From positions 64,001-128,000 of IMG/VR virus record IMGVR_UViG_3300034157_000065: a stretch of 64,000 bases of DNA; one strand, written 5' to 3'. How positions within the stretch are numbered: the stretch's first letter is position 1; every line of letters begins with the position of its first letter. This DNA comes from a virus. Its lineage: Duplodnaviria > Caudoviricetes. This document shows positions 1 through 64,000 of this stretch, piece after piece. A program made the translations under genes and the position numbers. Below the pieces are notes generated by a model. The model saw only the letters and a list, made by a program, of their open reading frames with translations, was not told the DNA's origin and ran no database searches.

Positions 1-85
1 ACCTGCCCGGTTTGTGATATACTATGCACCTATTATTGAAATGTTAAAATTTAACCCATTGTTCACTATTTAAGAGGATTTAATA

Positions 86-646
86 ATGATTACTAAAGAT
101 ATGTCTGTTCTTGAAGCCGTTACAATCGTCAATAATTATGTGGAAAAAGCCGAAGAATTTTATCTAACCTACCATGAAGCTGTTCGAGCACTTCGTAAAG
201 CAGCAGTATTCATTCGTAATGGTGATACTAAACAGCTTGTTCTGAAAGAGATTAAAGCGTATGAGAATGACAACCAAGAATTTGTACGTCGCTATCAACC
301 GTTGGTATTTTCATTTATCTATTTCATCTTCAACCATCCAGATAAAGAATCGCTTTTTGTCAGTGAAATTGTTCCTGAATCTGATGCAGACTTCTATAAT
401 TACAAGTTTTCTGGTCATTTTGGTGAACCCTTGGCACGTTTGCTTGAACTTGAAAAAGACGAGATTGAATTTAATCTGGGCGGGTTCTATGAAGATATGC
501 CGACTGAAAACCTAATCAATGGTAATATGACGCCAGCAGAATTCATTAAGGCAATCAGAAAATATGTGGAAGATGAACAGACTTTCAATTTTGATACAAT
601 TGCCAAAAATCATAAAGATGTTGTTGATTCCTACGAAAATAAATGA
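86..646 (+). CDS. hypothetical protein
   Basis: 186-aa ORF, AGAGGA RBS, upstream TG-n-TATACT -10. Confidence 0.8.
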   Translation: MITKDMSVLEAVTIVNNYVEKAEEFYLTYHEAVRALRKAAVFIRNGDTKQLVLKEIKAYENDNQEFVRRYQPLVFSFIYFIFNHPDKESLFVSEIVPESDADFYNYKFSGHFGEPLARLLELEKDEIEFNLGGFYEDMPTENLINGNMTPAEFIKAIRKYVEDEQTFNFDTIAKNHKDVVDSYENK

Positions 647-665
647 TTTTTTAATGAATAAGCTG

Positions 666-694
666 TTGTCAAAGGCCATGAATTGTCGTATAAT
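666..694 (+). promoter_or_regulatory. sigma70-type promoter of the tRNA-like gene
   Basis: TTGTCA(666-671)-17 nt-TATAAT(689-694). Confidence 0.75.
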
Positions 695-713
695 GGCCTC
701 GTTGCAAAAAAAA

Positions 714-782
714 CTGCCGCTAAGGCTGACCTTGGCCCTCTAAAAGCTAAAGGGAACGGTTCGACTCCGTTGCGGTGGACCA
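714..782 (+). tRNA. non-canonical tRNA, CUA (amber) anticodon, short D-arm
   Basis: Acceptor CTGCCGC/GCGGTGG + ACCA; T-arm AACGG-TTCGACT-CCGTT; anticodon loop CTCTAAA; D-arm AGG-CTGA-CCT; own promoter and terminator. Confidence 0.7.
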
Positions 783-791
783 ATTTAATAT

Positions 792-830
792 AATGCCAAC
801 TCATAGCGATGTGATGTTGGCATTTTTATT
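792..830 (+). terminator. intrinsic terminator
   Basis: AATGCCAAC...GTTGGCATT followed by T-tract. Confidence 0.65.
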
Positions 831-884
831 GTCTTTAATTTAATTTCATGCTATAATCAACCAAACTTTTTGGAGTGTTATTAC

Positions 885-1496
885 ATGGCACATGAAGAAC
901 AATTGAAGACCGTTGTGGATCGTATGAAATCTGTCTATGATATTGACATTATCAGTATGTGTTTGGTTAAAAATCAACATACTATTTATACAGCCAAGAC
1001 ATCTCTTGGCCCCGCTCGTATTTATATTCACAATATGTGTGCTAACATCACTTTCACATCAAGTATCGTTTTTGATGGTCAAAATCTCAATTTAAAGAAA
1101 GATGGTTCTAACCTTCAGCCCATTGTTGATGATATTAATGAACGAGCGATGGTGCTTAATGTGGTTAAATTGAAAACGATGGGTGGTAAACATATCCATT
1201 TCTTCGAAGATACTAAGTTTACGCTTAAATTCATTGTTAGCTATGCTTTAAAAAACCCACAAATTGTTTTTAAGGCTGTTCCTTATCCCCATTATGCCAA
1301 GTTTGTGTTTCTGGATGAAGTTGATTATCCGGGGTGTCAAAAAGAATTCCAAATCTCCTATATTCGAGATACTTTTCAGTCAATGTATGGCATTGATCAA
1401 GCCTTCCATTTTGTGCATGATTACTTTAAATCTAAAAAGATGACAATGGATGATGTTGTGAGATTAACAGCCCTTAATGATATGGTGATGATATGA
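885..1496 (+). CDS. hypothetical protein, C-terminal MxxI-tag family
   Basis: GGAG RBS before ATG 885; ends LNDMVMI. Confidence 0.8.
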   Translation: MAHEEQLKTVVDRMKSVYDIDIISMCLVKNQHTIYTAKTSLGPARIYIHNMCANITFTSSIVFDGQNLNLKKDGSNLQPIVDDINERAMVLNVVKLKTMGGKHIHFFEDTKFTLKFIVSYALKNPQIVFKAVPYPHYAKFVFLDEVDYPGCQKEFQISYIRDTFQSMYGIDQAFHFVHDYFKSKKMTMDDVVRLTALNDMVMI

Positions 1497-2140
1497 AAAG
1501 CTATAACGAATCGGACCCCATCCATCTTACTAGTATTGAGTCTGCACGTAAAATTCTGGTTGCTAAATTTGGCATTGACTTTACTAATGTAACCCGTGAA
1601 AGCCACGGAGACTATGTGGCTTCTGGGAAATATCCTGTCGATATTTATGCTTTAAACCACACCGATCTATACATTGGGATTAAAAATTTATTGCATCTTG
1701 AAAATGGTCTTTTAGTTTCAAAACTCAATGATCCTATGATTAATGAGTTCGTAAGAGATATGAACTCTTTCTTTTATATTTTCGACGCCTTACGTTTTAC
1801 AACGTGGTATAAAGATGTATTCTATTCTATTTTAGATAATATTAAACCTTCTATTATTTTCAAATATAATATTGAGTGTGATGATATGATGATTCATCTT
1901 GACTTAAACCCCAGTATTGAATCAGAAGATTCTATTTACATCACAACAAAAGATATCATTATTCAACATGGTTATGAACCCGCTGGTTTTAAAGCCGTCT
2001 ATCATGCAAATGGTTCGAACTATTTCAGTGATTTGTTGACTTACAAAACTAGACTTTTAAAGGTTTGGAATATTGATGAAAATAGTAGTGATATTGACTA
2101 TAAACGTCTTGGCGATTTAACTGACATGATTAATATTTAA
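1493..2140 (+). CDS. hypothetical protein, C-terminal MxxI-tag family (paralogue of 2145)
   Basis: ATGA overlap with upstream gene; ends IDYKRLGDLTDMINI. Confidence 0.85.
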   Translation: MKSYNESDPIHLTSIESARKILVAKFGIDFTNVTRESHGDYVASGKYPVDIYALNHTDLYIGIKNLLHLENGLLVSKLNDPMINEFVRDMNSFFYIFDALRFTTWYKDVFYSILDNIKPSIIFKYNIECDDMMIHLDLNPSIESEDSIYITTKDIIIQHGYEPAGFKAVYHANGSNYFSDLLTYKTRLLKVWNIDENSSDIDYKRLGDLTDMINI

Positions 2141-2144
2141 GGAC

Positions 2145-2870
2145 TTGATGATGACTGATGCTATTAAATCTAATGAAGAACAAGAAGAATCATCGTATGG
2201 ACGAGCATTACGAGAGTTTGTTTTTACGCCTGAACCTCAGAAATCAACTCGTGAAAAGGTTATGGATGTTAAACAATTGATTTTTGAGCATCTAAATATC
2301 TCTATTCATAATATGGAACCATCTTTATTTGGTGAATACACTGCAAAATCAGATGATGGGCATGATGTTAATATCTATTTATCTGGCTTTGGTGATGTTT
2401 GTTTTGCATTTGACAACATCATTACGCTTGATAATGGAATCGTTTCATCCGCCTTAAAATCGCCTATCATTCAGACTATGTTGAAAGATGTCAATCAATA
2501 TTTAGGCATTACTGAAAGTTTTCGTCTGACTAACGATCACATTGAACATTTGCCAGTTTTACCCAATGTTAAACCTTGGCTTGTGTTTAAATATATGAAA
2601 GAAACTAATAGCATTACTATTCAGGTTAGTTTTAAAATTTCTCTTAGATCAACAGGTGAGGCTTATTATTTAACGACCAAACAGACAGCCATTCAACATT
2701 TTTATGAACCATCTGGTTTTAATTGTATTTACTCAATTACAGGCGACAGTATTACTAATGATATTCAACATTATAAGGAACGTATGCTAAATGTATGGGG
2801 ACTTAACGAAGACGGCCAAGAAATTGACTATAAAAGACTTGGGGTATTGTCGGATATGATCAGTATTTGA
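2145..2870 (+). CDS. hypothetical protein, C-terminal MxxI-tag family (paralogue of 1493)
   Basis: shares IQH.YEP.GF and IDYKRLG.L.DMI.I with 1493. Confidence 0.85.
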   Translation: MMMTDAIKSNEEQEESSYGRALREFVFTPEPQKSTREKVMDVKQLIFEHLNISIHNMEPSLFGEYTAKSDDGHDVNIYLSGFGDVCFAFDNIITLDNGIVSSALKSPIIQTMLKDVNQYLGITESFRLTNDHIEHLPVLPNVKPWLVFKYMKETNSITIQVSFKISLRSTGEAYYLTTKQTAIQHFYEPSGFNCIYSITGDSITNDIQHYKERMLNVWGLNEDGQEIDYKRLGVLSDMISI

Positions 2871-2925
2871 TTGCTTCATTTCCATCTTTCTGTTATACTC
2901 AGGCACCTTATTGGAGATATTTCAC

Positions 2926-3075
2926 ATGAAAAAATCATTGTTGGCTCTTTGTCTTATGTTTGGTATGACCCAAGTGCAAGCGGCTGAACGTATTGTTATT
3001 GATATTCTCTTCCCGGTGACCTTGTGTGGCCCTATTTCCAAGCCCGCTACACAATTGAAAAAATGTGAGATCTAA
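2926..3075 (+). CDS. small secreted peptide (49 aa, not in ORF track)
   Basis: TGTTATACT -10, GGAG RBS, MKKSLLALCLMFGMTQVQA signal peptide; stop abuts next ATG. Confidence 0.65.
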   Translation: MKKSLLALCLMFGMTQVQAAERIVIDILFPVTLCGPISKPATQLKKCEI

Positions 3076-3567
3076 ATGCAGAGTTACATTTCATTCAAAG
3101 AGCTTCTTGAACAACCTGTTCAATCAATCGTTTCAGATGATGATGATGTTGAAGACTATTTGTCTATTCAAATTGGTGAGTTGGTTGATTTTCCAAGAAA
3201 TTTTAAAAATAATGAAGCCATCAAAATTCATATTTTTGAAGATTTCTGTTATGATGGCCGGCGAGTATGGCAACTTTTTTATGTTACGTTTAAAGATAAA
3301 ATTGTTATGGCTTGTTATGCGGCTGGTCGAGAAGGACAAGACAGTTATTCAGCCAGAGTTTTTGACTTGGAAGCTTTTTCTGAGATGGTTATGTTTATTG
3401 CCGAACAACGTGATTTTTATGACATTGAAAAGTTAAAACATGATGAATTGAATAAAATTAGAAAAAAGATTGCCGCTATTGATATACCGACTGGTTTTGA
3501 TGAAAGTGCGAATGATTTTATCAATTTTTATAGCAATAAATTTAATGATGTCTTTAGTAATTGGTAG
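3076..3567 (+). CDS. hypothetical protein
   Basis: 163-aa ORF with typical composition. Confidence 0.8.
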   Translation: MQSYISFKELLEQPVQSIVSDDDDVEDYLSIQIGELVDFPRNFKNNEAIKIHIFEDFCYDGRRVWQLFYVTFKDKIVMACYAAGREGQDSYSARVFDLEAFSEMVMFIAEQRDFYDIEKLKHDELNKIRKKIAAIDIPTGFDESANDFINFYSNKFNDVFSNW

Positions 3568-3611
3568 CCTTGTGATATAATACAGGCCACACATGAGAGT
3601 AGAGGCTAATC

Positions 3612-4136
3612 ATGACTTTATCCATACGCAAAGAATACGAAACCTTGGGGGTTGATACCTATTACAGCGATCATGCTGAAACGTATCATAATCCTCATGC
3701 TGCCTTCGCATTGAACTGTCTTGACCAACTTTGGGAAAAAGACTTTAAAAGCGTGCTGGATTTTGCTTGTGGTGATGGCCTTGTCTCTAAGCACCTTGCT
3801 AAAACTCAATCCGTAGATAGCATTGTTGGCTGTGATAAATTTCTATTTTCCCGTTATATAAAAGAAACCCATAATGAATGCTTTCAATATTCTTTCGAGG
3901 ATATTGCTAATGGCAACTTTGAGATGCCCAAGGTTGATGTGATTGTTTTTAGCTATGCCATTGACCTTGTTGAATCGTCTTACTTGAATACTATGCTTTA
4001 TGGACTTTCAACAGTGGCTGAGAATTTGATTGTTATTCGTCCTAACAACCATGTTGTAGAACATTTTGCTTGGACATTAAGTAACTCTGTAAAAGTAGAA
4101 AAATCGCGTGGCATGTTGTATACAAAAACCATTTAA
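3612..4136 (+). CDS. class I SAM-dependent methyltransferase
   Basis: motif I VLDFACGDG, acidic end of beta2 (IVGCD). Confidence 0.75.
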   Translation: MTLSIRKEYETLGVDTYYSDHAETYHNPHAAFALNCLDQLWEKDFKSVLDFACGDGLVSKHLAKTQSVDSIVGCDKFLFSRYIKETHNECFQYSFEDIANGNFEMPKVDVIVFSYAIDLVESSYLNTMLYGLSTVAENLIVIRPNNHVVEHFAWTLSNSVKVEKSRGMLYTKTI

Positions 4137-4150
4137 CTAGGAGCTTTAAA

Positions 4151-4570
4151 ATGATGAAGAAAATTGTTGGTCTAATGCTTATGTCCTTGTGCTTAATGAG
4201 CTTGGGTGCTTATGCTAATACTAGTGTTAGCACTTCTATTATCAATACAGTTGCCGCTTCTAGCATTATTGATGACCCCGAGGTTGAACCAGTAGCTGAA
4301 CCTGTTGTGGCGGTAAAGATTGAAGCAAAAGAAAAGTCATACAATGTAGAACCAGCCGGTAGTTATATGTTTACCATTTGTAATAGTGGACAAGCACAGA
4401 CAGCCCTTGCTTGGCAAACGGTTTGTGTAGCTGACAGGAAGCGTTCATTCATTTCCAGTATGTGTCCTATCATGTCTTATTTGCGTTATTGCCAACCTGC
4501 CACCGCACAGGAAGTAAAAGGATTGAACCCTTTGAAAGCGAATTATAATAACGTATTCATCAAAGAATAA
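4151..4570 (+). CDS. secreted hypothetical protein, Cys-containing
   Basis: signal peptide MMKKIVG...AYA; AGGAG RBS. Confidence 0.75.
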   Translation: MMKKIVGLMLMSLCLMSLGAYANTSVSTSIINTVAASSIIDDPEVEPVAEPVVAVKIEAKEKSYNVEPAGSYMFTICNSGQAQTALAWQTVCVADRKRSFISSMCPIMSYLRYCQPATAQEVKGLNPLKANYNNVFIKE

Positions 4571-4572
4571 AG

Positions 4573-5064
4573 GTGAATTCTATGAACTCTGCACCACTCA
4601 TGTATTCGATTACGTTTAAGCAAAAGATTGAGCCTTTCATGACTCATGATGATTTGAAACGAGTCACCAACATAATCATTGAAAATTGGTCTAAGATAGT
4701 TGATGAAACGCTAGCTAATGCAACACCAGAAGATTATAAGAACCCTTGGAACTATGTAGATCTTAATCGTGGCTTGATTTCTGGTAAGCTTTTGAATTAT
4801 AATAGCCGGGTTGTAGGTGACGATCTTGTTATTGAATTCAATCTGAATGAGATTCTGGATAGTTCATCAGAAATTAAAGCTGATTACTGGGAAGACAAGT
4901 ATCTTCAAAATTACAATGATGTTGAAAAATTGTTTCACCCACTCATTGATCGCTTTTTTAATAACTTTGGTGGTGCTTTCAGTTTCATTATGTTCGAAGA
5001 AATGGTTGCCAGTAACAATTTTAAAGAGTTTCCACAAATGCAACACAAGTTGTTTAATAAATAA
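4573..5064 (+). CDS. hypothetical protein
   Basis: ORF in operon; start may be ATG 4582. Confidence 0.75.
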   Translation: MNSMNSAPLMYSITFKQKIEPFMTHDDLKRVTNIIIENWSKIVDETLANATPEDYKNPWNYVDLNRGLISGKLLNYNSRVVGDDLVIEFNLNEILDSSSEIKADYWEDKYLQNYNDVEKLFHPLIDRFFNNFGGAFSFIMFEEMVASNNFKEFPQMQHKLFNK

Positions 5065-5095
5065 ATTTAACTCTCTTAGTAAAGGAAAAAACAAA

Positions 5096-5428
5096 ATGAT
5101 TAAACTGATGTTCTCGGCTGTCACTCTTGCTCTGTGTGCTTTTCAAACCGTTGCTCTGGCTGGTCCTATGGTTGTGATGCCAAGAGTTTATGTTGCACCT
5201 GTGCGTGTTGCTCCTGTTACTCCGACTGTCAAAGTAACGCCACCACCGGCCCGTGTGCAAGCCCCCAAAGCTAGCCAGCCTGATACGACTGCTACTAGTC
5301 TGATTCCCATCATGACAGGTATTGCTGTTATGAACGCCACTTCATCCGCGAATGCCGCCACTTCAGAAGAAGATGAACCTGAACAATCTGATGACGAATC
5401 TTCAACCGACGATTCTGTTAAAGAGTGA
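5096..5428 (+). CDS. secreted/membrane Pro-rich low-complexity protein
   Basis: AAGGA RBS, signal peptide MIKLMF...ALA, Pro/Val-rich middle, acidic tail. Confidence 0.7.
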   Translation: MIKLMFSAVTLALCAFQTVALAGPMVVMPRVYVAPVRVAPVTPTVKVTPPPARVQAPKASQPDTTATSLIPIMTGIAVMNATSSANAATSEEDEPEQSDDESSTDDSVKE

Positions 5429-5513
5429 TAGTCAAGACGGCATGATTGTGGTATAATAGCTTCAATTAAACGAGTTATCTTATCCCAATTATGCCATCTT
5501 GAAGGTAAATGAT

Positions 5514-6125
5514 ATGACCACTGAAACCGAATACCCTTTGATTGAAAACCTTGAACTTGTTAAACGCAAGAAGTTCGAAACACCAGAACAACGTCTTCAT
5601 GCTATTATTACCGTTCTTGATGAGGAAGCATCTTCTCGTTGGGTAGAACGGGATTCTGACGAAGCTGTTCCGGTTGAAATGCGTCGTCAGTCTAATTACC
5701 GTTGGGATGTGGCTAGTTGCGTATTCAAGGATGATGACATTCTGCACATGATGCGAGTTAAAGAATTGACCAACACTGTCACTCAAAGTCACTTGCTGTG
5801 TGTGTCTTTACCCGAAATCTTTTACGATATGGCTGCCAACTTGCTTTACCTTTCTTATGCAAAGGACAGTGGCAGTCAGTTAACCGCAGAAGAAAATAAT
5901 GAAATCATCAAAACTATTTTTGGTGAGCAATTTTCTCGCTTGGATCAAGCTTTTCATGAATGGTTGATTGAGCATGTTCCAAAAATGTTGGTGGTGCATC
6001 CCGCTTGGACGAATACTGACCCAGTTAAATATACTGCAAGTCAAGTTCAGCATTATCGCACAACTTACGAAGGTTCTTTTTTTATGCCTCATATTGAAGA
6101 AGCAATTCAAAATGTTACAGGTTAA
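5514..6125 (+). CDS. hypothetical protein
   Basis: upstream TGGTATAAT, AAGGT RBS. Confidence 0.8.
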   Translation: MTTETEYPLIENLELVKRKKFETPEQRLHAIITVLDEEASSRWVERDSDEAVPVEMRRQSNYRWDVASCVFKDDDILHMMRVKELTNTVTQSHLLCVSLPEIFYDMAANLLYLSYAKDSGSQLTAEENNEIIKTIFGEQFSRLDQAFHEWLIEHVPKMLVVHPAWTNTDPVKYTASQVQHYRTTYEGSFFMPHIEEAIQNVTG

Positions 6126-6153
6126 AATTCCTAAAAACTAACTTTTAAGCTGT

Positions 6154-6177
6154 AAAGCCTCTTCGGAGGCTTTTTTT
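6154..6177 (+). terminator. intrinsic terminator (UUCG loop)
   Basis: AAAGCCTC-TTCG-GAGGCTTT + T-tract. Confidence 0.85.
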
Positions 6178-6248
6178 ATGAATTTTAATTAACTTGATTT
6201 TTTCTGTAAGAGTGCTACTCTTTTATTTACACTAATGGAGCCATCAAA

Positions 6249-6830
6249 TTGTTCAGAAAATTTATTAATTATATAAAATTAGATAAAACAACTATTCTTA
6301 TACTTGTTGCTATCTTATCCTTCAAGTCTTTTGCGTATAATCCATCTTATGTGCCTACTGGATCAATGATACCTACCATTGATGAGAAATCATTTATACT
6401 GGTCGATGTTCATAGTTATGGCCTGAAAATACCTTTTACTAAAATTGAGATTTTAAAAACAGGTCATCCAGAACGTGGTGATATTGCTGTGTTTAGAATG
6501 CCACTGGATGAAAGCACCAATTATGTAAAACGTATTGTGGCAGTAGCGGGTGATACTGTTTATTTCAACGATCATTCATTTAAAATTAATGAAATACCAA
6601 CTGACATGCCTAACATGAAGAAAGCTGTTGTTCCAGTCGGTTACTATTTTGCTATTGGTGATAATATTAATCACTCCTACGATAGCCGTTTCTGGGGTTA
6701 CGTTCCAGAGAGTAATTTAGTGGGTAAATATGTCACCACATTGCTCAGTTTGAATAAGATATTGCCTAATTCAGACAAGCCTGCAGAGCACGAAAAACAT
6801 GGCGAAGAAAAACTCAATTTGCAAAAATAA
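6249..6830 (+). CDS. lepB: signal peptidase I (S26)
   Basis: N-terminal TM, VPTGSMIPT (catalytic Ser), YVKRIV (catalytic Lys), GDNINHSYDSRFWG. Confidence 0.92.
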   Translation: MFRKFINYIKLDKTTILILVAILSFKSFAYNPSYVPTGSMIPTIDEKSFILVDVHSYGLKIPFTKIEILKTGHPERGDIAVFRMPLDESTNYVKRIVAVAGDTVYFNDHSFKINEIPTDMPNMKKAVVPVGYYFAIGDNINHSYDSRFWGYVPESNLVGKYVTTLLSLNKILPNSDKPAEHEKHGEEKLNLQK

Positions 6831-6871
6831 TAAAACCTGCTATAATTGGCTCCAACAACGGAGCCTTTTCT

Positions 6872-7147
6872 ATGTCCAATAAAACTTTTATTGCATTTGT
6901 TAACTTGGTTGACAAATATGAAAAAACATTAAATGAACTTGATGATCCAGAACTCATGAAGACTGATAAGTTGTTTGCAATGACAATGGCTGACTTCAAA
7001 GAAGAGTTTATCAGTTATTGGCTGCTGATTGAACAGTATTCTCGACTTAAAGTGTTTGGCACTGAGGAAGAGATGTTTGCGACTTTAAGTGAAATGCAAA
7101 AAATCATTGATAAAAAGAATGAACCTGTTCAGGAAAATTTTGTTTGA
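6872..7147 (+). CDS. hypothetical protein
   Basis: TGCTATAAT -10, GGAG RBS. Confidence 0.75.
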   Translation: MSNKTFIAFVNLVDKYEKTLNELDDPELMKTDKLFAMTMADFKEEFISYWLLIEQYSRLKVFGTEEEMFATLSEMQKIIDKKNEPVQENFV

Positions 7148-7184
7148 TGTATTTCCAATCTATTAACTACATAAGGAGCTTTTA

Positions 7185-7310
7185 ATGAACGATAAAACAA
7201 AACCAATTCCACCTGTGAAACCAAAAGGCCCACCTGTTAGACGAGTGGTTAACGAGAAAGTTATCAACAAGAAAGAAATTGAGGATTGGGATAACCGCAA
7301 AAAACAGTAG
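7185..7310 (+). CDS. small basic Pro-rich protein (41 aa, not in ORF track)
   Basis: AAGGAG RBS, MNDKTKPIPPVKPKGPP... Confidence 0.55.
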   Translation: MNDKTKPIPPVKPKGPPVRRVVNEKVINKKEIEDWDNRKKQ

Positions 7311-7375
7311 TCGCTGTAGACGAAAACCTTCATTCATGGTATAATAGCTCCATATTTCAAGCAGAGTGAACAAAC

Positions 7376-8269
7376 ATGAAAGCTTCCGATTTTAACAAAA
7401 ACTTCATCAAAGACCTTAAACTGCCAATTGCAGTGGATAAGTCTCCCTATTTTGAACATTACCTTGAATTGACCAGTCCTTATTATGGTTCCGTTGAAAA
7501 ATACGAAACCTTTAAGCGTGACTTTGAAGCGTTCGGTAGTCAATTCTTCTTTGAACACAACCGTAAAACAGTGAACGGCACCCTTGATATGATCTCGGCT
7601 TCGCCTGAATACGCTCGTTTTAACGCAATGGATATGAGTGTATTCAACAAAGAAATCAAAATCAGTGCAAAAGACCTTTACAAGTCGGATAAGGCTGATA
7701 AAAAGTTTTACAGCATTGATTTGGTTAAAGCCAACTTCCAGTCGCTGTTGCTGGTAGAGCCGACCATTTTTGGTGGTCATACCGATTATACTGAATTTGC
7801 GATTAGTCGTGGTTTTAACGAATACATGCTCATCAGTAAAATTACTCGCCAAATCTTGTTTGGTAACTTGAACCCGAAACGTCAACAAAAGGTTCAATAC
7901 TTCATGATGAACCAGATTGCTGATAAGTTGATTAAAGCCGGTGTGGATGTTTCGTGTGTGTATAGCCTTTCTTCTGATGAACTTGTCTTTGAACAAGGCG
8001 ACTACAAGAAAGAGGCTATTTTGGACGCTATTGCACCACTTGGCTATAATGTTCGTCTGGAAGCTTTCACGCTTCGTAAACCCTTTGATAAGCCCTTCTA
8101 TGTGAAGGAAAGGGATGATGGCAGTGTAGAGTTTAAGATGGTTCCTACGGCTGTAATGGCTGAGTTCATCAAACGCTTTGAAGGTCGTGCTGTTGAAGAC
8201 ATTGACCTTTACTTCTACGATGAAAGTAAACGCCTTGCAAAATTCGTTGAACCTGCCATCGAAAATTAA
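7376..8269 (+). CDS. hypothetical protein, possible polymerase palm-like motifs
   Basis: 297 aa; SIDLVKANF and SLSSDELVF resemble palm motifs A and C. Confidence 0.6.
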   Translation: MKASDFNKNFIKDLKLPIAVDKSPYFEHYLELTSPYYGSVEKYETFKRDFEAFGSQFFFEHNRKTVNGTLDMISASPEYARFNAMDMSVFNKEIKISAKDLYKSDKADKKFYSIDLVKANFQSLLLVEPTIFGGHTDYTEFAISRGFNEYMLISKITRQILFGNLNPKRQQKVQYFMMNQIADKLIKAGVDVSCVYSLSSDELVFEQGDYKKEAILDAIAPLGYNVRLEAFTLRKPFDKPFYVKERDDGSVEFKMVPTAVMAEFIKRFEGRAVEDIDLYFYDESKRLAKFVEPAIEN

Positions 8270-8280
8270 TATTGATAGTT

Positions 8281-8308
8281 AAAAAAGCAGTCTTCGGGCT
8301 GCTTTTTT
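8281..8308 (+). terminator. intrinsic terminator (UUCG loop)
   Basis: AAAAGCAGTC-TTCG-GGCTGCTTTT. Confidence 0.85.
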
Positions 8309-8369
8309 CTTTCCATAACTCTTATACTATGGTATAATCACTATCTTAATTAAATAAACAGGTGACAAC

Positions 8370-9080
8370 ATGATCGGTAGAAAAGCATATTTCCGTTATG
8401 GTAACAAAGTGATGGCTGTTGAGGTCTATGCTGAGACTCCAGAAGCCTTTAAAGAGCGGACGGGCATTGATGTTATTGACCATACCGTTGCAGAAGTCGC
8501 CATTTTGGTTGATTATACAGGTGTTGTCTCCGAAGTCCGTGTTGGAAAGTCTGTTGAAAAACTGCGTTATGCTCAAGGGATTGCAGAAGTCATTACACGT
8601 CCAAGGTTGATGATGGCTCAACAAGATATTGATGATGCGATTGCTCGCTCGACCATTTCTTTGGAATTGAAACAAATTGCCGATATTCCTGACATGCCTG
8701 AACATTTCAAAGATTATTTGACTCCTTCATTCTATTTTGATACAGATGACCGCAAAGCTGGTAAAACAAGTTTCGTGGGTTTTGTTGAAATACCTAACGA
8801 AAACCATTTTATTTTGAATAATTTGATTACGTTGCATTCTGCTGCATTTAGTATGCCTGATAAAAAGGAGTTTGTTTCTGTTCATATTTTTAAAAGTGGA
8901 ACTTTTGAATTTGACACAGAGAAGGATGTTATTGAAAAAGGTGAGTGGATTGTCTTAATTTATGGTGTGGATAACTATTCTTTAGGCAAACGCTTTCATA
9001 CCGAACAGGAAGCAAATGATTTTGTTCGTCTTGGTTGGAAGATGGAACTTGAAAACGACTTACTCTACTACAATTCATAA
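8370..9080 (+). CDS. hypothetical protein
   Basis: 236-aa ORF, promoter and AGGTG RBS. Confidence 0.8.
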   Translation: MIGRKAYFRYGNKVMAVEVYAETPEAFKERTGIDVIDHTVAEVAILVDYTGVVSEVRVGKSVEKLRYAQGIAEVITRPRLMMAQQDIDDAIARSTISLELKQIADIPDMPEHFKDYLTPSFYFDTDDRKAGKTSFVGFVEIPNENHFILNNLITLHSAAFSMPDKKEFVSVHIFKSGTFEFDTEKDVIEKGEWIVLIYGVDNYSLGKRFHTEQEANDFVRLGWKMELENDLLYYNS

Positions 9081-9195
9081 GTATTAAAATACGACAAAAG
9101 GCTCATTAGTGGGCCTTTTTTTATTGACGATTTTTGATAAAAGTGGTATAATTCTTTCCAATAACTACCATATAAGGTAGTATGGAGGATGGAAA

Positions 9196-9375
9196 ATGCG
9201 TATGTTACTGTTGAAAGTTCTCATTGTTGTTAGCGTTTTGACACTTGTTGTAACGGGGAGTATTTGGGCTGCTGTTCTTTCAGTCGCTTTTGGTTCTCTG
9301 TTGGCATTAGAGAAAAATGAAGTTACACACTTGTGCCACAAACAATGCACTTATAAATTTAGCCAAAATTATTAA
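9196..9375 (+). CDS. small membrane protein (59 aa, not in ORF track)
   Basis: GGAGG RBS, long hydrophobic N-terminal half. Confidence 0.55.
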   Translation: MRMLLLKVLIVVSVLTLVVTGSIWAAVLSVAFGSLLALEKNEVTHLCHKQCTYKFSQNY

Positions 9376-9387
9376 GGATACCAAACA

Positions 9388-9714
9388 ATGACTATTCAAT
9401 ATATTATGACTCATGATGTATGGCTGGCCCATGTGGTTAGCTTGATTCCTGATGCCTGTGCCAAAGATGAAACCAAAGAGAATATTGCTTTTGATTTGGC
9501 AATGGAGTTTGGTATTTTGAGTGGTCTTGTTCCAAGCGGTTGGTATCCTGATGAAGCCGTTGGTCATTTGGTGGATCGTGAAGAAGAAAAAGGCAATCTT
9601 GATGATAGTGATCTTGTCGAATTTGATGCAAAAGTCTCGGCTTATCATGATAAATTGAAAGCTAAATATGAACAAGAACAAACCGAATCCGCTATTAAAC
9701 AGGGAAATGTGTAA
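9388..9714 (+). CDS. hypothetical protein
   Basis: AAGGA RBS, 108 aa. Confidence 0.75.
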   Translation: MTIQYIMTHDVWLAHVVSLIPDACAKDETKENIAFDLAMEFGILSGLVPSGWYPDEAVGHLVDREEEKGNLDDSDLVEFDAKVSAYHDKLKAKYEQEQTESAIKQGNV

Positions 9715-10874
9715 TGACTACCAGTGCCAACCAACAAGTTGTTTCCATCGTTAATGCTCTGACTGATTATCTGTTTTCGGATAAACTTGATCAGAGTATT
9801 GTCGAGTTCAAAAAATATACACCAATCGAAGAACCTGTTGTCATGACAATGGAATTGATGAGAGCTATTATTGATAAAACAGCAACCCCTGAACAACTTG
9901 AATTGGTCGATAAGTTGTCAATGCAAACACTTCGTAAATTTTCTGAAGAAGATGCAACCAATTCTCTTATTTTTAACATTGATGGATTTCGCTATCATGT
10001 TAAACAATCAGTTAAGGATTACACTGTCTATTCAAAATATAAAGCTCCTGATTTTTCTGCACTTCCAGAGAAATTTAAAGAGCCTCTTATTTATGATGTT
10101 GATCTTATTCATGAGCGTTTCGTTGAATTGACTAGCCTTTATCCACAACAATCGTTTATTACCTTTACCAACAAAGATCGTTATAGTTCTAATGAGTTTA
10201 GTGAGTATGGTATTGCTCGCCTAAGCACCTACTATCCAGTGGCTTATGTTTCAAAAGACCTTCTTGATCTGTGTGACCAATTTCCAGAAGCTTTTAGTGA
10301 AGAACAGCTTGCCTTTATTGATGAGAACAAAAAAAGCAGTTTTCAGAAAGTTGAAGGTTCTCAAAAGACGCTTGAAGACGCTTTCAAAGTATGGAAAAGC
10401 TTGCTTCGTAAAAAGAAAGCTACTGCTGATAAACAGTTTGCATTTAATGACGCTGATAACTATGCTTATCTTGAAGAAACGGACACTCATCTGTTGATGT
10501 CACAACGTAGCCAGAACACTCTGTATGCTTACGTCTTTGAAAAAGCAACTGGTCGTTACAAAGTGTGGAAAGCTGCCCGAGAAGTGAAAGCTGAACATGA
10601 TGATTTCTACTATTCTGAGATGGTTGACGATTGTACGAACTATTTGGAAATGGCTCAGTATTATATCGGTCGTTCCTATGGCCCTACTACCTATCCAGTG
10701 ATGGTTGAACATGATGGGTATGATAAATCGGCTCAGCATTACCTTCAGAACTTTGCAGACGATGATGGCTTGGTTTATGATTCGTCGCGTGGATTTAACT
10801 TGCAGTCTGATGACGCTGGTAATCTTTTTAGTGATTTTGACTTGTTGTTGCAGGTCATCCACCATTACAATTAA
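9714..10874 (+). CDS. hypothetical protein (possible distant paralogue of 62850)
   Basis: 386-aa ORF, TAATG overlap with upstream gene. Confidence 0.85.
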   Translation: MTTSANQQVVSIVNALTDYLFSDKLDQSIVEFKKYTPIEEPVVMTMELMRAIIDKTATPEQLELVDKLSMQTLRKFSEEDATNSLIFNIDGFRYHVKQSVKDYTVYSKYKAPDFSALPEKFKEPLIYDVDLIHERFVELTSLYPQQSFITFTNKDRYSSNEFSEYGIARLSTYYPVAYVSKDLLDLCDQFPEAFSEEQLAFIDENKKSSFQKVEGSQKTLEDAFKVWKSLLRKKKATADKQFAFNDADNYAYLEETDTHLLMSQRSQNTLYAYVFEKATGRYKVWKAAREVKAEHDDFYYSEMVDDCTNYLEMAQYYIGRSYGPTTYPVMVEHDGYDKSAQHYLQNFADDDGLVYDSSRGFNLQSDDAGNLFSDFDLLLQVIHHYN

Positions 10875-10991
10875 CCGATAATTATTTTTACAATAATAAG
10901 CCTAGCAATAGGCTTTTTTCGTTGATATTAATTAATTATTTTGATACAATAATCGCTTCTTAATACTAATGAAGCATTAAAGGAAATAATC

Positions 10992-11423
10992 ATGTCAAAA
11001 GTCTATAATGGTGGTATTTATACATTCTCTTTTAAATTGAGTGGTTCATTATCAATTGAAGACATTTCAGATTCTTTTTTTAAGAAACTTCATTCAAGCG
11101 ACGACTTGAAGTCATTGCTCACAGACCATCAGTATTCAGTTTATGAAACGATTCTTCTGTTTAAAGAACATGAGGAAGAAGGCTATAACTATAAGACGAT
11201 TGACGGACTAGAACGAATTATTGATAATGAAGACGGCGAATTTTCAATTGGGTTTGCTTGTTCCAGACGCTTTACAACTGATGAATTAAAAGATCTCTAC
11301 GTTCATGTGGTCATACCTATTATGATCGCTTCTGATGTAGCCTGTACGCCTACTGGTGGGTTTTCAGAACATCATGAAGTCATTGAGCGGACGTATCAAA
11401 ATCACACGATTTCATTCGCTTAA
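10992..11423 (+). CDS. hypothetical protein
   Basis: AAGGA RBS, 143 aa. Confidence 0.75.
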   Translation: MSKVYNGGIYTFSFKLSGSLSIEDISDSFFKKLHSSDDLKSLLTDHQYSVYETILLFKEHEEEGYNYKTIDGLERIIDNEDGEFSIGFACSRRFTTDELKDLYVHVVIPIMIASDVACTPTGGFSEHHEVIERTYQNHTISFA

Positions 11424-11482
11424 ATTGTTGATTGTGATCAAATTTGATGGTATAATTTCACCATATTTAGGAGCCATCTGTT

Positions 11483-11734
11483 TTGAAATCTTCATCTCAA
11501 ACCCTTAATTTTTTGGGGCTATTATTACTGAAATTAGCTTATGCTCTTTTTATTAAGATGCTAGGGTCTTGCTATAGCAAAAAAACGCTAATTTTAGGAA
11601 CTTTTCGTATTATTGATGATGAGATTACTTACACTGATATTGAAAAGGATGTTGTACATAGATTGTTTGGATTTCCTGTTTTAACCCATGCTGGGAAGCT
11701 GACTGATGACGATTGGAAGCGTATTATTTCTTAA
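11483..11734 (+). CDS. hypothetical protein
   Basis: TGGTATAAT, AGGAG RBS, TTG start. Confidence 0.6.
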   Translation: MKSSSQTLNFLGLLLLKLAYALFIKMLGSCYSKKTLILGTFRIIDDEITYTDIEKDVVHRLFGFPVLTHAGKLTDDDWKRIIS

Positions 11735-11754
11735 CATTTTTTAGGTAACAAACA

Positions 11755-11964
11755 TTGGCACACTTTATCAGAAATTATCTAATGCTCATCGAATCCCATG
11801 CTGGGATTTTCTTTATTGCTTTCTTCATCTGTCTTGCAGTCTTTTACCATCTTCCAGAAAAAAGTGTATTGATGTTCTTGGGTGTTTTTAGCATACCATT
11901 CGTCATTATTCCATTATTTTTCAAAATTCTTTTATTTTTCTTTGAAAAAAACGAGTTTAAATAG
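11755..11964 (+). CDS. small 2-TM membrane protein
   Basis: two hydrophobic segments. Confidence 0.6.
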   Translation: MAHFIRNYLMLIESHAGIFFIAFFICLAVFYHLPEKSVLMFLGVFSIPFVIIPLFFKILLFFFEKNEFK

Positions 11965-12118
11965 TTGATTTTTATGTGTTTTTTCACACCACAAAAAAGA
12001 TTAAAATACTTTGTAAGTATTTGATTTTAAAGGGTTTAAATCCTTGTGTATTTTTATAAAAACTTGCTTTTTTATGATTTTCTTGGTATAATACTCTCAC
12101 ACAAACAGGAGAGCAAAT

Positions 12119-12328
12119 ATGACTATCAAAATGAATACTGTAGAATCCAGCTCAATCTTTCAAGTCGGCTATCGTCGTCGTGTTATGCAAGTTCAGTTCA
12201 ATTCCGGTCGTCTTTATGAGTTCCGTAAAGTGCCTCGTGCAAAGTATGACCAACTGTTGAAGTCCCCATCGAAAGGTGAGTTCTTCAACCGTGAAATCAA
12301 AGGTTCTTATGTAGAAGCTGAGATTTAA
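12119..12328 (+). CDS. KTSC domain protein
   Basis: VESSSI..VGY...VQFNSG.LYEF..VP...Y..LL.SPSKG.FFN..IKG.Y matches the KTSC pattern. Confidence 0.9.
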   Translation: MTIKMNTVESSSIFQVGYRRRVMQVQFNSGRLYEFRKVPRAKYDQLLKSPSKGEFFNREIKGSYVEAEI

Positions 12329-12340
12329 ATCAGGTTTATC

Positions 12341-12362
12341 AAAGGGCACTTCGGTGCCTTTT
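12341..12362 (+). terminator. intrinsic terminator (UUCG loop)
   Basis: AAAGGGCAC-TTCG-GTGCCTTTT. Confidence 0.85.
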
Positions 12363-12422
12363 GTTATTATTGTAAATTTTAAAAATTATGCTATAATAGC
12401 TCAAATTTCGTAGGAGACTACA

Positions 12423-12749
12423 ATGTCCAATTCCAGTCCTTGTGTTGAATGTCCGTTCAAACAATCCATCCCCGGTGATTGCCATGTTGCGTGTGGTCAT
12501 CCTGTGGCTAATGGTGAGCGTCAAATGATGCTTTTAATGATGGTTATGACAGGCCAGCTAAACACTATTGAAAAAGCTTTGGGGCTTACAATAAGTCCAC
12601 ATGGGGCGGCTTCTGGGTGGGCTAATTTCCCTGTGAACTACGACCCTATCTGGGTTACTGGAACGTGTTCTATGCTGGAAAACTACAAGACGGCTTTGGC
12701 ACTTCATCAAGAAAAAAAATCTGCTGAACTTATCCATAAAGAAGTCTGA
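12423..12749 (+). CDS. Cys/His-rich hypothetical protein, possible metal binding
   Basis: CVEC...GDCHVAC...GWANFPVNYDP.W...C. Confidence 0.75.
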   Translation: MSNSSPCVECPFKQSIPGDCHVACGHPVANGERQMMLLMMVMTGQLNTIEKALGLTISPHGAASGWANFPVNYDPIWVTGTCSMLENYKTALALHQEKKSAELIHKEV

Positions 12750-12845
12750 TACCTTATTACTACACCGTTAACAATTAAAGACTTGAGCGATCAGGTCTTT
12801 TTTGTTATAATGAAACTCTCCAATTCCTATAACGGCTTATTGACA

Positions 12846-13304
12846 ATGAATGATGGTATTACTCACAAAGAACGACTTCATATTGATAAGGTCGTAAACT
12901 TTGCTAAACATATTGATGACAATGGTTTTCAGCACAAAGTGGCTGCAGCGATTGTTTATAAAAATAAAATCATCAGTCTTGAACACAACGTTGATAAAAG
13001 CCATACCTTTCAAAAACGTTTTGCTAAAAACGAACATGCTATTTTCTTTCACGCAGAAACCAGTGCTATCCATAAAGCGTTAAAAATCCTTGGTGCAGAT
13101 AAGCTTAGTAAAGCTACGCTGCTGGTGGTTCGGTTGTCTTCGGTTAAGAGTAAGTATCGTCAACGCCTGTTGCACCACACATTAGCCACCAGCAAGCCTT
13201 GTGAGGGGTGTTCGTCGTGCATTAACCATTATGGTATTAAGAAAGTGATTCACAGTGTTATCAATGGTTTTGAAGTGTACAATAATTTGGAAATGGTTGC
13301 TTAA
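12846..13304 (+). CDS. cytidine/deoxycytidylate deaminase-fold protein
   Basis: HAE...PCEGC zinc-deaminase signature. Confidence 0.85.
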   Translation: MNDGITHKERLHIDKVVNFAKHIDDNGFQHKVAAAIVYKNKIISLEHNVDKSHTFQKRFAKNEHAIFFHAETSAIHKALKILGADKLSKATLLVVRLSSVKSKYRQRLLHHTLATSKPCEGCSSCINHYGIKKVIHSVINGFEVYNNLEMVA

Positions 13305-13356
13305 AAAATAACTTTGTGTTATTATAATGTCTCAAAAATAAACTAGGAGTTCTACA

Positions 13357-13947
13357 ATGAAGCGAATTATGTTTACACTCATGTTGTTCCTCAGTATGAG
13401 TTTTGCTGCTTACGGAGCACCACAAACCACAGGTTGTAACATTTCAACCGATGGACTTTCACCAGAAGTTGTAAAACAAATGATGGATCTTTGTGTTAAA
13501 GACAAAGAACAACAAGCATCAGTTTCCGGTGTAGCGTCTGAAAATATCAAGAACCTTGGCGAGTTTGCGACTATCTCCAAAGAGTTTGCAAGTTCTCTAG
13601 GTATCGCAGCCAATGAGTTGGGTGTTGCAGCCAACACCTTTTTGGCTTCACCCGCAGGTATGTTGACGGCTGGTGTGATTATTTGGAAAGTGTTTGCAAT
13701 GAATATTCTTGGTCTGTTTTTTATTCTGGTTGTTATCGGTATCTGGATTTTCATGTTGCGAGCCGCTATGACTGAATCATTTGAAACAAAAATGGTTAAA
13801 GGTTGGGGTGAAGTTGAACGAGAGAAAAGAACTCGTATCTACATGGATTTCGAAAACATTTCAGGTGAACGTGGTTGGTCGTTGGTTTTGGTTAACATTG
13901 TTCCTATCATCTTGATTGCTATTATTGTTGGTAACATGATGCATTAA
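13357..13947 (+). CDS. membrane protein with signal peptide
   Basis: signal peptide, 2-3 further TM segments, AGGAG RBS. Confidence 0.8.
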   Translation: MKRIMFTLMLFLSMSFAAYGAPQTTGCNISTDGLSPEVVKQMMDLCVKDKEQQASVSGVASENIKNLGEFATISKEFASSLGIAANELGVAANTFLASPAGMLTAGVIIWKVFAMNILGLFFILVVIGIWIFMLRAAMTESFETKMVKGWGEVEREKRTRIYMDFENISGERGWSLVLVNIVPIILIAIIVGNMMH

Positions 13948-13987
13948 AAATTTGAAGACAACAAAAAAGGCACTTAGGTGCCTTTTT

Positions 13988-14458
13988 TCAGTGTTGTGTT
14001 TTATTATTTTTGATTACGGTAAATCCTAATTTTACTTCTTTTTTAATACCTTGTGCCCTTTCAGCTAAAACAGCATTTACGTCAGCCAAATCATAATTAA
14101 TTTCATGAATTACAATTCTTGTAGGGTTTAATTTTGCTCTTTTTTCTGCTGTATACTCAGTTTTTTCAGATTCACTCATTTTAGCCATTTTGTCATATTC
14201 TTCATCAACTAATCGTTGGACAGAATTAACAACCATATCATCAAAAGATTTTTTTGGTTGAGTTGGTTGAGAGTCTGATAAACTCATGTTTATCATGAGT
14301 GCAGTAGGAATTGCAAGCCCAGCTATCAAGAGTTTATGGTTAGCACAAAAACTTTTAAAGCTTTGAAGAATCCCTTTTGTGTTTTCAAATTTATCTGATT
14401 GATTAAGATTGTTAGCAAATTCTTCTTTGAGTTCTTTTATCTCTGAGAGCTTGGACAT
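13988..14458 (-). CDS. membrane-anchored/exported protein sharing N-terminal leader with 15106
   Basis: GGAG RBS; N-terminal ~50 aa similar to 15106..16785, then hydrophobic segment. Confidence 0.75.
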   Translation of the reverse strand: MSKLSEIKELKEEFANNLNQSDKFENTKGILQSFKSFCANHKLLIAGLAIPTALMINMSLSDSQPTQPKKSFDDMVVNSVQRLVDEEYDKMAKMSESEKTEYTAEKRAKLNPTRIVIHEINYDLADVNAVLAERAQGIKKEVKLGFTVIKNNKTQH

Positions 14459-14623
14459 AGTTAATCTCCATTATAAGTGTTATTTTTTATATTTTAACAT
14501 ATTAAAATAATAATTATAGAGTTCACCTTTAAAACAATGCTGTTTTTGGTTACATAAACAATAAAAACATTGCTTATTTATAGAATATTTGCTATAATTT
14601 AAACATATTAATTAAGTGAGAGA

Positions 14624-14824
14624 ATGATTATGTCTTTTTTTGAAGGTGGTGGTAAATCGCGTATTCATGATGATGTCGCTGATGTTCATAAACGTTTTGA
14701 TGCGGCTGTTAAAGCTGCCAAGACTGACAGTCAAAAACGTAATCTTGAAATGGAACGCTCTGAGGCCGTAAGTGCTGTTTGTAAGCGTTATGGTCAAAGT
14801 GGTCGTGGCGGTTTTCTAGAATAA
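14624..14824 (+). CDS. small hypothetical protein
   Basis: TGCTATAAT promoter, 66 aa. Confidence 0.6.
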   Translation: MIMSFFEGGGKSRIHDDVADVHKRFDAAVKAAKTDSQKRNLEMERSEAVSAVCKRYGQSGRGGFLE

Positions 14825-14861
14825 TATATTAACATCCTTTTACTTAAAATAAGGTGGCAAA

Positions 14862-15059
14862 ATGTCGTATACTTTTGATGAACAAAACAATGTCTATCTG
14901 CTTGAAAGCAACCTTGATGAAAATGATCTTTACGATGCTCTTTTGTCTATAGCAAAAGATAATGATCTTATTGAAGCCAACCAAGCATCAGATGCTTCTC
15001 ATATCATGTCTATTCTATCAAATAACAGTGTTGATATTGAGTTTCTACCAGAAGAATAA
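14862..15059 (+). CDS. small acidic protein
   Basis: AAGGTGG RBS, 65 aa. Confidence 0.65.
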   Translation: MSYTFDEQNNVYLLESNLDENDLYDALLSIAKDNDLIEANQASDASHIMSILSNNSVDIEFLPEE

Positions 15060-15105
15060 ATGGATATTACTAGGCGTAAAATAATATAAAGGCAATTAAG
15101 TGCCT

Positions 15106-16785
15106 TCATATCTTTGGTTTTTTAATTAATGGTGTTATAGGATCATTCATTGTCTTATTTTTTAATTCTTCTTTAATCTTTAATACTTTCGAGTAGTCAT
15201 AATTAACTTCGTCTATAAATATTTTATTAGAGACTCCTGCTAATATCTCTTTTGTTATGATAGGTCTACTATCAACTTCTTTTTTTATGGTTTCAATGAA
15301 TTTTTCCGTAAAATTTTCCAGTGTTCTCTCTTTCCTAGTCTCTCTGTTGTGTTTAGCATTCTTAAATTGGTCATATGTTTGATCGTAAATCGCAGATGTT
15401 ATTTGATTGTATTTAAAACCGTAGGCTATATTATTTGATATTTTCTCTACTAATGGGTCTAGTTTCTTATTTTCATCAGTATAGTTATCAATTGAAGCAA
15501 AAGGCATTTTTTCTATTTCGCTAACAATAGATGATAACAACCTGACATTACCACCTTCAATGATATTCTTTTTGATATCTTCGTTGTTTGCTTTTAAATC
15601 AATTGCATAGGTTTCTCCATTTGGCATGATTGCTGTATTGGATATATGGTTGGTTATCATAGAAGCAAATTCAATGACATCTCGTTTATCCATTTCCAAT
15701 AACCTTGGATTGTCATTAATTGCTTTCTTTAATTCAGTTAATACATATATTGTGTTATGTGAATGAAATCCAAGAAGCACCTCATTCACTCTCATTTTAA
15801 TAATGCTGTCTACCATTTTATTAAAATGTGATAAATCACCCGATTCAACGCCTAGCATAGTCAGGGCGGCTACATCTGAATGGGCCTCTCTATCCACAGC
15901 ACGATTTAGCTGACAACTGACTGGATCGTAGTTAATTGATTGCTTTAATGCCGCATGAGTGGCTTCATGGTAGATAACGAATTTATACAAGTCAAATAGT
16001 TCTTGTTTAGTTTCTGAACCTGTTATAAAGTCTTTTGCCATTCTTATTTCATTAGCAGAAGTATCTAATAAATACAATGAATTTGAAATCGTTGATTGAT
16101 GAGCTGTATTTAAAACTACTGGTTGGTAATGACTGTTATCTTCAGGTCTTGCTCCATACACCTCAATTGTATTATTTTCCCAGAAAGGATTTTTGAACAC
16201 AATCATTTCGTTAGCTTTTAAATTCATAATGGCGTCAATGTTCGCATCCGTAATCTCTTGAACCGTCTCATTAGCGTGTTTAATATTTTTTATTTGATGG
16301 GCTAACTCAACATCTTTCATAAAGTTTATGGTTCTTTGTATAGGGTCTTTTTCTTGTAGCCTATCCTTATAATTATACATCATGGCAGAAATGTCACTTT
16401 CATGCTGGTCTAAATCATATGTCTTTGTTGTTTTTGTTGTCTTTGTTGGAATTTCATCTAGGTTATAAGATTTGTTAATTGAATCTAATGTTGGTATTTC
16501 AGGAATGTCATCAAGATTGACTGGCACATGGATGGCGTCTAAGTCATGAGTAATTTGGCTTTTAACTTGTGTTGATTGTTCGGTATCTGCATTGGCTATT
16601 GGTGATCCAAATATCATTGTATTGATAGCTATAGCTCCAATCAGACCTGTAATGAATTTTTTATTATTTTCATAGTGCTTTTTAAAGTTTCTAAAAAGAC
16701 CTTTTGTGTGTTTAAATTCATTTGATTGATAAAGATTATCATCAAAATATTCTTTTAATTCTTCTATTTTATTAAATTTAGACAT
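15106..16785 (-). CDS. exported zinc metallopeptidase-like protein (HExxH)
   Basis: IYHEATH...REAHSD zincin-type motif; hydrophobic segment ending ANA. Confidence 0.65.
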   Translation of the reverse strand: MSKFNKIEELKEYFDDNLYQSNEFKHTKGLFRNFKKHYENNKKFITGLIGAIAINTMIFGSPIANADTEQSTQVKSQITHDLDAIHVPVNLDDIPEIPTLDSINKSYNLDEIPTKTTKTTKTYDLDQHESDISAMMYNYKDRLQEKDPIQRTINFMKDVELAHQIKNIKHANETVQEITDANIDAIMNLKANEMIVFKNPFWENNTIEVYGARPEDNSHYQPVVLNTAHQSTISNSLYLLDTSANEIRMAKDFITGSETKQELFDLYKFVIYHEATHAALKQSINYDPVSCQLNRAVDREAHSDVAALTMLGVESGDLSHFNKMVDSIIKMRVNEVLLGFHSHNTIYVLTELKKAINDNPRLLEMDKRDVIEFASMITNHISNTAIMPNGETYAIDLKANNEDIKKNIIEGGNVRLLSSIVSEIEKMPFASIDNYTDENKKLDPLVEKISNNIAYGFKYNQITSAIYDQTYDQFKNAKHNRETRKERTLENFTEKFIETIKKEVDSRPIITKEILAGVSNKIFIDEVNYDYSKVLKIKEELKNKTMNDPITPLIKKPKI

Positions 16786-16901
16786 TCTTTAACCTCGAAC
16801 CTATTAATTAAATCATACCATATAAAAATAATAATCCTATATGTTGGAAACACTTTGCAGGCTTTTTTTGTTTGTGATATACTCACATTTAACTTTTAAT
16901 A

Positions 16902-17216
16902 ATGGAGAAATTGTTTATGACTGCTGATGACTTGAAGAAATTGTTTAATGAGTACGCTGAATCCGATGAACCTCATAAATTTGATCGAGTTCCTGTGAAA
17001 TTTAGCAAACGTGACGACCTCCATGCTTTTATTTTGTTGGATAAAATCATGCCTGATGGTCACACCATGATTTCAGCCGCTGGACATGATGAAATCTTCT
17101 TGGATTTTGAAATTGAAGAATTGGCTAAGGTCATCACCCAAGAACAAATTCTGGAATTAGTGCGTTGTGGTGTGTCTTACGATGGACATCATGACCGCCT
17201 TTACATGTTTGTTTAA
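16902..17216 (+). CDS. hypothetical protein
   Basis: 104 aa; GGAG RBS favours ATG 16917. Confidence 0.8.
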   Translation: MEKLFMTADDLKKLFNEYAESDEPHKFDRVPVKFSKRDDLHAFILLDKIMPDGHTMISAAGHDEIFLDFEIEELAKVITQEQILELVRCGVSYDGHHDRLYMFV

Positions 17217-17285
17217 TTAACAGTTGATTTAAGATGGCTCATTTGGTATAATGGGCCTTCTTAATTTATAACAAGGTGTTTTACC

Positions 17286-17720
17286 ATGTCGCTTAAACTT
17301 ATTACAACTCCTGATACTCTTAAACTTCATCCAACCATCTATGAATGTGGTGTCATGATTGATTGTTTTGATAAGTTGAAATCCGATGATATGGAGCGTA
17401 AGAACTACTTGTCAGACGCGGTTGTCAAAAAAATGCGAGATTTTGTTGAATCTCATTACATTGTTTTCTACTTTGTAGATTCTTACACCTATTCTGTCAA
17501 AGACTACAATGACAGCGATGGTGACTATACTCATTCGGACTCTGAAACTAATACCTATTGTGTTCCTATGGAAGAAATGATTGCTCAATTGACCGAAATG
17601 GGCTATAATGATGCCACTAAAATGATAAAGGACGCGGTTATTACTGACCACGATATTAATCTTTATTACGGTGAGCGTATCTCACTTCAATCCTATTCCA
17701 TTAAAGTTGAAGGAATTTAA
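17286..17720 (+). CDS. hypothetical acidic protein
   Basis: promoter 17224-17252, AAGGTG RBS. Confidence 0.8.
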   Translation: MSLKLITTPDTLKLHPTIYECGVMIDCFDKLKSDDMERKNYLSDAVVKKMRDFVESHYIVFYFVDSYTYSVKDYNDSDGDYTHSDSETNTYCVPMEEMIAQLTEMGYNDATKMIKDAVITDHDINLYYGERISLQSYSIKVEGI

Positions 17721-17721
17721 C

Positions 17722-18234
17722 ATGTCCATCCACTACGTTGCAGGTCATAATGCTGAGCAAGGTGAAGCCTTCGTTTGGCAAATTGAAAATGGCCTGTTGC
17801 ATGAAGACATCAGTTACATGCTTAGAGAAGTTTTCCCAGAGCTTCGTTTTATGCTGGATTATGAACCAGAAGATGCCTACAACGCAGAAGTTCATGTGGC
17901 TAACAAGATTAAATTTCACGATAAAATTGTGGAAGACTACTTATTGATTTATTACCCAGTCATTGAGACGGCTCCTGTCGATTCGTATCGAGATGAATGT
18001 GGTGGTTATTGCCATAAGTCTACCACTGATGTAGACATTGAAGTTCCACTTTACGAGATTCGTGAACTTGTTCGTGAACATTATCCACAAGTAGAAAATG
18101 TTGTTTCTTTTGTTGACAACATGCTTAAAATTCATGCTAATGACACTTATTGGCATAATGACTATTATGGCAGTAGTGTGACTTACGCTTACATTAAAAT
18201 CAAAAAAGATGCTGATCTTAGTCGCTATCTTTAA
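17722..18234 (+). CDS. hypothetical acidic protein (DYYG motif)
   Basis: AAGGA RBS before ATG 17722. Confidence 0.8.
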   Translation: MSIHYVAGHNAEQGEAFVWQIENGLLHEDISYMLREVFPELRFMLDYEPEDAYNAEVHVANKIKFHDKIVEDYLLIYYPVIETAPVDSYRDECGGYCHKSTTDVDIEVPLYEIRELVREHYPQVENVVSFVDNMLKIHANDTYWHNDYYGSSVTYAYIKIKKDADLSRYL

Positions 18235-18251
18235 TCTATAAGGAAACTGTT

Positions 18252-18557
18252 ATGAGCCGTATGACTGTTCGTTTTGACCGCGTATTTACCAAGAAAGGTA
18301 AGTTTAATCTGCAAGAGTTTAATCTTGACTATTTTGATCCATATCGTCGTAATGATGATAATAAAAACCATGTTGAGTTGTTTGAACTCTTGTTTGACAA
18401 GGATGGTAATGTGCTGGATGAAGTTCGTCATGAACTTGAAGCCTATATCCAGTTGAAGAACTTTCCAGCTTTGTCGGATGCCGTTAAATTGTTTTATGCT
18501 GGTATCCACGGTAGTAATACCAATGGTTCTTATCCAGCCGTTTACATGTTTCGTTAA
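18252..18557 (+). CDS. hypothetical protein (paralogue of 62444)
   Basis: LFD.DGN and L.DAV.L shared with 62444. Confidence 0.8.
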   Translation: MSRMTVRFDRVFTKKGKFNLQEFNLDYFDPYRRNDDNKNHVELFELLFDKDGNVLDEVRHELEAYIQLKNFPALSDAVKLFYAGIHGSNTNGSYPAVYMFR

Positions 18558-18653
18558 TTCAAAAATAAATTTGAAATTGTTAAAAAAGTAGTTGTTTTAA
18601 AATAAAAACGTTGATATAATAACCCCACACTAACCAAAGAAGGAAACACAATC

Positions 18654-18779
18654 ATGGCAACAGTAAATTCAGCAAAAAAAGCACAAGAAATCGAACAAGC
18701 ATACGCACAGGTTGCTGAAACCAAGCGTCGTCAAGAAGAAAAAATGTGGTCGCAACACGAAAAAGCACGTAAGCGTTAA
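18654..18779 (+). CDS. small helical protein (41 aa, not in ORF track)
   Basis: TGATATAAT -10, AAGGA RBS, MATVNSAKKAQE... Confidence 0.65.
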   Translation: MATVNSAKKAQEIEQAYAQVAETKRRQEEKMWSQHEKARKR

Positions 18780-18807
18780 TTCCCTTCATTTTCCAAAAGG
18801 ATTTACA

Positions 18808-19143
18808 ATGTCACAAGTTAATGCGGTAATTGAGTTCGATAACCTGAATAATCCACCAGAAGGCTTTTATGCTTCGGCAATGGGGTGGTATTTTCATGGT
18901 GAGCTTCAAGATATGGTAGGCTTTGATATTCCATCCGCTTCAGTTGACCTTATTGAAGTGCCAGATGGTATCTATGCTGGCACTTACAAAGGGCTGGACT
19001 GCACTTTCTTTAACTGGTCTTACTTTGAAGAAGACAGTTATACCAAGAAGCGTCGTCATCGTGGTTTTATTGTTCTTAACTCGGATAAAAAAGCTTACGA
19101 GTTTGCTCAGTTGGCTTATGATACAAAACGTAAATATCTTTAA
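18808..19143 (+). CDS. hypothetical protein
   Basis: AAGGA RBS before ATG 18808. Confidence 0.75.
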   Translation: MSQVNAVIEFDNLNNPPEGFYASAMGWYFHGELQDMVGFDIPSASVDLIEVPDGIYAGTYKGLDCTFFNWSYFEEDSYTKKRRHRGFIVLNSDKKAYEFAQLAYDTKRKYL

Positions 19144-19244
19144 AGCTTAAAAACAATGAAAAAGGTCAAGTTCGCTTGATCTTTTTTTTGCCTTTATTTT
19201 CTTGTCATGATATACTAAGCCATTACTTAATTCGGAGTGTCACC

Positions 19245-19676
19245 ATGCATAATATTGTAGCGTCCAAACTCATTAATGACCTTATCCTGAACACTGATGT
19301 GAGTAGCCAGCTTATTCTTGGTGAAATCAAAAAAACACAAAGCCTTGTGGGCAGTCGCCAACTCTTGATTGAAATTGATACGGATGATGATTTTGCTGTT
19401 GATGGTTCATCCGATTTTTCTAAAACATTTGATTTGGGTGAGCGTGACATTGTTGAAGTCTACAAAGAAGCTATTAAGAGTATCAAGTTTGGGCATGATA
19501 ACGTTAAAAATTATAAGGTCGATAATTTCTTGGCCTATATTATGACTGACGATTTCTTGAATGAAGTGTCTACTGGACATGCCTCTACCGGGGGAAATCA
19601 GACCATTTACGTCACAGTGGTTGATGCTCCTAGAACTATGAGTTTTGGCTCTTTGGTCATTGATTTGACCAAATAA
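19245..19676 (+). CDS. hypothetical protein
   Basis: TGATATACT, GGAG RBS before ATG 19245. Confidence 0.75.
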   Translation: MHNIVASKLINDLILNTDVSSQLILGEIKKTQSLVGSRQLLIEIDTDDDFAVDGSSDFSKTFDLGERDIVEVYKEAIKSIKFGHDNVKNYKVDNFLAYIMTDDFLNEVSTGHASTGGNQTIYVTVVDAPRTMSFGSLVIDLTK

Positions 19677-19734
19677 TGCTTTCATTGTTCATTCATTTGT
19701 GATAAAATAGGCCCATTAGAGGGCTTATTTTTTT

Positions 19735-20382
19735 ATGAGAAAATCAATTACTGTCACCACCATTGAAGAATTGAAATCAGTTGCATTTGATTACAATGCT
19801 CCGGTTTTTGTTGCTCCTGATATTCTTATCAGTGACTTTATTGCTACTGATGATGAATGTGATAAATTATTGGCTAACTTGAAAAATTATCATAAAGATG
19901 TGATTGCTTTCTTTTTTGTCCATGAAGGTTTTCGTGTTTACTTCTTAATTATTGATCATTTTGTTGTATTGAAAAAATATGCCATTGATAATGTAACGAT
20001 CCTTAATTTGAAAAAATTTGTGATTCAATCAGTTCGTTTTGATTCAAGTAGTCACGAGTGGGAAGAAAAACAATTTTATACTTATAACCGTGGAAATAAA
20101 CCTGAAAGTGTTGTCCGCAATTATGGATCTTTTATTGCTAAGTATCGCTATGTTTATGATAAAACCTATGTGAGCCAAATTAGAGTCACTGATCAATCCC
20201 AATACCTTATTGACATGACCTTTAAACGCAATGGTCGGGAGATAACATTGGTCGAATTGGCAGCAGACTATCCAGAAATTGCATCCGCTTTGAGAGGTAA
20301 AGTTCGATCAATTGAAAACCTTACCAACAAAAGCAAATTGATTAAATCTTATCTACCTATTATTGATATGATTCTTATTTAA
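19735..20382 (+). CDS. hypothetical protein, C-terminal MxxI-tag family
   Basis: ends LPIIDMILI. Confidence 0.8.
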   Translation: MRKSITVTTIEELKSVAFDYNAPVFVAPDILISDFIATDDECDKLLANLKNYHKDVIAFFFVHEGFRVYFLIIDHFVVLKKYAIDNVTILNLKKFVIQSVRFDSSSHEWEEKQFYTYNRGNKPESVVRNYGSFIAKYRYVYDKTYVSQIRVTDQSQYLIDMTFKRNGREITLVELAADYPEIASALRGKVRSIENLTNKSKLIKSYLPIIDMILI

Positions 20383-20391
20383 GGAATAACC

Positions 20392-21021
20392 ATGCTATTA
20401 ATCAATACCATTGAAGAGTTAAAAGACTGTCTGTTCTCAGTTGAGCACACTGGCCGCTTTATCAAACCTGTTCAAGAATTCGTTAAATCGGGTGAGATTA
20501 TTAAACCCGAAAACCGATCAGAATATATTTATGTACTGGATAACTTGCACACCATTCACTTTCAATTGAGTGAAGATCTTATTGTATTCAAAGGTTTTCA
20601 CATTAAACGAGAAAAAAATTATACGCTTCATAGATTAAATGATCTTCCTGCTACTATGTTCTATTTGAAAAATGGTATGCTTAACACCACTAGCTGGTAT
20701 GTGAATAGCAACGCTGTTCGTGACAATCCCATGAAACCAGTACTCGTTGATCGTCGTGAGGGTGACTACTGGACTTTCCAGTATGCAGGTAGCAATGATG
20801 GTTGCTTTGAGATGTCTCACATTATCTATGACAAGCGTAAGAAAGGTGAGTGGCGTGTAATGGATATGTTGGCTAGGCGACGTGGACAAAACATGAATTT
20901 TAAAGAGATTAAAAAACAATTTCCTTTTGTTGAAGATATTACATTTGATGATTGCTATGACCTTAGTACAAATATTTTTACTGCAGATCAAGTAACCTTG
21001 ATGCGAATGATTGATATTTGA
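20392..21021 (+). CDS. hypothetical protein, C-terminal MxxI-tag family
   Basis: ends VTLMRMIDI; one LHRLNDLPA unit. Confidence 0.8.
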   Translation: MLLINTIEELKDCLFSVEHTGRFIKPVQEFVKSGEIIKPENRSEYIYVLDNLHTIHFQLSEDLIVFKGFHIKREKNYTLHRLNDLPATMFYLKNGMLNTTSWYVNSNAVRDNPMKPVLVDRREGDYWTFQYAGSNDGCFEMSHIIYDKRKKGEWRVMDMLARRRGQNMNFKEIKKQFPFVEDITFDDCYDLSTNIFTADQVTLMRMIDI

Positions 21022-21129
21022 AATCGGCAATATAATACTGCTTAATGTTAAAAGATGGCATCTAATCGGCATTATATTGCAGATTTAGGTGCTTTTTTGT
21101 ATCCTTTTACGCAATATAATGCAGTTTTG

Positions 21130-21942
21130 TTATATTTCGATCATTTCAATCAGTTTTAAGTAATCCATAAAAGCTACTTTGTTATCACCATTAAAATTAT
21201 CATAAAATGAGTTATTGACCACTTTAAACCAATTGTTGTCTTCTAAGTTAATAGTTTTAGGATTAAAGAAGCTTGAGTCTACCTCTGATTTTACATTCAT
21301 GACGTGTTTGGTAAATCTTAACAACATCATTTCTGTTTCAACATCACCATTAGAGTTTAGTGAGTAACTTGTACCACTAGATTTAACTATATTTTTCAAT
21401 TCAAATGTTTTACGGCAAATTTTATGGTCTTTGTCGAAGAAATATGTCATATTCGCTATCTTTCTTAAATGCAACAAAATAACCCAGTGTTTTTGCTTGA
21501 TGGCATACGTTGAACCATAGTAATCTTTCTGTATATAAAACTCTAACTGGTTGGCACCGTTATTAAAATGATTTAAGTTTAAGTAATTGATTAATGTTGA
21601 TTCCATTAAATCACCCTTATATTGAGCAGTGTAATGAGTTTGTTGACCAGTATCATCGTAATATACATACATGGACAAATCAAATTCACAGTCAAACAAT
21701 TCAAATAGGTTAAATTTAAAAGTAATGATAATGCAATCACTGGCTTTTTCCGATACATAAAAAGAGGTTTCATCTTTTACTAAATGAAGATGTTCTTCAA
21801 TTAACTCTTTGGTTAAATTTGGATTATTGTTAATTGCTATTAATTTTTCACACATCATGGCCCTAATAATTTCAAAGTGTTTGTCTTTGAGCTTATTATT
21901 TGTAGATAAATCTTCAAAATGTGGAAAATATAATTTCATCAT
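21130..21942 (-). CDS. hypothetical protein, C-terminal MxxI-tag family (paralogue of 21958)
   Basis: ends GDNKVAFMDYLKLIEMIEI. Confidence 0.85.
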   Translation of the reverse strand: MMKLYFPHFEDLSTNNKLKDKHFEIIRAMMCEKLIAINNNPNLTKELIEEHLHLVKDETSFYVSEKASDCIIITFKFNLFELFDCEFDLSMYVYYDDTGQQTHYTAQYKGDLMESTLINYLNLNHFNNGANQLEFYIQKDYYGSTYAIKQKHWVILLHLRKIANMTYFFDKDHKICRKTFELKNIVKSSGTSYSLNSNGDVETEMMLLRFTKHVMNVKSEVDSSFFNPKTINLEDNNWFKVVNNSFYDNFNGDNKVAFMDYLKLIEMIEI

Positions 21943-21957
21943 AAACCCTGTCTTTTG

Positions 21958-22749
21958 TTAAATTGCTATCATGTCTATTACATTCATATAATCTAAGAAC
22001 GCTGTTCGTTTGTCACCTGTTAAGCTTCTGAAAAAGTATTTATGAACGTCCCGCATCCATTCTGATTGTGTAAAATCTATATCATTGTAATTGATAAATG
22101 AGGCATCAACAAAATCTCTTTCAGTTATGACATGTTTTACAAACTTTAAAAACATAAGTTCGGTTTCAAACTTCTCAAAACCTTCCATTGAATAATTAGA
22201 ACTTGAATTATTAATTTTTGATTCAAACCCACGTAAATAAACCTTATGCTCAGTGTCAAAACGATATTTTAAAGTAGTTCTTATTTTTGGATATTCTGGT
22301 GTTTTTATATAATTTTCTTTGATGATTTCATATATAGTTTTATTGTTTGTATCTTCATCTAATGAAAACTCTAATTTAGAAAAATCGTCATTAAAATGAT
22401 TAATATTTAAAAGATTCATTACACTTAAATCATTTTTTGATCCCATATATGTTGAATGCCATCTATTGTATTGTCCATGTTGATTAAAATATAAATGTAC
22501 AGGTATTACAATATAACAATCGAAAAAATTAATAGCAAAGTTAACTGTACAGTAATCCTTAGTGTTATAAAATTTGGTAGTTGTTCCATAAATCCCAAGG
22601 TTACTTTGAATATCTTCGTTTGTGATATTTTGATTATTATTCATTTTTACAAATTTTTCGTACAATAATTCCCACACCTTACCTTCTTGGTCTTTCGCAA
22701 GGTTGGGGTTTCTTGATAATTCTTCGTAATTTGGAAATGAAAGATACAT
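21958..22749 (-). CDS. hypothetical protein, C-terminal MxxI-tag family (paralogue of 21130)
   Basis: ends GDKRTAFLDYMNVIDMIAI; GAGG RBS. Confidence 0.85.
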   Translation of the reverse strand: MYLSFPNYEELSRNPNLAKDQEGKVWELLYEKFVKMNNNQNITNEDIQSNLGIYGTTTKFYNTKDYCTVNFAINFFDCYIVIPVHLYFNQHGQYNRWHSTYMGSKNDLSVMNLLNINHFNDDFSKLEFSLDEDTNNKTIYEIIKENYIKTPEYPKIRTTLKYRFDTEHKVYLRGFESKINNSSSNYSMEGFEKFETELMFLKFVKHVITERDFVDASFINYNDIDFTQSEWMRDVHKYFFRSLTGDKRTAFLDYMNVIDMIAI

Positions 22750-22892
22750 TGAAAATCCTCAATTTTAATATCTTTTTATTATACCTTATTTTAAACTTTT
22801 AGTCCATCAAAAAACCATGAAAATATTGACAAAAATAGATAAATTTATTGATTTTTTATTTTAAATATGTTAAAATACTCGCTCTTTAAGAG

Positions 22893-23336
22893 GTGAATTT
22901 TATGGAGTTAGATATTAAGGTTGTGAAAGAATTAGGTCCGCATGTCGGCCAAAAAGTTTGGATTTGTGATTATCGTCAACCTGACTTGGATAAGAAAGCT
23001 ATCCGTCATGTCCCACCAACAGAAGTGTTTATTGTATCAAACGCAGAAAACACGACTAATAAAAAAATCTATTATTCAGAAACTCATTTCAGACCTATTG
23101 GTAAAAATGGTGAAGCGAGTAGCAAAATGATTGGTATTTTTGACAATACAGGTTATCGTAGTTTTACAGGCACACCGCTTCACGTTTTTGATAACAAAGA
23201 TGAATGTGTTGAGTTTTATAACGATCAAGCTGACAAAATTATTTCAGCCATTGATGAAAAGATCAGTTGGGTTGTGGTAGGATTGAACAACTACAAAAAA
23301 GAAGTCCTCGACAACAAACTGAAATCAAGAAAATAA
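22893..23336 (+). CDS. hypothetical protein
   Basis: GAGGTG RBS favours ATG 22902. Confidence 0.8.
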   Translation: MNFMELDIKVVKELGPHVGQKVWICDYRQPDLDKKAIRHVPPTEVFIVSNAENTTNKKIYYSETHFRPIGKNGEASSKMIGIFDNTGYRSFTGTPLHVFDNKDECVEFYNDQADKIISAIDEKISWVVVGLNNYKKEVLDNKLKSRK

Positions 23337-23385
23337 CAACATAAAGGATGGCTTCGGTCATCCTTTTCTTTCGGAGAATGACTTA

Positions 23386-23715
23386 ATGCTTAATTTCCTG
23401 TTCAAAAAAGTGATTGTGGTGGAATATGAACATCGTGTCAGTATTTACGACACATTTGAAAAAGTAACTAATAATGATGCCTTGTTGCCTTATGTGAACA
23501 AGAATATGACCCTTAAAAATGGAGTAAAATCTATTAAGGCTGATTTACATACAGGGGCGGAATACTATTACCCTGTGACTATTTATGCCGCTCACCGCTT
23601 TAATTTCTTACACCTGAGTGATTCAGCTTCGTGTGCTTATCAACAGTTTAAATCTCTTTTGACCCGTTCATCCTGTGATTGGGATAGTTTTTCGGCCTAC
23701 TCTTTCAAAAAATAA
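23386..23715 (+). CDS. hypothetical protein
   Basis: GGAG RBS, 109 aa. Confidence 0.7.
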   Translation: MLNFLFKKVIVVEYEHRVSIYDTFEKVTNNDALLPYVNKNMTLKNGVKSIKADLHTGAEYYYPVTIYAAHRFNFLHLSDSASCAYQQFKSLLTRSSCDWDSFSAYSFKK

Positions 23716-23749
23716 TATATCTTTAACTTTTTAAAATGAGGTATTTGAC

Positions 23750-24199
23750 ATGTGTATTGAAAACCAGAAGCCTGATACATTTGAAAGAATTCTTTTAGCT
23801 GTTATGGGTGGAGCTATGATTGCGTTGGCATTCCTTTTTTTGAGTTTGTTTATTTTTGAAGTTCCATCTTCAGAAACAACTTATAAGGTTCGGCAAGACA
23901 TCTTTACAATCAATCGAACATTTGACCAAAATTCCAACACATGGTTGGTTGGCGTCATGGATGCTGATAATCTCAAACTGGGATCATTTGTTTGTGCATC
24001 AGAACCTATGAATGCTAATCCTGCACTTTACTATAACCTGACTAGAGAAGATATTTTCTTTGGGCCTTCTAAATACTATTTTTCTTTTAGTTACGTGGAA
24101 AACTGTAAAAGTGTAAGTGCAAGCTTTTCATCAGATACAACACAAATGCCAAACGTGCAAAATAGAACACCACGACAAAAAGGCGAATTCATATTATAG
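23750..24199 (+). CDS. single-TM membrane protein
   Basis: GAGG RBS, N-terminal TM. Confidence 0.75.
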   Translation: MCIENQKPDTFERILLAVMGGAMIALAFLFLSLFIFEVPSSETTYKVRQDIFTINRTFDQNSNTWLVGVMDADNLKLGSFVCASEPMNANPALYYNLTREDIFFGPSKYYFSFSYVENCKSVSASFSSDTTQMPNVQNRTPRQKGEFIL

Positions 24200-24259
24200 T
24201 GGTTGATTTTTTTTTCATTCCATGCTATAATGACTTCTTAATTTATAGAGGTCATTATC

Positions 24260-24739
24260 ATGGGTGTGACATTTCAGGCTCAAATCAATCACGATGATTA
24301 CCCTCAACAGAAGGTGTTCATGGCTGATCTTTATCCCGATTTGGATGAAGAGTATTTCAAGCTTGAAGGGTATTGCCCATTCGATGAAGACACTCAACGC
24401 CATTACCAGATGGAACGTGTCATTGACTTCAAACAAAGTCGTGATTTCAGCTACGCTAATTTTTATTTGTTGTTGGATCTGGTAGATCGTAATATCCGTA
24501 TTGCTACACAAGCTGATGGTGGCTACTATGCTATCAATCATGCTGACCTTCAAGTGTTCCGCAAGAAAGTCTTTATGGCCTTGAATAAGGTCAACGAAGG
24601 CCATGCCGTTGAGCCATCACAAAATGGCAACTTCTATGATGGTGGTGCCTCTATGGATTATATTCAGGGTGCTCTCAGTGATATGCTTGAAATCATTGAT
24701 CAGGCATACAAGAAAAACTTAAATATTCTTTGGGCTTAA
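24260..24739 (+). CDS. hypothetical protein
   Basis: TGCTATAAT, GAGG RBS. Confidence 0.8.
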   Translation: MGVTFQAQINHDDYPQQKVFMADLYPDLDEEYFKLEGYCPFDEDTQRHYQMERVIDFKQSRDFSYANFYLLLDLVDRNIRIATQADGGYYAINHADLQVFRKKVFMALNKVNEGHAVEPSQNGNFYDGGASMDYIQGALSDMLEIIDQAYKKNLNILWA

Positions 24740-24741
24740 TT

Positions 24742-25089
24742 ATGATCAATTCAAAACAAGTATTTAAAGCAGGCTTATGCAGTATCTTGGGATCTGTGTC
24801 ATTCTCACTTTTCTTCTGGAATAGTTATATGCTCTCGACAGGTCGGTTTATGGTCTGGAAAGCATTTGAAGGGGATTCTCACCTCCTAATGTTCGCTTTA
24901 TTCCTTATGCCATTACTGATTGGTTTGTCTGCCGGATTTGGTATGATTTTTTATTCATTTAATCTAGAAAGTAAAGAAGCCGACAAAAGAATGCAAGATC
25001 GAATAGCACTCAGAGATAAGCAATTAGAAGATACTACATTAAGTAGCCTAGAAAGAATTGATATAATTCTAGGTAACAACCAAAACTAA
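24742..25089 (+). CDS. 2-TM membrane protein
   Basis: two hydrophobic segments. Confidence 0.7.
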   Translation: MINSKQVFKAGLCSILGSVSFSLFFWNSYMLSTGRFMVWKAFEGDSHLLMFALFLMPLLIGLSAGFGMIFYSFNLESKEADKRMQDRIALRDKQLEDTTLSSLERIDIILGNNQN

Positions 25090-25110
25090 CCAACCTATGG
25101 GAGAACTCAT

Positions 25111-25491
25111 ATGACAATAGCTCAGAAAGACAATGAAAGTTTTGTTAACGCTATCCGCTCAATGACTGAAAAGTTTATTGCTCTGTTTGAAACTCACTCG
25201 GTATCCAATGATTTTTCTTGGTTTAAATTTCGTGATGACACACTTTTAACTGCTATTCAACATTCCTTTGGTGAATTGACTAAGGAAGAATTGATAGAAT
25301 ATCAGCGTGTCTTTAATCAAGTCATGGTTGAACATGGTTACAGTATCACTTCTGTAAATCACCTTGACGATAAAGTCGAATTATGGCATGATACCCCTTC
25401 ATTAAATATGGAACTTCACGAATATCTTGGTATTGCTTGGGGTGATTATCATCATTTTATGTTTGGTCGAGATATTTATTTGAAAAAATAA
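25111..25491 (+). CDS. hypothetical protein
   Basis: GGAG RBS, 126 aa. Confidence 0.75.
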   Translation: MTIAQKDNESFVNAIRSMTEKFIALFETHSVSNDFSWFKFRDDTLLTAIQHSFGELTKEELIEYQRVFNQVMVEHGYSITSVNHLDDKVELWHDTPSLNMELHEYLGIAWGDYHHFMFGRDIYLKK

Positions 25492-25555
25492 CTCCATAGA
25501 TTTTTTTCTTGAACAGTTTTTTTAATAATTTCAACTCTTAGCTACGGATCAAAAT

Positions 25556-26179
25556 ATGAATGTCAATGCGGCTGAAACAGATAGCTTTAAAGAACTGTTT
25601 ACTGTGTTCGCTAAGGAACACGATATAACGGTGGGACGTTATTGTGCAGTCAAACTGCTAAGTTTCTACAATTATAATTTTGATCCGGTTCTGCTCTTTC
25701 AACTGGATGCTGATTTGGTTGCTCCACTTGTCTTAAAACCTTTTAAACATTTTCATGTGAAAAAGCTAGTCACCCGCTTAACCGATTTTTTGGGTGAAGT
25801 CGTTGAAGATAGTTTAGAGGGGTTTCTTTCCGCCGACTTCTTTGATCAATTCATCCTTCACAACATTCAAAACATTGTATTGAAAGAAGGGTATACCAGT
25901 GTTCACGATGTGGCTTATTATCAATTAGAATTGATCAGCACATCTACACGCCTTATGGTGAATTTTCATACTGAACCTGCACAGCCTAGATTTTATAGAA
26001 ATACAGAAATGAAGGGATCTATTAAATACCTCAATATGGATGTTTATTATCGAGATTTTGAATCACTCAGAGAACCTATGTTGGCATATTATGCCGATGA
26101 AATTGGTAAATTCCTCAATATTCCAGTGAATGAAATTGACGATAACGTTTTGAAACTGGTTGAAATGGTTAAAATCTAG
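25556..26179 (+). CDS. hypothetical protein, C-terminal MxxI-tag family
   Basis: ends IDDNVLKLVEMVKI-TAG. Confidence 0.8.
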   Translation: MNVNAAETDSFKELFTVFAKEHDITVGRYCAVKLLSFYNYNFDPVLLFQLDADLVAPLVLKPFKHFHVKKLVTRLTDFLGEVVEDSLEGFLSADFFDQFILHNIQNIVLKEGYTSVHDVAYYQLELISTSTRLMVNFHTEPAQPRFYRNTEMKGSIKYLNMDVYYRDFESLREPMLAYYADEIGKFLNIPVNEIDDNVLKLVEMVKI

Positions 26180-26260
26180 CACGTTTCTCGTTTTTTCTTG
26201 ACGTGGAGTGATTTCTTTAGTATAATTACGAGATTGAAAATAAAAGAGGATTACATAAAA

Positions 26261-27346
26261 ATGTCTACGTTTAAAGCGACCGTTCTTCCAGTCATTGTTG
26301 AGCCACATCCTAACGCTGATGCGATTGAACTGGCTCGCGTCGGGGATTTCTTCTCGATCATCCAAAAAGGATACCTGAAAACAGGTGATTTGGCTGTTTA
26401 TATTCCAGAAGGTGCTCTTGTTCCTGATTTCATTCAAGAAGAAGTAGGTTGCCTTGGTAAATTGGCAGGTTCCAAGAAAAACCGTTTGAAGCCTTCCATG
26501 CTTCGTGGCATTCTCAGTCAAGGTCTTTGCTTCAAAGCCCGTGATGGCTGGGCTATTGGTGACGATAAAGCCGAAGAATTGGGTATCATCAAGTATGAAG
26601 CTCCTATTCCAGCTTCCATGAATGGTGAGATTTCTAACGTGGGTATTGAAAACACTTTCCACTTTGACATTGAAAACGTCAAGCGTTACCCTGATGTGTT
26701 GGTTGATGGTGAGCTTGTCTCCATGACTGAAAAACTTCATGGTACTTTCACTGTTGCTGGTAGCGTTTATGGCAAAGACCCTATTCCACATGTGGTTGAT
26801 GGTCGCTCATTCGTGAGTAGCAAAGGTTTCTTCAACAAAGGTTTGGTGCTTCGTGATAACGATCAAAATGCTCATAACATTTACATTCGTGTTGCTAAAA
26901 AGTTCAATCTTTACGAAATTACAGCTATCCTTGCAGATCGCTACAAAACTAATGCTTACATTTCAGGTGAGACATTCGGTGCTGTTCAAGATTTGACGTA
27001 TGGTTTGGACAATGGTGTGTTTGATTTCCGTGTGTTCAACGTCTTTCTTGGTTCCCGCACAGAAGCCAGTGGTGTGTTCCCTGTTAATGATGATGAACTT
27101 GAAGCCTTGTTGACTGAGTTCAACTTGAAGCGTGTTCCTGTGCTTTACAAGGGGCCATTCAGCAAAGAAGTCATGTTGCAATACACTGATGGCTTGGAAA
27201 CTTATTCGGGCAAGGAAACACACATTCGTGAGGGTGTTGTGATTGAACCACTTGTTCAACGTCGAGATTCTACTATTGGACGTGTTGTATTGAAAAGTGT
27301 TTCGACAGCTTACCTTTCTCGTAAAGGTGGAACAGAACTAAACTGA
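26261..27346 (+). CDS. RNA ligase, DRB0094-type (N-terminal OB-like module + Rnl2-type nucleotidyltransferase)
   Basis: HPNADAIELA N-terminus, TEKLHGT motif I, GETFG, REGVVI, LKSVS..YL. Confidence 0.9.
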   Translation: MSTFKATVLPVIVEPHPNADAIELARVGDFFSIIQKGYLKTGDLAVYIPEGALVPDFIQEEVGCLGKLAGSKKNRLKPSMLRGILSQGLCFKARDGWAIGDDKAEELGIIKYEAPIPASMNGEISNVGIENTFHFDIENVKRYPDVLVDGELVSMTEKLHGTFTVAGSVYGKDPIPHVVDGRSFVSSKGFFNKGLVLRDNDQNAHNIYIRVAKKFNLYEITAILADRYKTNAYISGETFGAVQDLTYGLDNGVFDFRVFNVFLGSRTEASGVFPVNDDELEALLTEFNLKRVPVLYKGPFSKEVMLQYTDGLETYSGKETHIREGVVIEPLVQRRDSTIGRVVLKSVSTAYLSRKGGTELN

Positions 27347-27383
27347 TAGGAACCTTCGGGTTCCTCTTTCTTTGAGGTATATC

Positions 27384-27722
27384 ATGAGTAAACTAACGTG
27401 TACAGAAATTAAAGCGGCTGTTGGATTAGTCGCATTGAAACATAATTTGCAAGTGGATTGGAGTTCAGAAGACTCTTTTACATGGATTACCATGTGGCGT
27501 GATGGCGTTAAATTTAAAGCCGAAGAAGCTGCAGTTATCTCGCAAGAAATTGCAAATTCTACTCAGCACGACTTCTACTTGAGTAAAATCCTTGCTGATG
27601 GTTTTGAAGGTGCATTTGACGCTGACATGCGTAAATTATTGCCTGATGAAATACCACTTGTTTATTCCGACCGTGGCAAATCAAAAATTTGTGATTATGG
27701 CGAACGATTTGAATATCAATAA
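27384..27722 (+). CDS. hypothetical protein
   Basis: GAGG RBS before ATG 27384. Confidence 0.75.
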   Translation: MSKLTCTEIKAAVGLVALKHNLQVDWSSEDSFTWITMWRDGVKFKAEEAAVISQEIANSTQHDFYLSKILADGFEGAFDADMRKLLPDEIPLVYSDRGKSKICDYGERFEYQ

Positions 27723-27802
27723 CTTTAAAAGGAGCCGAAAGGTTCCTTTTTTCATTCTACTATGGTATAATGCCTTATCAAAAATCAAAGGTGTTATTAC
27801 TC

Positions 27803-28402
27803 ATGAACGAAAAAATTGTTAAACTTCTCAACTCCTTTTACAATATCGGTTTTGATGGGGTTGATTATTTCTCCGTATTCCCAACCGTTCCTAATGACCA
27901 AATTTCAGAATTCGCTATCTGTATTGCCCATGACTGCGATATTCATGTGATGCCTTGCATGAATCCAGATGTTACAACTCTTCGTGATGCCGATGGCAAC
28001 ATGAATGATATTTATCAAGACATGTTCTTTTCCTTTGAACAATATCCAACACTGACCGGTTTCTTGAAAATCGCCGCTCGGGGCATTGGTATGGACAACA
28101 TGTTGGGGCGTATTTCCAGTGGTGTTGATTTGAAAAATCCAATCGAACTCATCAATGCCATTGTTGAAGAACAAGATTACCCAGAAGTGCTGGATGGGTT
28201 TGTTTACTCTCGCCTACAAGATGATAATGATGGTGAAGACACTTCGACACTTGATATCAGCTTTGACAGTGTGGGTGCCTATGTAAAGGTTCGTTCGCTG
28301 GATAGTCTTCGGTATCGCACCAGTTATGGCGGCGGTAAAAGTGACCGTCTTCGTAATTCCTTGCTGTTAATTTGCTACATTATCCATCATAACCTTGTAT
28401 AA
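27803..28402 (+). CDS. hypothetical protein
   Basis: AAGGTG RBS; C-terminal RYRT..GGG.S.RLRN.LL. Confidence 0.8.
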   Translation: MNEKIVKLLNSFYNIGFDGVDYFSVFPTVPNDQISEFAICIAHDCDIHVMPCMNPDVTTLRDADGNMNDIYQDMFFSFEQYPTLTGFLKIAARGIGMDNMLGRISSGVDLKNPIELINAIVEEQDYPEVLDGFVYSRLQDDNDGEDTSTLDISFDSVGAYVKVRSLDSLRYRTSYGGGKSDRLRNSLLLICYIIHHNLV

Positions 28403-28452
28403 AACGCTCTAAACTGCTATAATAGACCATACTTTTTCATCGGAGATACATT

Positions 28453-28881
28453 ATGACTACTTTGCACAAAGGCTTCAACAAAATCATGGAAAGCGAATCC
28501 ATTTTGAGTGGCAATGTCTTCTCAACCGTTCAGCGTTCCATGTATGTTCGTGGTGTTCATAATGTGGAATGCAACGGTTATGACTTTAAAACAGGCGAAC
28601 TGCACCAACGTGACATGAATATCTTCACTGATTTCATGCAGCGTAATGTTTCGGCAGACTCGTTCATTCGTGATGACTTTTATAGCAAAGTGTCTGAATT
28701 GTCTTTTAAAGGTGATCTGTGTCTTTATATCTTTCACAGTTCTGCAAAATCGGCTGCCATTGCCATTGCGATTGCTGATAAGAGTGGTCTGCAGTATTTC
28801 TATGAACTCAAAGGCGATATTAAGAACCGCAGTATCGTTAATTATATCAAAAGCGAACTGAATACCAAAGGTTGGTATTAA
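28453..28881 (+). CDS. hypothetical protein
   Basis: TGCTATAAT, GGAG RBS. Confidence 0.8.
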   Translation: MTTLHKGFNKIMESESILSGNVFSTVQRSMYVRGVHNVECNGYDFKTGELHQRDMNIFTDFMQRNVSADSFIRDDFYSKVSELSFKGDLCLYIFHSSAKSAAIAIAIADKSGLQYFYELKGDIKNRSIVNYIKSELNTKGWY

Positions 28882-28976
28882 TTAACCTTTCATCATACTC
28901 TTAGTTGTTAATTTTGACTTTCATTCAGATTATAGTATACTGAACCGAAGTTAAAAGAAAACAACTAGGAGTTTAT

Positions 28977-29477
28977 ATGTTAAAGAAAACCTTATTAGCG
29001 TGTCTTTTGATCAGTAGTTCCTTAGCTGTTCATGCAGCCGATTTTGCACCCTTCGGAATCAAAATTGGAGAACAAAGTTCGTTCTATCCAAAAAATCTCC
29101 AACCCACTGTCCTTGAACCTGTTAAAGTTCAGCCACCACAACCCGTTGAAGACTTCTTCAATGAATACAATGTCTATTTTAATGACGATCAACTTGTTCG
29201 CAAAGTAGAAGCTACTGGTGATTTAACCTCGGGCAAATACAGTTGTGTCGATATTGCCAATTCATTAAATGACACTTTTTTGAAGACCTATACCAATGCT
29301 CAACCTAGTGTTCAAAATGGTGCTATGTATGCGTATACCGTTGAAGAGGGGACTGATAGTTATTCCGCCTATATTGCTTGTGATGAAACATCAATTCATT
29401 ATGTCATGTTTAATCCTGTACTTGAAAAGATAAGAGATAACGTTGAAAGTCCAAAAAAAGTAGACGTTCAACTATAA
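28977..29477 (+). CDS. secreted/periplasmic protein
   Basis: signal peptide ...AVHA, PFGIKIG, Cys pair. Confidence 0.8.
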   Translation: MLKKTLLACLLISSSLAVHAADFAPFGIKIGEQSSFYPKNLQPTVLEPVKVQPPQPVEDFFNEYNVYFNDDQLVRKVEATGDLTSGKYSCVDIANSLNDTFLKTYTNAQPSVQNGAMYAYTVEEGTDSYSAYIACDETSIHYVMFNPVLEKIRDNVESPKKVDVQL

Positions 29478-29555
29478 TTCTTTAAATGTATAAAATCAGC
29501 CAGCACTTGTGTTGGCTTTTTTGTTTTTTCTGCTATAGTAAATCTTTTAAGGAGA

Positions 29556-29954
29556 ATGAAAATGGCCGGAATTCCAAAAGTATCAATTCGTTTCACCGAC
29601 ACTTACAAAGCAGCATTATCAGAAATAACGAGCACTATTGAAAATTTTAGAGCACTTGATGATTTATATGACATCTACATGGTTGAATCAACGATCAGAA
29701 CAGCCAGTATGGTAGAGGGTGACGATATATTTTCAGACGATTATGATTTTGGATTAGACGCAGAATCATTGTACATAAACATCTCTGATTTACCGACTTT
29801 GAAACCATGTAAATCACCTACACTCAGTATGTTGGAATATAGTTTTAAAGATTCGCCATTGAAGTTGTGGATACATATTACTGATGATGATCAAACTTTT
29901 GTTTTTGTACAAGTTCCTATGACTCATCTTATTGAGAATGCAAGGCACTACTAA
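29556..29954 (+). CDS. hypothetical protein
   Basis: AAGGAG RBS. Confidence 0.75.
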   Translation: MKMAGIPKVSIRFTDTYKAALSEITSTIENFRALDDLYDIYMVESTIRTASMVEGDDIFSDDYDFGLDAESLYINISDLPTLKPCKSPTLSMLEYSFKDSPLKLWIHITDDDQTFVFVQVPMTHLIENARHY

Positions 29955-30376
29955 TGACTGACATTGTTCCTTTGCTTCCACAGCTCACACATACACCAGA
30001 TATTGTTAAAGCCATTGACACCATCACTGGCTTGATTAAAAAAGTGAAAACAGCTCATGACCTTTTTTCAAAAAGAGATATTATAGAGCGAGCCACAGAG
30101 CTTGACTATCGTCTTCATTATGAGAAAAAGTTGCCTAATGATATGTTGTTCATTCCGATACCTTATCAGGTTCTTAATATATCCAGTGCTGAACTTGAGG
30201 TGATTAAACGTCACTTTGAAATCAGATCCGGTATTGTTTTCTCCATCAAGAATTTAAAAATCAAACACGAATATAATCATTGTATTGGTTTTAAACTTGA
30301 TGTCTTATATCCAGCACCTGTTGAAGTCGTACCTGTAAAAGAAGATGTTAAGCCACCTGTTAAAAAATCCAAATAA
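29954..30376 (+). CDS. hypothetical protein
   Basis: TAATG coupling to upstream gene. Confidence 0.75.
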   Translation: MTDIVPLLPQLTHTPDIVKAIDTITGLIKKVKTAHDLFSKRDIIERATELDYRLHYEKKLPNDMLFIPIPYQVLNISSAELEVIKRHFEIRSGIVFSIKNLKIKHEYNHCIGFKLDVLYPAPVEVVPVKEDVKPPVKKSK

Positions 30377-30682
30377 AAAACCCCGCTCTTTCGAGCAGGG
30401 CTTTGATAATAGGTAAGAGCGGCGATGAATTGCCGGATAAAGAACCCCTATTGATCCCGTGTTATAATGGCCCTTGGTGGCTACCATATCACTGGTTATT
30501 TTCACAACTCCCTCCCAGATCAACCACACCCAGTTAGAATGTCAGATTTTCTATTATCTACTGTTAACGAGGAAAAAATCTTCGAGACGAAAAAAACCTT
30601 TCAACAGTGAGTTTTTTTTTACAACAAAAAGTATACGGCATGAAACTACTCAATAAAAAAATCCGATATACCCTACCAAGAC
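30374..30682 (-). ncRNA. putative ~300-nt structured non-coding RNA
   Basis: minus-strand TTGACA(30715-30710)-17-TATGAT(30692-30687), GCCCTGCTC-GAAA-GAGCGGGGT-T-tract terminator, several helices, no credible ORF. Confidence 0.55.
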
Positions 30683-30802
30683 CTTTATCATATGACTTTT
30701 TGGTATAATTGTCAATGGCATTATAATGTTTTAGCTTTTAATTTTACTTTTGTTTTTTTTGCGATTATGTTATAATTAGACATCCTTTTAGAGAGCGTAA
30801 TT

Positions 30803-31390
30803 ATGTTCGACATTAAGTATACGGAAATTCATGACAACCGCAAAATGGCTAATCTCATCAAGCGTCATAAGCTTTTTGAAAAAGAGCATCGCTCTAGCCG
30901 TTTTGAGAACAACGCTTTCTACATCTTGGAAGGGGATGAAGTTCGCCCTATGGGTGATGTTACCTTCATTAAAGTCAGTCATTTTTCGACTGTTGTTTGT
31001 CGTGTTGACAAAAAACCAGTTGGCTTGCTTGTTCTGGAACATTACATTGTTAATGACACCATTGATCCAAAGTTCACCTTGAACAATAAAAAACGTCGTT
31101 ATACGATGATTGGTCTGGTTGGCACATACGTTAAACCTGAATTTCGTAAGAAAGGTATTGGACATGCCATGATGAGTGTTTTGAATGAACAACTTCAAGA
31201 CCTCTATGTCAGCGATGATACGCATGTTCACATGTTAGCCGCTACTGGGAAAACGTTTGACCTTGTTCAAGCTGAAATGCCATCGTTCTGCCCTGTTGTG
31301 GCACCTTACAATTCTAACAAGTGGAAAGATACCGCAAAAAGCTGGTATACTTATAGTCGTCATCATGAAGGTATGGTGGAATTCGTTTGA
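30803..31390 (+). CDS. GNAT family acetyltransferase
   Basis: YVKPEFRKKGIG acetyl-CoA motif A. Confidence 0.8.
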   Translation: MFDIKYTEIHDNRKMANLIKRHKLFEKEHRSSRFENNAFYILEGDEVRPMGDVTFIKVSHFSTVVCRVDKKPVGLLVLEHYIVNDTIDPKFTLNNKKRRYTMIGLVGTYVKPEFRKKGIGHAMMSVLNEQLQDLYVSDDTHVHMLAATGKTFDLVQAEMPSFCPVVAPYNSNKWKDTAKSWYTYSRHHEGMVEFV

Positions 31391-31430
31391 TTGTGGTATA
31401 ATACTCTACACACATTTGAGGGTAATGACG

Positions 31431-31709
31431 ATGATGAGCAAAATTCTGTTTGGCCTTGGTGCTGCATGGACTTGGTTCTGGTATAACACCGTTACCCGCA
31501 TGTTTGTTGTTCTTATTCCGACTTACATGGTATTTGTAATACCCTTTTTCAAGTATGTTCTGGAAGTTCCAGACGCTGACATGGCAAACTCTCTTTCCGC
31601 CCTCTATTTCTTTATTTTCGTTATTGCTGTCTATGATAATGACTTCTCCAAACGTAAAAAATATGGTATTCCCGACCGTTTATTTTTCAAGAAAAAAAGT
31701 AAATCTTGA
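31431..31709 (+). CDS. small membrane protein
   Basis: TGGTATAAT, GAGG RBS, hydrophobic segments. Confidence 0.7.
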   Translation: MMSKILFGLGAAWTWFWYNTVTRMFVVLIPTYMVFVIPFFKYVLEVPDADMANSLSALYFFIFVIAVYDNDFSKRKKYGIPDRLFFKKKSKS

Positions 31710-31763
31710 TCTAGTCAGCGGTTTTGTGTATAATACACGAACTTAATTGATTTGGAGACTGTC

Positions 31764-32528
31764 ATGTCCACTGCAAAAGCCTTAATTATGAGCGATCTTC
31801 ACCTTGAATACGGGAATAGAATTAATATTCCTGTGATTGATGGTGTGAAGTTTTTGATCTTGGCCGGGGATATTGGCAGTAACCAGTCTCACCTTGAATT
31901 TATCAAAGACTGTGCCAGTAAATACACGGTCATTTATATCTTGGGCAACCATGAATTTTATGGTTTCACCTTGAAAGAAGTCCGTGATTTTTGGAGTTCT
32001 GTCAAGATTGATAACTTTCACTTTTTGGATAACTCATCTGTGGTCATTGACGACATTGAGTTTATTGGTTCTACTTTGTGGGTAGATTTTAACCGTCAAG
32101 ATTTTCACACCATGTATAATGCGTCTATTGAAATCAAAGATTTTCGTAAAATCTTTAATGCTAATAATGATGAATACATCACTGCACAAGAAGTTTATGC
32201 AGAGTTTGAACAGTCATATGATTATTTGAAAAACGCTTTGTATGATGAAAATGGCTATGTGAAGGTATTGGTGACTCATTATGGTTTTTCTCACCAAAGT
32301 GTTCACCCCAGCTACCGTAACCATCCATCAGATTTAAAGATGAACCATTACTTTACCAATAACTTGGACAACTTCATTGGTAATTCTTTGGCTAAGGTGG
32401 CTATTCATGGTCATATGCACACTTCTGTTGATTTTATGTTGGGCGATGTTCATGTGGTGTGTGAGCCTGTGGGCTATCCAGACAACATTAACCCAGAATT
32501 CAACTTTAAAGTGGTTGACTTGAAGTAA
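31764..32528 (+). CDS. calcineurin-like metallophosphoesterase
   Basis: SDLH, LAGDI, GNHE, THY, HGHMH motifs. Confidence 0.92.
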   Translation: MSTAKALIMSDLHLEYGNRINIPVIDGVKFLILAGDIGSNQSHLEFIKDCASKYTVIYILGNHEFYGFTLKEVRDFWSSVKIDNFHFLDNSSVVIDDIEFIGSTLWVDFNRQDFHTMYNASIEIKDFRKIFNANNDEYITAQEVYAEFEQSYDYLKNALYDENGYVKVLVTHYGFSHQSVHPSYRNHPSDLKMNHYFTNNLDNFIGNSLAKVAIHGHMHTSVDFMLGDVHVVCEPVGYPDNINPEFNFKVVDLK

Positions 32529-32559
32529 CATTATTACCTTAATTTTTGGAGTATATACA

Positions 32560-32820
32560 ATGATTTCAGAACCGTTGAACTATTATGATGAACAAGTTAT
32601 TGCAATGGACTTGACACGTCTTTACAGAAAAGAACAAGAACTGTTGGCCGCTATGATTAAGAATCAATCTTCGGCTACTTCAATGGCTGAGCAAAAACAG
32701 ATCATGAAAGAATATCAAGAACTGGATGAGGTGGTTAAGTTTTCTGACCGCAAAGAAGAAATCTTGCGTCGTCAACAAGTGGCACAAGATCGAGCAGAAG
32801 TGGCTAAACATCAAGAATAG
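32560..32820 (+). CDS. small coiled-coil protein
   Basis: GGAG RBS, 86 aa. Confidence 0.7.
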   Translation: MISEPLNYYDEQVIAMDLTRLYRKEQELLAAMIKNQSSATSMAEQKQIMKEYQELDEVVKFSDRKEEILRRQQVAQDRAEVAKHQE

Positions 32821-32884
32821 TAATTGCCTTATATTCGGATTTTTGCTATAATTAATCACATTCAAACAGAACGAGATACCTATC

Positions 32885-33259
32885 ATGAAAATTGCACACA
32901 TTGTCATTCAAGAAGCGGTCACTCATTTTTTGGCTAACCAACCAATCAACAAGCTGATCACTCAATTGTTTCGTGGTGGCCGACAAGTTCAGGATAGTTT
33001 TGAGCCGGTCAAACATTTTTCTTTCATGAAATATGAAGACGGCGTGGGTACCATGCGTATTCATTTGACCAATGCTCTTCCACGTATTCTTGATAGCATT
33101 GAGACAAGAGAAGACATGGACACTACTTTTACGATTTCTGTAAAAGGTTTGGAAGCCGAAATTGTTGTAAGCTATGATAAACCTTCGATGTGGTTCAACA
33201 TCACCTCGAAGACATTTGATAATCTTTTTGCATTGGCCGGGGAGCGGTCAAAGGAGTAA
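32885..33259 (+). CDS. hypothetical protein
   Basis: TGCTATAAT promoter, 124 aa. Confidence 0.75.
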   Translation: MKIAHIVIQEAVTHFLANQPINKLITQLFRGGRQVQDSFEPVKHFSFMKYEDGVGTMRIHLTNALPRILDSIETREDMDTTFTISVKGLEAEIVVSYDKPSMWFNITSKTFDNLFALAGERSKE

Positions 33260-33261
33260 GT

Positions 33262-33690
33262 ATGGAATTTAGAGAATTTGTTGAAAAAGCTTTCGAAGTT
33301 GTTACTTTATATAAAGATACTCAGGCTGTTTATGGGACAGTTTCTAGAAAAGAATTTGAATCACTGAGTGATACTGAACTGGAATCTCTTTTGTTTGAGC
33401 GTACTTGGGCTTCTGGTGGGCATACGGGTAAAAGCTGCTGGGGTGGCGAAGGCTACTCACGTAGTGGTGATACACCAGAAGATATCACGCCTGATGTGGC
33501 TAAAGTGCTGCTGGCTGTTGGTAAGTCAGATATTGGCTTTGTGACTTATATGGCAACCGTTCATCCGCTGGTTAAATCGACTTCGTTGAGTGATTCCAGT
33601 GACTATTATGGTAACTACACCAACTATGCACGGCTTTATGTGAATTTGAAAGAGTTGTATGATGTGGTGTATGGCGACAATGATGAGTAA
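33262..33690 (+). CDS. hypothetical protein (paralogue of 33751)
   Basis: EF.EFV.KA, W.SGG..G..C, DYY.NY shared. Confidence 0.85.
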   Translation: MEFREFVEKAFEVVTLYKDTQAVYGTVSRKEFESLSDTELESLLFERTWASGGHTGKSCWGGEGYSRSGDTPEDITPDVAKVLLAVGKSDIGFVTYMATVHPLVKSTSLSDSSDYYGNYTNYARLYVNLKELYDVVYGDNDE

Positions 33691-33750
33691 GCAATAACAA
33701 TTAATAATTATATCCTATGAATCTTATGCGATTATATCAGGAGAAAAATT

Positions 33751-34170
33751 ATGATTGAGTTTAAAGAGTTTGTAAAAAAAGCCGTAGTGTTTGCAAATGT
33801 GTCCGTGGATGTTTTAAATTCGCGTGATTACTCGTTAACTGAACAGTGTATTGAAGCGTTAGATGACAAAGTGCTGGAAACTACTGTGATTGAAAAGGTT
33901 TGGGTTTCTGGTGGTGTCTCAGGCAACGATTGCTATGAGTATTTGAATAGAACCGTGGACAGTGAAGGTGAACAAGAGATTACCCAAGAAGTGTTGGGAT
34001 TGTTGAGAAGTCTAGGTCGTGATGACGTTGACAGTTCAGTAATAGAAGCAATGGTTCAAAAGCATTCATTTGACGAAGAACCAGATTACTACTTCAACTA
34101 CTACGAGTATTCAAAAGTGTATGTTAGCTTGAAAGCGTTGTATGATAAGTTTTTGGCGAAAGCTGAATAA
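33751..34170 (+). CDS. hypothetical protein (paralogue of 33262)
   Basis: same motifs; AGGAG RBS. Confidence 0.85.
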   Translation: MIEFKEFVKKAVVFANVSVDVLNSRDYSLTEQCIEALDDKVLETTVIEKVWVSGGVSGNDCYEYLNRTVDSEGEQEITQEVLGLLRSLGRDDVDSSVIEAMVQKHSFDEEPDYYFNYYEYSKVYVSLKALYDKFLAKAE

Positions 34171-34295
34171 TTTAATTGTAGCGTTCTGTTAGAAAAAAGA
34201 CCTCACTTCGGTGGGGTTTTTTATTGTTTAATTATTGTGGTTCTGTTATAATGAGGCTAATGACTTGCATTGCTTTGAAGCAAAGGAGATAACAC

Positions 34296-34529
34296 ATGAG
34301 TCGCGGCGAATCCACTGAAATGATTTCAACCACCTTCTATATTGGATGGTATTACCTGCGAACGGTTCGTCAATACTTGGATGATATTATTGAAAACAAG
34401 GGCTGGCCTATTCAATATCAAGAGTCCATGTGGATTTTCGAAAACAAGTTTGTTTTGTATGGCCCACAAAGTGACATTATGTATGTTAAGACAAAAATCG
34501 AAAAATATTTGAGTGAATTACAATTTTAA
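34296..34529 (+). CDS. small hypothetical protein
   Basis: AAGGAG RBS, promoter. Confidence 0.7.
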   Translation: MSRGESTEMISTTFYIGWYYLRTVRQYLDDIIENKGWPIQYQESMWIFENKFVLYGPQSDIMYVKTKIEKYLSELQF

Positions 34530-34572
34530 ATGAAAAAAAGGAGTGATTGAAACTCCTTTTTTATTTTACAGC

Positions 34573-35634
34573 TTATTGTTTGTTATTTTCATTTGAACTG
34601 CTTTTATCCATATCTTGATTATCCTCTTTTTTCGACTTGACTATGTGTATAAACATATTAATTAAACTTCGCTTTCTATTTTCATCTAAATTCTGCAATT
34701 CAATCATTGCTTCATCTAACCCTTTTCTTTTATAGATATCTAACAAGTATAAATCATTTTCTTTGAATTTAATTATTTGATTATATCTATCTAGCATTGT
34801 TGCTGTATAAAGTTCACCTAATTTACTTTTTATATACGTGTCATCTTGTGGTTTATAATTTGAATAAATCTTGTCAGTCAATTCAAAAATTTCTTTATTT
34901 GATGGTGTATTAGTGCCCATATATACTACCATATACATAAGACTTTTATAATTTTTAGTTGATCTTTCAAATGATGTAAATCCATCAGGTATAATTTCTA
35001 TATTAAAGACATTTGGTTTTAATTTTATTAAAGGATTGCCGTCTGGTATGTAATGACTTTGAGCGTCTATTACTCTATTAATCATTTCCGCTCTATGAAT
35101 GTTAGAATGAAAATTTGTTAAGCCTAATACAATTAAAGAAGTCAATAAAACAACGCTTACTATTTTTATATTCTTAATATCCTTTCTCATCACAAATAGT
35201 ACACTTAATATTAGAATAAAGAAATCATAATATCTAAAAAAACCTTCTTTTATTACAGGAATCAATTCCAAATTGTATTCTGTATAGTATGTCTCAGTTT
35301 TAACTTTTAAAATATTAAATACTATATTAATTAAAATAAATGATATGATCTGTATTTTTAGTGATAATGCTATTTTTTTTGTAACATCACTAGATCCTTT
35401 ATATAAAAGAATAGTTATGATATTTAATATAGGAAGCATTAAGTAAGTTATACTGTAATAATAACTTAATGTAACTTTCCAATATTCTGATGGTGTTCCA
35501 TTTACGATTCCATCATAATAGTTATGAACACCTAAATATCCTGTTGTATCAAGTATGCCAAAATATCCGATAATAATGTATATGATATTGATAGCTAATA
35601 AATTGCACATCACTTTATTACCTATTAGTTTCAT
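34573..35634 (-). CDS. multi-pass membrane protein with soluble C-terminal domain
   Basis: about 5 hydrophobic segments in N-terminal half; coupled to DUF1643 gene. Confidence 0.75.
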   Translation of the reverse strand: MKLIGNKVMCNLLAINIIYIIIGYFGILDTTGYLGVHNYYDGIVNGTPSEYWKVTLSYYYSITYLMLPILNIITILLYKGSSDVTKKIALSLKIQIISFILINIVFNILKVKTETYYTEYNLELIPVIKEGFFRYYDFFILILSVLFVMRKDIKNIKIVSVVLLTSLIVLGLTNFHSNIHRAEMINRVIDAQSHYIPDGNPLIKLKPNVFNIEIIPDGFTSFERSTKNYKSLMYMVVYMGTNTPSNKEIFELTDKIYSNYKPQDDTYIKSKLGELYTATMLDRYNQIIKFKENDLYLLDIYKRKGLDEAMIELQNLDENRKRSLINMFIHIVKSKKEDNQDMDKSSSNENNKQ

Positions 35635-36119
35635 TCTTTACCCCCTAAGTTAAATTCTATGAATGGCTGATCGCCTTTTATGTACAATGGGTGTTTCGGC
35701 ATACCGGCTTTTGTTGTGCCTAAACAATACATTTCAACACCTAACTCACTCAGCATGTTGTAGACTTCAATCACTCTATTCATCTTGGCATTTACACCCC
35801 AAGCACAAATAATCTTTTTATTCTGTGTGAACAGGTTTGTTAAATATTCATCATTTTCAGAACCCACAGGATCTTCTGTTAACCAAAGGCTTTTTGGTGT
35901 TGGTGAACGATACGCATAAAGATTGACTACTTTGAGAGAATCGTATCCATTATCTTTTGCAAATTGAATACATCGTCTAATCGTGGGGTCATCAAGCATG
36001 GCATCAGCAGTACTTGGATTTAGCATACAAAATATTGCTGGATTACTGGCGTTTTCTACGAAGTCTCTACCTAATTCATAACGGTATTTTTGACACTGAC
36101 TAATGATGGCTGTTTTCAT
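35631..36119 (-). CDS. DUF1643 family protein
   Basis: S.C..YRY.L.R, MLNPSTADA..DDPTIRRC, VNLYA, CAWG, P.HPLY. Confidence 0.88.
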   Translation of the reverse strand: MKTAIISQCQKYRYELGRDFVENASNPAIFCMLNPSTADAMLDDPTIRRCIQFAKDNGYDSLKVVNLYAYRSPTPKSLWLTEDPVGSENDEYLTNLFTQNKKIICAWGVNAKMNRVIEVYNMLSELGVEMYCLGTTKAGMPKHPLYIKGDQPFIEFNLGGKE

Positions 36120-36306
36120 ATTTAAATTCTCCTTATCGCATAATATAACAAAGAAAACTTAAGTCAAAAATTCAGGCTATATTTTATTAAATAATGTTGA
36201 TTTATAAGGAGTACACAATGTTTCATCATTATAGTATATATACACAAAGTATGATTGCTTTATTTATTTTAATACTATATAATGTCTTGTAAAATAGGGG
36301 GACTTC

Positions 36307-36816
36307 ATGAAATATTTTCTAATCCTGATTATTGTGCTATTGAGTAGTATGCTGGTGACGGCTAATGACCCTGATATAGTATCCCCTAACTATGACATCA
36401 CAGTCACTGATAAATATAAAACGGTTAATCTTATTATTCCAGCGAGCCTTGGAAAAATATCCTATGCTTCTATCGGAGAAGGTAAAGAAGACACCTTGAT
36501 AGACTGTCTGGTCAGTTTAGGTGAAATTGATGATTTAAATGTCAAAACATCTGTTTATAATATTAAACGAATTGGTGCTGATATATCTATTTATACTTTA
36601 TCTAAGAATAACGATCAGTTTAAAGTTATGGTGGTTTACACAAAACCAGAAATAAGATTAGAAGATAATTTAACCAATAACAATCATCGTTGTGATTTCT
36701 TAAACAGTGTCTCTCCCACCACTAAATGGCTTGGTAATCTTAATATTGGACAAACAACTATTATTTTTACACCTGATGGCAATGAGTTATATTTACAGAT
36801 AAACAAATCTAAATAG
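36307..36816 (+). CDS. secreted protein, tandem paralogue 1 (mini-secretin-like)
   Basis: signal peptide; C-terminal W.G.L..G...PDGNELY. Confidence 0.75.
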   Translation: MKYFLILIIVLLSSMLVTANDPDIVSPNYDITVTDKYKTVNLIIPASLGKISYASIGEGKEDTLIDCLVSLGEIDDLNVKTSVYNIKRIGADISIYTLSKNNDQFKVMVVYTKPEIRLEDNLTNNNHRCDFLNSVSPTTKWLGNLNIGQTTIIFTPDGNELYLQINKSK

Positions 36817-36876
36817 CTATCCATTGTATATTTAAGTTAAGAGAGTATAATACTTGTAAACTTCGGAGACTTCATT

Positions 36877-37395
36877 ATGTTTAAATCATTATTGGCTATT
36901 GGTGTATTGTTGAGTTCAGGATTACTTCATGCGGCAGAAATACAACAGACTGACTATACGGTTAGCTTTACTGACAAACATAACAAGATTACAGGATTGC
37001 AGTTGCTTAATGTGGGCAGTATTTCTTATGGTGCTGCAGGTTCAATGAAAGATAGTAATAAGATTTCTAATTGTGTTATTGACGTTGATGATCCTTTAGC
37101 TCCACCTATGCCTATTGAAATTTATTCAGCAGCCGACTCAGATACTTTCGTTTCTGTTTTTACGATTTCAAAAATTAGAGATACATTTCATGTGATTATC
37201 TCGCTTAAATATGAAGAAGACTTTTCCACTGAAAACGCTATTAAAATTAATGATAAATGTACCATTGCTAATAATGTAGCCACTTTAATTGACGTGAACT
37301 GGGCTGGCGATATTAATGTAGGTGAAAAGAAAACTATAAAACTTCCTAATAATAATGAGCTTTATATGGAAGTCCTCGAAGGTTATCCAGAATAA
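36877..37395 (+). CDS. secreted protein, tandem paralogue 2 (mini-secretin-like)
   Basis: signal peptide ...LHA; WAGDINVGE...NNELY. Confidence 0.75.
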   Translation: MFKSLLAIGVLLSSGLLHAAEIQQTDYTVSFTDKHNKITGLQLLNVGSISYGAAGSMKDSNKISNCVIDVDDPLAPPMPIEIYSAADSDTFVSVFTISKIRDTFHVIISLKYEEDFSTENAIKINDKCTIANNVATLIDVNWAGDINVGEKKTIKLPNNNELYMEVLEGYPE

Positions 37396-37468
37396 TTAAA
37401 TCTATATTTTAATATGATTGTATTTCTCCTTTTTAAAGATATAATTTATACTTTATAGGAGAATTACA

Positions 37469-38002
37469 ATGTTAAAACAAATTTTTATTGCAGGATCTTT
37501 GCTTATAGCATCCATGTCAGCTTATGCCGTTAATGAAATACCAAAATTGTATAACTTTGATTTTAGAGATGCCAATGGCACTGTGGCTTTTTCTTTGATA
37601 ACGCCTATTGGTAAAATAATGCCTATTCAGGTTACACAAGAAGATAAAGAAAAAGCGACCACCTGTTCAATTACATTAGATGATGTAGATGGTAAGACAA
37701 AATTTGATGTTAAACAAGAAGTTAATATTGGCATTACGGCTACAATTTATCCAGTTACTATTAAAGATGATGAGATTAAATTGATGTTAGTTTATAATAA
37801 AAAAGACTATCTTGATTCTGAAAATCCACATGACCCCTATAAACTTAGCGAAACATGTGATTTTTCAAACAGTCTTTCTGTTTTAGAAACCACTGACCTT
37901 CAATGGATTGGCGATGTTAAACTTGGCAAACAAGTGAAAGTTAAGTTGTCGGATGGTAATGCACTTTTTATCGTAGCTACAGAAGTTAAACCTGAAGCTT
38001 AA
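37469..38002 (+). CDS. secreted protein, tandem paralogue 3 (mini-secretin-like)
   Basis: signal peptide ...AYA; G..MPIQV...IGITATIYP...DEIKLML...WIGDVKLG. Confidence 0.75.
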   Translation: MLKQIFIAGSLLIASMSAYAVNEIPKLYNFDFRDANGTVAFSLITPIGKIMPIQVTQEDKEKATTCSITLDDVDGKTKFDVKQEVNIGITATIYPVTIKDDEIKLMLVYNKKDYLDSENPHDPYKLSETCDFSNSLSVLETTDLQWIGDVKLGKQVKVKLSDGNALFIVATEVKPEA

Positions 38003-38007
38003 TTCTC

Positions 38008-38661
38008 GTGAACGAGCATATTTTTAAAATTAAACAAAATCTTCTTCAGTTAGGCTTTCTACAATCATTTGTTGATTGCCTACGATTTAACCATCTCTAT
38101 CCTGATGATAAATATTCCCGCATAGTTGAAGAAATAATTGACAAAAATGGTATTAAATTAGGCCATTTAAATATTAGCTGTGCTCCTGAAAAGAATACAA
38201 GATATATTTCTTTCTGTTTTGCAGAATCTCAAGTATTCATTCAAAACATTTCTATAACGACTTACAATAAAGAAAGACTATACACTTATTGTTGTGTTGA
38301 ATTTGATCTTGATTTTAATTTTTTATATTTTTCATTATTTGATAATCTATATATGAAAGCAGAACAACTCAAGTATCCTTATAATATGGATATATGGTTT
38401 TATTTTGACATCAATTTAGATTTGTTAAAATTTAATATTCAAGGATATTCTGATATAGGTCAGAATTTATTTTGTATTGAGAAAAACAAAGAAAATTTTC
38501 TGCCAACATCAGATGAACTATTGTTAATTGAATTTCTTCAATATCAGTACAATCCTGCCATTGTGGCCTATGTTCCTGAGTTCTATATACCATCCGCTTA
38601 CGATTTCAATTCAGATGAATTTAAAATTCGTATAGATTTAACTAAAATGATTACTATTTAG
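38008..38661 (+). CDS. hypothetical protein, C-terminal MxxI-tag family (paralogue of 38670)
   Basis: ends VPEFYIPSAYDFNSDEFKIRIDLTKMITI-TAG. Confidence 0.8.
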   Translation: MNEHIFKIKQNLLQLGFLQSFVDCLRFNHLYPDDKYSRIVEEIIDKNGIKLGHLNISCAPEKNTRYISFCFAESQVFIQNISITTYNKERLYTYCCVEFDLDFNFLYFSLFDNLYMKAEQLKYPYNMDIWFYFDINLDLLKFNIQGYSDIGQNLFCIEKNKENFLPTSDELLLIEFLQYQYNPAIVAYVPEFYIPSAYDFNSDEFKIRIDLTKMITI

Positions 38662-38669
38662 GAGAAATA

Positions 38670-39302
38670 ATGCAAGAAAATATAATTAAAATTAAAGAAA
38701 CCTGTTTGAAGCTAGGCTTTCCAGAAGACTTTATAAATTGTTTACATATTACTGATGATGAAATGGATTCTGTTTTTTGTTCTGTTGTAATCAATGATTC
38801 TTCTGGACTCCCATTGTGTTCTGTTAATTTTATTAACACATCACAAGATGATTCTAAAAGTTTCTTGATGACATTTGACTTTATACATCAACAAGAGTTC
38901 TTAAAAAAACTATGGAATAATGATCATTCTTGTTCTATTATGTTTGATGGTGATTTAAATTTTGTAAATTTACAATCTAGTTCTCATTTAAATATCACAA
39001 ACGAAAAAACAGGAAAAAAATATTATTTAATAACGACCTTTCAATTTGATATTAATTCAGAACTACATACCATCCATAGTTCAGAAGTCAGTAATGGTGA
39101 TGAAGAACCATTCCATTTTAATAGAATTAAAGAAAATATGTTGTCAATTGATGATGAAACCATCTTAATTGAATTTATTAAATATAGACATAATCCATCT
39201 ATTATCGAGACAGTTCCTGAATTTTACATTCCTTCTGCCTATGACTTTAATTCAGAAGAATTTAAAAGCCGTATTTCATTAGCTAAAATGATGATGATTT
39301 AA
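38670..39302 (+). CDS. hypothetical protein, C-terminal MxxI-tag family (paralogue of 38008)
   Basis: ends VPEFYIPSAYDFNSEEFKSRISLAKMMMI. Confidence 0.85.
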   Translation: MQENIIKIKETCLKLGFPEDFINCLHITDDEMDSVFCSVVINDSSGLPLCSVNFINTSQDDSKSFLMTFDFIHQQEFLKKLWNNDHSCSIMFDGDLNFVNLQSSSHLNITNEKTGKKYYLITTFQFDINSELHTIHSSEVSNGDEEPFHFNRIKENMLSIDDETILIEFIKYRHNPSIIETVPEFYIPSAYDFNSEEFKSRISLAKMMMI

Positions 39303-39412
39303 AGGATATTATTTTATTTAAAGTGGTAATTTTGATTTCTTAAAAAATAGGTTGCTTTAAAATCCTCATTTTGGTATACTAAGTCAATTGAAAACAACGG
39401 AGATACACGAAC

Positions 39413-40567
39413 ATGAATCTTTTTCCAAACATCGAACACATCAATGATATTTTGCCAGCTTTGGCAGGTAAAACCTATATCGGTGTGAACAAGCAATCTA
39501 ACGGTGCAACCGTTCTTTGCTACAACATCAGCAACGGTGAATCCTTTGCTACGCCTTTTGAAAAAGAATGCCGTGGTATCACCTTTGACCGTGATGGTAA
39601 AATTGTAAACCGTCCTTTGCACAAGTTTTTCAACTTGGCAGAGCGTGAAGAAGTATTGCCACACAACATTAACTGGGATGATGTGGTTGCTGTCTTCGAT
39701 AAGATGGATGGTTCCATGATTACTGCTGGTGTGTTTCATGGAGATGTTTTTGTAAAATCCAAAAAGTCTTTTGAATCTGATGTGGCTGTGTCGGCTTTGG
39801 CGTATGTTAAAGCAAACCAGAAATACGAAGATTTTATTAAGCATTGTGCATCCTTGGATTTGACACCAATCTTTGAATACACTTCGCCAAACAACCGTAT
39901 CGTGTTGCGTTACGATGAAGAAAAAATGACGTTGTTGCATGTGCGTCATACCATTACTGGTGCTTATTTTATGCCAGATGAAGTCGCAGCTTTGGCAAAA
40001 GAGTTTGATATTCCAGTTAACGTTCCATTGTTTGGTAAAGGTTTCGACTTGAAAGCATTGTTGCATTCGTTGGATACTGTAGAAGGGATTGAAGGTTACG
40101 TTATTCAGTTCTCTAACGGTAATATGGTTAAGGTAAAAACGACTTGGTATGTTAACTTACACCACGCAGTAACATTCGTGCGTATTCGTGACATTGCTCG
40201 CTTGGTTTTATCCGAGAAAATTGACGACTACATTGCATTTGTTGCATTACATGCAAAAGACGCTGATTTGACTCACATCCATTACATCAATGATACGATT
40301 AAAGCAGAAATTGAAGGCATTAAGAAAGACGTTGCAGATATTTTGGCTCAGCATGAAGGTGTTGATTTCAAAACCTTGGCAACCACTTACTTGGGTCATC
40401 CATATTTCTCTTTCATCATGACTACCGCTCGCGGTAAAGAAGTTGATTACTTGGATTACTATGAACGCAACCGTTTGAAAGAAGTCTGGTCTTTGGAGCA
40501 AGTTGACTTGGGCAACTTCACAGGGATTGATGATTCTGATGATGAAGTTCCCGTAGACGAAGATTAA
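39413..40567 (+). CDS. rnlA: T4 Rnl1 (RnlA)-type RNA ligase
   Basis: ECRGI.F, RPLHKFFN, KMDGS motif I, EYTSPNNRIV, EGYV, VKVKT.WY..LH. Confidence 0.92.
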   Translation: MNLFPNIEHINDILPALAGKTYIGVNKQSNGATVLCYNISNGESFATPFEKECRGITFDRDGKIVNRPLHKFFNLAEREEVLPHNINWDDVVAVFDKMDGSMITAGVFHGDVFVKSKKSFESDVAVSALAYVKANQKYEDFIKHCASLDLTPIFEYTSPNNRIVLRYDEEKMTLLHVRHTITGAYFMPDEVAALAKEFDIPVNVPLFGKGFDLKALLHSLDTVEGIEGYVIQFSNGNMVKVKTTWYVNLHHAVTFVRIRDIARLVLSEKIDDYIAFVALHAKDADLTHIHYINDTIKAEIEGIKKDVADILAQHEGVDFKTLATTYLGHPYFSFIMTTARGKEVDYLDYYERNRLKEVWSLEQVDLGNFTGIDDSDDEVPVDED

Positions 40568-40643
40568 TCACTAGCATCAATATAAGACGTTCTTCGGAAC
40601 GTCTTTTTTAATCAATTCATTTCTATGATTGGAGATACACATT

Positions 40644-41162
40644 ATGGAAAAAGTTAACGATAGTTTCAGTTCTGTTATGATGTCATGCACAAAAAATGTA
40701 TTGTTAACCATAGCAGGTATTTGTTTGGTTTATTTTTCGTTCCTATTTGTAACTGATAATTGGACTTCTATAAGTAACAATTTCATGTCTTTTTTGATGA
40801 TTTTTAAACCTCTTAAAACGTTCCTATTTGAACACTTAGGTAAAATATTTATAGGTTGGTTAATTCTTTCAGTTTGGAGTTGTTGCATTCTCTACAAAAT
40901 TGAAGTCTCAGATGTTACAATTAAGACTCCTGCTGCTTTAAGTGCCCTCGCATTCATGCTCATACCTACTGGCAGTTTGATCTTATTTATGTCAGCTACG
41001 GTTTTGGATTCATGGTTTATCAGTGCAGTCTGTGTTATTATTGCTTTCCTAATGTTATTCACTTTTTTGATTATATCTTCTTGTCTTTTGTTTCCGGGGA
41101 CACTAACCCCCGTAGAAAGTAGTCCAGAACAGTTAGATTTATTCAACAATACACCGCAATAA
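40644..41162 (+). CDS. 4-TM membrane protein with C-terminal QLDLF motif (paralogue of 41287)
   Basis: four hydrophobic segments; SPEQLDLF at 41130-41144. Confidence 0.8.
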   Translation: MEKVNDSFSSVMMSCTKNVLLTIAGICLVYFSFLFVTDNWTSISNNFMSFLMIFKPLKTFLFEHLGKIFIGWLILSVWSCCILYKIEVSDVTIKTPAALSALAFMLIPTGSLILFMSATVLDSWFISAVCVIIAFLMLFTFLIISSCLLFPGTLTPVESSPEQLDLFNNTPQ

Positions 41163-41286
41163 TTGATAAAAGGCATTCTTCGGAATGTCTTTTTTTGTTT
41201 TAAGATAAATGTTTATTTACACGACCCATTGTTGACTTTTTTTTTATCAATAATATTATATAGTCAACTTATTGGAGATATAATAT

Positions 41287-41820
41287 ATGGATGAAGTTAA
41301 AAAGAGTGTCACTTCTGTTATGCTGTCATGTACAAAGAATGTATTGCTGGCAGTGGCTGGTATTTATTTATTTTATCTTTCTGTTGGCTTTATTGCTAAC
41401 AACTGGTCTTCAGTTGCTAATGTTTGGTCAATTATTGTAACTAATGTCAGTTCTTTTATGACTGTTTTCGTTCCATTTAAAGATTTCTTATTTGAACACT
41501 TGGGTAAAATTTTTACAGGCTGGTTAATTCTTTTTGTTTGGACTCTTTGTATTATTGTTAAATTGGAGTACCACAATACTGATGTACCCACCGTATTTCC
41601 TGTTTTATTTTTTATGCTAGTTCCTGTTGGAAGTATTATTTTATTTATGGTAGCCAGTGCTTCAACCGATGACGCTCTAACAGTATTTTCCATTTTTTTT
41701 GGAATTTTACTCTCTTGTTTTTTTCTATTGCTTTGTGGTGTTTTCTTAAATCCTGATCCTGTTGTTCCAAAAAAACAAGTGAATTCTCCAAAACAATTAG
41801 AATTGTTTGATAAAGATTAG
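41287..41820 (+). CDS. 4-TM membrane protein with C-terminal QLELF motif (paralogue of 40644)
   Basis: shares SCTKNVLL and FLFEHLGKIF.GWLIL; SPKQLELF at 41794-41808. Confidence 0.8.
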   Translation: MDEVKKSVTSVMLSCTKNVLLAVAGIYLFYLSVGFIANNWSSVANVWSIIVTNVSSFMTVFVPFKDFLFEHLGKIFTGWLILFVWTLCIIVKLEYHNTDVPTVFPVLFFMLVPVGSIILFMVASASTDDALTVFSIFFGILLSCFFLLLCGVFLNPDPVVPKKQVNSPKQLELFDKD

Positions 41821-41911
41821 TTCTGATTTATAATAAATTGACGCTTTCCTAGCGTCTTTTTTTTGCTTTATTGGTTTTGACATGCTATTATAGCGACAAT
41901 CAAAAAATATT

Positions 41912-42541
41912 ATGAGGTCTTCAATAGTGATTAATTTAGTTACCGACAAACCAACCATTAAAACCATTAAATCAGGTTTGAATTCAGAACACATTGAACA
42001 TCATGCCGTTCGGATTGATCACTGGGTGTATAATGCTCAAATCTTCCGCGATTTGCAGATGGATAATAATGGGTTCAAACCCCCTGCTGACATTCTTAAT
42101 TATCTTTATTGTGCTTCTTACAATGACTTTTTAAAAGCCTATAACATTACCAAGAGTAGTTTTGTTTTTGATACCTTCAGACGTTACAAACATTACGCCT
42201 TGGAATACCAAAAAGGATCAGATACCTATTACTTTACCGTTAGCTATAATTCTGAGCGTGGCATGGATATCATCTTTTATCCACACATGATACCTTCTGG
42301 TTTTGATGCTAGGGCTTGGAACGAGTTTGAGGGTGAATTGTATTTACAATATGCAAACCTTATGTATTATTTCTTGTCAGAGTTTTATGCATCAATTTTG
42401 AATCATTTGTTTGATACTTATGATGTTAATTCAATTATTGATAATTTCTCAAAATCATACCGCAATTCAGCCGGTGCTGTTGCTATTTTGACTGAGTTTG
42501 AACAAACTCGTGATATTACTTTAATCATGCCAAAATTGTAA
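41912..42541 (+). CDS. hypothetical protein
   Basis: 209 aa; ends TLIMPKL (borderline tag match). Confidence 0.75.
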   Translation: MRSSIVINLVTDKPTIKTIKSGLNSEHIEHHAVRIDHWVYNAQIFRDLQMDNNGFKPPADILNYLYCASYNDFLKAYNITKSSFVFDTFRRYKHYALEYQKGSDTYYFTVSYNSERGMDIIFYPHMIPSGFDARAWNEFEGELYLQYANLMYYFLSEFYASILNHLFDTYDVNSIIDNFSKSYRNSAGAVAILTEFEQTRDITLIMPKL

Positions 42542-42640
42542 CCAATATGATTCATCAATGACGTTCTTCGGAGCGTCTTTTTTTTGCCTTATTTTTTAGA
42601 TTATGGTATAATAACTCATCATTTTACAGAGATTATCAAT

Positions 42641-43018
42641 ATGCAACCAAAAACAGAATGGACAGACTCGCAAGTGAATGCGAACATTGCCCTTCGTGGT
42701 AGACTTTATGTCTCAGGCTTTCTGTTGTCTGGTGTGCTTAAAGATATTCGTGCTGGTATTTTGGAAGCTCGGGTTAACCTTCATTACGAAGATGATATTC
42801 CAGTTGGTGTTGCTGTTCTTATCACGGATGGCGTTCCTACTAACTATTTATCATCTTATTATGATTTGATGATCTTTGTCCGCACCAGTTATCGTAATCG
42901 TGGCATAGGTAAAAAACTCATTGATGAGATGAAAGTATCCACTAGCTTGAAAGTGGGTCGTGGATCTCGTTATAGCTGTAATTTCTGGCACTCACAGGGG
43001 TTTTACCCATATGAATAA
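42641..43018 (+). CDS. GNAT family acetyltransferase
   Basis: FVRTSYRNRGIGKKL, FW..QGF. Confidence 0.78.
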   Translation: MQPKTEWTDSQVNANIALRGRLYVSGFLLSGVLKDIRAGILEARVNLHYEDDIPVGVAVLITDGVPTNYLSSYYDLMIFVRTSYRNRGIGKKLIDEMKVSTSLKVGRGSRYSCNFWHSQGFYPYE

Positions 43019-43559
43019 TACCAATCAAATTATCAATATTATTATTAGCAGTTTTGTGACTGCTTTTAAAAACAATCGACTCAATGGTTTAGAATTTAAC
43101 TTTGATTTTGAACCCATGAAAGAAGTGTGTGCGTATTTCGACGCTAAACCTGTTGGTGCTTATGGCTGCTTTACTTTTGAACTCGATGGGAAGACTATTT
43201 TTGTCTACAGCACCTATGGCGATTCTGATGCTGCAGAACATGATGAAGAAGAAAACGAAGATGGTATGGTCTTTGGTATTGTCAGTATGGGTTTTTGTTT
43301 TTACCTCGATAAGTTCATTTATTGTTTCGATTTAGACGAATGTGGCACTATTATTCGTTTTTTCAAAACAGTTCAACCGTTCAATGGCACACCGGATATG
43401 TTTAGTGGTAAACGTCCATTCTATCATTATCGGGATAAACAGTCTTTGTCGATGCAGGGGTTTGATAAGAATCTTAATCTTGATGAGCATGAAGAAGCCC
43501 GTAAGTGGACAAGTGGCCCAAGAACTCAGTTTAATCTTGAAGAATTTTCCATTTTGTGA
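43011..43559 (+). CDS. hypothetical protein
   Basis: overlaps GNAT stop, AGGGG RBS. Confidence 0.75.
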   Translation: MNNTNQIINIIISSFVTAFKNNRLNGLEFNFDFEPMKEVCAYFDAKPVGAYGCFTFELDGKTIFVYSTYGDSDAAEHDEEENEDGMVFGIVSMGFCFYLDKFIYCFDLDECGTIIRFFKTVQPFNGTPDMFSGKRPFYHYRDKQSLSMQGFDKNLNLDEHEEARKWTSGPRTQFNLEEFSIL

Positions 43560-43591
43560 TATCATTAGTTAAATAATTTGAGGACGCCCCA

Positions 43592-43897
43592 ATGAAAACT
43601 CATTATCTTTCTATTTTCAACCGTGACACCACTACACTTAATCGCACTTGTGTGACTGACCCTACAACCAGCCTGCTTAAAGTCAATGGCGAATTGTCTG
43701 ATGTCGTCTATGCTGCAGCTAAATTCATTGTAACGGATGGTGTGTTGGTTAAAATCAATGAGGGTGGTCGCTATCCTAAGTGCAACATCAACGAAGCACT
43801 CACACCAGAACAGCTTGAAATCATGGAATCTAACTACTCAAAGACAACCACTAAGCATTTGGATACGTCAGATAAAATTGAGGCTATTTTGTCATGA
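43592..43897 (+). CDS. hypothetical protein
   Basis: GAGG RBS, 101 aa. Confidence 0.75.
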   Translation: MKTHYLSIFNRDTTTLNRTCVTDPTTSLLKVNGELSDVVYAAAKFIVTDGVLVKINEGGRYPKCNINEALTPEQLEIMESNYSKTTTKHLDTSDKIEAILS

Positions 43898-44325
43898 ATA
43901 CCAAGCTCAAAAAAGAAGAAGTGCAACTCTACAAACCGAAGTTTCGGAATAGAACCCATGCACGAATGGAATTTTCTGATTGGCAGAAAGAACTCAATCG
44001 GAAAATTAGACAACAAATGCCCACTGAGCTTTGTTTTCGTGTGGCTATTCGTGATCACTTTCTTGATCGTTTGATGGATCGAGAAGCTGATCCTCGGCAT
44101 ATCAAAAAACTGATTGAAGACACCATTCAGAAAAAAATGTGTGAAATTCTTTTTTTTGGTGCTTTAAATAAAGATTTTCCACGCATGGTTTTTACGGATA
44201 CGATTCACCATGTGATGACAACGTGGTCAGAACATGACCGAACTATCATTTTACGTTCTTATGTTCTTAATAATGATCGCCATGTGGGACTTAATCCAGA
44301 GTTTACCTTAAACCCTCATATTTAA
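43894..44325 (+). CDS. regB: RegB-like endoribonuclease
   Basis: HFLDRLMDRE vs recalled T4 RegB HLLDRAIQRE, with colinear similarity at both ends; similar length. Confidence 0.65.
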   Translation: MNTKLKKEEVQLYKPKFRNRTHARMEFSDWQKELNRKIRQQMPTELCFRVAIRDHFLDRLMDREADPRHIKKLIEDTIQKKMCEILFFGALNKDFPRMVFTDTIHHVMTTWSEHDRTIILRSYVLNNDRHVGLNPEFTLNPHI

Positions 44326-44392
44326 ACATTTTCATTGCATAAACCATTTTTTACTGGTATAATCTTGCAATCATACTATTGGAGATTTAACA

Positions 44393-44785
44393 ATGTTTAA
44401 AGAAATGTCTCAACCAACTCAAGCTCTTATCGTGGAATCACTTAACAGTGTTGTTACTAAGCTCACTTGTTTCAATGGTGATATTGCTGTTCTGATGGAA
44501 GATGGTGCTGAACCCTACCAACGTATCAATGATGCTGTGACTGATAAGCTTGAAAGCGTTATTGAATTGTTTACCGAAGAAGGCCATGTGATTGATGAAG
44601 TCGATGCCTACGCCAAAATGGTTGTTCTGAAAGCTCTGAACGACCGTATTAAAGAACTTGAAACTTCCATGACTTACTTTGCTCAGTTTGGCGATACTTT
44701 GCCAGTTGAAGAAGTTATTTATGCTTATGAAGGCAAAATCAAAGCTCTTTTTGGTGCTCAGATGGAATTTTTGACTGCGACATAA
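44393..44785 (+). CDS. hypothetical helical protein
   Basis: TGGTATAAT, GGAG RBS. Confidence 0.8.
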   Translation: MFKEMSQPTQALIVESLNSVVTKLTCFNGDIAVLMEDGAEPYQRINDAVTDKLESVIELFTEEGHVIDEVDAYAKMVVLKALNDRIKELETSMTYFAQFGDTLPVEEVIYAYEGKIKALFGAQMEFLTAT

Positions 44786-45031
44786 TAGACGACACATTGT
44801 TTAAAAAGACCATCTTCGGATGGTTTTTTTATTGTTATTTTTCATAAGGTGTATTATAATACAAGCCTAAATCACAACCATGAGTTTAAAACTATGCCTA
44901 ATTTTAATGTAGATGACGTTGTTGCTGATTTGACCGTTTGTATGAAGAAATTGCAGTATAATTTTGTTGACGAATATTGTTAAATTTGATAATATTGACA
45001 CGTAAACAACCAATCAATAAAGGTGAATAAA

Positions 45032-45169
45032 ATGCAAGGTTCATTTGGTGATGCAACAGAACGTTTTCGGGGTGGTAAGAAAAAAGACACCGAAAAGGCT
45101 AAACATAATCGTCAAGATCAAAGCTTTCGCAACAAACGCCGTAAACGCCACGCTTCGCTTGAGGATTAA
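45032..45169 (+). CDS. small highly basic protein (45 aa, not in ORF track)
   Basis: AAGGTG RBS; RGGKKK...RNKRRKR. Confidence 0.6.
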   Translation: MQGSFGDATERFRGGKKKDTEKAKHNRQDQSFRNKRRKRHASLED

Positions 45170-45172
45170 ACA

Positions 45173-45457
45173 ATGACTAAACGTGTAATTACTATTAAAA
45201 AAGTTGGCAATGCCAATAATGTCATGTATCGAGATGTGCTTGTTGGGTGTTTCGAAGATGGTGATACAGAGACGCTGGCTATGATTATTGATGGAGCCAT
45301 TGATATCTATATTGCACGTCAAACTTCAAAAGCAGACTCTATGGCAATTGTTCGTGAAGCGTGCGAAAAAGTGGCCGACATTGCTTATGAAATGGGCCAG
45401 AAAGGTCATAACAAGTCCATTTTGAAACGTTTTATTGCTGAAAAATGCACCTTGTAA
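45173..45457 (+). CDS. hypothetical protein (paralogue of 45489)
   Basis: V.Y.D...G...DGD..T...I..A.D shared. Confidence 0.8.
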   Translation: MTKRVITIKKVGNANNVMYRDVLVGCFEDGDTETLAMIIDGAIDIYIARQTSKADSMAIVREACEKVADIAYEMGQKGHNKSILKRFIAEKCTL

Positions 45458-45488
45458 GTTTTTCCCCACTTTCAACTGAGGCTGAATA

Positions 45489-45752
45489 ATGAACCTTATC
45501 ACAATTACACATTTGCCTATGCAACAAGTCAGTAGTGTTTATTACAAAGATGCGTTTATCGGCCTTGTACAAGATGGTGATTTTGTTACTATGCAGCGAT
45601 TGATGAACGAAGCAATGGATCGTCATGTTAAAAAAGAAAAAGAGAAAGGAACTACAGCTCTTTTGAAAGTGGCTCGTGCTGTTTATCGTCTTGATCAAGA
45701 TGAAGTTTCTGAGGCTAGAATGCTTGAAATGGTTAAGGAAGCCTTCGCATGA
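45489..45752 (+). CDS. hypothetical protein (paralogue of 45173)
   Basis: same motif; GAGG RBS. Confidence 0.8.
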   Translation: MNLITITHLPMQQVSSVYYKDAFIGLVQDGDFVTMQRLMNEAMDRHVKKEKEKGTTALLKVARAVYRLDQDEVSEARMLEMVKEAFA

Positions 45753-46222
45753 AGTATATTTCGCTGTCTAACAATGCACAAGCAGTGGCTAGTGCATTGG
45801 GCATTCAAAGTTATAAAATCAAAGATACTATTCTTGATGTCTTCAAAACGATGGAAATTAAATATCCTAATTTTGACGACTGGTTTGGGAAAATCTTCGT
45901 TGAAGTTTTAATGGAAGACGTTCGTCGTGACATTATTCTGGCTATGGATGGAAATAAGATTGCTGGCATCCTTATTTTGAAAGATATGGATGGCGAAAAG
46001 AAAGTTTGCAACATTGTTGTGCTTCCTGAATATCGTAAACAAGGCGTTGCTACTGAGCTTTTTGAGTTGGCTTTTGAATACCTTGGCACTAGAAAACCGA
46101 TGATTTCGATGTCCCAAGATCTTGTTCCAAGTTTTGCAGCATTGATTCGGAAATACAAATTTAAATTGACCAACATTGATTACACCTACAATAAAAATAA
46201 GATAGAATTTTACTACAATTAA
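45749..46222 (+). CDS. GNAT family acetyltransferase
   Basis: KVCNIVVLPEYRKQGVATEL. Confidence 0.82.
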   Translation: MKYISLSNNAQAVASALGIQSYKIKDTILDVFKTMEIKYPNFDDWFGKIFVEVLMEDVRRDIILAMDGNKIAGILILKDMDGEKKVCNIVVLPEYRKQGVATELFELAFEYLGTRKPMISMSQDLVPSFAALIRKYKFKLTNIDYTYNKNKIEFYYN

Positions 46223-46270
46223 AAGAAAATGGTTGACTTTGTGTTGGTGTTACACTATAATTATCAAATC

Positions 46271-46354
46271 GCGGAAATGGTGGAATGGCAGACACTCTGG
46301 TTTTAGGTACCAGTGCCGCAAGGCGTGTGGGTTCGAGTCCCACTTTCCGCACCA
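46271..46354 (+). tRNA. tRNA-Leu(TAG)
   Basis: GCGGAAA/TTTCCGC acceptor, CTGGT-TTTAGGT-ACCAG anticodon arm, long variable arm, GTTCGAGT, ACCA; promoter TTGACT-17-TATAAT (46233-46261). Confidence 0.97.
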
Positions 46355-46432
46355 GTTTATATAAGGCTCACAGTTGTGGGTCTTTTTTTTAACTATTTGT
46401 TGGTATCTTCAATAATTTAAGAGGTTGTTATT

Positions 46433-46642
46433 GTGCCTAAAACCATTCCACTAACCAGAAAGAAAACTAATCAATTACTTTTTGTAGCTGTTTTTTCTTT
46501 TGTTGGTATTTTTATTGGTATGATGATTTTTGGGATTAGTGTCCATCATTTCAACAATCAAAATTCAAGGTATAACACCAATTCTGACAAATCTCAGGAC
46601 TTGATCAAATCTTTCTTTTTTCAAAAAGGAAGTGGTAAATGA
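46433..46642 (+). CDS. small single-TM protein
   Basis: GAGG RBS, GTG start, one TM. Confidence 0.6.
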   Translation: MPKTIPLTRKKTNQLLFVAVFSFVGIFIGMMIFGISVHHFNNQNSRYNTNSDKSQDLIKSFFFQKGSGK

Positions 46643-47142
46643 TTATTCCTGTCTATCATGATTTTGTCGAAAAATACAAACCCGTAAACCCATTTGAAAG
46701 AGATCCTTATGGTGCCGGTGGTTGGATGACTAATGACAGCTATTATGCTATTCATAAAAAATCCCGTTTCATTGATGTTCATGAAATGTTAAATAGCTTA
46801 TATGAAGATAAATTAGTCAGTTACATCCGTACAGATACTCGCTTAATGTCTGTTGAGCAATTTGAGGATCGATTTTCTATTTTTGATTCCATTGCTAACT
46901 TATGTTTCAATGACAAAGCTACTATGCGATTGTTAATGAAAATGGATATGAACTTGATGAAGCCGGGTCACTGGGTAGACGATTTAAATGTCCCGCACTA
47001 TGCATTAACTCCAGTAGCCTGTCCTATTGATATGAATATGGATATTTATTTTAATACCAGTAGACGACCTTATGAGGAAGTCCGTAAAAACATTTATCTC
47101 GATATTTGTAAAGCCTACATCAATCTCTTCATTCCAGATTGA
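46639..47142 (+). CDS. hypothetical protein
   Basis: ATGA overlap, 167 aa. Confidence 0.75.
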   Translation: MIIPVYHDFVEKYKPVNPFERDPYGAGGWMTNDSYYAIHKKSRFIDVHEMLNSLYEDKLVSYIRTDTRLMSVEQFEDRFSIFDSIANLCFNDKATMRLLMKMDMNLMKPGHWVDDLNVPHYALTPVACPIDMNMDIYFNTSRRPYEEVRKNIYLDICKAYINLFIPD

Positions 47143-47191
47143 GTCTTTTCTTCGTTTGTGTTATAATCAACGAAATCTTAGAGGAACTACC

Positions 47192-47770
47192 ATGACCAGT
47201 CTTGATCTCATTTTGAAAAATATGATCCTTTCTGCACCCCATCTTTATCCAACGACTTGGCAGTGTTATGCCTCTATTTTCCTTGATGTGAACTCTGGAT
47301 TTATGTTTGCTAACTCCGAAATTCAATGCCCCTTTGAAGTCAAAGAAAGTCCTGTTATCAATGAGCGATATCTTGAACTCTACAAAACGCTGGCTGTCAC
47401 TGAAACAGGTGAACTGGATTATGGCATGAAGTTGTTGATGAATGATTTCATCAAAGAAAATATTGATGTGATTGTTAATACAAAATGTGTCTATATCGAA
47501 TACCTTAAGCCCTCTCTTGATGATTTAGCTTTATGTTTGGATGAATCCCCTGTCTGGTTGATTGATGATTCTTATCCTGTCGATGTCTTTAAAGCCGCTA
47601 TTGATGTCTTGGAGAAGGTGAAACATTTGCTTTGGAATCATTATGGCCTACATCATTGCCTTACACGTCCTATTGAGCGTGCATCGTGGCAAGAAGTGTG
47701 CTATCATACAGCCTATGTTAAAGTCTCTGAGCGACTTGAAACCCTTAAACCACAAAGGATTCCAGCTTAA
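47192..47770 (+). CDS. hypothetical protein (N-terminus similar to 47770)
   Basis: GAGGA RBS before ATG 47192. Confidence 0.8.
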   Translation: MTSLDLILKNMILSAPHLYPTTWQCYASIFLDVNSGFMFANSEIQCPFEVKESPVINERYLELYKTLAVTETGELDYGMKLLMNDFIKENIDVIVNTKCVYIEYLKPSLDDLALCLDESPVWLIDDSYPVDVFKAAIDVLEKVKHLLWNHYGLHHCLTRPIERASWQEVCYHTAYVKVSERLETLKPQRIPA

Positions 47771-48354
47771 TGAAAGCCATTACTGTCATTAACTCTATCA
47801 TTGCTAAATATAACTTGTCCTTTTCCACTCGTTGGCGAGTAATGGAACACCTTTTTCTGGTGAATGGCAATGGCTGTTATTGGACATCCGATGGGTGTCT
47901 TGAAGGCAATGCTGAACATTATCAAGAAACTGATCTGGGTGAGAATAGAATTATTCAGTCGATGAATGAAATGCTGGAACTCACAAAAGATTATGACATT
48001 CCTCAGATGACAGATGCCTATCATTTGCAAATCAGATTTGAGCAAAGTCTTGATAAATTCAAACAAGCCAACATGAAGAAAATTGCGGCTAATCAATTCT
48101 TTTTCTTTGACAGTCAGATCCCTACATTTCAAGACCTGTCCCGTGCTTCGTTTAACCATCTGTTCTATGAAGTGCCTGATAACGTTCAACCTGACTGGAA
48201 AGCCTTGATTGTTGAAACGGCTTGTATTGTCCAGAAAGGCATTAAGGGCAGTTACTTTGTTTCTGGCCCTTTGACTGAACCAGAATCGTGGAGTAACCCA
48301 CAAGCATTTGCCGTTTACATGGCTGCAGAGAATCAGCTAAAATCTCTAAAATGA
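47770..48354 (+). CDS. hypothetical protein
   Basis: TAATG coupling, 194 aa. Confidence 0.8.
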   Translation: MKAITVINSIIAKYNLSFSTRWRVMEHLFLVNGNGCYWTSDGCLEGNAEHYQETDLGENRIIQSMNEMLELTKDYDIPQMTDAYHLQIRFEQSLDKFKQANMKKIAANQFFFFDSQIPTFQDLSRASFNHLFYEVPDNVQPDWKALIVETACIVQKGIKGSYFVSGPLTEPESWSNPQAFAVYMAAENQLKSLK

Positions 48355-48423
48355 TTTCTTAGTCTATTGATTTTTCGTCCTACTGTGTTATAATGGCCTT
48401 CTTAATTAGGGAGGGTCATTGTC

Positions 48424-48915
48424 ATGTCGAAAAATCATGAAATCGAAAATCTTGAAGATAAAATTTTCACGACCTTACGCCGTCATGGGAACTATTCTAT
48501 CCCTAAAAATGCGGTGAGCATCTACGCACCTATCCTTACTCTGCTTACTAAAATGAGTGAAGATGGCTTGGTAGTGCAAACTGAAAACCCTAATAACATT
48601 ATTTTCAACACGACAGAAAAAATGGATCAAACAGTTGTTATTCGTGGTGTGACTGCAGATAAAGTCCGTACAGGATTCCACCTTTGCCGTCAAAAGAATG
48701 ATGAAGTTGTTGCACAGGTTAATTCTCGCAACCGTGAAGTTTATATTAAGGATATTGACTTTCTTGGTGTTGTTCAGTCTGTGGAAACAAAAGAAGTGCC
48801 TGCTAATATTTGGGAAAAGCTTACTTTTAGAAAAAACAGCTTGAAAACAGTGATTAAATTCAAATACAAAACACTGGTGGTGTCTCCTGAAACTGAGTTG
48901 ATGAAAGTTCGTTAA
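48424..48915 (+). CDS. hypothetical protein
   Basis: TGTTATAAT, AGGAGG RBS. Confidence 0.8.
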   Translation: MSKNHEIENLEDKIFTTLRRHGNYSIPKNAVSIYAPILTLLTKMSEDGLVVQTENPNNIIFNTTEKMDQTVVIRGVTADKVRTGFHLCRQKNDEVVAQVNSRNREVYIKDIDFLGVVQSVETKEVPANIWEKLTFRKNSLKTVIKFKYKTLVVSPETELMKVR

Positions 48916-49048
48916 TTCTTATGATATCGTCATAATATCAATATAATTAAAATATAAAAAAATGATGGCAATTCATCTAGAACAAGCATTTCGGTGCTTG
49001 TTTTTTTTTAAATGCATAGTTATACTATTTTAATTATGGAGATTTACA

Positions 49049-49369
49049 TTGTTTAAAATTATTAGTTTATTTGGCATTATAGCCTTCTTATCTGGGTGTG
49101 GTGGTGATACTGTAATCAGTGAAGCCCCGCGTGAATTTATCGTTTTGGAATACGATGAACCTTATGGTTTTAGTGTTACGCTTGAAGACCTGATTACTCA
49201 TGAGATCTATAAAGATGTTTCAGTTTCCAGAACGTGTGATGATTACGCAAAGCTAAAAATTGATTCCATCTGGTCATTCCCTGTGACGACTTATGTGGAC
49301 AATTCTGGCACATCCTATTCCGTTGTAGATGCTACTGATTTATGCGATAAACTAGAAAAAATGCTGTAA
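49049..49369 (+). CDS. lipoprotein
   Basis: lipobox FLSG-C, GGAG RBS. Confidence 0.75.
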   Translation: MFKIISLFGIIAFLSGCGGDTVISEAPREFIVLEYDEPYGFSVTLEDLITHEIYKDVSVSRTCDDYAKLKIDSIWSFPVTTYVDNSGTSYSVVDATDLCDKLEKML

Positions 49370-49416
49370 AAACTTCTATATTCATGGTATAATTAGGCAT
49401 TCTTCATGATAAAAGG

Positions 49417-50103
49417 ATGTCTACCATGATTTCACTTAGCCCTCAATTAAACGGTCCTTTGAGTAAAATTAAAGAACTCATCAAACGTTATAAACTTTCA
49501 GAGTTTATTATTTCAGCATTTGTCCATGAAACCATTTGTATTGTTGTTATGGCCGGAGTTTTTGCCTATGGCCTTGATGTTCAAAGCCGTGAGATTATCA
49601 CCTTTACTGCTTTTAATGGTATCACCTCCTTTTGTTTGTTTTTGTTCATTCTTTGGATGACAACTAAAGCTCAGCTTCCCGATCATTATTACAGTTGGTC
49701 AACAGCTATCAATTATGGGGCTGCTATTTTGCTGTTACCTTATGCTTTGTTTATTGACCATAAGGCTATGATAGCTATTTCAATGATCTTTTTCTTTGTG
49801 AATATTTTTAACTTGTGTGTCCTGTTACACATTTTGAACTTTCGATCAAACTATTCTCATGATTGGAGTGCTTTGCGAAAACTTACCACTGTTAAAAATC
49901 ATTTTAAGTTCAAGCTTTCAATGGGCCATAAATTAAATGTTATCATGCCTAATGGTTTCGTGACTATTTACTTTGATACACTTTCCTTTAATGGTGTAGA
50001 TTATGATTTGTATCATCTCACCAAATACTTTGAAACCCATGATCTAGATTTATACACCGCCACGGATGATGATTTTAAACTGTTTGAAATGATCCGATAT
50101 TAA
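49417..50103 (+). CDS. 4-TM membrane protein, C-terminal tag family
   Basis: 4 TMs + soluble tail ending DDDFKLFEMIRY. Confidence 0.8.
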   Translation: MSTMISLSPQLNGPLSKIKELIKRYKLSEFIISAFVHETICIVVMAGVFAYGLDVQSREIITFTAFNGITSFCLFLFILWMTTKAQLPDHYYSWSTAINYGAAILLLPYALFIDHKAMIAISMIFFFVNIFNLCVLLHILNFRSNYSHDWSALRKLTTVKNHFKFKLSMGHKLNVIMPNGFVTIYFDTLSFNGVDYDLYHLTKYFETHDLDLYTATDDDFKLFEMIRY

Positions 50104-50126
50104 TTACGTTAACTAAGGGTTTACCT

Positions 50127-50789
50127 ATGAATAAAATTATATTTTTTTGTCAACGTTTGTTTGTCTCATATTCTGTGTCTTTGATGGCTATTATTTTTTC
50201 TATTTTTTTTGGAATAGCTAACTCAGGCATTGTAGAATCTGATATCATTGGAATTGTGGTAACAGGTTGCTTAGCCTTGGTTATGCTTGTTATGTGTGCG
50301 GATGGCCGTACAGAAATCAAAAATATTACTTACTATTCAAAAGTGGCGAGTCTAAACTATCTATTCAGTCTTTTTTTGATTGTGTATACTGTTTTAATGA
50401 AAGGCTTTCATATATATTTCATGTTGGCACCTGCTCTATTATTAAGTATTTTTAATATATATCTGTGTTTTAAAATGCAATCAAACCTTTCTAATCTAGT
50501 TGTGGTTCCTGAACTGCAAAAGCTCCGTAAATTGCTACCTGATGTCAAACACATCAAGATTGATTATGATTACACTTTTTTGAAACCCACTGATTCCCCA
50601 CGGTATGAACCAAGAGCTTATAAAATTATCACGACGCTTGGAAATCTACTTTTTGATGGAAAATTCTTTTATCTGAATGGTAAGACTTATGAGATAGCTA
50701 ACTTTATTTCTGGTTACCGATCTTGCGAGATTGACATGGATACATCAACACCAGAAGATGCGAAAGTTTTGGAAATGTTTTGTGTCTAG
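50127..50789 (+). CDS. 4-TM membrane protein, C-terminal tag family
   Basis: 4 TMs; LRKLLPD.KH; ends TPEDAKVLEMFCV-TAG. Confidence 0.8.
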   Translation: MNKIIFFCQRLFVSYSVSLMAIIFSIFFGIANSGIVESDIIGIVVTGCLALVMLVMCADGRTEIKNITYYSKVASLNYLFSLFLIVYTVLMKGFHIYFMLAPALLLSIFNIYLCFKMQSNLSNLVVVPELQKLRKLLPDVKHIKIDYDYTFLKPTDSPRYEPRAYKIITTLGNLLFDGKFFYLNGKTYEIANFISGYRSCEIDMDTSTPEDAKVLEMFCV

Positions 50790-50878
50790 AAGCATTGAAA
50801 CATGCTATTTTGAGCTATTAAATTAGCTAGTAATAGTGTATAATCAAGTTCTATTTTAAATAATGCCATGAGGTATTT

Positions 50879-51541
50879 ATGAAACCGCTAAACATCTTAC
50901 GTCAATTAAACCTCGCTTCTTTCATTATGTTGGCGTGTGCTATTTATTGTGCTGTGGCTTCCTTTCAGTATGTAACAGTCAATAGCAATCAGTTTTTCTT
51001 TGCTGTCGGTGGTGTCACTTCGGTGATGTTAGGTTTTGCAGTGGTCTTGAATGTATTGAATATTTTCATGATGCCGCGAGATAAGTTCTATTCCAACGGT
51101 GCATGGACATTCCATTTGCTCAGTGTGCTGCTATTGTTTACATCGTTTACAGCACCCGAAGAATATTTGATCAACTTTATCAGTATCGGTGTGCTTTCAA
51201 TTTTCAATATTGTCGTCTTTTTAAGCACGATGTCATTTCGTTCTCGTGAATCGACATTGATTAATCAACTCCGCAAACTGTTTCCTGATGAAAAACATTT
51301 TAATTTCGATATTGATTTCAAATTTAAGAAAGATTTTATTGAAGAAGCTGACCATAGTTATTTTTCGGCTATTCGTGTCTTAACACCCTTTGGTAAAGTT
51401 GTCTTTGTGGGGGATGATTTCTATTTTGATGAACGTTTCCATGAAGCTAAACGCTTTGTTACTAGCCTTAAAGATTGTGGTTTTAAATTTAACAAAGCGA
51501 CACCCGATGAAATGAAAGTTGTTGAAATGCACGTTTATTGA
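50879..51541 (+). CDS. 4-TM membrane protein, C-terminal tag family
   Basis: 4 TMs; LRKLFPDEKH; ends TPDEMKVVEMHVY. Confidence 0.8.
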   Translation: MKPLNILRQLNLASFIMLACAIYCAVASFQYVTVNSNQFFFAVGGVTSVMLGFAVVLNVLNIFMMPRDKFYSNGAWTFHLLSVLLLFTSFTAPEEYLINFISIGVLSIFNIVVFLSTMSFRSRESTLINQLRKLFPDEKHFNFDIDFKFKKDFIEEADHSYFSAIRVLTPFGKVVFVGDDFYFDERFHEAKRFVTSLKDCGFKFNKATPDEMKVVEMHVY

Positions 51542-51582
51542 ATTTTACATAATCATTTAACCATTTTAAATTAGGAGTTCCT

Positions 51583-51771
51583 ATGCCCACTATTACACAA
51601 CGTTCAAAAGATGATTTGCTACACGATATGATTTGTTTTTATCGGGATGACTATGACGAACTAGCCAGTCTTATCAGGAACGGCCTCAAAGGCATGAATG
51701 ACATGGATGAAGCTGAGTTGCTGGCTCTGTTTCGAGAGTATGGCGTTGAGCCTGCTTTTGAGGTGGAATAA
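51583..51771 (+). CDS. small acidic protein
   Basis: AGGAG RBS. Confidence 0.7.
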   Translation: MPTITQRSKDDLLHDMICFYRDDYDELASLIRNGLKGMNDMDEAELLALFREYGVEPAFEVE

Positions 51772-52043
51772 TGGCTAAGTTGAGTTCGTTATTCAGTTGG
51801 ATTAAAAAGCCTCGGGATAACCTGTATGAGCTTCGTAGCGAGGCTCAATCGCTTATTAGCCAAATCGAATCTCGCTTGTATGCACAAGAAACTCGGGAAG
51901 GATATCTTAACTCCATGAGGACTCTAAGATCGAGTCGAGAACTGTTGCAAATGCTTGATGGCACCAGTGAGGCTAATCAAATTCTATTCTTGAAAAAAAT
52001 GATTAAGCGATTAAAGCCTATTAGCAAAATAAAACATTGTTAA
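51771..52043 (+). CDS. small hypothetical protein
   Basis: GAGGTGG RBS, coupled to upstream gene. Confidence 0.7.
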   Translation: MAKLSSLFSWIKKPRDNLYELRSEAQSLISQIESRLYAQETREGYLNSMRTLRSSRELLQMLDGTSEANQILFLKKMIKRLKPISKIKHC

Positions 52044-52120
52044 ACATCATAACATTCTTGCAATACAATAGAAATTATGTTATTATTGCGGTCTTAACAG
52101 CTAAACATATAAGGTGAAAC

Positions 52121-52351
52121 ATGTATATAAAGGTTCGAGTTAATGACATCAGTGGATTTAAAAGAAAAGTTTTTGGTGGTGAAGATATGCTAAAACTTTG
52201 GCCTCAGCTTGAAACGACTGGTGTTGATGTTCTGGCTGAACATGATGGTTTATTGCATATGTATGAGAATGGTCAACCAGTAGGCGAAGATGCAGTCTTT
52301 GAAGTTAAAGACATGGCTTACTTTGAAATTATCCCACCAAAAAATATTTAG
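52121..52351 (+). CDS. small hypothetical protein
   Basis: AAGGTG RBS. Confidence 0.7.
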   Translation: MYIKVRVNDISGFKRKVFGGEDMLKLWPQLETTGVDVLAEHDGLLHMYENGQPVGEDAVFEVKDMAYFEIIPPKNI

Positions 52352-52362
52352 GAGATTTTTGT

Positions 52363-52893
52363 ATGAAATCTAAAGAACTTACCAAGTTAAATATTCTTAT
52401 TGATGTGCTTAATGCAAACCATCGTGAGTATTATACTAAACACATCGGCCATGATTTCCTTTATGCCCTTGATGATTACGAAAATTCGGATAGTATTGTT
52501 TATTTGATGGATCATATTCGTAACCTTAATCCAAAAGACAAAGAATACGCAGACTATTTGAAACATTGTTATGTTATCTTTATGGAACTCCAACGCCTAG
52601 TTCGTAGTGAACTTGAAGAAGCTGGCAACAATTACATTAGTCTTATTGAAAAAAGTTTTACTACAAAATCGGCTGAACGCGGACTTTTATTTGATTTGGC
52701 TGTTTTAGATTCGGCAAAAATGGATGAATTCTGTAAAGAAGTGAGACAAGATAAAAAAGAGATGCTTTCAAGCGTGATTCTCAATATTGTTGAAGAATTT
52801 AAACATTTTAAAGATGATAAATCTCGTAAACTTGCAAATATTAATTCGCATCATTCTGATTTTATGAAACGTTTTAATGATTTAACGAATTGA
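52363..52893 (+). CDS. hypothetical helical protein
   Basis: AGGAG RBS, 176 aa. Confidence 0.8.
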   Translation: MKSKELTKLNILIDVLNANHREYYTKHIGHDFLYALDDYENSDSIVYLMDHIRNLNPKDKEYADYLKHCYVIFMELQRLVRSELEEAGNNYISLIEKSFTTKSAERGLLFDLAVLDSAKMDEFCKEVRQDKKEMLSSVILNIVEEFKHFKDDKSRKLANINSHHSDFMKRFNDLTN

Positions 52894-53029
52894 GCCTGTC
52901 TAGCCCGTATCCCTGTATGGTTAAGACTGATAGGTAATAGTCCGGTGGCTACCTCGCCAGTAATGGTAATTAGACGACTGAATGTGTGTCGGCAAATCCG
53001 GTATGATAGTGAAAGACTGTCAAAGAAAG

Positions 53030-53050
53030 AAGACCTTCGGGTCTTTTTTT
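53030..53050 (+). terminator. intrinsic terminator (UUCG loop)
   Basis: AAGACC-TTCG-GGTCTT + T-tract. Confidence 0.85.
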
Positions 53051-53114
53051 GTTTTTATATTATTGAAATATTGATTTTGTGTGCCATACTTTCTTCAATT
53101 TAGGAGTTTCGCAT

Positions 53115-53666
53115 ATGAAAAAAATTATTTTAATAGGACTTCTTATATCTACTCCATTGATGGCGGAAGAAAAGAAAGATTTTGTTATCCAGAAAGCTTC
53201 TGAGAAGGTTGGTGTTGCTGGTTATTATCTTGGCGATGTCATTCCAAGTACTATGTTAAACAAACGTTATGTCAAAACTGATGATCATAACGAGTTCTTT
53301 GTACCGACACACAGCTTCGGTGGCTATTCTGGTTTACGAATTGAAACAACGCCAAATACCAATAAGATCTATTCAATCATATTAGAAAAGGATAGCGTCG
53401 TTTGTAGTAAAGAAGCCAAGCGAACTGCAGATATATTGTCATCTAATTTTAAGAAACCTTACAAAACAGATCTCAGTGAAAATTATGATAGTTATACTTT
53501 TTACTATCCCAACAAAAGAGTTTTCGTTTCTTGTTTTGCCTACGGTTACAATAACAAGCTCTACTTTTTTGATGACAAACTTATTGAGCAATCAAAACAA
53601 GAAGGTGTGGCTAATGTTAAGAAACGTGATGACTATTGGAAGAGTGTGACTAATATTAAAAATTAG
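53115..53666 (+). CDS. secreted/periplasmic protein
   Basis: AGGAG RBS, signal peptide MKKIILIG...LMA, Cys pair. Confidence 0.8.
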   Translation: MKKIILIGLLISTPLMAEEKKDFVIQKASEKVGVAGYYLGDVIPSTMLNKRYVKTDDHNEFFVPTHSFGGYSGLRIETTPNTNKIYSIILEKDSVVCSKEAKRTADILSSNFKKPYKTDLSENYDSYTFYYPNKRVFVSCFAYGYNNKLYFFDDKLIEQSKQEGVANVKKRDDYWKSVTNIKN

Positions 53667-53740
53667 ACTTTTTATTTATTTAAAATTGATAAATATTTTA
53701 ATACCTATATAATGTATTGTAACAATAAAAATAAAAAGAC

Positions 53741-54595
53741 ATGAATAGATATTTAAAAACGACATTGGCTTTGTCTATGTCATTAGTTCCTTTAATAACG
53801 CTTGCTGATTATAAAGTTAATTACTTTCTTGATAAAAACAACATCTCATTTACAAGTAAACCTAACGAACCTGTTGTAGAATGGCTTGCTTCTACGCCAA
53901 CGTACAGCGAATGGGCTTCTGTGGGTGACTATTTTAACTGCCAATCCGCTCTACCGACTGTTGAATCACAACCAGATGCTATACCATTTACTCAAACTTT
54001 AACTGAATGCTCACGTAATCGTTCCCGCACTGTTCAAGAAAGAGAACAAAACAATCAAACACAAGAATACAGAAATGTTGGAACTCCAGTAGAAGAAACT
54101 GACATTGAAGAACATTTGACGTATACAAAACAAATGACTGGCACTAAAGTTTCATTTTCCTTTAGTTTTGCGGCAGGTAAGTCATCCGCTGTGGGTGGTG
54201 ATACAATTGTTGGTCTTTATGCAAGAACCAATGCTGGTATTTCACTTGGAACAACCGTATTGAATGAGAATGGTGTGCGTATATTGATGTATTATTACTC
54301 ACACGCTTATTATAACGCAATGACCGTTTGTTCAATAAGATTTGCGATGACTGCCAAAACAGGTTGGACTCCGGGTGGAGTAACACCACCTACTGCCATG
54401 AATGATTTGAAAAAATATAACTATATTGATTTGTATAAAACAAATACTCTAGTTAAACGTTATTCAATAGCAGCCGCCCCTGTATTAACTTCTGATGCTG
54501 GTTACTTTAAAGAGATTTCAGTTCCTTGTAGTGAAATGTCTTCATTTTATGCTAACACTGCATTATTTAATAAAATTGAATTGAATAAAAACTAA
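53741..54595 (+). CDS. secreted two-module protein
   Basis: signal peptide ...TLA; W/C-containing extended module, then globular C-terminal domain. Confidence 0.8.
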   Translation: MNRYLKTTLALSMSLVPLITLADYKVNYFLDKNNISFTSKPNEPVVEWLASTPTYSEWASVGDYFNCQSALPTVESQPDAIPFTQTLTECSRNRSRTVQEREQNNQTQEYRNVGTPVEETDIEEHLTYTKQMTGTKVSFSFSFAAGKSSAVGGDTIVGLYARTNAGISLGTTVLNENGVRILMYYYSHAYYNAMTVCSIRFAMTAKTGWTPGGVTPPTAMNDLKKYNYIDLYKTNTLVKRYSIAAAPVLTSDAGYFKEISVPCSEMSSFYANTALFNKIELNKN

Positions 54596-54647
54596 TTTTT
54601 AAATAAAAAAAAGACCTTCTAAAAGGTCTTTTTTGTTTGATCGTCAC

Positions 54648-55286
54648 TTACTGTTTTTGAAACTTAGCCCACTCTTCTTTGATGGTTTCGGAATCAACAA
54701 AGACAGCAATGTTTTCATAAACTACATCCTTAATCTTGATGTCATGATCTCGACCGACTGACATACCAAGGATGGCTGATTTGTCTGCTGAGTAGACTGG
54801 CCCACCTGACATACCACCAATCGTTTTGGAATCACTAATTGCATAGCGACCATCTTTGAACTCAACTTCGTCTCTGATGAACTTACCACGTAGTTCAACC
54901 GATAGACCATTTGGCTTTGGGCCTACATGAATAACTTCTTCATCATCTTTTGGTGTTCTCCATTCAATGTTTGGATTGAATTTATCATTCGGTTTGTTTT
55001 TGAAGAACACGAGATCAACCGTCTCACTCACATACTCAGGCGATTCTGGGTATTTATTGTGCTTGGCGGTTACGGCATACTCTTCATTCCACTGAATAAA
55101 GCTTGCAGTCACCACTTCGGGGTTTTTGTTTCCAATAATGGTATCATAATTACTATTGGGAGCATGACTTGAACAACCAACAACTGCAGCAGCCAGAACC
55201 AATGCACACATCATTTTAACGATTTTCAATATTAATACTCCTGTTAAAGTTTCGATGATTATACGCCTAAAAAGTAATGTTAGCAA
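54648..55286 (-). CDS. trypsin-like serine protease, lipoprotein
   Basis: lipobox VVG-C, VTAKH, DL, GMSGGPV triad motifs; true start probably ~55230 or ~55212. Confidence 0.82.
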   Translation of the reverse strand: MLTLLFRRIIIETLTGVLILKIVKMMCALVLAAAVVGCSSHAPNSNYDTIIGNKNPEVVTASFIQWNEEYAVTAKHNKYPESPEYVSETVDLVFFKNKPNDKFNPNIEWRTPKDDEEVIHVGPKPNGLSVELRGKFIRDEVEFKDGRYAISDSKTIGGMSGGPVYSADKSAILGMSVGRDHDIKIKDVVYENIAVFVDSETIKEEWAKFQKQ

Positions 55287-55375
55287 TTAAATTTTTGTTG
55301 TTTATAACTTTTTTATCATTATTTGACGAAAACCTAATTTGAGGTATACTTTTTTCCATTGTTTGGAGATTTAAT

Positions 55376-55948
55376 ATGATTAAAAAATTAAAATATATGG
55401 CGTTAGTGGGTTTATTATCTGGTGTTTGTTTCGCTCAACAGCCAAATAGTCTTGAGCAGCAAGACATTAAAGCTATCGGGGATTTTCTAAGAGGCCAATC
55501 AGGATTACAGATAGGAGCGATTATTAACACCAGCACATATGAACCACTTAACAAGCTAGGTTATTTCACACTCAAACCAGCAAAAGAAATCTATCCTTTT
55601 ACTCGATATGAAATAGGTGTTACACCGATTAGTCAACAGCTCTACACCTTTTATCTAGAAGGTCAGTCGCCTAATTGTCAGAAAGATAATGTAACGTTCA
55701 GATCCTTTATCGACAAACGATTTGGGCATCCTGTACAAACTTATTTTAGTCCAGCAGATGAATCAAACATGGTCTTCATGCTTCAAGAACCCACAGCCGG
55801 TACCAATAATTTACTGATGTATTCCTGTGATACAGCGACTAACAAAACGTTCATCTATTATTACCGAGAACATTTAACCAATGTGTTTAACAATGAAGTC
55901 ACGGCTTGGTATGCTAAGCAACTGGATGACACAACAGCTTCTAAATAA
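55376..55948 (+). CDS. secreted/periplasmic protein
   Basis: GGAG RBS, signal peptide ...CFA, SGLQIG, Cys pair. Confidence 0.8.
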   Translation: MIKKLKYMALVGLLSGVCFAQQPNSLEQQDIKAIGDFLRGQSGLQIGAIINTSTYEPLNKLGYFTLKPAKEIYPFTRYEIGVTPISQQLYTFYLEGQSPNCQKDNVTFRSFIDKRFGHPVQTYFSPADESNMVFMLQEPTAGTNNLLMYSCDTATNKTFIYYYREHLTNVFNNEVTAWYAKQLDDTTASK

Positions 55949-55985
55949 TTGTTGACTTTCAATGGCTCTTTTGTTAATATGGAAC

Positions 55986-56081
55986 CACTAGGTAGAGATG
56001 ACGATGCAATCGCCTCACAGCAAGGTTAGATCATCTTTAGGTTCAGCGGCGATTGGCGGGGTTCGAGTCCCCGATCTAGTG
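55986..56081 (+). ncRNA. tRNA-mimic ncRNA (acceptor stem + T-arm, no D-stem or anticodon loop)
   Basis: CACTAGGT/ATCTAGTG stem, CGGGG-TTCGAGT-CCCCG T-arm, CAATCGCC/GGCGATTG helix; TTGACT-17-TAATAT promoter; terminator 56084-56112. Confidence 0.65.
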
Positions 56082-56122
56082 TGAGGCTTACGATTGTGTA
56101 AGCCTTTTTTTTGGAGAAAATT

Positions 56123-56749
56123 ATGGAACAAGCGAACACTCATTATTTTAAAGCGATGATTATCGTTTTATTGCTTGCTCTTATTTCTTTTTGTATTAAT
56201 GCGGCTGTTATCAATCCTTTTGATACATTGCCCTTCTTCTTTTTAATCCTTTTGGCTGTTGCTGGTGGATTATCTGTTCTTGTGCTGTTTAAGTCTCGAC
56301 AATATTTAATCACCACTGATGGTATTAGCCTTTTAAAATTAGGTGTTTCGTTAGTTCTAGCCGTAGTGTTCTTCTCTTCTATCATGTCTATCTTTAATCC
56401 GCAGATTAAAAGTTTGATTGTGTCTAAAAAATATGACGACTATTATGTTCAGATAGCTGAACAAGACCGTTATCAGCCTGCTTACTATTACTTTGCAGTC
56501 GCACGTCAAAAAAATAATGAAAAATACTTGGTCAATTTTGAAAAAAATAATGTAATGCGGAACTTTACTTACCTTTCTGATGATAATTTGTATGCATTAA
56601 CCAATTATATTAAGACATCCAGAGATAAAAACCTTATCCAACTGTATAACGAGCTGAATAAAGACAATCGACTCAATTTAATGGAAGTTGCTCAAATCAT
56701 TGAATTTATCAATAAATTTGGAGTTCATAATGATAAACCGCCTTTCTAG
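56123..56749 (+). CDS. 3-TM membrane protein
   Basis: GGAG RBS, three hydrophobic segments. Confidence 0.8.
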   Translation: MEQANTHYFKAMIIVLLLALISFCINAAVINPFDTLPFFFLILLAVAGGLSVLVLFKSRQYLITTDGISLLKLGVSLVLAVVFFSSIMSIFNPQIKSLIVSKKYDDYYVQIAEQDRYQPAYYYFAVARQKNNEKYLVNFEKNNVMRNFTYLSDDNLYALTNYIKTSRDKNLIQLYNELNKDNRLNLMEVAQIIEFINKFGVHNDKPPF

Positions 56750-57005
56750 ACGTATCAAGAATATTTACCGCAAGATTGAACATGTCTTTCCTACTGATGA
56801 GGAAAAAGATCCTTGTCCACAATGTGGTGGATGTATGAGACATCGTATCAGTCAAGACAGTGGCATGTCAGCCGAAGCTAAGTTTGGTTGCATCAAATGT
56901 CATTACACTGAATTTCGTGGTGGCACTGGCAGTGAAATCTGGTTAGAAAAGATTTATCATGCCCGCCAAAAAAGCCCTTTTTTAAGAAGATTGTATTTCA
57001 GTTAA
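56730..57005 (+). CDS. zinc-ribbon protein
   Basis: CPQC...CIKC; GGAG RBS. Confidence 0.7.
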   Translation: MINRLSRRIKNIYRKIEHVFPTDEEKDPCPQCGGCMRHRISQDSGMSAEAKFGCIKCHYTEFRGGTGSEIWLEKIYHARQKSPFLRRLYFS

Positions 57006-57057
57006 CAAAAAAATAGCGTATACTACAACTCACACCTTACATTCATGGAGATTTATT

Positions 57058-57402
57058 ATGGGCAATAAGAATAAACCACAACGTTTTGAAGGCTTCTGGT
57101 GGTCAGAGCGTGAACCACACTTTCCAAAACCAATCAGTTCTGATGTTGAATTTGAAGGTAAAGAAGCCGTGGTCGCGGCTCTTGAAAAACTTGAAACAGA
57201 CATTTATCGGCATAAAGACCGGGCAGGCACTTGTGTCTACTTTAAAGGGTTTTCTATTTGCCGTTGCTGTGGTGCTGAAAACGGAGCTATGGAATTTTCC
57301 TACAAGAACTGGAAGTGGCCGGTTGGATTGTCTCACTATGTAAAAGTTCATAACATCAAGCCCTCTGATGATTTCTTGAAAGATGTTCTTCACATTGGCT
57401 AA
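57058..57402 (+). CDS. hypothetical protein, putative Zn-binding
   Basis: GFSICRCCG...W.WP.GL.HYV..H. Confidence 0.8.
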   Translation: MGNKNKPQRFEGFWWSEREPHFPKPISSDVEFEGKEAVVAALEKLETDIYRHKDRAGTCVYFKGFSICRCCGAENGAMEFSYKNWKWPVGLSHYVKVHNIKPSDDFLKDVLHIG

Positions 57403-57491
57403 ACATTAATCAATGGTAGTGGCTTTCTTGATTACGCTTGAATATCCGTCCTCAGAATGGTATAATAACTTATCATTTTGAGGATAGATAT

Positions 57492-58295
57492 ATGACTACT
57501 AAAACTTATGAAATCGTTGTAAAAACAAACCAAGATATTCGTGAGATTTATCATGCAATTGGTGGTTATATTTCTAGTCATGTTGCAAAGAAAGTAGTCT
57601 GTGAAGGTGATTGTAGTCATGGTGTTGAAGATGTTATGGCCGCGTATGCAACCGAAAAACAGGCTGAAAACACTTACTATTCTTGGTGGAGAAAAAATAC
57701 TTGTTTCAAAGGTGCTGATAATGATGAGCCTTATGCATTGTGTTCAGGTGTTAAATCATTTTACGATAGTAATTTTCCACATATCATTTTTTCTGGTCAC
57801 GAATTAGATTCCGAAGTTCGAGCTAAAATCAAGTCTCAGTTTTTCAAAAAATTCTATGTTATTGTTGATAAAATTGACAATTCTACATTGATTGATGAAG
57901 TTAAAGTGCGTATCGACTCTAATGCATTTACTGGACAATATTCTCGCCCATATTGCTATGAACTGTTAAAAGAATATGAAATGCAGGAAAAAATGTTCTC
58001 AGGTTATGTTATTAACAAAATCGAAGTGGAGAATCATCAAGGCATGAAGAATGCCATTACTTTCTATGTAAATGCTGTCCCCAAGAATACAGAAGAATTT
58101 CTTGATAACTTAATGGGCCGTATTGAGGATCTGGTTAAAAACTATAACCAACTGATGGTTGTGACTGATATGGCTAATCAATGTTATTATACTGAAACGA
58201 TTGAGGACGCTCTTGCAGACCCTAAGAACTTTCAAATTGTGGGTGTTGATTTGATTGAGCACGTCACTGAGTCAAGAACTATTCACCTGACTTAA
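57492..58295 (+). CDS. hypothetical protein
   Basis: TGGTATAAT, GAGGA RBS. Confidence 0.8.
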   Translation: MTTKTYEIVVKTNQDIREIYHAIGGYISSHVAKKVVCEGDCSHGVEDVMAAYATEKQAENTYYSWWRKNTCFKGADNDEPYALCSGVKSFYDSNFPHIIFSGHELDSEVRAKIKSQFFKKFYVIVDKIDNSTLIDEVKVRIDSNAFTGQYSRPYCYELLKEYEMQEKMFSGYVINKIEVENHQGMKNAITFYVNAVPKNTEEFLDNLMGRIEDLVKNYNQLMVVTDMANQCYYTETIEDALADPKNFQIVGVDLIEHVTESRTIHLT

Positions 58296-58390
58296 ATTTA
58301 TTGTAATAAAAGAAACCCAACCAAGTGTTGGGTTTTTCATTGAATATTAATTTTTAGAATGGTATAATGTATGACATTTTGGAGAATTAC

Positions 58391-59092
58391 ATGTATTACA
58401 TTAATGAATACTTTGGCCCCACCTTTGTTGTAAAACAATTGCCAACACGTATGAAAATTACGGTGACTGAAAAAGTTTATGAAACTTGTGGCAATAAATT
58501 GTGTAAAGCTTATGGTGATAGAGGCTTCTTTGATTCATTTTGTCCGCATTGTGGTTCTCGTTGCAGCACGTTTAACATTGAGAAAAAGCGTAACGTATTC
58601 GTGAGTGATGTCAGTAAAGAAATGGATGATATTCTTATTTACCCCTTTAATGATATTCCAGAAGGTGATTTAATTTTTATTCCAAAGTTTTCGAATGAAG
58701 GTTGGTTGACCCCTCTTATCAAGCAACATATTATTTTCAAATACCTTGTTAGAAAATGTCAGAATCAAGATTGTAATAATTTAGATTATGATATTAAATT
58801 CGATCATGTTTATTGTTCTGGATGTGGCGTCAAAGCTGAATGTCAGGTAGATGAAAAATACGATTCTAATTTTACTAAGGACACCGCAAAACTATTAAAC
58901 ACCTACTCAGATAAAAATGCTCTCAAATCATTTGAACGTCCATTTGATGTAAATAAAGAAGTAGATGAAAATTTAACAGCCTTTAAAGATACAAAGGAAG
59001 CCAAAGAGATTGTTGAGTTACTTGATTCTATTTACGGTGATGGTTCAACAAGTATTCAAAATAGACAAGTTAACTTTTTTGAGAATGATTAA
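58391..59092 (+). CDS. double zinc-ribbon protein
   Basis: CGNKLC...CPHC and CQNQDC...CSGC. Confidence 0.75.
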   Translation: MYYINEYFGPTFVVKQLPTRMKITVTEKVYETCGNKLCKAYGDRGFFDSFCPHCGSRCSTFNIEKKRNVFVSDVSKEMDDILIYPFNDIPEGDLIFIPKFSNEGWLTPLIKQHIIFKYLVRKCQNQDCNNLDYDIKFDHVYCSGCGVKAECQVDEKYDSNFTKDTAKLLNTYSDKNALKSFERPFDVNKEVDENLTAFKDTKEAKEIVELLDSIYGDGSTSIQNRQVNFFEND

Positions 59093-59157
59093 TTAAATCA
59101 TTAACTTGACACCTTATTACATTAATGTATAATTATGTTAATTTTAAGGTATTTATA

Positions 59158-59805
59158 ATGTTAAAAGGAATAAATCAATTACATGGTAAGACAATAGAGG
59201 ACATGATTAAGAGTGCTTTTCAAGGCTCTGCTGATTGTTCTAGATCTTTGTCTTCACGATTTGATATAGAAGCTATATTTGATAAAGAACGGCATTTAAG
59301 CACATCAATTAAAACTTCTAAAAAAGGTAATATAGAATTAGCTGATGCTAGAAGATTTTTTGAGAATACCAATGAATTTAGATTACTTATTTGTAGATAT
59401 GAACAAAAAGGATTGAAAAAGATCTTTAATGAAATACATGAAGTGTTTATTGATAAAAAGATTTTAGATTACCTCAAAGGTCAAATGCCTTATGAAGTTG
59501 TTGTTGATTTTCATGAGAAGTTAAAATCATTCCCAGTCGGAAAACATGTTGAGGCAAGAATTTTTGCAAAAGAACATAAAGAGGTCTTGCAAAACACCTA
59601 TTCAAGTAATATCATATTAAATCCAAAGATTGATAGCGAAAGACAGAGAAGGCTACAATGTAGTATGAATATTAATCATTTGTACAGTGCATTTCCTGAT
59701 TGCTATACCGTTCATAAAGATAATTACAAAGTTTTATGTTTACCCCTATCAATTTTTAGTGAATCAAGAAAATTTAAAAAAACAGGAAATGATAATGAAT
59801 TTTGA
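59158..59805 (+). CDS. putative PD-(D/E)xK restriction endonuclease
   Basis: HG..IED...FDI...SIKT; overlaps downstream methyltransferase. Confidence 0.55.
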   Translation: MLKGINQLHGKTIEDMIKSAFQGSADCSRSLSSRFDIEAIFDKERHLSTSIKTSKKGNIELADARRFFENTNEFRLLICRYEQKGLKKIFNEIHEVFIDKKILDYLKGQMPYEVVVDFHEKLKSFPVGKHVEARIFAKEHKEVLQNTYSSNIILNPKIDSERQRRLQCSMNINHLYSAFPDCYTVHKDNYKVLCLPLSIFSESRKFKKTGNDNEF

Positions 59806-60796
59806 AAGAGAATTAGATCAATTTTACACCAATAAAGATATTGCTTTACAATGTTACGAACTATTGAAAGGCTTATTGAAAGAACATAATATTAAACCCA
59901 GCACATGGCTTGAACCATCAGCAGGTGCTGGTGCATTTTTTTCTATTATTAAAGAAGAAAAACTAGGTATTGACATTGATCCTAAAATTGAAAATGTTAT
60001 CAAATCTGATTTTCTTGAATACGACCTTCAAAATGAAGAATACATTACTATCGGTAATCCACCTTTTGGAAAGAACTCTAGTCTCGCTATTAAATTCTTT
60101 AATAAATGTGCTCTGGCATCACAAGTTGTCGCCTTTATTGTTCCTAAAACTTTTAAGAAAGATAGTGTTCAAAATAAATTAGATAAAAACATGCACCTTG
60201 TTTTTGAATGGGATGTACCTGTAAACTCTTTCAACATCAAAAAAGAAGTTGTGGATGTTCCTTGTGTTTTCCAAGTATGGGTAAAAAAACCTGAATTACG
60301 TGAAAAACATGAAAAAGCTATTGTTTCAGTAGATTTTACATTTACAGATCGTCATTCTGCTGATTTTGCTTTTCAACGTGTTGGTGCGAAAGCTGGTGCG
60401 ATTAAAGATCCAAAAGTGTTTGCAGATATTGCTGATGCCTCACACATATTCATCGCAGCCGCTCAACCAGAAGTTGCTAAAATTTTGAAAGTCATTGACT
60501 GGTCTGATGTTAAGTTTAATACCGCAGGAAACCCTAGTATTTCAAAAACTGAGCTTATTCATGTTTACTCACACTATAAGTCTAGTCTCATTGAAATTGT
60601 AGGTGATTACTTGTTGTTTGATTTTGATGGTGTTACTACTATTGTGTTCTCAGTTAATTCAAATATTTTCAATATCAGAGTTGGCAATAATGAAGTGACA
60701 TTTAATGATGCTATCCATAAGATGAAAGTAGGCAATGTTGATTTTAATTTGGGAAAAAATGATTACAATGCAATCAAGAAAATTTTGTCAGAATAA
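59795..60796 (+). CDS. amino (N6-adenine-type) DNA methyltransferase, gamma-class motif order
   Basis: DQFYT motif X, LEPSAGAGAF motif I, IGNPPFG motif IV. Confidence 0.9.
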   Translation: MNFERELDQFYTNKDIALQCYELLKGLLKEHNIKPSTWLEPSAGAGAFFSIIKEEKLGIDIDPKIENVIKSDFLEYDLQNEEYITIGNPPFGKNSSLAIKFFNKCALASQVVAFIVPKTFKKDSVQNKLDKNMHLVFEWDVPVNSFNIKKEVVDVPCVFQVWVKKPELREKHEKAIVSVDFTFTDRHSADFAFQRVGAKAGAIKDPKVFADIADASHIFIAAAQPEVAKILKVIDWSDVKFNTAGNPSISKTELIHVYSHYKSSLIEIVGDYLLFDFDGVTTIVFSVNSNIFNIRVGNNEVTFNDAIHKMKVGNVDFNLGKNDYNAIKKILSE

Positions 60797-60883
60797 TAGA
60801 AAAAATGTTTGCTTTTTGATAAAAGGTTTGATAGAATATCTACATTGAATAAGCAAAGCGACACGCTATCAATGTTGTAAAAT

Positions 60884-60957
60884 GGCTGATTGGCAGAATG
60901 GTCATGTACCGGATTGCAAATCCGAGTATGGGGGTTCGATTCCCTCATCAGCCTCCA
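60884..60957 (+). tRNA. tRNA-Cys(GCA)
   Basis: GGCTGAT/ATCAGCC acceptor, CGGA-TTGCAAA-TCCG anticodon arm, GGTTCGATT, U73-CCA. Confidence 0.95.
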
Positions 60958-61012
60958 ACTTTAAAACTAAAAAAAGACATCTTATGATGTCTTTTTTATT
61001 GCCTTCAATTTG

Positions 61013-61540
61013 TCACTTGTTTTCAATTTCTTCTGGTGTTTCTAATTCCATTGTTACTTTTTCATCGCTACTTTTAAGATCAATAGTCTTTACTGTATAT
61101 TCTGGCTTATTTATTTCTTCGTAAAGATAGTAAGCAATTCCACCACTCAAACCACCTTTCCTTTCAATATCAGATTCAATGAGGTGTTTGGCTTTTTCGA
61201 TGGCTGGATGACTAAGGTCGCCAAACAAGTCAGTGAGCTTTCCCTTGTAAATCATGTTATCAAATGTAATGGCTTTCATATTTTTAAAATCATAAATGAC
61301 CATAATGATTAGGATCAAGGGCACGGTAACTGCAGCATAAATTCCCATTAAATAAATATACCAATGTGGAATTAAAAATAACGGGAGTATCAACGCTGTC
61401 ATCATTACTATGAGTGGAGCGATTAAAAACATCGTTACCTTGAAGTATTTTGAATTTCTTTTCTTGTCATATTCTTCTGGATTTCTTTTAAAATATTCGA
61501 AATTTTTTATAAAATCTTTTTTTGCTAATTTCTCTTTCAT
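61013..61540 (-). CDS. 2-TM membrane protein
   Basis: two TMs, GGAAGG RBS. Confidence 0.75.
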   Translation of the reverse strand: MKEKLAKKDFIKNFEYFKRNPEEYDKKRNSKYFKVTMFLIAPLIVMMTALILPLFLIPHWYIYLMGIYAAVTVPLILIIMVIYDFKNMKAITFDNMIYKGKLTDLFGDLSHPAIEKAKHLIESDIERKGGLSGGIAYYLYEEINKPEYTVKTIDLKSSDEKVTMELETPEEIENK

Positions 61541-61668
61541 AGTATTTAACCTTCCTTTAATTTATCCTATTACCTTATGATTAAAATGTCAATCAACTAT
61601 CCATTTGCATATAGTTTTGTATATCGTATACTCTTTATGAATTGTTTTTATAATATACGGAGATTATC

Positions 61669-62220
61669 ATGATCACAAAAACAACAACCACTGAGATGGT
61701 TAATACACCTTTTTCATTATCTTCCTTGAATTCATTAGAAAAAGAATTAACAATTTATGACAAACATTTAAAGAAAATTAAAAATATATCCCTTTTATTT
61801 TTTATCGTTATTACTTATTTTGGATTAGATTACTTGTGGACATCTGAATTTGTAACTAATTATTATCTACGTGGTCGCACCATGCCTACTGAGACTGTTC
61901 ATTCTATGTTGGTTGATTATAGAATCGGAAAAACAAAGACAAGTTTTTCTCTTATTTATTTATTCTTTACAGTCGGCATTTCATTTCTTTTTGCCATTGG
62001 GTTACACAAATTATTTGTCAAACACGTTGATCTTTACATTGATGATAATTCCATTATGTTAAACAAAAAAGATCTTCAACCGGCCAAAAAAATCGATCAA
62101 AAAATCATTATGCAAAATACTGATATCTCTACGATGTATCAAAACATCTTAAATCAAGGACGTGATGTTAGAAAATTTGAGTATGATTTAATGAAAAAAC
62201 TGGCTAGAAAAAGAAATTGA
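61669..62220 (+). CDS. 2-TM membrane protein
   Basis: GGAG RBS, two TMs. Confidence 0.75.
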   Translation: MITKTTTTEMVNTPFSLSSLNSLEKELTIYDKHLKKIKNISLLFFIVITYFGLDYLWTSEFVTNYYLRGRTMPTETVHSMLVDYRIGKTKTSFSLIYLFFTVGISFLFAIGLHKLFVKHVDLYIDDNSIMLNKKDLQPAKKIDQKIIMQNTDISTMYQNILNQGRDVRKFEYDLMKKLARKRN

Positions 62221-62281
62221 TTGTTATCACAGCTTGTACGTGTTAAAATAGGGCATTGCATAAGCTTATTAGGTGAAAACA

Positions 62282-62431
62282 GTGCCCAAAATTTCTATCG
62301 AACAGATTCGCTCTGCCAACCAAAAACTCATCGCAGGTAAGGCTTGCGATGTTAAACCCTATTCAGATAAGCTTTCCAAACACGACATCAATGAGATGTT
62401 AAAGAAAGCTTTCTACTCAATCTCTCACTAA
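62282..62431 (+). CDS. small protein (49 aa, not in ORF track)
   Basis: AGGTG RBS, GTG start, MPKISIEQIRS... Confidence 0.55.
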   Translation: MPKISIEQIRSANQKLIAGKACDVKPYSDKLSKHDINEMLKKAFYSISH

Positions 62432-62443
62432 GTGGAGGTCACT

Positions 62444-62770
62444 ATGACCAAGCAAAAAGTTTTCGAATCTATTTTTAATGCCGAAGGTAATTTCGTGGTT
62501 CTTGGTTATGACCCTCATTATTGCCAAGTGGACAATCCAGCTCAGATGGCACTTCATCACATTCTTTTTGATGCTGACGGTAATCTCAATGAAGAACTGG
62601 ATGGCAACCTGACTGATGATATTCAAGACCTTGGCGAATATATTGAAGAACAGTCCAAAAACAACCCATCATTTGGTCCATTGTGTGATGCTGTTCATCT
62701 TTACTTTGCTGAGATGGCTTCCAGTGCTACCAACCAACAATATTCAGTGGCAAGTCTCTTTAAGCGTTAA
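62444..62770 (+). CDS. hypothetical protein (paralogue of 18252)
   Basis: GGAGG RBS; ILFDADGNL, LCDAVHLY. Confidence 0.8.
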   Translation: MTKQKVFESIFNAEGNFVVLGYDPHYCQVDNPAQMALHHILFDADGNLNEELDGNLTDDIQDLGEYIEEQSKNNPSFGPLCDAVHLYFAEMASSATNQQYSVASLFKR

Positions 62771-62849
62771 CACTTATAGATCTCTTTATTTTTCAAGGCA
62801 TCTCGTGATGTCTTGATTAGCCATTAGAATTAAACCGCATGAGGATGAA

Positions 62850-63788
62850 TTGATGAAAGAAGCCTATTTCGAACAATTTGGTAAAATATTCTGTGATGAT
62901 CATGAAAATTTTATTCAACATTTAAAAGATACAAAATTTTATAAAGAAATTAAAAGCAAGAAATACAATAATAAGGATTTGAAATCTTATATTTCTAATA
63001 AAGAATATAATGGTGTCTCCTATATTATTCAATTGAGAAATACACCGTTCTCCAGTCCATTGACTATTTATTCAGGTAAATCTGATTATTTTACGTCTAA
63101 AAGTGAAGGTGGATCTACTCTTAGTCGATTGTTTTCTATTGATATGCGAGTTATTGATATTTCCAAAAATTTTGGGGTTATAGATGCGTTTAAAAAATTA
63201 GGGATTGAAGAATCACATGAAGTCCCCAATGTGCTTTCAGTCAGTGATATGGATGGCATGAAACAATTTTTTATTGATGCTAACTATGAGTTAGGTGTCA
63301 ATAATTTCGATAAACTCATTGAAGATTACAGTGAATATGATGACGAATTTCTGAGTAAGCTCAGTTTCATTTGTGATATGTATAGCCATAAAAAGTTTAG
63401 TAAAAAAATGATGTTAAATGACAGCTATCATTATATCAAATGTGATGTTGCAGATAAGGAAGTGTTTTCTTATTCCAATGATGCTTCGGATGACTACTTC
63501 TTTATTTTTGAACGAGACATCAATACAAAAAATATTCGTGTCTTCTTTGATTTCATGAGTAATGTTGATAAAGCAAAATTTAAGTTTTCAACCTGTGTGG
63601 TAGGCAATCATCCAAAAATTGTTCATGATTATTTGGAAAATAAAACACCTTGCTTTATTTCCACAGATGGCAATACAAAAGTTATTAAAAACACTCAAAC
63701 TTACCTGCTTGATGATATGGAATACATTGCTGCTAACTTAGCTGAACGCTTAAAAGTGAAATTACCATCTGAGTTCTCTATTTTTTGA
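62850..63788 (+). CDS. hypothetical protein
   Basis: 312 aa, GAGGA RBS. Confidence 0.8.
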   Translation: MMKEAYFEQFGKIFCDDHENFIQHLKDTKFYKEIKSKKYNNKDLKSYISNKEYNGVSYIIQLRNTPFSSPLTIYSGKSDYFTSKSEGGSTLSRLFSIDMRVIDISKNFGVIDAFKKLGIEESHEVPNVLSVSDMDGMKQFFIDANYELGVNNFDKLIEDYSEYDDEFLSKLSFICDMYSHKKFSKKMMLNDSYHYIKCDVADKEVFSYSNDASDDYFFIFERDINTKNIRVFFDFMSNVDKAKFKFSTCVVGNHPKIVHDYLENKTPCFISTDGNTKVIKNTQTYLLDDMEYIAANLAERLKVKLPSEFSIF

Positions 63789-63819
63789 TGTCTACTTGAA
63801 AAAAAGATTAAAAAAGGTC

Positions 63820-64000
63820 TTGAATAAGGCTGAAAGGTTTGCTAGAATGGCTACATTGAATGAGACGACAGCTTCAAAGTCACTCAGGATTGTAACGCGG
63901 GTGTGTGAGTATAATAGGAGAGTTGGCCTTCCGTCCTTTGAAATATAAGGTTGCTCTACCGTTAAGGCGTGAGTGCCTTGCTACATCGGTAACGTAGGTT
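63820..64000 (+). ncRNA. promoter plus start of a probable stable RNA transcript (truncated by window edge)
   Basis: TTGAAT-17-TAGAAT, leader shared with tRNA-Cys locus, GC-richer hairpins, no ORF. Confidence 0.4.

What the first reader, a model, noticed from the sequence alone, without database searches (positions are those of the whole stretch)
666..830. Stand-alone 69-nt amber (CUA) tRNA with a miniature D-arm and a G3.U70 pair
Seen: CTGCCGC-TA-AGG/CTGA/CCT-TGGCC-CTCTAAA-AGCTA-AAGGG-AACGG/TTCGACT/CCGTT-GCGGTGG-ACCA (714-782). It sits between a TTGTCA-17-TATAAT promoter and a terminator. Anticodon CTA is at 740-742. The D-arm has only 3 bp and a 4-nt loop without the GG motif, and there is a C31-A39 mismatch. 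Established: G3.U70 with A73 is the AlaRS identity set, and CUA tRNAs occur in stop-recoded phages. However, TAG is a real stop here (e.g. 26179, 38661 and 50789 end exactly at the conserved tag). Inference: a regulated Ala-inserting readthrough tRNA, a tRNA for recoded late genes elsewhere, or a decoy for anticodon nucleases. Readthrough would also mask the free C-terminus of the three TAG-ending tag proteins.
Basis: partly seen in the sequence, partly recalled or inferred. Interest (0 to 1): 0.8.

Follow-up and report, generated by a model that had tools for sequence, protein, structure and literature searches.

The report
D-armless amber tRNA in huge phage
A clade of very large phages that use the standard genetic code carries a conserved 69-base tRNA gene that has no D-arm, a shape otherwise known only from animal mitochondria, and it bears a stop-codon (UAG) anticodon and the alanine identity mark.

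Summary
The proposed miniature D-arm is wrong.

- **Standard finders miss it.** ARAGORN and Rfam's tRNA model do not call it. Only ARAGORN's mitochondrial mode does, and that mode is noisy here.
- **Homologues exist in related phage records.** I found them in four related phage records and in one 1.86-Mb metagenome contig.
- **Covariation supports a different fold.** The most diverged copy lies in a 437-kb, 98%-complete relative. It differs at 13 of 69 positions. Ten of these form five compensatory pairs, three are unpaired, and none breaks a pair.
- **The D-stem fails and another helix holds.** The 3-bp D-stem is broken in that copy. Its 3' strand pairs instead with the "variable loop".
- **Revised fold.** Acceptor stem, a 9-nt single-stranded connector containing GG, an 8-layer anticodon helix, a 7-nt YUCUAAA loop, a canonical T-arm, then NCCA.
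- **No recoding.** Both genomes use the standard code throughout, so this tRNA does not serve recoded genes.
- **Alanine link.** It is the only G3.U70 RNA in the relative, which also encodes a 277-aa mini-AlaRS and no tRNA-Ala.

Best reading: an expressed D-armless amber-suppressor-type tRNA, probably alanine-charged. A non-decoding tRNA mimic remains possible. Another reader of this scan noted the amber tRNA on related DNA.

The parts
666..694 (+). sigma-70-type promoter (-35 TTGTCA 666-671, 17-nt spacer, -10 TATAAT 689-694)
   Evidence: The consensus scan matches 11 of 12 positions. The same promoter is conserved in L002 at 142-170.
695..713 (+). 5' leader. The predicted transcription start is about 701. 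RNase P would cut before 714 (inferred).
   Evidence: Read from the sequence. Relatives carry a ~341-nt non-coding RNA between this promoter and the tRNA; it is deleted here.
714..720 (+). Acceptor stem, 5' strand (C1 U2 G3 C4 C5 G6 C7). It pairs with 772-778.
   Evidence: All 7 pairs are kept in 4 variants. G6-C67 becomes A6-U67, a compensatory change. U2.G71 and G3.U70 are invariant.
721..729 (+). 9-nt single-stranded connector (UAAGGCUGA) replacing the D-arm. It contains a GG that could play the role of G18 G19 (inferred).
Evidence: RNAalifold leaves this stretch unpaired. The same AAGGCUGA string forms the D-loop plus 3' D-stem of ordinary phage tRNAs.
730..737 (+). Extended anticodon helix, 5' strand
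   Evidence: It pairs with 745-753. Three pairs show changes on both sides and one goes from G.U to A-U.
738..744 (+). 7-nt anticodon loop CUCUAAA, with CUA at 740-742
   Evidence: Read from the sequence. The G002 copy reads UUCUAAA, so U33, CUA and A37 are kept.
745..753 (+). Extended anticodon helix, 3' strand. A749 is bulged. A745 faces C737 as a constant C x A mismatch.
754..754 (+). Single G linking the helix to the T-arm (there is no variable loop)
755..771 (+). T-arm (5 bp, loop UUCGACU)
   Evidence: C51-G63 becomes G51-C63, a compensatory change, in the G002 copy.
772..782 (+). Acceptor stem 3' strand (772-778), discriminator A73 (779) and encoded CCA (780-782)
   Evidence: Read from the sequence. 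The discriminator is G in the L131/L137 variant.
793..827 (+). Terminator-like hairpin (8-bp stem 793-800/816-823, 15-nt loop) followed by a T-run
   Evidence: Read from the sequence. It is conserved with an A-U to G.U change in relatives. The G002 copy is followed by a different, canonical terminator.

Best explanation
Window 714-782 is a functional, independently transcribed tRNA gene of a huge phage. Its product has no D-arm. The fold is a 7-bp acceptor stem, a 9-nt single-stranded connector, an 8-layer anticodon helix closing a 7-nt loop with anticodon CUA, a canonical T-arm and an encoded ACCA.

Shown:
- the fold, by covariation;
- its conservation;
- its own promoter and terminator;
- that the phage clade uses the standard code.

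Inferred:
- Host RNA polymerase transcribes it early, and RNase P matures the 5' end.
- It is charged with alanine through G3.U70, an identity element that needs neither the anticodon nor the tRNA elbow. The enzyme would be the host AlaRS or the phage's own 277-aa mini-AlaRS.
- EF-Tu delivers it through the normal acceptor/T-arm.
- It reads UAG in competition with RF1, giving low-to-moderate readthrough of host and phage TAG stops. It does not decode recoded genes.

The long helix roughly replaces the stacked anticodon and D stems. This would keep the distance from anticodon to CCA close to that of a normal tRNA.
For: - **Structure.** V1 and V4 differ at 13 positions: 10 lie in 5 compensatory pairs, 3 are unpaired, 0 disrupt a pair. 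RNAalifold finds the same fold on its own.
- **Selection.** The element is 69/69 identical in L002 while the flanking gene is 75% identical. There is one copy per record in all five phage records.
- **Transcription unit.** A promoter matching 11 of 12 positions. Terminators follow in both lineages, with different sequences.
- **tRNA features.** A 7-nt loop with U33, CUA and A37 in all variants, a canonical T-loop and an encoded CCA.
- **Amber suppression in the clade.** G002 also has a canonical CUA tRNA with the same loop and the same C31 x A39 mismatch. It is the best non-family hit of the model, at 32.6 bits.
- **Alanine.** This is the only G3.U70 RNA among the 28 candidates in G002 that have a T-arm, acceptor stem and CCA. 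G002 has no tRNA-Ala.
- **Mini-AlaRS.** G002 encodes a 277-aa AlaRS catalytic-core protein (PF01411 above its cut-off) with conserved motifs. A 69%-identical copy lies on the same 1.86-Mb contig as the V3 tRNA.
- **Precedent.** A viral mini-AlaRS without the elbow-binding C-Ala domain charges acceptor-stem microhelices with G3:U70 specificity (PMC10036535).
- **Genomic setting.** The phages carry a large translation and tRNA-repair toolkit: TrpRS, TyrRS, two class-II aaRS, GatA/GatB, a TilS-like protein, RRF, Pnkp, Rnl1 and Rnl2.
Against: - I could obtain no expression, aminoacylation or decoding data.
- There are only four distinct sequences. With one diverged copy, conservation of CUA and of G3.U70 is not statistically informative.
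- No bacterial or phage D-armless elongator tRNA is known to work on bacterial ribosomes. My literature searches found such tRNAs only in metazoan mitochondria.
- The discriminator is G73 in one variant. U2.G71 next to G3.U70 differs from the usual G2-C71 of tRNA-Ala.
- The mini-AlaRS family is far more widespread than this RNA: 74 viral loci, and no further homologue of the RNA in 48 of those records. It is therefore not a dedicated partner.
- The mini-AlaRS was not found in the partial G000 record.
- Nothing in the phage needs UAG read. There are no recoded genes and no conserved readthrough junction.
- The thermodynamic z-scores of the single sequences are not significant.
Confidence: 0.45

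Rival explanations
1. A tRNA mimic that does not decode. It would be a stable, possibly Ala-charged, tRNA-shaped RNA that titrates or misleads a tRNA-binding factor. Candidates are a host anticodon nuclease or another tRNA-targeting defence, an aaRS, EF-Tu, or SmpB (acting as a minimal tmRNA tRNA-like domain). In relatives it might act together with the upstream RNA that is co-transcribed with it.
For: - The architecture (G3.U70, A73, no D-stem, a single-stranded D-analogue, a long helix in place of the anticodon arm, a T-arm) equals that of the tmRNA tRNA-like domain (established knowledge of tmRNA).
- The phage carries other tRNA mimics that cannot decode, such as the 96-nt RNA at window 55987-56084 that has no CCA.
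- It also carries a T4-type tRNA-repair set (Pnkp, Rnl1, Rnl2, RegB), which points to conflict over tRNAs.
- In four of five records the RNA is co-transcribed with a ~341-nt structured RNA. Other readers of this scan take that RNA for a mimic of a ribosomal factor-binding site (I did not verify this).
- The phage shows no need for UAG decoding.
Against: - A regular 7-nt loop with U33 and a purine at 37 is kept. The helix has about the right length for decoding geometry.
- The clade also has a canonical CUA tRNA with the same loop, so CUA is unlikely to be incidental.
- No host tRNA carries CUA, so it is a poor bait for an anticodon nuclease.
- Neither phage genome has SmpB, tmRNA or a release factor.
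- No Rfam tmRNA hit even at E<=10.
Confidence: 0.3
2. A true D-armless amber suppressor charged with an amino acid other than alanine. One candidate is tryptophan, by the phage's own TrpRS: the loop CUCUAAA is one change away from the tRNA-Trp loop CUCCAAA. The other is glutamine, through the phage GatA/GatB route.
For: - All five records encode a TrpRS (331 aa; TIGR00233 at 234.7 bits; closest to D. radiodurans TrpRS II, E 1e-102), 95-98% identical between records.
- No tRNA-Trp gene is seen in G000 or in the near-complete G002, whereas TyrRS is accompanied by two tRNA-Tyr genes.
- G002 encodes GatA and GatB.
- Known phage TAG reassignments are to Gln (10.1101/2021.08.26.457843).
Against: - Bacterial TrpRS depends on C35 and G73 (established knowledge). 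Here position 35 is U and position 73 is A in three of four variants.
- G3.U70 normally overrides other identities in amber suppressors (established: Hou and Schimmel 1988; McClain and Foss 1988).
- Enzymes that read the anticodon or the elbow are less likely to accept a D-armless body.
Confidence: 0.12
3. A processing signal. The tRNA-like fold exists mainly so that RNase P cuts at its 5' end and thereby makes the 3' end of the upstream ~341-nt RNA, as mascRNA does for MALAT1. The small RNA would be a by-product.
For: In G001, G003, G004 and G002 the element directly follows a conserved non-coding RNA under one promoter.
Against: - In the window the upstream RNA is cleanly deleted. The tRNA is kept unchanged, directly under the strong promoter.
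- A processing signal needs no 7-nt anticodon-like loop, no G3.U70 and no encoded CCA.
- The anticodon helix covaries as strongly as the acceptor/T domain.
Confidence: 0.08
4. A decayed pseudo-tRNA or a chance tRNA-like string.
For: - Standard tRNA finders do not call it.
- ARAGORN -mt is noisy in this AT-rich DNA.
- Folding z-scores are not significant.
Against: - Five compensatory pairs and no disrupted pair across 19% divergence.
- Perfect identity while the flanks have diverged.
- Its own promoter and terminator in each lineage.
Confidence: 0.03

Closest known systems
Phage-encoded amber (CUA) suppressor tRNAs of stop-codon-recoded and related phages (Borges et al., 10.1101/2021.08.26.457843; Ivanova et al. 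2014)
   Same: It is phage-borne, has a CUA anticodon in the loop CUCUAAA, a canonical T-loop and an encoded CCA, and lies in an AT-rich large phage. The authors themselves expected non-canonical phage suppressor tRNAs that escape detection.
   Different: - Among 116 viral CUA tRNAs with the same T-loop, the 5' part (position 1 to the anticodon loop) is 27-33 nt. Here it is 24 nt. None of the others has G3.U70 with A73.
- There is no D-arm.
- The phage is not recoded.
D-armless mitochondrial tRNAs of metazoa, e.g. tRNA-Ser(AGY) (PMC4013460, PMC4394434; listed)
   Same: The D-arm is replaced by a short single-stranded connector. The acceptor stem, T-arm and 7-nt anticodon loop are kept. ARAGORN's mitochondrial mode is the only finder that calls it.
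   Different: - It is found in a phage of bacteria, so it would have to work with bacterial EF-Tu and ribosomes rather than the co-adapted mitochondrial machinery.
- The T-loop is fully canonical and GC-rich.
- The anticodon helix is extended by pairing with the former variable region.
- The anticodon is a stop anticodon.
tRNA-like domain of tmRNA (SsrA)
   Same: G3.U70 with A73, a T-arm, no D-stem, a single-stranded D-analogue, and a long helix where the anticodon arm would be. tmRNA is charged by AlaRS.
   Different: - It is only 69 nt, with no mRNA-like domain, tag ORF or pseudoknots.
- The helix ends in a regular anticodon-like loop.
- The first pairs are C1-G72 and U2.G71, not G1-C72 and G2-C71.
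- ARAGORN's tmRNA search and Rfam give no hit.
tRNA-Pyl
   Same: CUA anticodon, loop CUCUAAA, and a shrunken D region without G18 G19 in a D-loop. ARAGORN labels it 'Pyl'.
   Different: - tRNA-Pyl keeps a D-stem, has a 6-bp anticodon stem, a 3-nt variable loop and a non-canonical T-loop.
- Here there is no D-stem and the T-loop is canonical.
- I did not search specifically for PylRS. The Pfam sweeps did not list one.
Tupanvirus mini-AlaRS with G3:U70 microhelix substrates (Antika et al. 2023, PMC10036535)
   Same: A viral AlaRS without the editing and C-Ala (elbow-binding) domains that targets only the acceptor stem. This is the kind of enzyme that could charge a tRNA lacking a normal elbow.
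   Different: - The phage protein is 277 aa against 461 aa, and its activity is untested.
- Its family is widespread in phages that lack this RNA.
- No D-armless substrate is known for TuAlaRS.

Membership tests
Canonical tRNA (Rfam RF00005 cloverleaf) | Four-arm cloverleaf including a D-stem and D-loop | tested here: not met
   There is no RF00005 hit even at E<=10 on 301 nt. ARAGORN does not call it, even at ps60. The only possible D-stem is broken in the G002 copy.
Canonical tRNA (Rfam RF00005 cloverleaf) | 7-bp acceptor stem, 5-bp T-stem with a T-psi-C-type loop, discriminator plus CCA | tested here: met
   All pairs are kept in four variants, with one compensatory change in each stem. The loop is UUCGACU/UUCGAAU, and ACCA/GCCA is encoded.
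Amber suppressor tRNA | CUA at positions 34-36 of a 7-nt loop, with U33 and a purine at 37 | tested here: met
   The loop reads CUCUAAA or UUCUAAA in all variants and is closed by a covarying helix.
Amber suppressor tRNA | Is aminoacylated and reads UAG on the ribosome | not testable with these tools
   No RNA or proteome data were available. This needs a reporter assay and mass spectrometry.
Suppressor tRNA serving a recoded (code 15-like) phage | In-frame TAG codons in phage genes, and low code-11 coding density | tested here: not met
   Code-11 ORF cover is 0.87 in G000 and 0.867 in G002, uniform along the genome. Reading TAG as sense adds about 2%. TAG-joined ORF pairs are no commoner than TGA-joined pairs.
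tRNA-Ala identity class | G3.U70 wobble pair in the acceptor stem | tested here: met
   It is present in all four variants. It is unique among the tRNA-like genes of G002.
tRNA-Ala identity class | A73 discriminator and G2-C71 | tested here: inconclusive
   A73 is present in three variants and G73 in one. Position 2:71 is U.G in all.
tRNA-Ala identity class | Charged by AlaRS | not testable with these tools
   An in vitro aminoacylation assay is needed.
D-armless tRNA (mitochondrial tRNA-Ser(AGY) type) | No D-stem; a short connector joins the acceptor stem to the anticodon helix; the T-arm is kept | tested here: met
   Covariation and RNAalifold.
tmRNA | mRNA-like domain with a tag reading frame and pseudoknots | tested here: not met
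   The RNA is 69 nt in all. ARAGORN -m and Rfam give no tmRNA hit.
tRNA-Pyl | D-stem kept, 6-bp anticodon stem, 3-nt variable loop, partner PylRS | tested here: not met
   There is no D-stem and the helix layout is different. I did not search specifically for PylRS.

The most novel reading that the evidence does not exclude
This is the first elongator-type tRNA without a D-arm that works on bacterial ribosomes. It forms a natural near-orthogonal pair with the phage's 277-aa acceptor-stem-only mini-AlaRS, which lets a huge standard-code phage insert alanine at UAG early in infection, rewiring termination of host or rival-phage genes. Such a pair would be a ready-made compact tool for genetic-code expansion.
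Probability: 0.2. Interest if true: 0.9.

Novelty: new variant of a known kind. Interest (0 to 1): 0.72.

Why it matters
D-armless tRNAs are textbook oddities of animal mitochondria, where the ribosome, EF-Tu and synthetases have co-adapted to them. A covariation-supported D-armless tRNA in a phage of bacteria would show that the bacterial translation apparatus can be served, or deceived, by such a body.

It also shows concretely that phage suppressor tRNAs escape standard finders, as the recoding literature suspected. Counts of suppressor tRNAs in phages are therefore too low.

The combination of a stop anticodon, the anticodon-independent alanine identity mark and a phage mini-AlaRS makes directly testable how standard-code huge phages tamper with termination. 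It may also offer a very small natural tRNA/synthetase pair for synthetic biology.

Tried and rejected
- **Standard finders.** ARAGORN at default, ps80 and ps60, and all 4227 Rfam families at E<=10, give no tRNA or tmRNA call.
- **ARAGORN -mt.** Rejected as evidence on its own, because it makes 54 calls in 193 kb.
- **Single-sequence MFE folds.** Rejected as a guide. The z-scores are -0.9 and -0.45, and the MFE of each copy differs from the conserved fold.
- **Phage GenBank collection.** No DNA match for the element or its 8-kb surroundings.
- **Neighbour protein in viral contigs.** No relatives found.
- **Species genomes (GTDB).** One pattern gave 0 hits and the other gave 12 hits that are all coding-sequence coincidences. 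The RNA was not found in any cellular genome.
- **Looser pattern without the anticodon.** It returned only ordinary tRNAs, in which the same octamer is the D-loop plus 3' D-stem.
- **R2 model on 48 other phage records that encode the mini-AlaRS.** It hit only canonical tRNAs.
- **Paralogues with other anticodons in G000 and G002.** None found.
- **Recoding or programmed readthrough.** Rejected.
- **Phage SmpB, release factor or tmRNA.** None found.
- **T4 gp23-type capsid family in G002.** No hit, but the control genomes gave none either, so this is uninformative.
Not verified. Rfam gave no rRNA hit on it and BLAST against E. coli genomes found nothing. Neither search is sensitive to a ~50-nt mimic.
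- **The 1.86-Mb parent contig.** I could not search it, because it is not held.

Full report
**What is in the window**

- A promoter-like site, TTGTCA-17-TATAAT, lies at 666-694 and matches 11 of 12 positions.
- An 8-bp hairpin (793-800/816-823) followed by a T-run comes after the gene. The terminator scan missed it only because its loop is 15 nt.
- The window is bases 64001-128000 of a 192,830-nt IMG/VR virus record with 34% G+C.
- ORFs cover 87% of that record under the standard code. TAG ends about 10% of genes, and reading TAG as sense gains almost nothing.

**Detection**

ARAGORN (default, and relaxed to ps60) and the Rfam tRNA and tmRNA models (E up to 10) do not call the element. That mode makes 54 calls in 193 kb of this AT-rich DNA, so its call is no evidence by itself. 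Single-sequence folding is not significant, with z = -0.9.

**Homologues**

- An exact-pattern scan found an identical 69-nt copy in a second viral contig (L002). There the adjacent gene is only 75% identical at the DNA level.
- Degenerate patterns and a covariance model found further copies:
  - in three more IMG/VR records;
  - in a 1.86-Mb metagenome contig;
  - in short contigs from other samples.
- There are four distinct sequences, and each record holds one copy.
- Nothing similar exists in 185,579 species genomes, in GenBank phages, or in 48 other phage records searched with the model.

**The structure**

The most diverged copy lies in G002, a 437,043-nt record rated 98% complete.
- It differs from the window copy at 13 of 69 positions. 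Ten of these make five compensatory pairs, one each in the acceptor stem and the T-stem and three in the anticodon helix. The other three are at unpaired positions.
- The proposed 3-bp D-stem does not survive. Its strands read AGG and CGC in G002.
Two adjacent pairs there have changed on both sides.
- RNAalifold predicts this fold independently.
- The revised fold is also the better of the two in energy for both copies: -19.4 and -19.9 kcal/mol, against -17.8 and -11.3.
- Thirteen random substitutions would leave all 19 pairs intact in about 0.06% of trials.

The RNA is therefore a D-armless tRNA. It has:
- a 7-bp acceptor stem;
- a 9-nt connector (YAAGGCUGA);
- an 8-layer helix with a bulged A and a constant C x A mismatch next to the loop;
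- a 7-nt loop, YUCUAAA;
- one linker G;
- a canonical T-arm, then A or G at position 73, then CCA.

The connector octamer is the same string that forms the D-loop plus 3' D-stem in many ordinary phage tRNAs. This suggests descent from a normal tRNA that lost the 5' D-stem strand. Among 116 viral CUA tRNAs with the same T-loop, none is as short on the 5' side (24 nt against 27-33), and none has G3.U70 with A73.

**Context**

The host genome is a huge phage.
- Pfam and PHROG sweeps of G000 and G002 show T4-type accessory genes: RegB, Rnl1, Rnl2, polynucleotide kinase, dCMP deaminase, NAD-dependent ligase and a DNA polymerase.
- They also show a heavy translation set: RRF, TrpRS, TyrRS, two class-II synthetases, GatA, GatB and a TilS-like protein.
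- G002 uses the standard code along its whole length and encodes 26 ordinary tRNAs. One is a canonical CUA tRNA with the same loop and the same C31 x A39 mismatch. It is the best non-family match of the model, at 32.6 bits.
- Amber suppression therefore seems to be a trait of the clade, but not for decoding recoded genes. In-frame TAG junctions are not enriched. The one long TAG-joined ORF pair in the window is not conserved in G002.
- Neither phage genome encodes a release factor, SmpB or tmRNA.

**Amino-acid identity**

- G3.U70 is kept in all variants. In G002 it is unique among 28 candidates that have a T-arm, acceptor stem and CCA. G002 has no tRNA-Ala.
- G002 encodes a 277-aa protein that matches the AlaRS catalytic core (PF01411 at 51.7 bits, above its cut-off; AlaRS structures at E 7e-11). 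The alanine/ATP-site motifs are conserved across a family of more than 800 proteins of 250-310 aa.
- A 69%-identical member lies on the same 1.86-Mb contig as the V3 copy of the RNA, 452 kb away.
- A giant-virus mini-AlaRS without the elbow-binding C-Ala domain is known to charge bare acceptor-stem helices with G3:U70 specificity (PMC10036535). An enzyme of that kind, or any AlaRS, would be indifferent to the missing D-arm and to the stop anticodon.
- Caveats:
  - The mini-AlaRS family is much more widespread than the RNA.
  - The mini-AlaRS is not in the partial G000 record.
  - One variant has G73.
  - Position 2:71 is U.G.
- A rival candidate is the phage TrpRS, which has no phage tRNA-Trp partner. 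However, the body lacks C35, and three of four variants lack G73.

**Transcription unit in relatives**

In the four other phage records the tRNA follows a conserved non-coding RNA of about 341 nt under the same promoter. In the window this RNA has been cleanly deleted, so the promoter sits 19 nt from the tRNA. The tRNA is unchanged. Other readers of this scan interpret that upstream RNA as a mimic of a 23S rRNA factor-binding site and noted that it is co-transcribed with an amber tRNA. I confirmed the co-location but not the mimicry.

**Verdict**

The element is a real, selected RNA gene; I put this at about 0.9. Its fold is a D-armless tRNA, which is new for phages and bacteria as far as the searched literature shows.

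Whether it decodes UAG, and with which amino acid, is inferred and not shown.
- An alanine-charged amber suppressor is the most likely reading, at about 0.45.
- A non-decoding tRNA mimic is next, at about 0.3.
- A suppressor carrying another amino acid is at about 0.12.
- A processing signal is at about 0.08.
- A pseudo-tRNA is at about 0.03.

Noticed in passing
L002:171-536 (also L143, L144, L145 upstream of their tRNA copies); absent from window between 708 and 709: A conserved ~341-nt non-coding RNA lies between the promoter and the D-armless tRNA in four of five phage records, with long invariant blocks. It is deleted in the window. Other readers of this scan read it as a mimic of the 23S rRNA uL11/GTPase-associated site. 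Rfam and BLAST gave me nothing on it.
   Followed up: partly
G000 163079-164071 = L008:17079-18071 (+): A phage-encoded TrpRS of 331 aa, closest to Deinococcus radiodurans TrpRS II (E 1e-102). It is present at 95-98% identity in all five related records. No tRNA-Trp gene is seen in G000 or in the near-complete G002.
   Followed up: partly
G002 108830-109660 = L263:1483-2313 (+); P0013 on Ga0308158_10000001: A 277-aa AlaRS catalytic-core protein ('mini-AlaRS'). It belongs to a family of more than 800 metagenomic proteins of 250-310 aa and occurs in 74 viral contigs, some of them 480-608 kb.
   Followed up: partly
G002 375947-376020 = L178:15947-16020 (+): A canonical 74-nt CUA (amber suppressor) tRNA in a phage that uses the standard code throughout. 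It has C3-G70, A73 and the same C31 x A39 mismatch as the D-armless RNA. It was not found in the partial G000, G001, G003 or G004 records.
   Followed up: partly
G002 389162-389237 (L179:9162-9237) and G000 128160-128233 (L007:2160-2233): tRNAs with irregular anticodon loops. The G002 gene has an 8-nt loop, which ARAGORN reads as the four-base anticodon 'agaa'. The G000 gene is a weak tRNA (Rfam 34 bits) whose loop is 6 or 8 nt. Either could be a frameshift-type or decoy tRNA.
   Followed up: no
G002 260180-260268 (L173:180-268): An 89-nt tRNA-like gene inside the Ser/Tyr tRNA cluster that ARAGORN does not call. It has an acceptor stem, a T-arm, ACCA and a CUGUAAA (Tyr) loop. Its anticodon arm is enclosed by a further 6-bp helix in place of a normal D-arm, so it may be a second D-armless design.
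   Followed up: no
window 55987-56084: A 96-98-nt tRNA mimic with a 7-bp closing stem stacked on a perfect T-arm. It has no CCA (the tail is GTGA) and a long internal helix.
   Followed up: no
G000 127800-129700 (L007:1800-3700): An island of individually promoted structured RNAs. One of them ends in a T-arm followed by CAUCUGC-ACCA. The only acceptor partner my scan found would give G3.U70, but it lies upstream of the likely transcription start.
   Followed up: no
Ga0308158_10000001 (1,859,102 nt), an ENA contig of 1,858,324 nt, and Ga0247725_1000001 (1,539,155 nt): Close relatives of this 'provirus' lie on contigs of 1.5-1.9 Mb. On the 1.86-Mb contig the tRNA occurs once, so the contig is not a concatemer. 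The same ORFan-rich, phage-like gene content is seen 452 kb away. Whether these contigs are giant prophages in small bacterial genomes or something larger than any known phage is unresolved.
   Followed up: partly
G000 and G002, scattered; L265:18397-19230: A dense tRNA-conflict toolkit: RegB-like endoribonuclease, Rnl1, two Rnl2-type ligases, polynucleotide kinases, a PBECR5 nuclease, a Thg1-like protein, a TilS-like protein, and GatA/GatB.
   Followed up: no
window 870-1496, 1493-2140, 2145-2870, 25556-26179 and many others: Many unrelated ~200-aa proteins end in the same C-terminal motif (hydrophobic-D/E-M-x-x-I/V, then stop). The two genes downstream of the tRNA are among them.
   Followed up: no

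Follow-up and report, generated by a model that had tools for sequence, protein, structure and literature searches.

A strictly C-terminal 14-residue tag recurs on many divergent proteins of uncultivated huge phage-like elements

Thirteen ORFs in the window (the whole 64,000-nucleotide stretch analysed, positions 64,001 to 128,000 of IMG/VR record IMGVR_UViG_3300034157_000065) encode proteins that end in a similar tail:

870 to 1496, plus strand: tagged ORF, distant family F member, 208 aa from TTG 870, ending LNDMVMI
1493 to 2140, plus strand: tagged ORF, family F, 215 aa, ending LTDMINI, 15.1 bits
2145 to 2870, plus strand: tagged ORF, family F, 241 aa, ending LSDMISI, 12.8 bits
19735 to 20382, plus strand: tagged ORF, 215 aa, ending IIDMILI, 12.4 bits
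20392 to 21021, plus strand: tagged ORF, 209 aa, ending LMRMIDI, 14.7 bits, no BLAST kin in its own genome
21130 to 21942, minus strand: tagged ORF, family D, 270 aa, ending LIEMIEI, 20.8 bits
21958 to 22749, minus strand: tagged ORF, family D, 263 aa, ending VIDMIAI
25556 to 26179, plus strand: tagged ORF, 207 aa, ending LVEMVKI, no BLAST kin in its own genome
38008 to 38661, plus strand: tagged ORF, family A, 217 aa, ending LTKMITI, confident AF2 model
38670 to 39302, plus strand: tagged ORF, family A, 210 aa, ending LAKMMMI
49417 to 50103, plus strand: tagged ORF, family E, 228 aa, ending LFEMIRY, three TM-like segments and then a soluble C-terminal part
50127 to 50789, plus strand: tagged ORF, family E, 220 aa, ending VLEMFCV, four TM-like segments
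50879 to 51541, plus strand: tagged ORF, family E, 220 aa, ending VVEMHVY, three TM-like segments

All thirteen C-termini read exactly as an earlier note on this DNA had written them, with TAA, TGA and TAG stops, and only its start at 885 for the first ORF has to be corrected, as ATG 885 is internal and the ORF opens at TTG 870; HMM comparison links this protein to the family of 1493 and 2145. The ORF at 19735 has no BLAST kin in its own genome and a homologue in the 437-kb relative G001. All 15 aligned homologues of the family D protein at 21130 have Met at −4, and the tail Met and Ile of the 25556 family are invariant down to 51% identity. Another ORF in the window, at 41912–42541, ends in IMPKL and so matches M-x-x-L, but it misfits the motif (−8.1 bits) and was rejected as a chance match. 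The genome context is phage-like (Rnl1, Rnl2, RegB, tRNAs); the 25556 ORF lies immediately upstream of an Rnl2-like RNA ligase, and the 38670 ORF immediately upstream of a T4 Rnl1-like RNA ligase.

Over the whole 192,830-bp record, taken as 291 non-overlapping ORFs, 54 end in M-x-x-[IVLYF]-COOH, compared to 2.6 expected from the internal rate and to a mean of 2.5 and a maximum of 9 in 500 shuffles. The full seven-residue pattern given earlier fits 34 ORFs (0.15 expected, maximum 2), and the enrichment over background is thus borne out for both forms. When six related records, this genome being one of them, were pooled, 300 of 1825 ORFs had an M-x-x-[IVLYF] end where about 15 were expected, an enrichment of at least 20-fold. 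It was found in every record (54/291 here, and 75/566, 36/236, 45/255, 49/275 and 41/202 in the others, with 1.8–4.4 expected in each), including the distant G005, which has just 13 ORFs in common with this genome (~34% identity) and yet has 41 of its 202 ORFs tagged. The tagged share per record is 13–20% of ORFs, or 40–75 proteins. About one protein in six is therefore tagged, and the tag is far commoner than the thirteen cases first noted.

The seven residues originally described stand as written but are part of a longer motif of 14 residues, h-[ST]-x-[DE]-[DE]-h-x-h-h-x-M-h-x-h-COOH, with the final h mostly I or Y in the consensus, which corresponds to an N-capped, strongly hydrophobic terminal helix. 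A PSSM trained on G001 only and scored without positions −4 and −1 separated this genome's tagged C-termini (mean +5.7 bits) from the untagged ones (−10.2 bits); 12 of the 13 window proteins were clearly positive (4.8 to 13.2 bits), the 870/885 protein being weak by this extended-motif score (−1.4 bits). Scores of at least 10 bits were reached by 122 of 857 C-termini and by 9 of 170,308 internal positions, the two best internal matches lying one residue short of the chain end, so the motif is strictly C-terminal. Codons vary within the tag (ATT, ATA or ATC for Ile, and six codons for Leu at −7) and stop-codon usage is the same in tagged and untagged genes; the constraint therefore acts on the protein and not on a DNA repeat, as had been proposed. 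An origin of the tag in chance matches or in a DNA-level repeat, for which the sole support is the single match at 41912–42541, is for practical purposes ruled out by the shuffles, the variation of synonymous codons at motif positions, the at least 20-fold enrichment across six records and the prediction of one genome's tags by a PSSM from another. Tails are moreover better conserved than bodies (51% versus 32% identity), with the tail higher in 21 of 25 pairs.

With their tails cut off, the carriers in the six records group into 108 BLAST families, of which 71 have a single member, and comprise both soluble and multi-pass membrane proteins. Their lengths are indeed oddly uniform, as remarked before (median 250 aa, interquartile range 220–272, span 147–408 aa), and their genes form tandem arrays and paralogous expansions. 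A Pfam domain was detected in 1 of 126 carriers and a PHROG family match in at most 4, and no enzyme that could be recognised in these gene-rich genomes carries the tag. The earlier view that bodies of different clusters cannot be aligned holds in large part, since in HMM and profile-profile comparisons of families A, B, D, E and the 25556 family the tails alone align, save for a weak A–B match. Families A and B, distinct by BLAST, have in common a weak body motif, [FV]-D-x-[DN]-L-N-F, and some of the ‘unrelated’ bodies are therefore distant homologues. Among 1.84 billion representatives, Met at −4 occurs in 108 of 136 clusters of family A, with the chain nearly always stopping three residues on, and in long relatives the beta body is duplicated with a single tail module at the very end; non-hydrophobic terminal residues (C, D, T, N, S) also occur in this family.

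The AF2 model of the 38008 protein (family A; pLDDT 92.6, pTM 0.87) is a compact single domain with an N-terminal helix, eight strands and three C-terminal helices, the last of which, at residues 203–216, is the tag (pLDDT 89–95); it is the only confident model of the tag helix, that of the 25556 protein being poor and of low confidence, and rich in helices, unlike the beta-rich family A. The tag helix is hydrophobic around most of its circumference, through the residues at −1, −3, −4, −6, −7 and −9, so it is probably packed on its own body. Of the free-C-terminus docking helix envisaged earlier, the terminal helix is thus retained as a motif, but the family A model, which sets it in a compact domain, speaks against a free peptide.

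Four points are established by the data: the motif itself, its confinement to the chain end, tails that are better conserved than the bodies, and bodies that are diverse. We tentatively favour the reading that the tag is a C-terminal interaction handle, specific to this clade, for one shared partner. Such a handle, which must end the chain three residues past the Met, would ride on a large, fast-turning-over accessory repertoire of uncultivated huge phage-like elements, whose variable bodies may supply different specificities or activities while the constant tail would couple all carriers to one hub protein or AAA+-type machine; this reading supposes a common reader. Against this, no partner of the kinds searched for in related sequence (listed below) turned up; a general address tag should also occur on some known enzymes, yet a Pfam domain was detected in a single one of the 126 carriers; and the A–B body motif leaves room for deep common ancestry of further families. 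The main alternative, possible if somewhat doubtful, is that no external reader is involved and that the carriers belong to one or a few hyper-diverged ORFan superfamilies in which the last helix closes the fold or self-associates and is the slowest-evolving element. The confident placement of the family A helix inside a compact domain, its hydrophobicity almost all round, the uniform carrier lengths (median 250 aa), the 125 of 126 carriers with no Pfam domain, the tandem arrays and paralogous expansions and the body motif common to A and B are all in line with a closing helix. Core helices, however, normally exchange L, I, V, F and M for one another, but the Met here hardly varies and keeps a fixed spacing to the stop in ~108 families; the motif is not internal even in duplicated bodies; the carriers include membrane proteins with three to four TM segments and span 147–408 aa; the low-confidence 25556 model is helix-rich in contrast to the beta-rich family A; and the bodies of D, E and the 25556 family showed no homology in profile-profile comparison. 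One special form of the shared handle, unlikely in itself, is a tail that an AAA+ machine or protease uses as its handle or degron; this machine, either a MoxR-type ATPase or host ClpX, ClpA, FtsH or Lon, would at a given time remodel, load or destroy all the tagged proteins. Hydrophobic C-termini are often degrons (ssrA–ClpX, Tsp), and a machine of this kind can take both membrane and soluble clients. G001 encodes AAA_5 ATPases at 154405–155667 and 159692–160957, each followed by an ORF of 436–488 aa, and two DUF2201_N/VWA-type proteins were detected in its record, not tied to particular ORFs; the first of these ATPases matches a single PDB entry, 2R44, which we take to be a MoxR-type ATPase, and G005 has one AAA_5 ORF. 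In known MoxR-class AAA+/VWA systems (CbbQ–CbbO with Rubisco, NorQ–NorD) the AAA+ ring engages its client at the last residues, with a fixed spacing to the chain end, and CbbQ–CbbO works on the Rubisco C-terminal tail, but there is one client in each case, unlike the many carriers here. Degrons, furthermore, tend to lack structure, and this tail is a capped helix modelled as packed; the ATPase genes were found in the relatives G001 and G005 and not in the part of this genome that was covered. The putative MoxR-type AAA+/VWA pairs of the relatives are the only lead, a tentative one, to a candidate reader.

It is decidedly unlikely that the tail directs proteins to export, injection or encapsidation, whether as a signal for a T1SS or T4SS or as a capsid, encapsulin-like cargo or microcompartment peptide. 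The tail does resemble acidic-then-hydrophobic C-terminal signals and amphipathic encapsulation helices, and a tagged share of 13–20% of the proteome is comparable in scale to an effector arsenal. Dot/Icm (T4BSS) E-block signals likewise occur on ~10% of the proteome, with acidic residues at around −10 to −17 and hydrophobic ones near the end, but they are loose and disordered, with no invariant residue or fixed register, and need a Dot/Icm system, whereas the context here is phage-like. Bacterial microcompartment (BMC) and encapsulin cargo peptides are similar in being terminal amphipathic helices or peptides of ~10–18 residues that bring unrelated cargo to one shell protein, but sit on flexible linkers of known enzymes. 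Searches of 1.3 Mb of related sequence, which looked among others for ABC ATPases and HK97-type capsids, gave no clamp, ABC exporter, microcompartment shell, encapsulin, capsid or terminase; multi-pass membrane carriers would be ill-suited to packaging or T1SS; the TolC-like gene of G001 adjoins two large ORFs in a record with two MFS transporters, which suggests an efflux pump; and we know of no export or packaging signal with an invariant Met. Clamp-binding motifs such as QADMF (Pol III alpha) and QTSMAF (epsilon) of E. coli also contain a Met, and the RB69 DNA polymerase (gp43) tail, SLFDMFDF, matches [LVI]-x-[DE]-M-x-x-h-COOH and, in its LFDMFDF form, the pattern of the earlier note. This tail is a crystallised gp45 ligand, and T4-type gp43, gp55 and gp33 carry short hydrophobic–acidic C-terminal epitopes as interchangeable handles for one partner (PMC2988020), a precedent for the shared-handle reading favoured above. 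The likeness, an extreme C-terminal peptide on unrelated phage proteins with one partner, is close, but those are three polymerase-associated proteins with a short epitope on an unstructured, flexible linker, and not 40–75 ORFan proteins per record with a longer, 14-residue capped helix modelled as packed. A PIP/gp45-epitope-like or QL[SD]LF-like sliding-clamp peptide is very unlikely: gp45-type and beta-clamp domains were absent from the five records searched, as were homologues of RB69 replication proteins from the records searched; −7 is L, V or I and not Q; the carriers are ORFans and membrane proteins rather than DNA enzymes; and dozens of rival clients per cell would be hard to rationalise. 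The free acidic C-termini with a hydrophobic tip of E. coli SSB and of T7 gp2.5 and gp4 also serve as docking handles on several proteins, but are disordered acidic runs with an aromatic end, lack a conserved Met or helix and occur on replication proteins only. We give hardly any credence to a motif acting as nascent chain in the ribosome, with the stop codon in the A site, to pause or tune termination; this would account for the fixed distance to the stop and for a motif independent of body fold, but there is no preferred stop codon, spacing to the downstream gene is inconsistent, capping and hydrophobic pattern are typical of folded protein, and we know of no such arrest peptide.

The ankyrin/PRANC proteins of poxviruses, like other viral adaptor libraries, also comprise dozens of paralogues with variable target-binding bodies and a constant C-terminal module for a host machine; they are from eukaryotic viruses and have recognisable repeat bodies and an F-box-like domain of ~40 residues, whereas the constant part here has 14 residues and the bodies are unrelated ORFans. 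Within the tag itself the lineages differ, Asp at −5 occurring in 31% of tags here and 5% in G001 (p = 1.5e-4 in a statistic that treats paralogues as independent) with equal background Asp, and such a genome-wide shift in consensus would be expected if many tails track one reader.

All 13 ORF ends in the window proved to be as the earlier note had given them, and TAA, TGA and TAG all serve as stops. The full record to which the window belongs (G000; 192,830 bp, of which the window is bases 64,001-128,000; completeness estimated at 59% by CheckV) holds many more: in a simple, non-overlapping set of 291 ORFs, 54 end in M-x-x-[IVLYF]-COOH (hereafter tagged ORFs, or carriers of the tail) and 34 match the full seven-residue regex, [LVI]-x-[DEKR]-M-x-x-[IYV]-COOH, compared to 2.6 and 0.14 expected from the rate of each pattern inside proteins. 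Over 500 shuffles the short pattern averaged 2.5 matches and never exceeded 9, and the full regex averaged 0.15 and never exceeded 2. Counting C-termini against shuffled or internal background, as had been proposed, thus yields a strong enrichment (54 vs ~2.6; 34 vs ~0.15), and with so many matching C-termini the phenomenon is larger than the 13 proteins in which it was noticed. One window ORF with an M-x-x-L end (41912-42541) failed the extended motif described next and was set aside as a chance match.

Alignment of 129 tails from G000 and its 437-kb relative G001 revealed informative positions beyond -4 and -1 at -7 (L, V or I, 1.6 bits; 62 L, 25 V, 24 I and no Gln), -5 (E, K or D, 1.1 bits), -11 (D, S, E or N, 1.0 bits), -9, -13 and -15. 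The extended pattern, h-[ST]-x-[DE]-[DE]-h-x-h-h-x-M-h-x-[I/Y]-COOH, reads as a helix of ~14 residues with an N-cap. When a matrix built from G001 only, with -4 and -1 omitted, was applied to G000, tagged ends scored a mean of +5.7 bits and untagged ends -10.2, and 43 of 54 tagged C-termini exceeded 2 bits vs 7 of 237 untagged ones. The position is strictly terminal: a 14-column matrix reached at least 10 bits at 122 of 857 C-termini and at 9 of 170,308 internal positions, the two top internal matches being tails with one extra residue; because this matrix was trained on those same tails, only its rarity at internal positions counts as evidence. Codons at the motif positions are variable and tagged genes use stop codons as untagged genes do, so the constraint acts on the protein, as the earlier note had claimed.

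Related IMG/VR records were reached via family A, one of the BLAST families of tagged proteins, and five were read whole.

Tagged ORFs in this genome and in five related records
G000 (this genome): 54 tagged, 291 ORFs
G001: 75 tagged, 566 ORFs
G002: 36 tagged, 236 ORFs
G003: 45 tagged, 255 ORFs
G004: 49 tagged, 275 ORFs
G005: 41 tagged, 202 ORFs

Chance would give 1.8-4.4 tagged ORFs per record, and both the motif and the scale of its occurrence are established. G005 has only 13 ORFs in common with G000 (median identity ~34%), but one in five of its ORFs is tagged. In G000-G001 pairs the last 14 residues are 51% identical vs 32% for the remainder, the tail being higher in 21 of 25 pairs. Asp occupies -5 in 17 of 54 tails of G000 vs 4 of 75 of G001 (p = 1.5e-4) at equal overall use of Asp, which is only suggestive of a tail consensus that differs between lineages, since paralogues are not independent. 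A family A profile retrieved 136 clusters among 1.84 billion representative proteins, with Met at -4 in 108 and L, I or V in 25, and with the chain end nearly always three residues on; a genome scan of GTDB found no member of the family.

The 13 window proteins, named by start position, make up six or seven families:

870, 1493 and 2145: family F
21130 and 21958: family D
38008 and 38670: family A
49417, 50127 and 50879: family E
19735, 20392 and 25556: each its own family

When tails were removed from the 300 tagged proteins of the six records, BLAST sorted the remainders into 108 families, of which 71 have a single member and only 10 span both lineage groups. Iterated HMM searches (G000 and the pooled set) produced only a few family merges; it is by such iteration that the 870/885 protein joins the 1493/2145 family. 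In profile-profile comparison of D, E, 25556, A and B (hhalign, enriched alignments), bodies were linked only among D subfamilies and, weakly, between A and B (probability 28-64%, supported by a common motif, [FV]-D-x-[DN]-L-N-F); elsewhere only tails align. The earlier view that the bodies cannot be aligned hence stands for these families at large, but needs qualifying for the weak match of A to B. The reported uniformity of length is real, carriers being both longer (median 250 vs 174 aa) and more uniform than other ORFs. Most are soluble; the exceptions, family E plus a few others, show two to four transmembrane-like segments. A Pfam match was found in only one of 126 carriers, a deaminase whose tag-like ending is probably due to chance, and at most four of the 126 match a PHROG family; untagged ORFs of the same genomes match dozens of families. 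Searches of the window's tagged proteins gave nothing significant in Pfam or PHROGs, and neither megablast nor tblastn matched them to cultured phages. At G000:169034-180847, 14 family B genes form a tandem array, 13 with the tag and many overlapping the next gene by ~20 bases. Inserted in this array is an ORF of 272 aa (G000:177641-178459), 59% identical to an ORF of G005.

A confident fold could be obtained for one family only, A. The model of the 38008 protein (112 sequences; pLDDT 92.6, pTM 0.87) comprises an N-terminal helix, eight strands and three C-terminal helices, the tag being helix 203-216 with Ser202 just before it. From the pLDDT of the last two ten-residue blocks (95 and 89) and the hydrophobic residues at -1, -3, -4, -6, -7 and -9, we infer that the tag helix packs on the body in this family, of which the tail helix and preceding loop are the best-conserved part. 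This predicted packing weighs more than any other observation against a free peptide. The docking helix with a free C-terminus envisaged in the earlier note is thus upheld as a strictly terminal helical motif but is at odds with the family A model, which places the helix within the domain. In family A relatives of 320-384 aa the beta body is duplicated and there is one tail module, at the very end. Searched against the PDB (Foldseek; VIA-align, with a best Z of 5.0), against BFVD and against the ESM Atlas, the model had no convincing counterpart, so that the fold of the body may be new; elements in a p32/gC1qR-like order were noticed but scored poorly. Profiles of A, B and 25556 retrieved nothing from PDB sequences, nor did family D from the ESM Atlas. 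The AF2 model of the 25556 family (8 sequences; pLDDT 41) was unusable, and a Thy1 (ThyX)-like identity for 25556 from an ESM Atlas feature search (score 0.94) was discarded, with nothing in Pfam and no RHR signature in the alignment. A DNA_PPF match in a family B gene (18 bits, below cut-off) was put down to chance, since family B is a relative of family A, whose modelled fold is not that of a clamp.

By analogy, the closest precedent for the tail is the clamp-binding epitope of the T4 family: gp43, gp55 and gp33 have interchangeable hydrophobic-acidic epitopes, including the tail of RB69 gp43 (PMC2988020). That DNA polymerase ends in ...LFDMFDF, which fits our regex, and in both cases a short hydrophobic and acidic peptide lies at the extreme C-terminus. 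The T4-family epitope, however, is on an unstructured variable linker of replication and transcription proteins, whereas the tail here is conserved, is modelled within a domain in family A (pLDDT 89-95) and occurs on proteins that include multi-pass membrane proteins and, in 125 of 126 cases, have no Pfam domain. No clamp of the gp45 or beta type was detected in five records, possibly fragments (no DNA_PPF above cut-off, no DNA_pol3_beta_3), nor any RB69 replication homologue in the records searched; the bacterial beta-clamp motif, QL[SD]LF, begins with Gln, in contrast to L/V/I at -7 here. Type I secretion signals require an ABC transporter together with membrane-fusion and TolC-like partners, and no ABC_tran match, hence no ABC ATPase, was found in the five records, although a host system could serve; in G001 two large ORFs adjoin the TolC-like gene, and two MFS transporters were detected in the same record. 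Cargo peptides of microcompartments and encapsulins likewise are terminal amphipathic helices or peptides on unrelated proteins, but these systems encode a shell protein with the cargo, and neither PF00936 (BMC) nor PF04454 (encapsulin) had a match in the five records. Signals of Dot/Icm T4BSS effectors are disordered and have an E-block without an invariant Met, unlike the predicted helical tail with its invariant Met. The ssrA/ClpX degron is unstructured with an LAA-like end, whereas the tail is helical and ends in M-h-x-[I/Y]; the idea of a protease or unfoldase-adaptor site is therefore not supported in its ssrA/ClpX form, going by the sequences and the family A model.

We tentatively favour the tail as a shared interaction handle, since it is strictly terminal, has been kept through near-complete turnover of its carriers, is shared by proteins of different architecture and has a Met that hardly varies. 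A strong rival, somewhat less probable, is that it is the last helix of one hyper-diverged superfamily and has no external reader, that is, no shared partner that binds it. The predicted packing of the helix in family A speaks for this structural role, as does the fact that no recognisable enzyme has the tag; were it correct, the superfamily would be among the largest of its kind in any phage and would point to an intense arms race. A wider form of the handle reading, which we consider doubtful, is an address system on the scale of the proteome, in which one putative reader would grip 40-75 fast-evolving proteins per genome via the 14-residue helix that ends the chain. Possible readers are a MoxR-type AAA+/VWA machine of the phage's own and a hub protein of the host; the phage would then be able to treat its entire accessory set as a unit, whether to load, localise, activate or remove it. 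Should there be just one reader, the infection cycle would hinge on it, and proteins could be targeted by means of the tag. Under either reading the motif is a compact marker for an uncultivated clade. Huge phages have hundreds of ORFans of obscure role, and the motif gathers one in six of them into a single class amenable to experiment, for which the tail peptide, an M(-4)A mutant and a C-terminal extension provide a simple hold on what carriers have in common.

A search was made for candidates for such a reader. MoxR-type AAA_5 ATPases, a class known to act on the C-termini of client proteins, are on that account our lead candidates by analogy:

G001:154405-157088, AAA_5 ATPase followed by an ORF of 436-488 aa
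G001:159692-162637, a second such pair, with a tagged gene directly after it
G005:121545-123842, AAA_5 ORF of 765 aa, the only one in G005

Two DUF2201_N proteins were detected somewhere in the G001 record. Few untagged families are common to all three divergent lineages; among them is a paralogous family of ~600 aa without a Pfam domain:

G000:28837-32393
G001:53903-57360
G001:326356-329947
G005:18135-19943, 37207-38970 and 81688-83472

Trypsin-like proteases with an intact catalytic triad are also common to all lineages. They are lipoproteins of ~200 aa with a lipobox, present in three copies in G000 (His/Asp/Ser intact, GMSGGPVY) and conserved in G001 and G005:

window 54648-55286, minus strand
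G000:131162-131866
G000:187405-188007

Given their lipoprotein signal peptides, they probably act outside the cytoplasm and are unlikely as cytoplasmic readers.

G000 and its relatives are gene-dense, with mostly single-stranded gene orientation and the standard genetic code; ORF lengths gave no sign of stop-codon recoding, and ARAGORN called no amber-anticodon tRNA at window ~666-828. Two tRNAs were called in the window:

46271-46354, tRNA-Leu(TAG)
60884-60957, tRNA-Cys(GCA)

The gene content includes T4-type Rnl1 and Rnl2 ligases, RegB, PNK, HNH nucleases, tRNAs, tRNA synthetases, GatA/GatB, NAD synthesis genes and DnaK; in G001, DnaK is full-length (G001:182807-184708) and 65-73% identical to gammaproteobacterial DnaK, and this relative also encodes several tRNA synthetases, GatA/GatB, NAPRTase, NAD synthase, MFS transporters, a TolC-like outer-membrane protein and a chemoreceptor signalling domain. 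G000 is syntenic with ~120 kb of the 437 kb of G001, and contigs of 0.83, 1.07 and 1.85 Mb carry close homologues of genes in the window. Terminase, HK97-type capsid and sliding clamp had no Pfam match in six related records (1.3 Mb), among them the 437-kb record rated 98% complete; two possibilities are a replicon well in excess of 437 kb and one that is no ordinary phage. In the window, two tagged genes are each followed directly by an RNA ligase gene:

26198-27346, Rnl2-like RNA ligase (PF09414 and PHA02142 OB domain), downstream of 25556
39413-40567, T4 Rnl1-like RNA ligase (PF09511), downstream of 38670

A DEDDh_C (Pol III epsilon-like C-terminal) domain occurs on eight ORFs of G001, an unusual expansion, and a copy in G000 (G000:161964-162938) is 73% identical to its G001 counterpart.

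Follow-up and report, generated by a model that had tools for sequence, protein, structure and literature searches.

Paired membrane proteins of a huge phage end in a conserved peptide that resembles the bacterial beta-clamp-binding motif

The proteins that bind the bacterial beta clamp (DnaN) through a short linear motif are the closest described systems to the tail peptide that we report here. The canonical motifs take two forms, Q-phi-x-[L/M]-[F/L] and Q-phi-x-[L/M]-x-[F/L], as set out in a 2024 review (PMC11139829). Among the cellular clients, Pol II carries QLGLF, Pol IV QLVLGL, UmuC QLNLF and Hda QLSLPL, around a consensus of QL[SD]LF; the tightest binders are QLxLF and QLxLxF, Asp is slightly preferred at the third position, and the flanks of known motifs are mostly acidic (PMC11139829). 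Phages also act on the clamp. MuC of phage Mu engages the host beta clamp via two motifs close to the consensus, and its overproduction is lethal (PMC12867686), and Gp168 of Staphylococcus phage Twort plugs the clamp channel and stops host replication (PMC8565349). The ligands of the T4 clamp gp45 have C-terminal epitopes that are hydrophobic and acidic, borne on linkers that diverge in sequence and vary in length (PMC2988020).

Our searches of the full-text literature returned nothing relevant on membrane-anchored or transmembrane proteins with a clamp motif, so a membrane scaffold for such a motif appears to be undescribed. Phage proteins that tie replication or DNA to the cell membrane are known, among them p16.7 and p1 of phi29 and Ndd of T4, which acts in nucleoid disruption. 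These bind DNA or terminal protein directly, and none of them is known to act via a clamp-binding motif.

The family described here, represented by a tandem pair of predicted four-pass membrane proteins, resembles these clamp ligands in some respects and departs from them in others. With the cellular clients it shares the same five- or six-residue grammar, a terminal tail that is predicted to be disordered, acidic flanks and the interchange of pentamer and hexamer. However, those clients are soluble enzymes and regulators of DNA metabolism, whereas the family consists of four-pass membrane proteins without an enzymatic domain. It is like Mu MuC/Mor in that a phage protein carries terminal near-consensus clamp-binding motifs, which in the case of overproduced MuC kill by interference with clamp clients. 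MuC differs in that it is soluble, activates transcription and employs the clamp to transcribe late genes; it has no membrane anchor and no sequence kinship to the family. Twort Gp168 offers a parallel as a host-takeover factor by which a phage disables the beta clamp of its host, but it is soluble, plugs the DNA channel and uses neither the client pocket nor a clamp-binding motif. The likeness to gp43, gp55 and gp33, the gp45 ligands of the T4 family, lies in a short hydrophobic-acidic C-terminal epitope on a variable linker (PMC2988020); unlike the family, these ligands are read by a PCNA-like trimer, follow another grammar and have as carriers a polymerase and sigma-like factors, not membrane proteins.

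The pair lies in a window of 64,000 nucleotides, bases 64001-128000 of the 192,830-bp IMG/VR record IMGVR_UViG_3300034157_000065, which stems from an uncultivated phage. The record has 34% GC, is classed as 'provirus' and is 59% complete (CheckV). Most of its large ORFs match neither Pfam nor PHROG, which marks it as a dark-matter huge phage, and two 787-aa paralogues match a virion structural family. The nearest relative of its RNA ligase is that of Ralstonia phage RsoM2USA (344 kb) at 44% identity, and another of its genes is nearest to the Xanthomonas phages Xoo-sp13, X1, BUDD and XacN1 (200-385 kb) and to Aeromonas and Providencia phages. A C-terminal end of the form M-x-x-[IVLYF], a tag with no assigned reader, is found in 54 of the 308 ORFs of the genome. 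The features of the locus are collected in Table 1.

Table 1. Features at and around the two paralogues. Positions are those of the window unless given as residues of the protein; AF2, AlphaFold2.
Feature	Position	Strand	Basis
T4 Rnl1-type RNA ligase, upstream neighbour	39413..40567	+	PF09511 E 1e-31; phrog_562 E 5e-74
Terminator-like hairpin (TTCG loop and T-run) ending the RNA ligase gene	40584..40605	+	sequence
Paralogue 1, 172 aa, predicted four-helix membrane protein	40644..41162	+	ORF, hydropathy, AF2
Predicted helices of paralogue 1	residues 8-37, 65-88, 97-120, 124-149; short amphipathic 56-63		AF2, mean pLDDT 70.2; helices 2-4 pLDDT 72-90
Predicted disordered C-terminal tail of paralogue 1 (residues 150-172)	41091..41159	+	AF2 coil, pLDDT ~53; hypervariable in homologues
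QLDLF pentameric motif, then NNTPQ-stop	41130..41144	+	translation; grammar PMC11139829
Terminator-like hairpin 3' of paralogue 1	41168..41193	+	kept in relatives
Sigma-70-type promoter-like site TTGACT-16-TATTAT, 5' of paralogue 2	41232..41259	+	hexamers invariant in five related records
Paralogue 2, 177 aa, predicted four-helix membrane protein	41287..41820	+	ORF, hydropathy, AF2
Predicted helices of paralogue 2	residues 8-37, 72-95, 103-125, 129-154; short amphipathic 62-70		AF2, mean pLDDT 74.6; helices 2-4 pLDDT 85-92
Predicted disordered C-terminal tail of paralogue 2 (residues 155-177)	41749..41817	+	AF2 coil, pLDDT 49-68
QLELF pentameric motif, then DKD-stop	41794..41808	+	translation
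Terminator-like hairpin 3' of paralogue 2	41840..41856	+	sequence

An initial annotation of this DNA had pointed to two paralogous ORFs, each with a clamp-like pentamer three to five residues from its end. The ORFs are indeed paralogous, with 43% identity over their full length (E 7e-45), and both pentamers fall exactly where that annotation had placed them, each after S-P-x, with five residues following in paralogue 1 and three in paralogue 2. The ATG at 40644 is the most likely start of paralogue 1, since a GGAGA Shine-Dalgarno sequence (40631-40635) stands nine bases before it, the TTG at 40629 overlaps the ribosome-binding site and the homologues begin MEKV or MDKV. The distance from the terminator of the RNA ligase to this start is 38 nt, with no promoter-like site inside. 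At paralogue 2 the five related records keep the promoter-like site, the terminator that precedes it and a GGAG, and the surrounding sequence drifts. The conserved putative promoter and terminators around paralogue 2 fit expression by the host RNA polymerase, which would be early. Downstream of the pair are a 209-aa protein without assignment and a GNAT acetyltransferase. The order of RNA ligase, two to three tandem paralogues and 209-aa gene is constant among the related loci (L009-L012 included); we use the RNA ligase as synteny context only and claim no functional partnership for it. A holin or lysis cassette would be recognised by adjacency to endolysin or spanin genes, and Pfam and PHROGs gave none beside the paralogues, whose neighbours are the RNA ligase, two proteins of ~210 aa and the GNAT protein.

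The two proteins belong to a small orphan family of 27 distinct sequences, all metagenomic and none named, which sit on huge-phage-like contigs of up to 204 kb. We gathered this set by searching billions of predicted proteins, both exhaustively and with a word index, and by adding the copies read at five related loci; a profile search gave no additional members, no fused forms were seen among the longer proteins searched, and the distant members P0011 and P0017 were not located in IMG/VR. Neither paralogue matched Pfam or PHROGs, and a Foldseek search of the PDB returned no hit with an E below 1.9. The look-alikes that the ESM Atlas offered, YWFCY and DUF6040, had scores below 0.9 and were taken as noise. 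The membrane proteins were also unmatched in 50,697 phage records (megablast, tblastn), and the GTDB species genomes held no relative of them, so that no host could be assigned by way of prophages.

The membrane core of the family is moderately conserved. S14-C15-T16 is invariant or nearly so, as are a Trp and a Cys in helix 2 and a Lys at the end of that helix. We considered whether the invariant S-C (residues 14-15) could mark a lipoprotein and rejected this, because the stretch that precedes it is short and weakly hydrophobic and the real hydrophobic helix comes after the Cys. The lipobox rule forbids charge at the positions where Lys 5-6 fall, and the reading fails on that count too.

The tails, by comparison with this core, are unalignable across the family except at their end, and it is there that the motif is found. 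A canonical beta-clamp-binding motif is present in 24 of the 27 distinct members. In 20 it is pentameric (QLDLF, QLELF, QMELF or QLEMF, that is Q-phi-x-[LM]-[FL]) and in four hexameric (QLNLDL, QLKLDL twice and QLELLF). P0018 has the near-canonical QLNFF, and only P0013 and P0014 lack the motif. The tail of P0014 is just seven residues long; P0013 stands between the two other copies of a triplet in L009 and L011, and in it the motif has decayed to PNPFF and the frame reads 19 residues further. Each of five records has exactly two motif-bearing copies. Conservation in homologues had been set beforehand as one of the points on which the clamp reading would stand or fall, and what we find is a motif that is kept, with variants that obey the published grammar down to the hexamer. 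It persists in homologues of 21-26% identity and on long end branches, as in P0016 (QLDLF) at 2.7 and P0018 at ~5 substitutions per site.

How sharply the conservation is focused becomes apparent when the tails are anchored on the Gln. Linker positions -12 to -3 have entropies of 2.7-3.4 bits, and the motif positions stand at 0.64 bits for the Pro at -2, 0.00 for Q, 0.24 for L, 1.6 for the position taken by E, D, N or K, 0.64 for L/M and 0.76 for F. Motif-bearing members have tails of 20-34 aa with one to seven residues after the motif. Directly after the F comes D, E or N in 19 of 25 cases, in agreement with the acidic flanks of known motifs, and a Pro stands two residues before the Q in 22 of 25. 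The tails had been described as Pro-rich, which is true of both proteins in the window; in the family at large only this one Pro is conserved. The codons of the motif vary synonymously between copies (CAG or CAA for Q; TTA, TTG or CTA for L; TTC or TTT for F), which places the conservation on the peptide and not on the DNA.

Short motifs arise easily by chance, and we estimated the expected number from amino-acid composition, taking all 278 non-nested ORFs of the 192.8-kb record that reach 80 aa or more. The strict form QL[DESN]LF within the last 14 residues has an expectation of 0.01 and was observed twice, both times in the membrane pair. For loose matches the expectation is about 0.85 versus three found. 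The third of these, P0020 (record positions 143740-144642), ends in QLDLIFKK; its orthologues at 76-77% identity end in KLDIMFKK or KLDVIFKK. As the motif is not kept in them, we take the QLDLIF of P0020 to be a chance match that serves as a negative control. P0020 was rejected as a third clamp client for this loss, and also for an N-terminal signal anchor that suggests a C-terminus outside the cytoplasm. The PIP box of PCNA ligands, Q-x-x-[LIM]-x-x-[FY][FY], does not fit these tails.

Clients with a clamp-binding motif are recognised by sequence fit, a disordered tail and conservation above background, all three of which were found here (the disorder as a prediction), and a true client would in addition share the cytoplasm with the clamp and bind the hydrophobic pocket of DnaN in a way that is lost when Q, L or F is replaced. 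Judged by its pattern of conservation, the tail peptide is a real, selected docking peptide. The variation within the family is confined to the axes that the clamp pocket tolerates, including the switch between pentamer and hexamer, and this is the strongest argument the sequences provide for a beta clamp as the reader over some other partner. It also bears on the alternative that the motif is selected for docking to a different phage or host partner, cytoplasmic or membrane-associated, with the likeness to clamp clients being a coincidence. A motif of five residues carries little information, at least one further C-terminal tag is in use in this genome (the M-x-x-[IVLYF] ends mentioned above) and the four-helix body is an orphan that offers no functional clue, all of which leave room for such a partner. 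Against this, the clamp grammar is matched at every one of the five or six positions, in the acidic flank and in the variants that occur, and we found no second bacterial short linear motif on record that takes this form. We consider a different partner unlikely.

A second alternative concerns which clamp is bound. Searches for DnaN, gp45, PolA and PolB found none in the 192-kb record or its four IMG/VR relatives, an absence that is uninformative because all five records are fragments of only 22-59% completeness. The gp45 domains PF09116 and PF02916 were likewise not found in the 192-kb piece, itself 59% complete. Among cultured relatives, RsoM2USA is the nearest when judged by the RNA ligase. 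It encodes a T4-type PolB and, directly after it, a processivity factor with a weak match to gp45 (phrog_223, E 3e-7), and no DnaN was found in it. From this the phage studied here probably brings its own replisome, a clamp of the T4 type probably included. Such a replisome would make sequestration of the host clamp harmless to the phage, and it would equally supply a rival reader for the tail.

The tail might then dock on the phage's own clamp, be it a gp45-like trimer or a phage DnaN homologue, and anchor phage replication or clamp-dependent late transcription. The gene order in RsoM2USA is consistent with this, the anatomy of the T4 gp45 ligands resembles that of the family tails (PMC2988020), and as the record is a fragment without a clamp gene, a phage clamp may sit elsewhere in the genome. 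The tails in the RsoM2USA group look different, however. There the PolB proteins end in ...LLEF-COOH (NSLLEF, DTLLEF, DDLLEF) and the small protein beside PolB ends in VSLLEF, and we found no ...LLEF tails in the 192-kb piece. These LLEF ends are extreme C-terminal and have no invariant Q-L, whereas in the family the Q is invariant, residues always follow the motif and the variation between pentamer and hexamer is specific to the beta-clamp grammar. Since the LLEF tails follow a different grammar at the extreme terminus, we give the host clamp more weight than the phage clamp, and docking on a phage clamp strikes us as rather unlikely.

Binding of any cytoplasmic clamp further depends on the side of the membrane on which the tail lies. 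The initial annotation had claimed four transmembrane segments, and this claim is borne out by the four strong hydrophobic segments that hydropathy finds in most family members and by the four long helices predicted for both paralogues in AlphaFold2 models built with the 27-sequence alignment. The last 23 residues are low-confidence coil in both models. Four spans put both termini on one side of the membrane, and under the positive-inside rule the side of a membrane protein that is rich in Lys and Arg is the cytoplasm. The N-terminus has two to four Lys/Arg per ~17 residues. Over the 27 distinct members Lys+Arg is 3.9 for the N-terminus and loop 2 versus 2.4 for loops 1 and 3; the inside exceeds the outside in 20 of the 27, and in 25 when the tail is counted. 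Some tails are strongly basic, with six Lys in 20 residues in P0016 and seven Lys/Arg in P0018. This bias, read by the positive-inside rule, would place the N-terminus and the tail in the cytoplasm, and together with the four predicted helices it favours a topology with both termini cytoplasmic.

We nevertheless regard the topology as unsettled, given the conserved lysines that loop 1 holds (K-x-x-K...H-L-G-K) and a possible fifth span. A fifth hydropathy segment is present in loop 1 of paralogue 2, P0002 and P0007 and is too short in most members; in paralogue 1 the loop has eight hydrophobic residues, which cannot span. The extra stretch in paralogue 2 (residues 42-58) is weakly hydrophobic and is not helical in the model, and the segment between helix 1 and the amphipathic helix (residues 38-61) has no predicted helix and a pLDDT below 50. 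If the loop 1 stretch did span the membrane, the tail would be periplasmic. The cytoplasmic, N-terminal side that had been proposed for the tail is thus backed by the four modelled helices and the Lys-rich N-terminus and stays a prediction, with the fifth span as its weak point. That the tail is periplasmic, by an N-out orientation or five spans, and that these are ordinary phage membrane proteins (for superinfection exclusion, holin-like or with another envelope function) with a periplasmic ligand could be argued from this segment, the loop 1 lysines and the low confidence of the loop, but is in our view very unlikely in light of a loop 1 too short to span in most members, the four long helices in both paralogues, the basic N-terminus, the basic tails of P0016 and P0018 and the lack of adjacent lysis genes.

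The reading that we put forward is that these four-pass proteins are a membrane-anchored trap or tether for the host DnaN clamp, and we see it as just as apt to prove right as wrong. We infer the cytoplasmic side of the tail, DnaN as its reader and the consequence of sequestration or tethering. In such a mechanism the paralogues would be integral inner-membrane proteins with four transmembrane helices and both termini in the cytoplasm, and a disordered C-terminal tail of 20-34 residues would present a motif of the high-affinity type, P-x-Q-L-[DE]-L-F, near its end. The tail would insert in the hydrophobic pocket of host DnaN to which Pol III alpha, delta, Hda and the repair polymerases bind. 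It would thus be a competitor of these clients and would keep the clamp, along with any DNA inside its ring, at the membrane. If the anchor forms dimers or oligomers, it might fill the two pockets of a clamp dimer at once and so gain avidity, and the two motif-bearing copies in each of the five records are what led us to the idea of a bivalent ligand. Expression would perhaps be early, from a host-type promoter. For a phage with its own polymerase and clamp, host replication and repair could be shut down with its own replication unharmed.

The more far-reaching version of the host-clamp reading is that the four-pass pairs pull the host beta clamp and clamp-loaded DNA to the inner membrane and thereby halt host replication, repair and the inactivation of DnaA while the phage uses its own polymerase and clamp; we offer this tentatively, as possible but doubtful. 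The initial annotation had arrived at a tether for the host clamp as well, which would either sequester it or anchor phage replication. The conservation of the motif and the predicted cytoplasmic tail are in keeping with that interpretation, and the part that needs revision is that it overlooked the T4-type clamp that the phage probably has.

The conserved tail peptide on membrane proteins suggests an undescribed way for a phage to hold the host clamp at the membrane. Replication and repair in bacteria both have the beta clamp as their central hub. It is also a validated antibacterial target, and the few phage proteins known to act on it are all soluble. If the reading proposed here is true, the family would establish a new class of host-takeover factors and provide the first clamp ligand that is anchored in a membrane, and it would introduce a new principle in which the hub is relocated rather than blocked. 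The proteins could then also be a natural minimal tool to tether the clamp, or DNA marked by the clamp, to the membrane. More broadly, it would mean that huge phages make use of the short-motif mimicry so common among eukaryotic viruses, and do so on membrane scaffolds.

The putative clamp-binding peptide is carried by exactly two paralogues in every record, even where the membrane-protein gene has been triplicated. In the triplets of the related loci L009 and L011 the flanking paralogues retain the motif, while the middle copy lacks it and has a reading frame that runs 19 residues longer. We rejected the tail of a 300-aa protein as a third carrier, as this is a chance match given that its orthologues end in KLDIMFKK or KLDVIFKK; the protein served as a negative control.

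Features and their coordinates (window positions unless a record or locus is named; G000, whole record)
Feature	Position	Remarks
Middle paralogue of triplet, without motif	L009:9986-10522; L011:9986-10522	QLxLF replaced by PNPFF
300-aa protein ending QLDLIFKK	G000 143740-144642 = L005:15743-16642	minus strand; N-terminal signal anchor
S14-C15-T16	40683-40691; 41326-41334	directly ahead of helix 1, both paralogues
Conserved intergenic unit	41160-41292, and equivalents in L009-L012	5' of last paralogue
ORF ending KMMMI	38670-39302	M-x-x-[IVLYF] example
ORF ending LIMPKL	41912-42541	M-x-x-[IVLYF] example
PolB end, RsoM2USA	L015:21632-21790
PolB genes, RsoM2USA group	L019:5722-8355; L020:5719-8355
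136-aa ORF adjoining PolB	L020:8355-8765	C-terminus VSLLEF

In the membrane core of both proteins, S14-C15-T16 and the W, C and K of helix 2 vary little or not at all. The four-helix model would place both cysteines near one membrane face, the cytoplasmic one, and these residues may have a role in packing, in a metal site or in modification. The intergenic unit runs from a TTCG-loop terminator through a T-run, TTGACT, 16 nt and TATTAT to GGAG; TTGACT and TATTAT do not vary across five records, whereas the neighbouring sequence differs.

PolB proteins of the group of Ralstonia phage RsoM2USA end in NSLLEF, DTLLEF or DDLLEF-COOH, and the LLEF ending is a candidate client tail for the gp45-like clamp of that group. 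Across the whole record, M-x-x-[IVLYF] closes 54 of the 308 non-nested ORFs, and ORFs with this ending flank the RNA-ligase/paralogue block on either side.

The homologous locus of UViG_3300031134_000610, a 179-kb IMG/VR record classed as 'provirus', is 100% identical over the whole loci compared (L010 and L013) to positions 1,104,364-1,124,891 of Ga0308158_10000001, a metagenome contig of 1,859,102 bp. Each of the four long relatives is a 'provirus' cut, 152-193 kb in length and 50-59% complete. This leaves three readings of the element: it is a huge prophage in integrated form, a mis-assembly or a piece of a far larger replicon.

Follow-up and report, generated by a model that had tools for sequence, protein, structure and literature searches.

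Alanyl-tRNA synthetase (AlaRS) recognizes the G3:U70 pair as its identity element and needs no anticodon, which lets tmRNA be charged. Giant phages carry large sets of translation genes, but the annotation of their tRNA islands relies solely on tRNA and tmRNA finders. In the tRNA-like domain of tmRNA, the D-loop is a single strand of 10-13 nt, and GA/GAC elements are conserved where helix 2a begins at its base (PMC1168896). Jakobid mitochondria and some plastids are reported to have tmRNAs without a coding sequence (CDS; PMC11915505). The RNA of mycobacteriophage DS6A, which we located at 28478-28557 of JN698994, has been described as hardly more than the tRNA-like domain of tmRNA (tmRNA Website tmID 11587; PMC4131195, PMC11915505). 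A tRNA-like-domain RNA resembling that of DS6A has been assayed with a tmRNA-tagging reporter (Mao et al. 2009, cited in PMC4131195). In a survey of huge phages, tmRNAs were assigned by ARAGORN and tRNA-like RNAs were not mentioned (PMC7162821).

The RNA described here is a member of a previously undescribed family that large uncultivated phages carry as a single copy per genome. The window is the whole stretch of 64,000 nt that was analysed, positions 64,001 to 128,000 of the 192.8-kb IMG/VR virus record IMGVR_UViG_3300034157_000065 (G000), whose completeness is estimated at 59%. Positions 55987-56081 of the window, on the plus strand, are the gene for a discrete, stable non-coding RNA of ~95 nt with tRNA-mimic architecture, counted from acceptor position 1 to the discriminator G56081. 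An earlier note on this DNA had proposed such a gene here, and the proposal is borne out. The gene has a sigma-70-type promoter at 55952-55980 (+), with the -35 element TTGACT at 55952-57, a 17-nt spacer, and the extended -10 element TGtTAATAT at 55973-80, in which TAATAT occupies 55975-80 and TG lies upstream. A promoter scan recovered it exactly where the earlier note had placed it. The predicted transcription start is around A55987, which is acceptor position 1. The promoter TTGACT-17-TGnTATTAT also precedes the copies in the lineages L016, L020, and L008, at an identical distance to the acceptor stem, and low-GC members have their own conserved promoter, spaced for a predicted start at acceptor position 1. 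Downstream, an intrinsic terminator at 56083-56112 (+) consists of a 10-bp hairpin (56083-56106) and a T-run, as had been proposed; in L016 and L020 its stem shows matched insertion or changes on both strands. The flanking genes are orphans: among ten neighbour proteins, only protease-like and methyltransferase-like ones matched in Pfam and PHROGs. No antisense partner dedicated to the RNA was found in the same genome.

The fold is an acceptor/T-arm minihelix (7 + 5 bp) joined to a compact body with a double pseudoknot (helices a and c), formed where the strand that replaces the D-arm pairs into the loop of a 7-bp hairpin whose stem (helix b) is invariant. All parts lie on the plus strand. The 5' strand of the acceptor stem, ACUAGGU (55987-55993), pairs with AUCUAGU (56074-56080), including G55992.U56075; its 3:70 pair is U-A, not G.U. 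The 3' strand and the discriminator G56081 (together 56074-56081) are followed by UGA, not by CCA. The closing stem had been described as 8 bp (55986-93/56074-81). The pairing is present, since C55986 is able to pair with G56081, but the family acceptor stem is 7 bp and this outermost contact is a -1:73 pair. In the family the corresponding "pair" is usually U(-1)/A73, it is mismatched in L012, L184, and L210, and an encoded CCA, where present, comes after the 7-bp stem plus the discriminator. Assignment to a tRNA-Sec or an allo-tRNA (8/5, 8/4, or 9/3 folds) was rejected, as the apparent 8-bp acceptor is the -1:73 pair and there is no anticodon arm. The T-arm at 56057-56073 has the 5-bp stem CGGGG/CCCCG and the canonical 7-nt T-loop UUCGAGU. 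It is stacked on the closing stem, in agreement with the earlier description (CGGGG-TTCGAGT-CCCCG).

The compact body begins in the place of the D-arm. Helix a is formed by AGAGAUGA (55994-56001) and UCAUCUUU (56031-56038). Helix c, formed by GAU (56003-56005) and GUU (56025-56027) through the pairs G56003.U56027, A56004-U56026, and U56005.G56025, continues helix a across a 3-nt bulge (56028-30). Helix b is formed by AAUCGCC (56008-56014) and GGCGAUU (56048-56054), both invariant in sequence, and is followed by the 2-nt joint GG (56055-56). Two conserved stretches lie in its loop. UCACAGCAAGG (56015-56025; family consensus U-Y-N-C-A-G-N-A-A-G-G) is directly 3' of the first helix b strand, and AGGUUCAGC (56039-56047; family consensus GG-N-U-N-A-G-C) leads into the second strand. 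The GG of the latter may be a stand-in for G18 and G19 of the D-loop. A stemless replacement of the D-arm had been proposed; there is indeed no D-arm and a segment of 13-14 nt takes its place, but the segment is base-paired with the loop. The proposed 8-bp helix (56007-14/56048-55) closing a 33-nt loop is present in the window, but the family helix is 7 bp and the C56007-G56055 pair is limited to the closest relatives of the window copy. The minimum-free-energy fold of the locus recovered the nested helices (-44.6 kcal/mol, z = -2.8). The window copy has neither an encoded CCA nor a 7-nt anticodon loop, as had been noticed before. With no anticodon, the RNA cannot decode.

Motif scans of IMG/VR and of JGI metagenomes showed the family in about 18 lineages of uncultivated large phages. 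The pattern AATCGCC-N25-45-GGCGATT-N2-10-GTTCGANNC matched 16 stretches in IMG/VR. The contigs are 113-462 kb long in nearly every case, and the architecture is the same throughout except in L015, a chance match. The same pattern found six further lineages in the JGI metagenomes, and a transition-tolerant pattern found one more, L272. A member in which helix b and the loop motifs both differ would escape these searches. Family RNAs are 93-104 nt long, and the GC content at their loci is 30-65%. With a covariance model of the family (R1), members score 48-103 bits versus at most 33 bits for true tRNAs. The window copy scores 51.7 bits (E 1e-14), and it is the sole copy in the 192.8-kb record. 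Exactly one R1 copy per record was found in 13 phage records. The large terminases of the carriers are 21-40% identical to each other, with one barely alignable. In most phages the gene is inside a tRNA array, and no conserved neighbouring gene of the RNA was seen. Two near-identical phage contigs carry the RNA with differences only at T-loop positions 59 and 60, which are variable ones, whereas their flanking genes have diverged.

The family is not covered by the existing resources that were searched. Rfam 15 has no matching family for the window or for a relative at gathering or permissive thresholds, in line with the earlier expectation that no Rfam family claims the RNA; the permissive search of the window gave only a weak T-arm match, to mascRNA. 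ARAGORN reported nothing at the RNA site and two ordinary tRNAs elsewhere in the window. The locus, the complete element, and its centre were compared by blastn with 50,697 GenBank phage records, and no counterpart of the centre was found. The matches comprised only the T-arm and acceptor, from tRNA-Ala, tRNA-His, and the 3' ends of tmRNA. One of them, which carries an ssrA annotation in Enterococcus phages, is a normal tmRNA of 348 nt. A motif scan of prokaryotic genomes (one per species) yielded no true member among the at least 120 matches listed, as judged by a structural filter, and the absence of the family from cellular genomes is provisional. No paper describing the family was found in the literature. 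tRNA and tmRNA finders miss this RNA, and a covariance model would improve the annotation of phage genomes.

The relatives collected, as the earlier note had advised, show covariation far beyond chance. A model-based alignment (A4) of 19 sequences was used together with anchor-based scripts, as MAFFT alone misaligned the 5' end. In these 19 sequences, 98.3% of the stem cells pair (99% in the acceptor stem), and changes on both sides are seen in seven of the seven acceptor pairs and four of the five T-stem pairs. None of 500 shuffles reached the observed value, and sliding the partner strand lowers pairing to about 40%. Helix a differs between lineages in both strands at once (AGAUGA/UCAUCU, UCUUGC/GCAAGA, CCCUC/GAGGG, AUCUGU/ACAGAU, and CUUCCAG/CUGGAAG). 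Its duplexes have a mean of -10.1 kcal/mol for cognate versus -4.2 kcal/mol for non-cognate strands (permutation p < 5e-5), and the cognate partner ranks first in 14 of the 16 lineages. The pseudoknot is real, and the complementarity of AGAGATGA (55994-56001) and TCATCTTT (56031-38), on which it had first been proposed, is confirmed by covariation. Helix c also covaries (GAU/GUU, GCU/GGC, ACU/GGU, GGU/GCC, and GAU/GUC), with U.G swapped for G-C in L210, and 38 of its 48 cells pair (p < 5e-5). Four helices thus covary: the acceptor stem, the T-stem, a, and c.

This pattern bears on whether the element has a function at all. A decayed tRNA or tmRNA pseudogene, or a functionless leftover of an integration site, would go unrecognised by tRNA finders and Rfam families, as this RNA does. 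Such an origin is hardly credible. The element is single-copy, compensatory changes preserve four helices, the motifs are invariant across very distant phages, and the dedicated promoter and terminator are conserved. The conservation pattern refutes the pseudogene reading.

Helix b behaves differently from the covarying stems. AAUCGCC/GGCGAUU is identical in all 19 aligned sequences, and no variant was found among detectable members in scans that did not fix helix b or that allowed transitions. The loop motifs UYNCAGNAAGG and GG..AGC and the G two bases before helix b are nearly invariant. Set against stems that drift freely, this constancy suggests that the sequences are specifically recognized or take part in tertiary contacts. 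Helix b may be kept so strictly for a partner other than the elbow-recognizing factors favoured below.

It is conceivable that the RNA is the subunit or scaffold of a conserved partner, either a protein of the phage or a factor of the host outside ribosome rescue. The binding site would then consist of helix b and the loop motifs, and the tRNA-like end would serve for processing and stability only. Their invariance in carriers whose terminases are 21-40% identical, while the other stems drift, fits such a role, and so does the single copy per genome. We nevertheless consider it unlikely. No conserved neighbour gene was seen, the flanks being orphan genes in the window and tRNAs elsewhere, and the G3:U70 pair kept in ten lineages is hard to explain as a mere processing handle.

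The loop of helix b could alternatively be read as a message. In a miniature tmRNA, the 33-nt loop would encode a very short tag, for example ASQQG and a stop from GCC at 56012 or ARLDHL and a stop from GCA at 56020. ARAGORN labels the L014 copy as a 149-nt "tmRNA" and reads from it the tag ASQKGQCWVTA with a stop, and the GCC frame of most copies meets a stop before the loop ends. The possible frames, however, range from 2 to 19 codons and none is conserved in the three phases, the C-termini are unrelated and not tag-like, and variation falls on first codon positions. Helices a and c, which covary as RNA, take up much of the "ORF". Because no frame is conserved, the ends are unrelated, and the stretch is largely base-paired, we conclude that there is no mRNA-like domain, and a tag-encoding function is highly improbable.

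The acceptor end divides the family into two branches. G3.U70 is present in ten lineages (L012, L014, L017, L019, L184, L210, L231, L247, L260, and L272). All of these start with GGG except L247, which starts with GAG, and all but L017 have A73. In six of them (L017, L184, L231, L247, L260, and L272) CCA is encoded right after the discriminator. Among the 19 aligned sequences, G.U is the commonest pair at 3:70 (nine sequences) and is rare at the other acceptor positions. As much of the family carries the AlaRS identity set at its acceptor end, the family can be described as an anticodon-less mimic of alanine tRNA. The resemblance to tmRNA is visible to some models. Two relatives score 27.8 and 24.2 bits with the Rfam tmRNA model (threshold 47), which gives no match to the window copy, and the Rfam tRNA model gives L014 23.9 bits (threshold 29) with a 36-nt insertion in the "anticodon loop".

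The second branch, without G3.U70, includes the window copy, L007, L016, and L020, as well as L008, L151, L011, L010, L009, and L013. In the window copy the pair is U3-A70, and the discriminator G73 precedes UGA. No common identity pattern runs through the acceptor sequences of this branch, although pairing is always kept. The element lacks both CCA and G3:U70 in G000, L008, L011, L151, and L016, unlike the canonical tRNAs of these phages, which encode CCA in every case (3 of 3, 5 of 5, 16 of 16, 2 of 2, and 1 of 1, respectively). We read this branch as one in which charging has probably been given up and the fold kept. A host CCA-adding enzyme could add CCA to the window copy, which could hence be charged by some synthetase. 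The likeness to the tRNA-like domain of tmRNA that the earlier note had drawn from the window copy is therefore apt for the family, with G3:U70 in ten lineages, but not for the window copy itself in respect of the alanine marks and CCA.

Such a distribution of marks can be explained if the RNA is an anticodon-less tRNA mimic that engages a factor recognizing the elbow of the acceptor and T-arm, and if the window copy does so by binding alone. This is the explanation that we favour, tentatively. The window copy would work without being charged, by occupying a factor such as EF-Tu, a tRNA-processing enzyme, or SmpB with the ribosome-rescue machinery, and ribosome rescue or tRNA handling in the infected cell would be altered as a result. 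The earlier note had suggested a decoy for SmpB, EF-Tu, or nucleases, and such a function is putative. It counts against the explanation that no phage-encoded SmpB was found in the 13 carrier records; a partner would have to come from the host. That one copy per genome is kept even where terminases are barely alignable suggests a conserved contact with some universal component of the translation or RNA-handling machinery of the host. The forms with and without the alanine marks and CCA constitute a built-in experiment that sets charging against mere binding.

The alanine marks also suggest a more active role, as a charged carrier for ribosome rescue without a tag. The RNA would be trimmed at its 3' end, receive CCA, be aminoacylated (with alanine in the G3:U70 lineages), and be brought by EF-Tu to ribosomes that have stalled with the A site empty. 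It would accept the nascent chain there as tmRNA does, with no tag template, and ribosomes would be freed without marking the proteins for degradation. The occurrence of G3:U70 in ten lineages, A73 in nine, and CCA in six argues for this role, as do the location of members in tRNA arrays and the precedent of the CDS-less tmRNAs in jakobid mitochondria and some plastids (PMC11915505). Against it, the window copy and about six other lineages have neither G3:U70 nor CCA although the neighbouring tRNAs encode CCA, the D-loop elements of tmRNA that are tied to SmpB are absent, and the RNA would have to pass the decoding centre without SmpB. We consider a charged carrier unlikely.

A genuine, full-size tmRNA is present as well in two carriers, G009 and G010; in one of them it lies 1.4 kb away from the family RNA. 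This coexistence is compatible with a complementary role of a charged family RNA. It fits poorly with a simple role in blocking trans-translation. An AlaRS-like fragment was found only in G001.

A related possibility is that the RNA rescues or hijacks ribosomes independently of SmpB. Helix b and the double pseudoknot would sit where a tRNA has its anticodon arm or tmRNA has SmpB, and the RNA could then enter empty A sites. In many phages the entering RNA would be charged with alanine, and its competitive regulator would be the uncharged branch, to which the window copy belongs. We regard this as improbable.

The elbow-binding mimic that we favour should also be weighed against a role in conflicts over tRNA. 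The RNA might distract a host defence enzyme that cleaves or modifies tRNAs, or it might be cut and resealed by phage ligases; the earlier note had considered it as a substrate for the encoded ligases. Large phages carry tRNAs that counter tRNA-targeting defences. Two proteins with the PF09414 RNA-ligase domain are encoded in G000, and 10 of the 12 other carriers have at least one. As RNA ligases are common in large phages, however, this co-occurrence is non-specific, and nothing else stands behind the ligase idea. G006, 90% complete, shows no such ligase. To our knowledge, all described anticodon nucleases require an anticodon loop, and this RNA has none; its conserved loop is unlike any particular tRNA anticodon arm. 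G000, with 59% completeness, yielded neither a CCA-adding enzyme nor RtcB. We regard the role of decoy or repair substrate as quite improbable.

Comparison with the known RNA classes places the family close to, but outside, each of them. With the tRNA family (RF00005) it shares the geometry of acceptor and T-arm, the T-loop UUCGANN, the location in tRNA arrays, and CCA in some members. It differs in having neither a D-arm nor a 7-nt anticodon loop, and the tRNA model has no match at the RNA in the window. YrlA, to which the RNA had also been likened, similarly mimics the tRNA elbow and T-arm. The ends of YrlA, however, form the Ro-binding stem, opposite to its tRNA-like module, whereas in the new family the RNA ends form the acceptor stem. 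This likeness does not hold: the RNA has no YrlA features, and no Rfam match to YrlA appeared at E values up to 10.

The tRNA-like domain of tmRNA (RF00023) is closer. Both have a 7-bp acceptor stem and a 5-bp T-arm, and many relatives have the alanine identity. The segment between the acceptor and the next helix is 12-15 nt in the family and 10-13 nt in tmRNA, and the family helix is joined to the T-stem through only 2-3 nt. In most lineages an invariant G precedes helix b and GA follows it; these could form a G.A pair like that at the base of helix 2a in tmRNA. The family, however, has no mRNA-like domain, none of the pseudoknots PK1-PK4, and no D-loop consensus of the UUCGAC type. Because its D-loop region is base-paired and lacks the tmRNA consensus, the family does not belong to the tmRNA tRNA-like-domain family. 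With this linker paired and free of the GA/GAC consensus, SmpB may not bind in the known way.

The closest described RNA is that of DS6A, which scores 31.5 bits with R1 and is among the best non-members. It is likewise a small stand-alone phage RNA in which the acceptor stem is stacked on a canonical T-arm, with a helix in the place of the anticodon arm and no reading frame for a tag. The alanine identity marks of DS6A and of the CDS-less tmRNAs are shared by many members of the new family. DS6A keeps, however, the single-stranded D-loop of the tmRNA type (..GGUCGAC) and a plain hairpin, whereas the new family has its D-loop strand in a double pseudoknot, the invariant AAUCGCC/GGCGAUU helix, and its own loop motifs. 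The window copy additionally differs from DS6A in having neither G3:U70 nor CCA. The family thus extends the single published phage tmRNA consisting of only a tRNA-like domain to a structurally different class. A phage-encoded, anticodon-less tRNA mimic of the alanine type is a kind already known from DS6A. What is new is a deeply conserved architecture, a double pseudoknot with an invariant helix, that is split into chargeable-looking and non-chargeable-looking forms.

The window's phage encodes a second alanine-type mimic, which is different from the pseudoknotted, anticodon-less element. It is a tRNA-like RNA of ~118 nt at 63903-64000, running past the window end (G000:C1:127903-128021 in the whole record; L004:903-1021). 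The acceptor, GCGGGUG/CAUCUGC, includes G3.U70 and is accompanied by A73 and CCA. The T-arm is canonical, the cloverleaf is absent, and the Rfam tmRNA model matches the RNA with 18.6 bits. Just outside the window end there is a tRNA-like gene (G000:C1:128160-128234, in L004; CGGUGAA...UUCACCG-G-CCA), whose anticodon arm has a loop of 6 or 8 nt in place of 7 nt and for which ARAGORN gave no call.

Near the window start, a tRNA-like gene of 69 nt (714-782, + strand) has its own promoter (TTGTCA-17-TATAAT). Its acceptor, CUGCCGC/GCGGUGG, shows G3.U70 and A73 with an encoded CCA, and its anticodon loop is CUA, i.e., amber-reading. Neither ARAGORN nor Rfam called this gene, and it scored only 12.2 bits with R1, the covariance model of the element's family. 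Another amber reader, 'tRNA-Pyl(cta)' by ARAGORN, is observed in the carrier locus L008.

Two genes with an RNA_ligase (PF09414) domain are present in the window's phage, at 26717-27298 (+) in the window and at G000:C1:18494-18967. Neither RtcB nor a CCA-adding enzyme was found in this record, which is 59% complete. Among the 13 carrier records, the sole synthetase-like match to AlaRS-core (PF01411) is a fragment-like ORF of 302 aa in a 437-kb phage (G001:C1:108848-109156).

Full-size, phage-encoded tmRNAs co-occur with the element in two carriers, G010 (C1:195183-195591, L268; Rfam 95.9 bits) and G009 (C1:25395-25745, L269; 88.1 bits). In G010, the two are 1.4 kb apart in one shared tRNA island.

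Smaller tRNA-like sequences are found in other carriers. L014 has a mini tRNA-like sequence of 56 nt (6211-6266, - strand; R1 28.7 bits), which lies downstream of its element at a distance of ~180 nt and consists of an acceptor (GGGCCUA/UGGGCCC) and a T-arm; the anticodon arm is absent. The pseudoknotted element of the L011 phage lacks G3:U70. In this phage, a 79-nt RNA adjoining tRNA-Ala (L011:5738-5816, - strand; R1 32.9 bits, tmRNA model 26.6 bits) has G3.U70, A73, and CCA on the acceptor GGGUGCG/CGCAUCC. It also has a plain hairpin (CCCGC/GCGGG) and is a tRNA-like-domain-only RNA in the style of mycobacteriophage DS6A.
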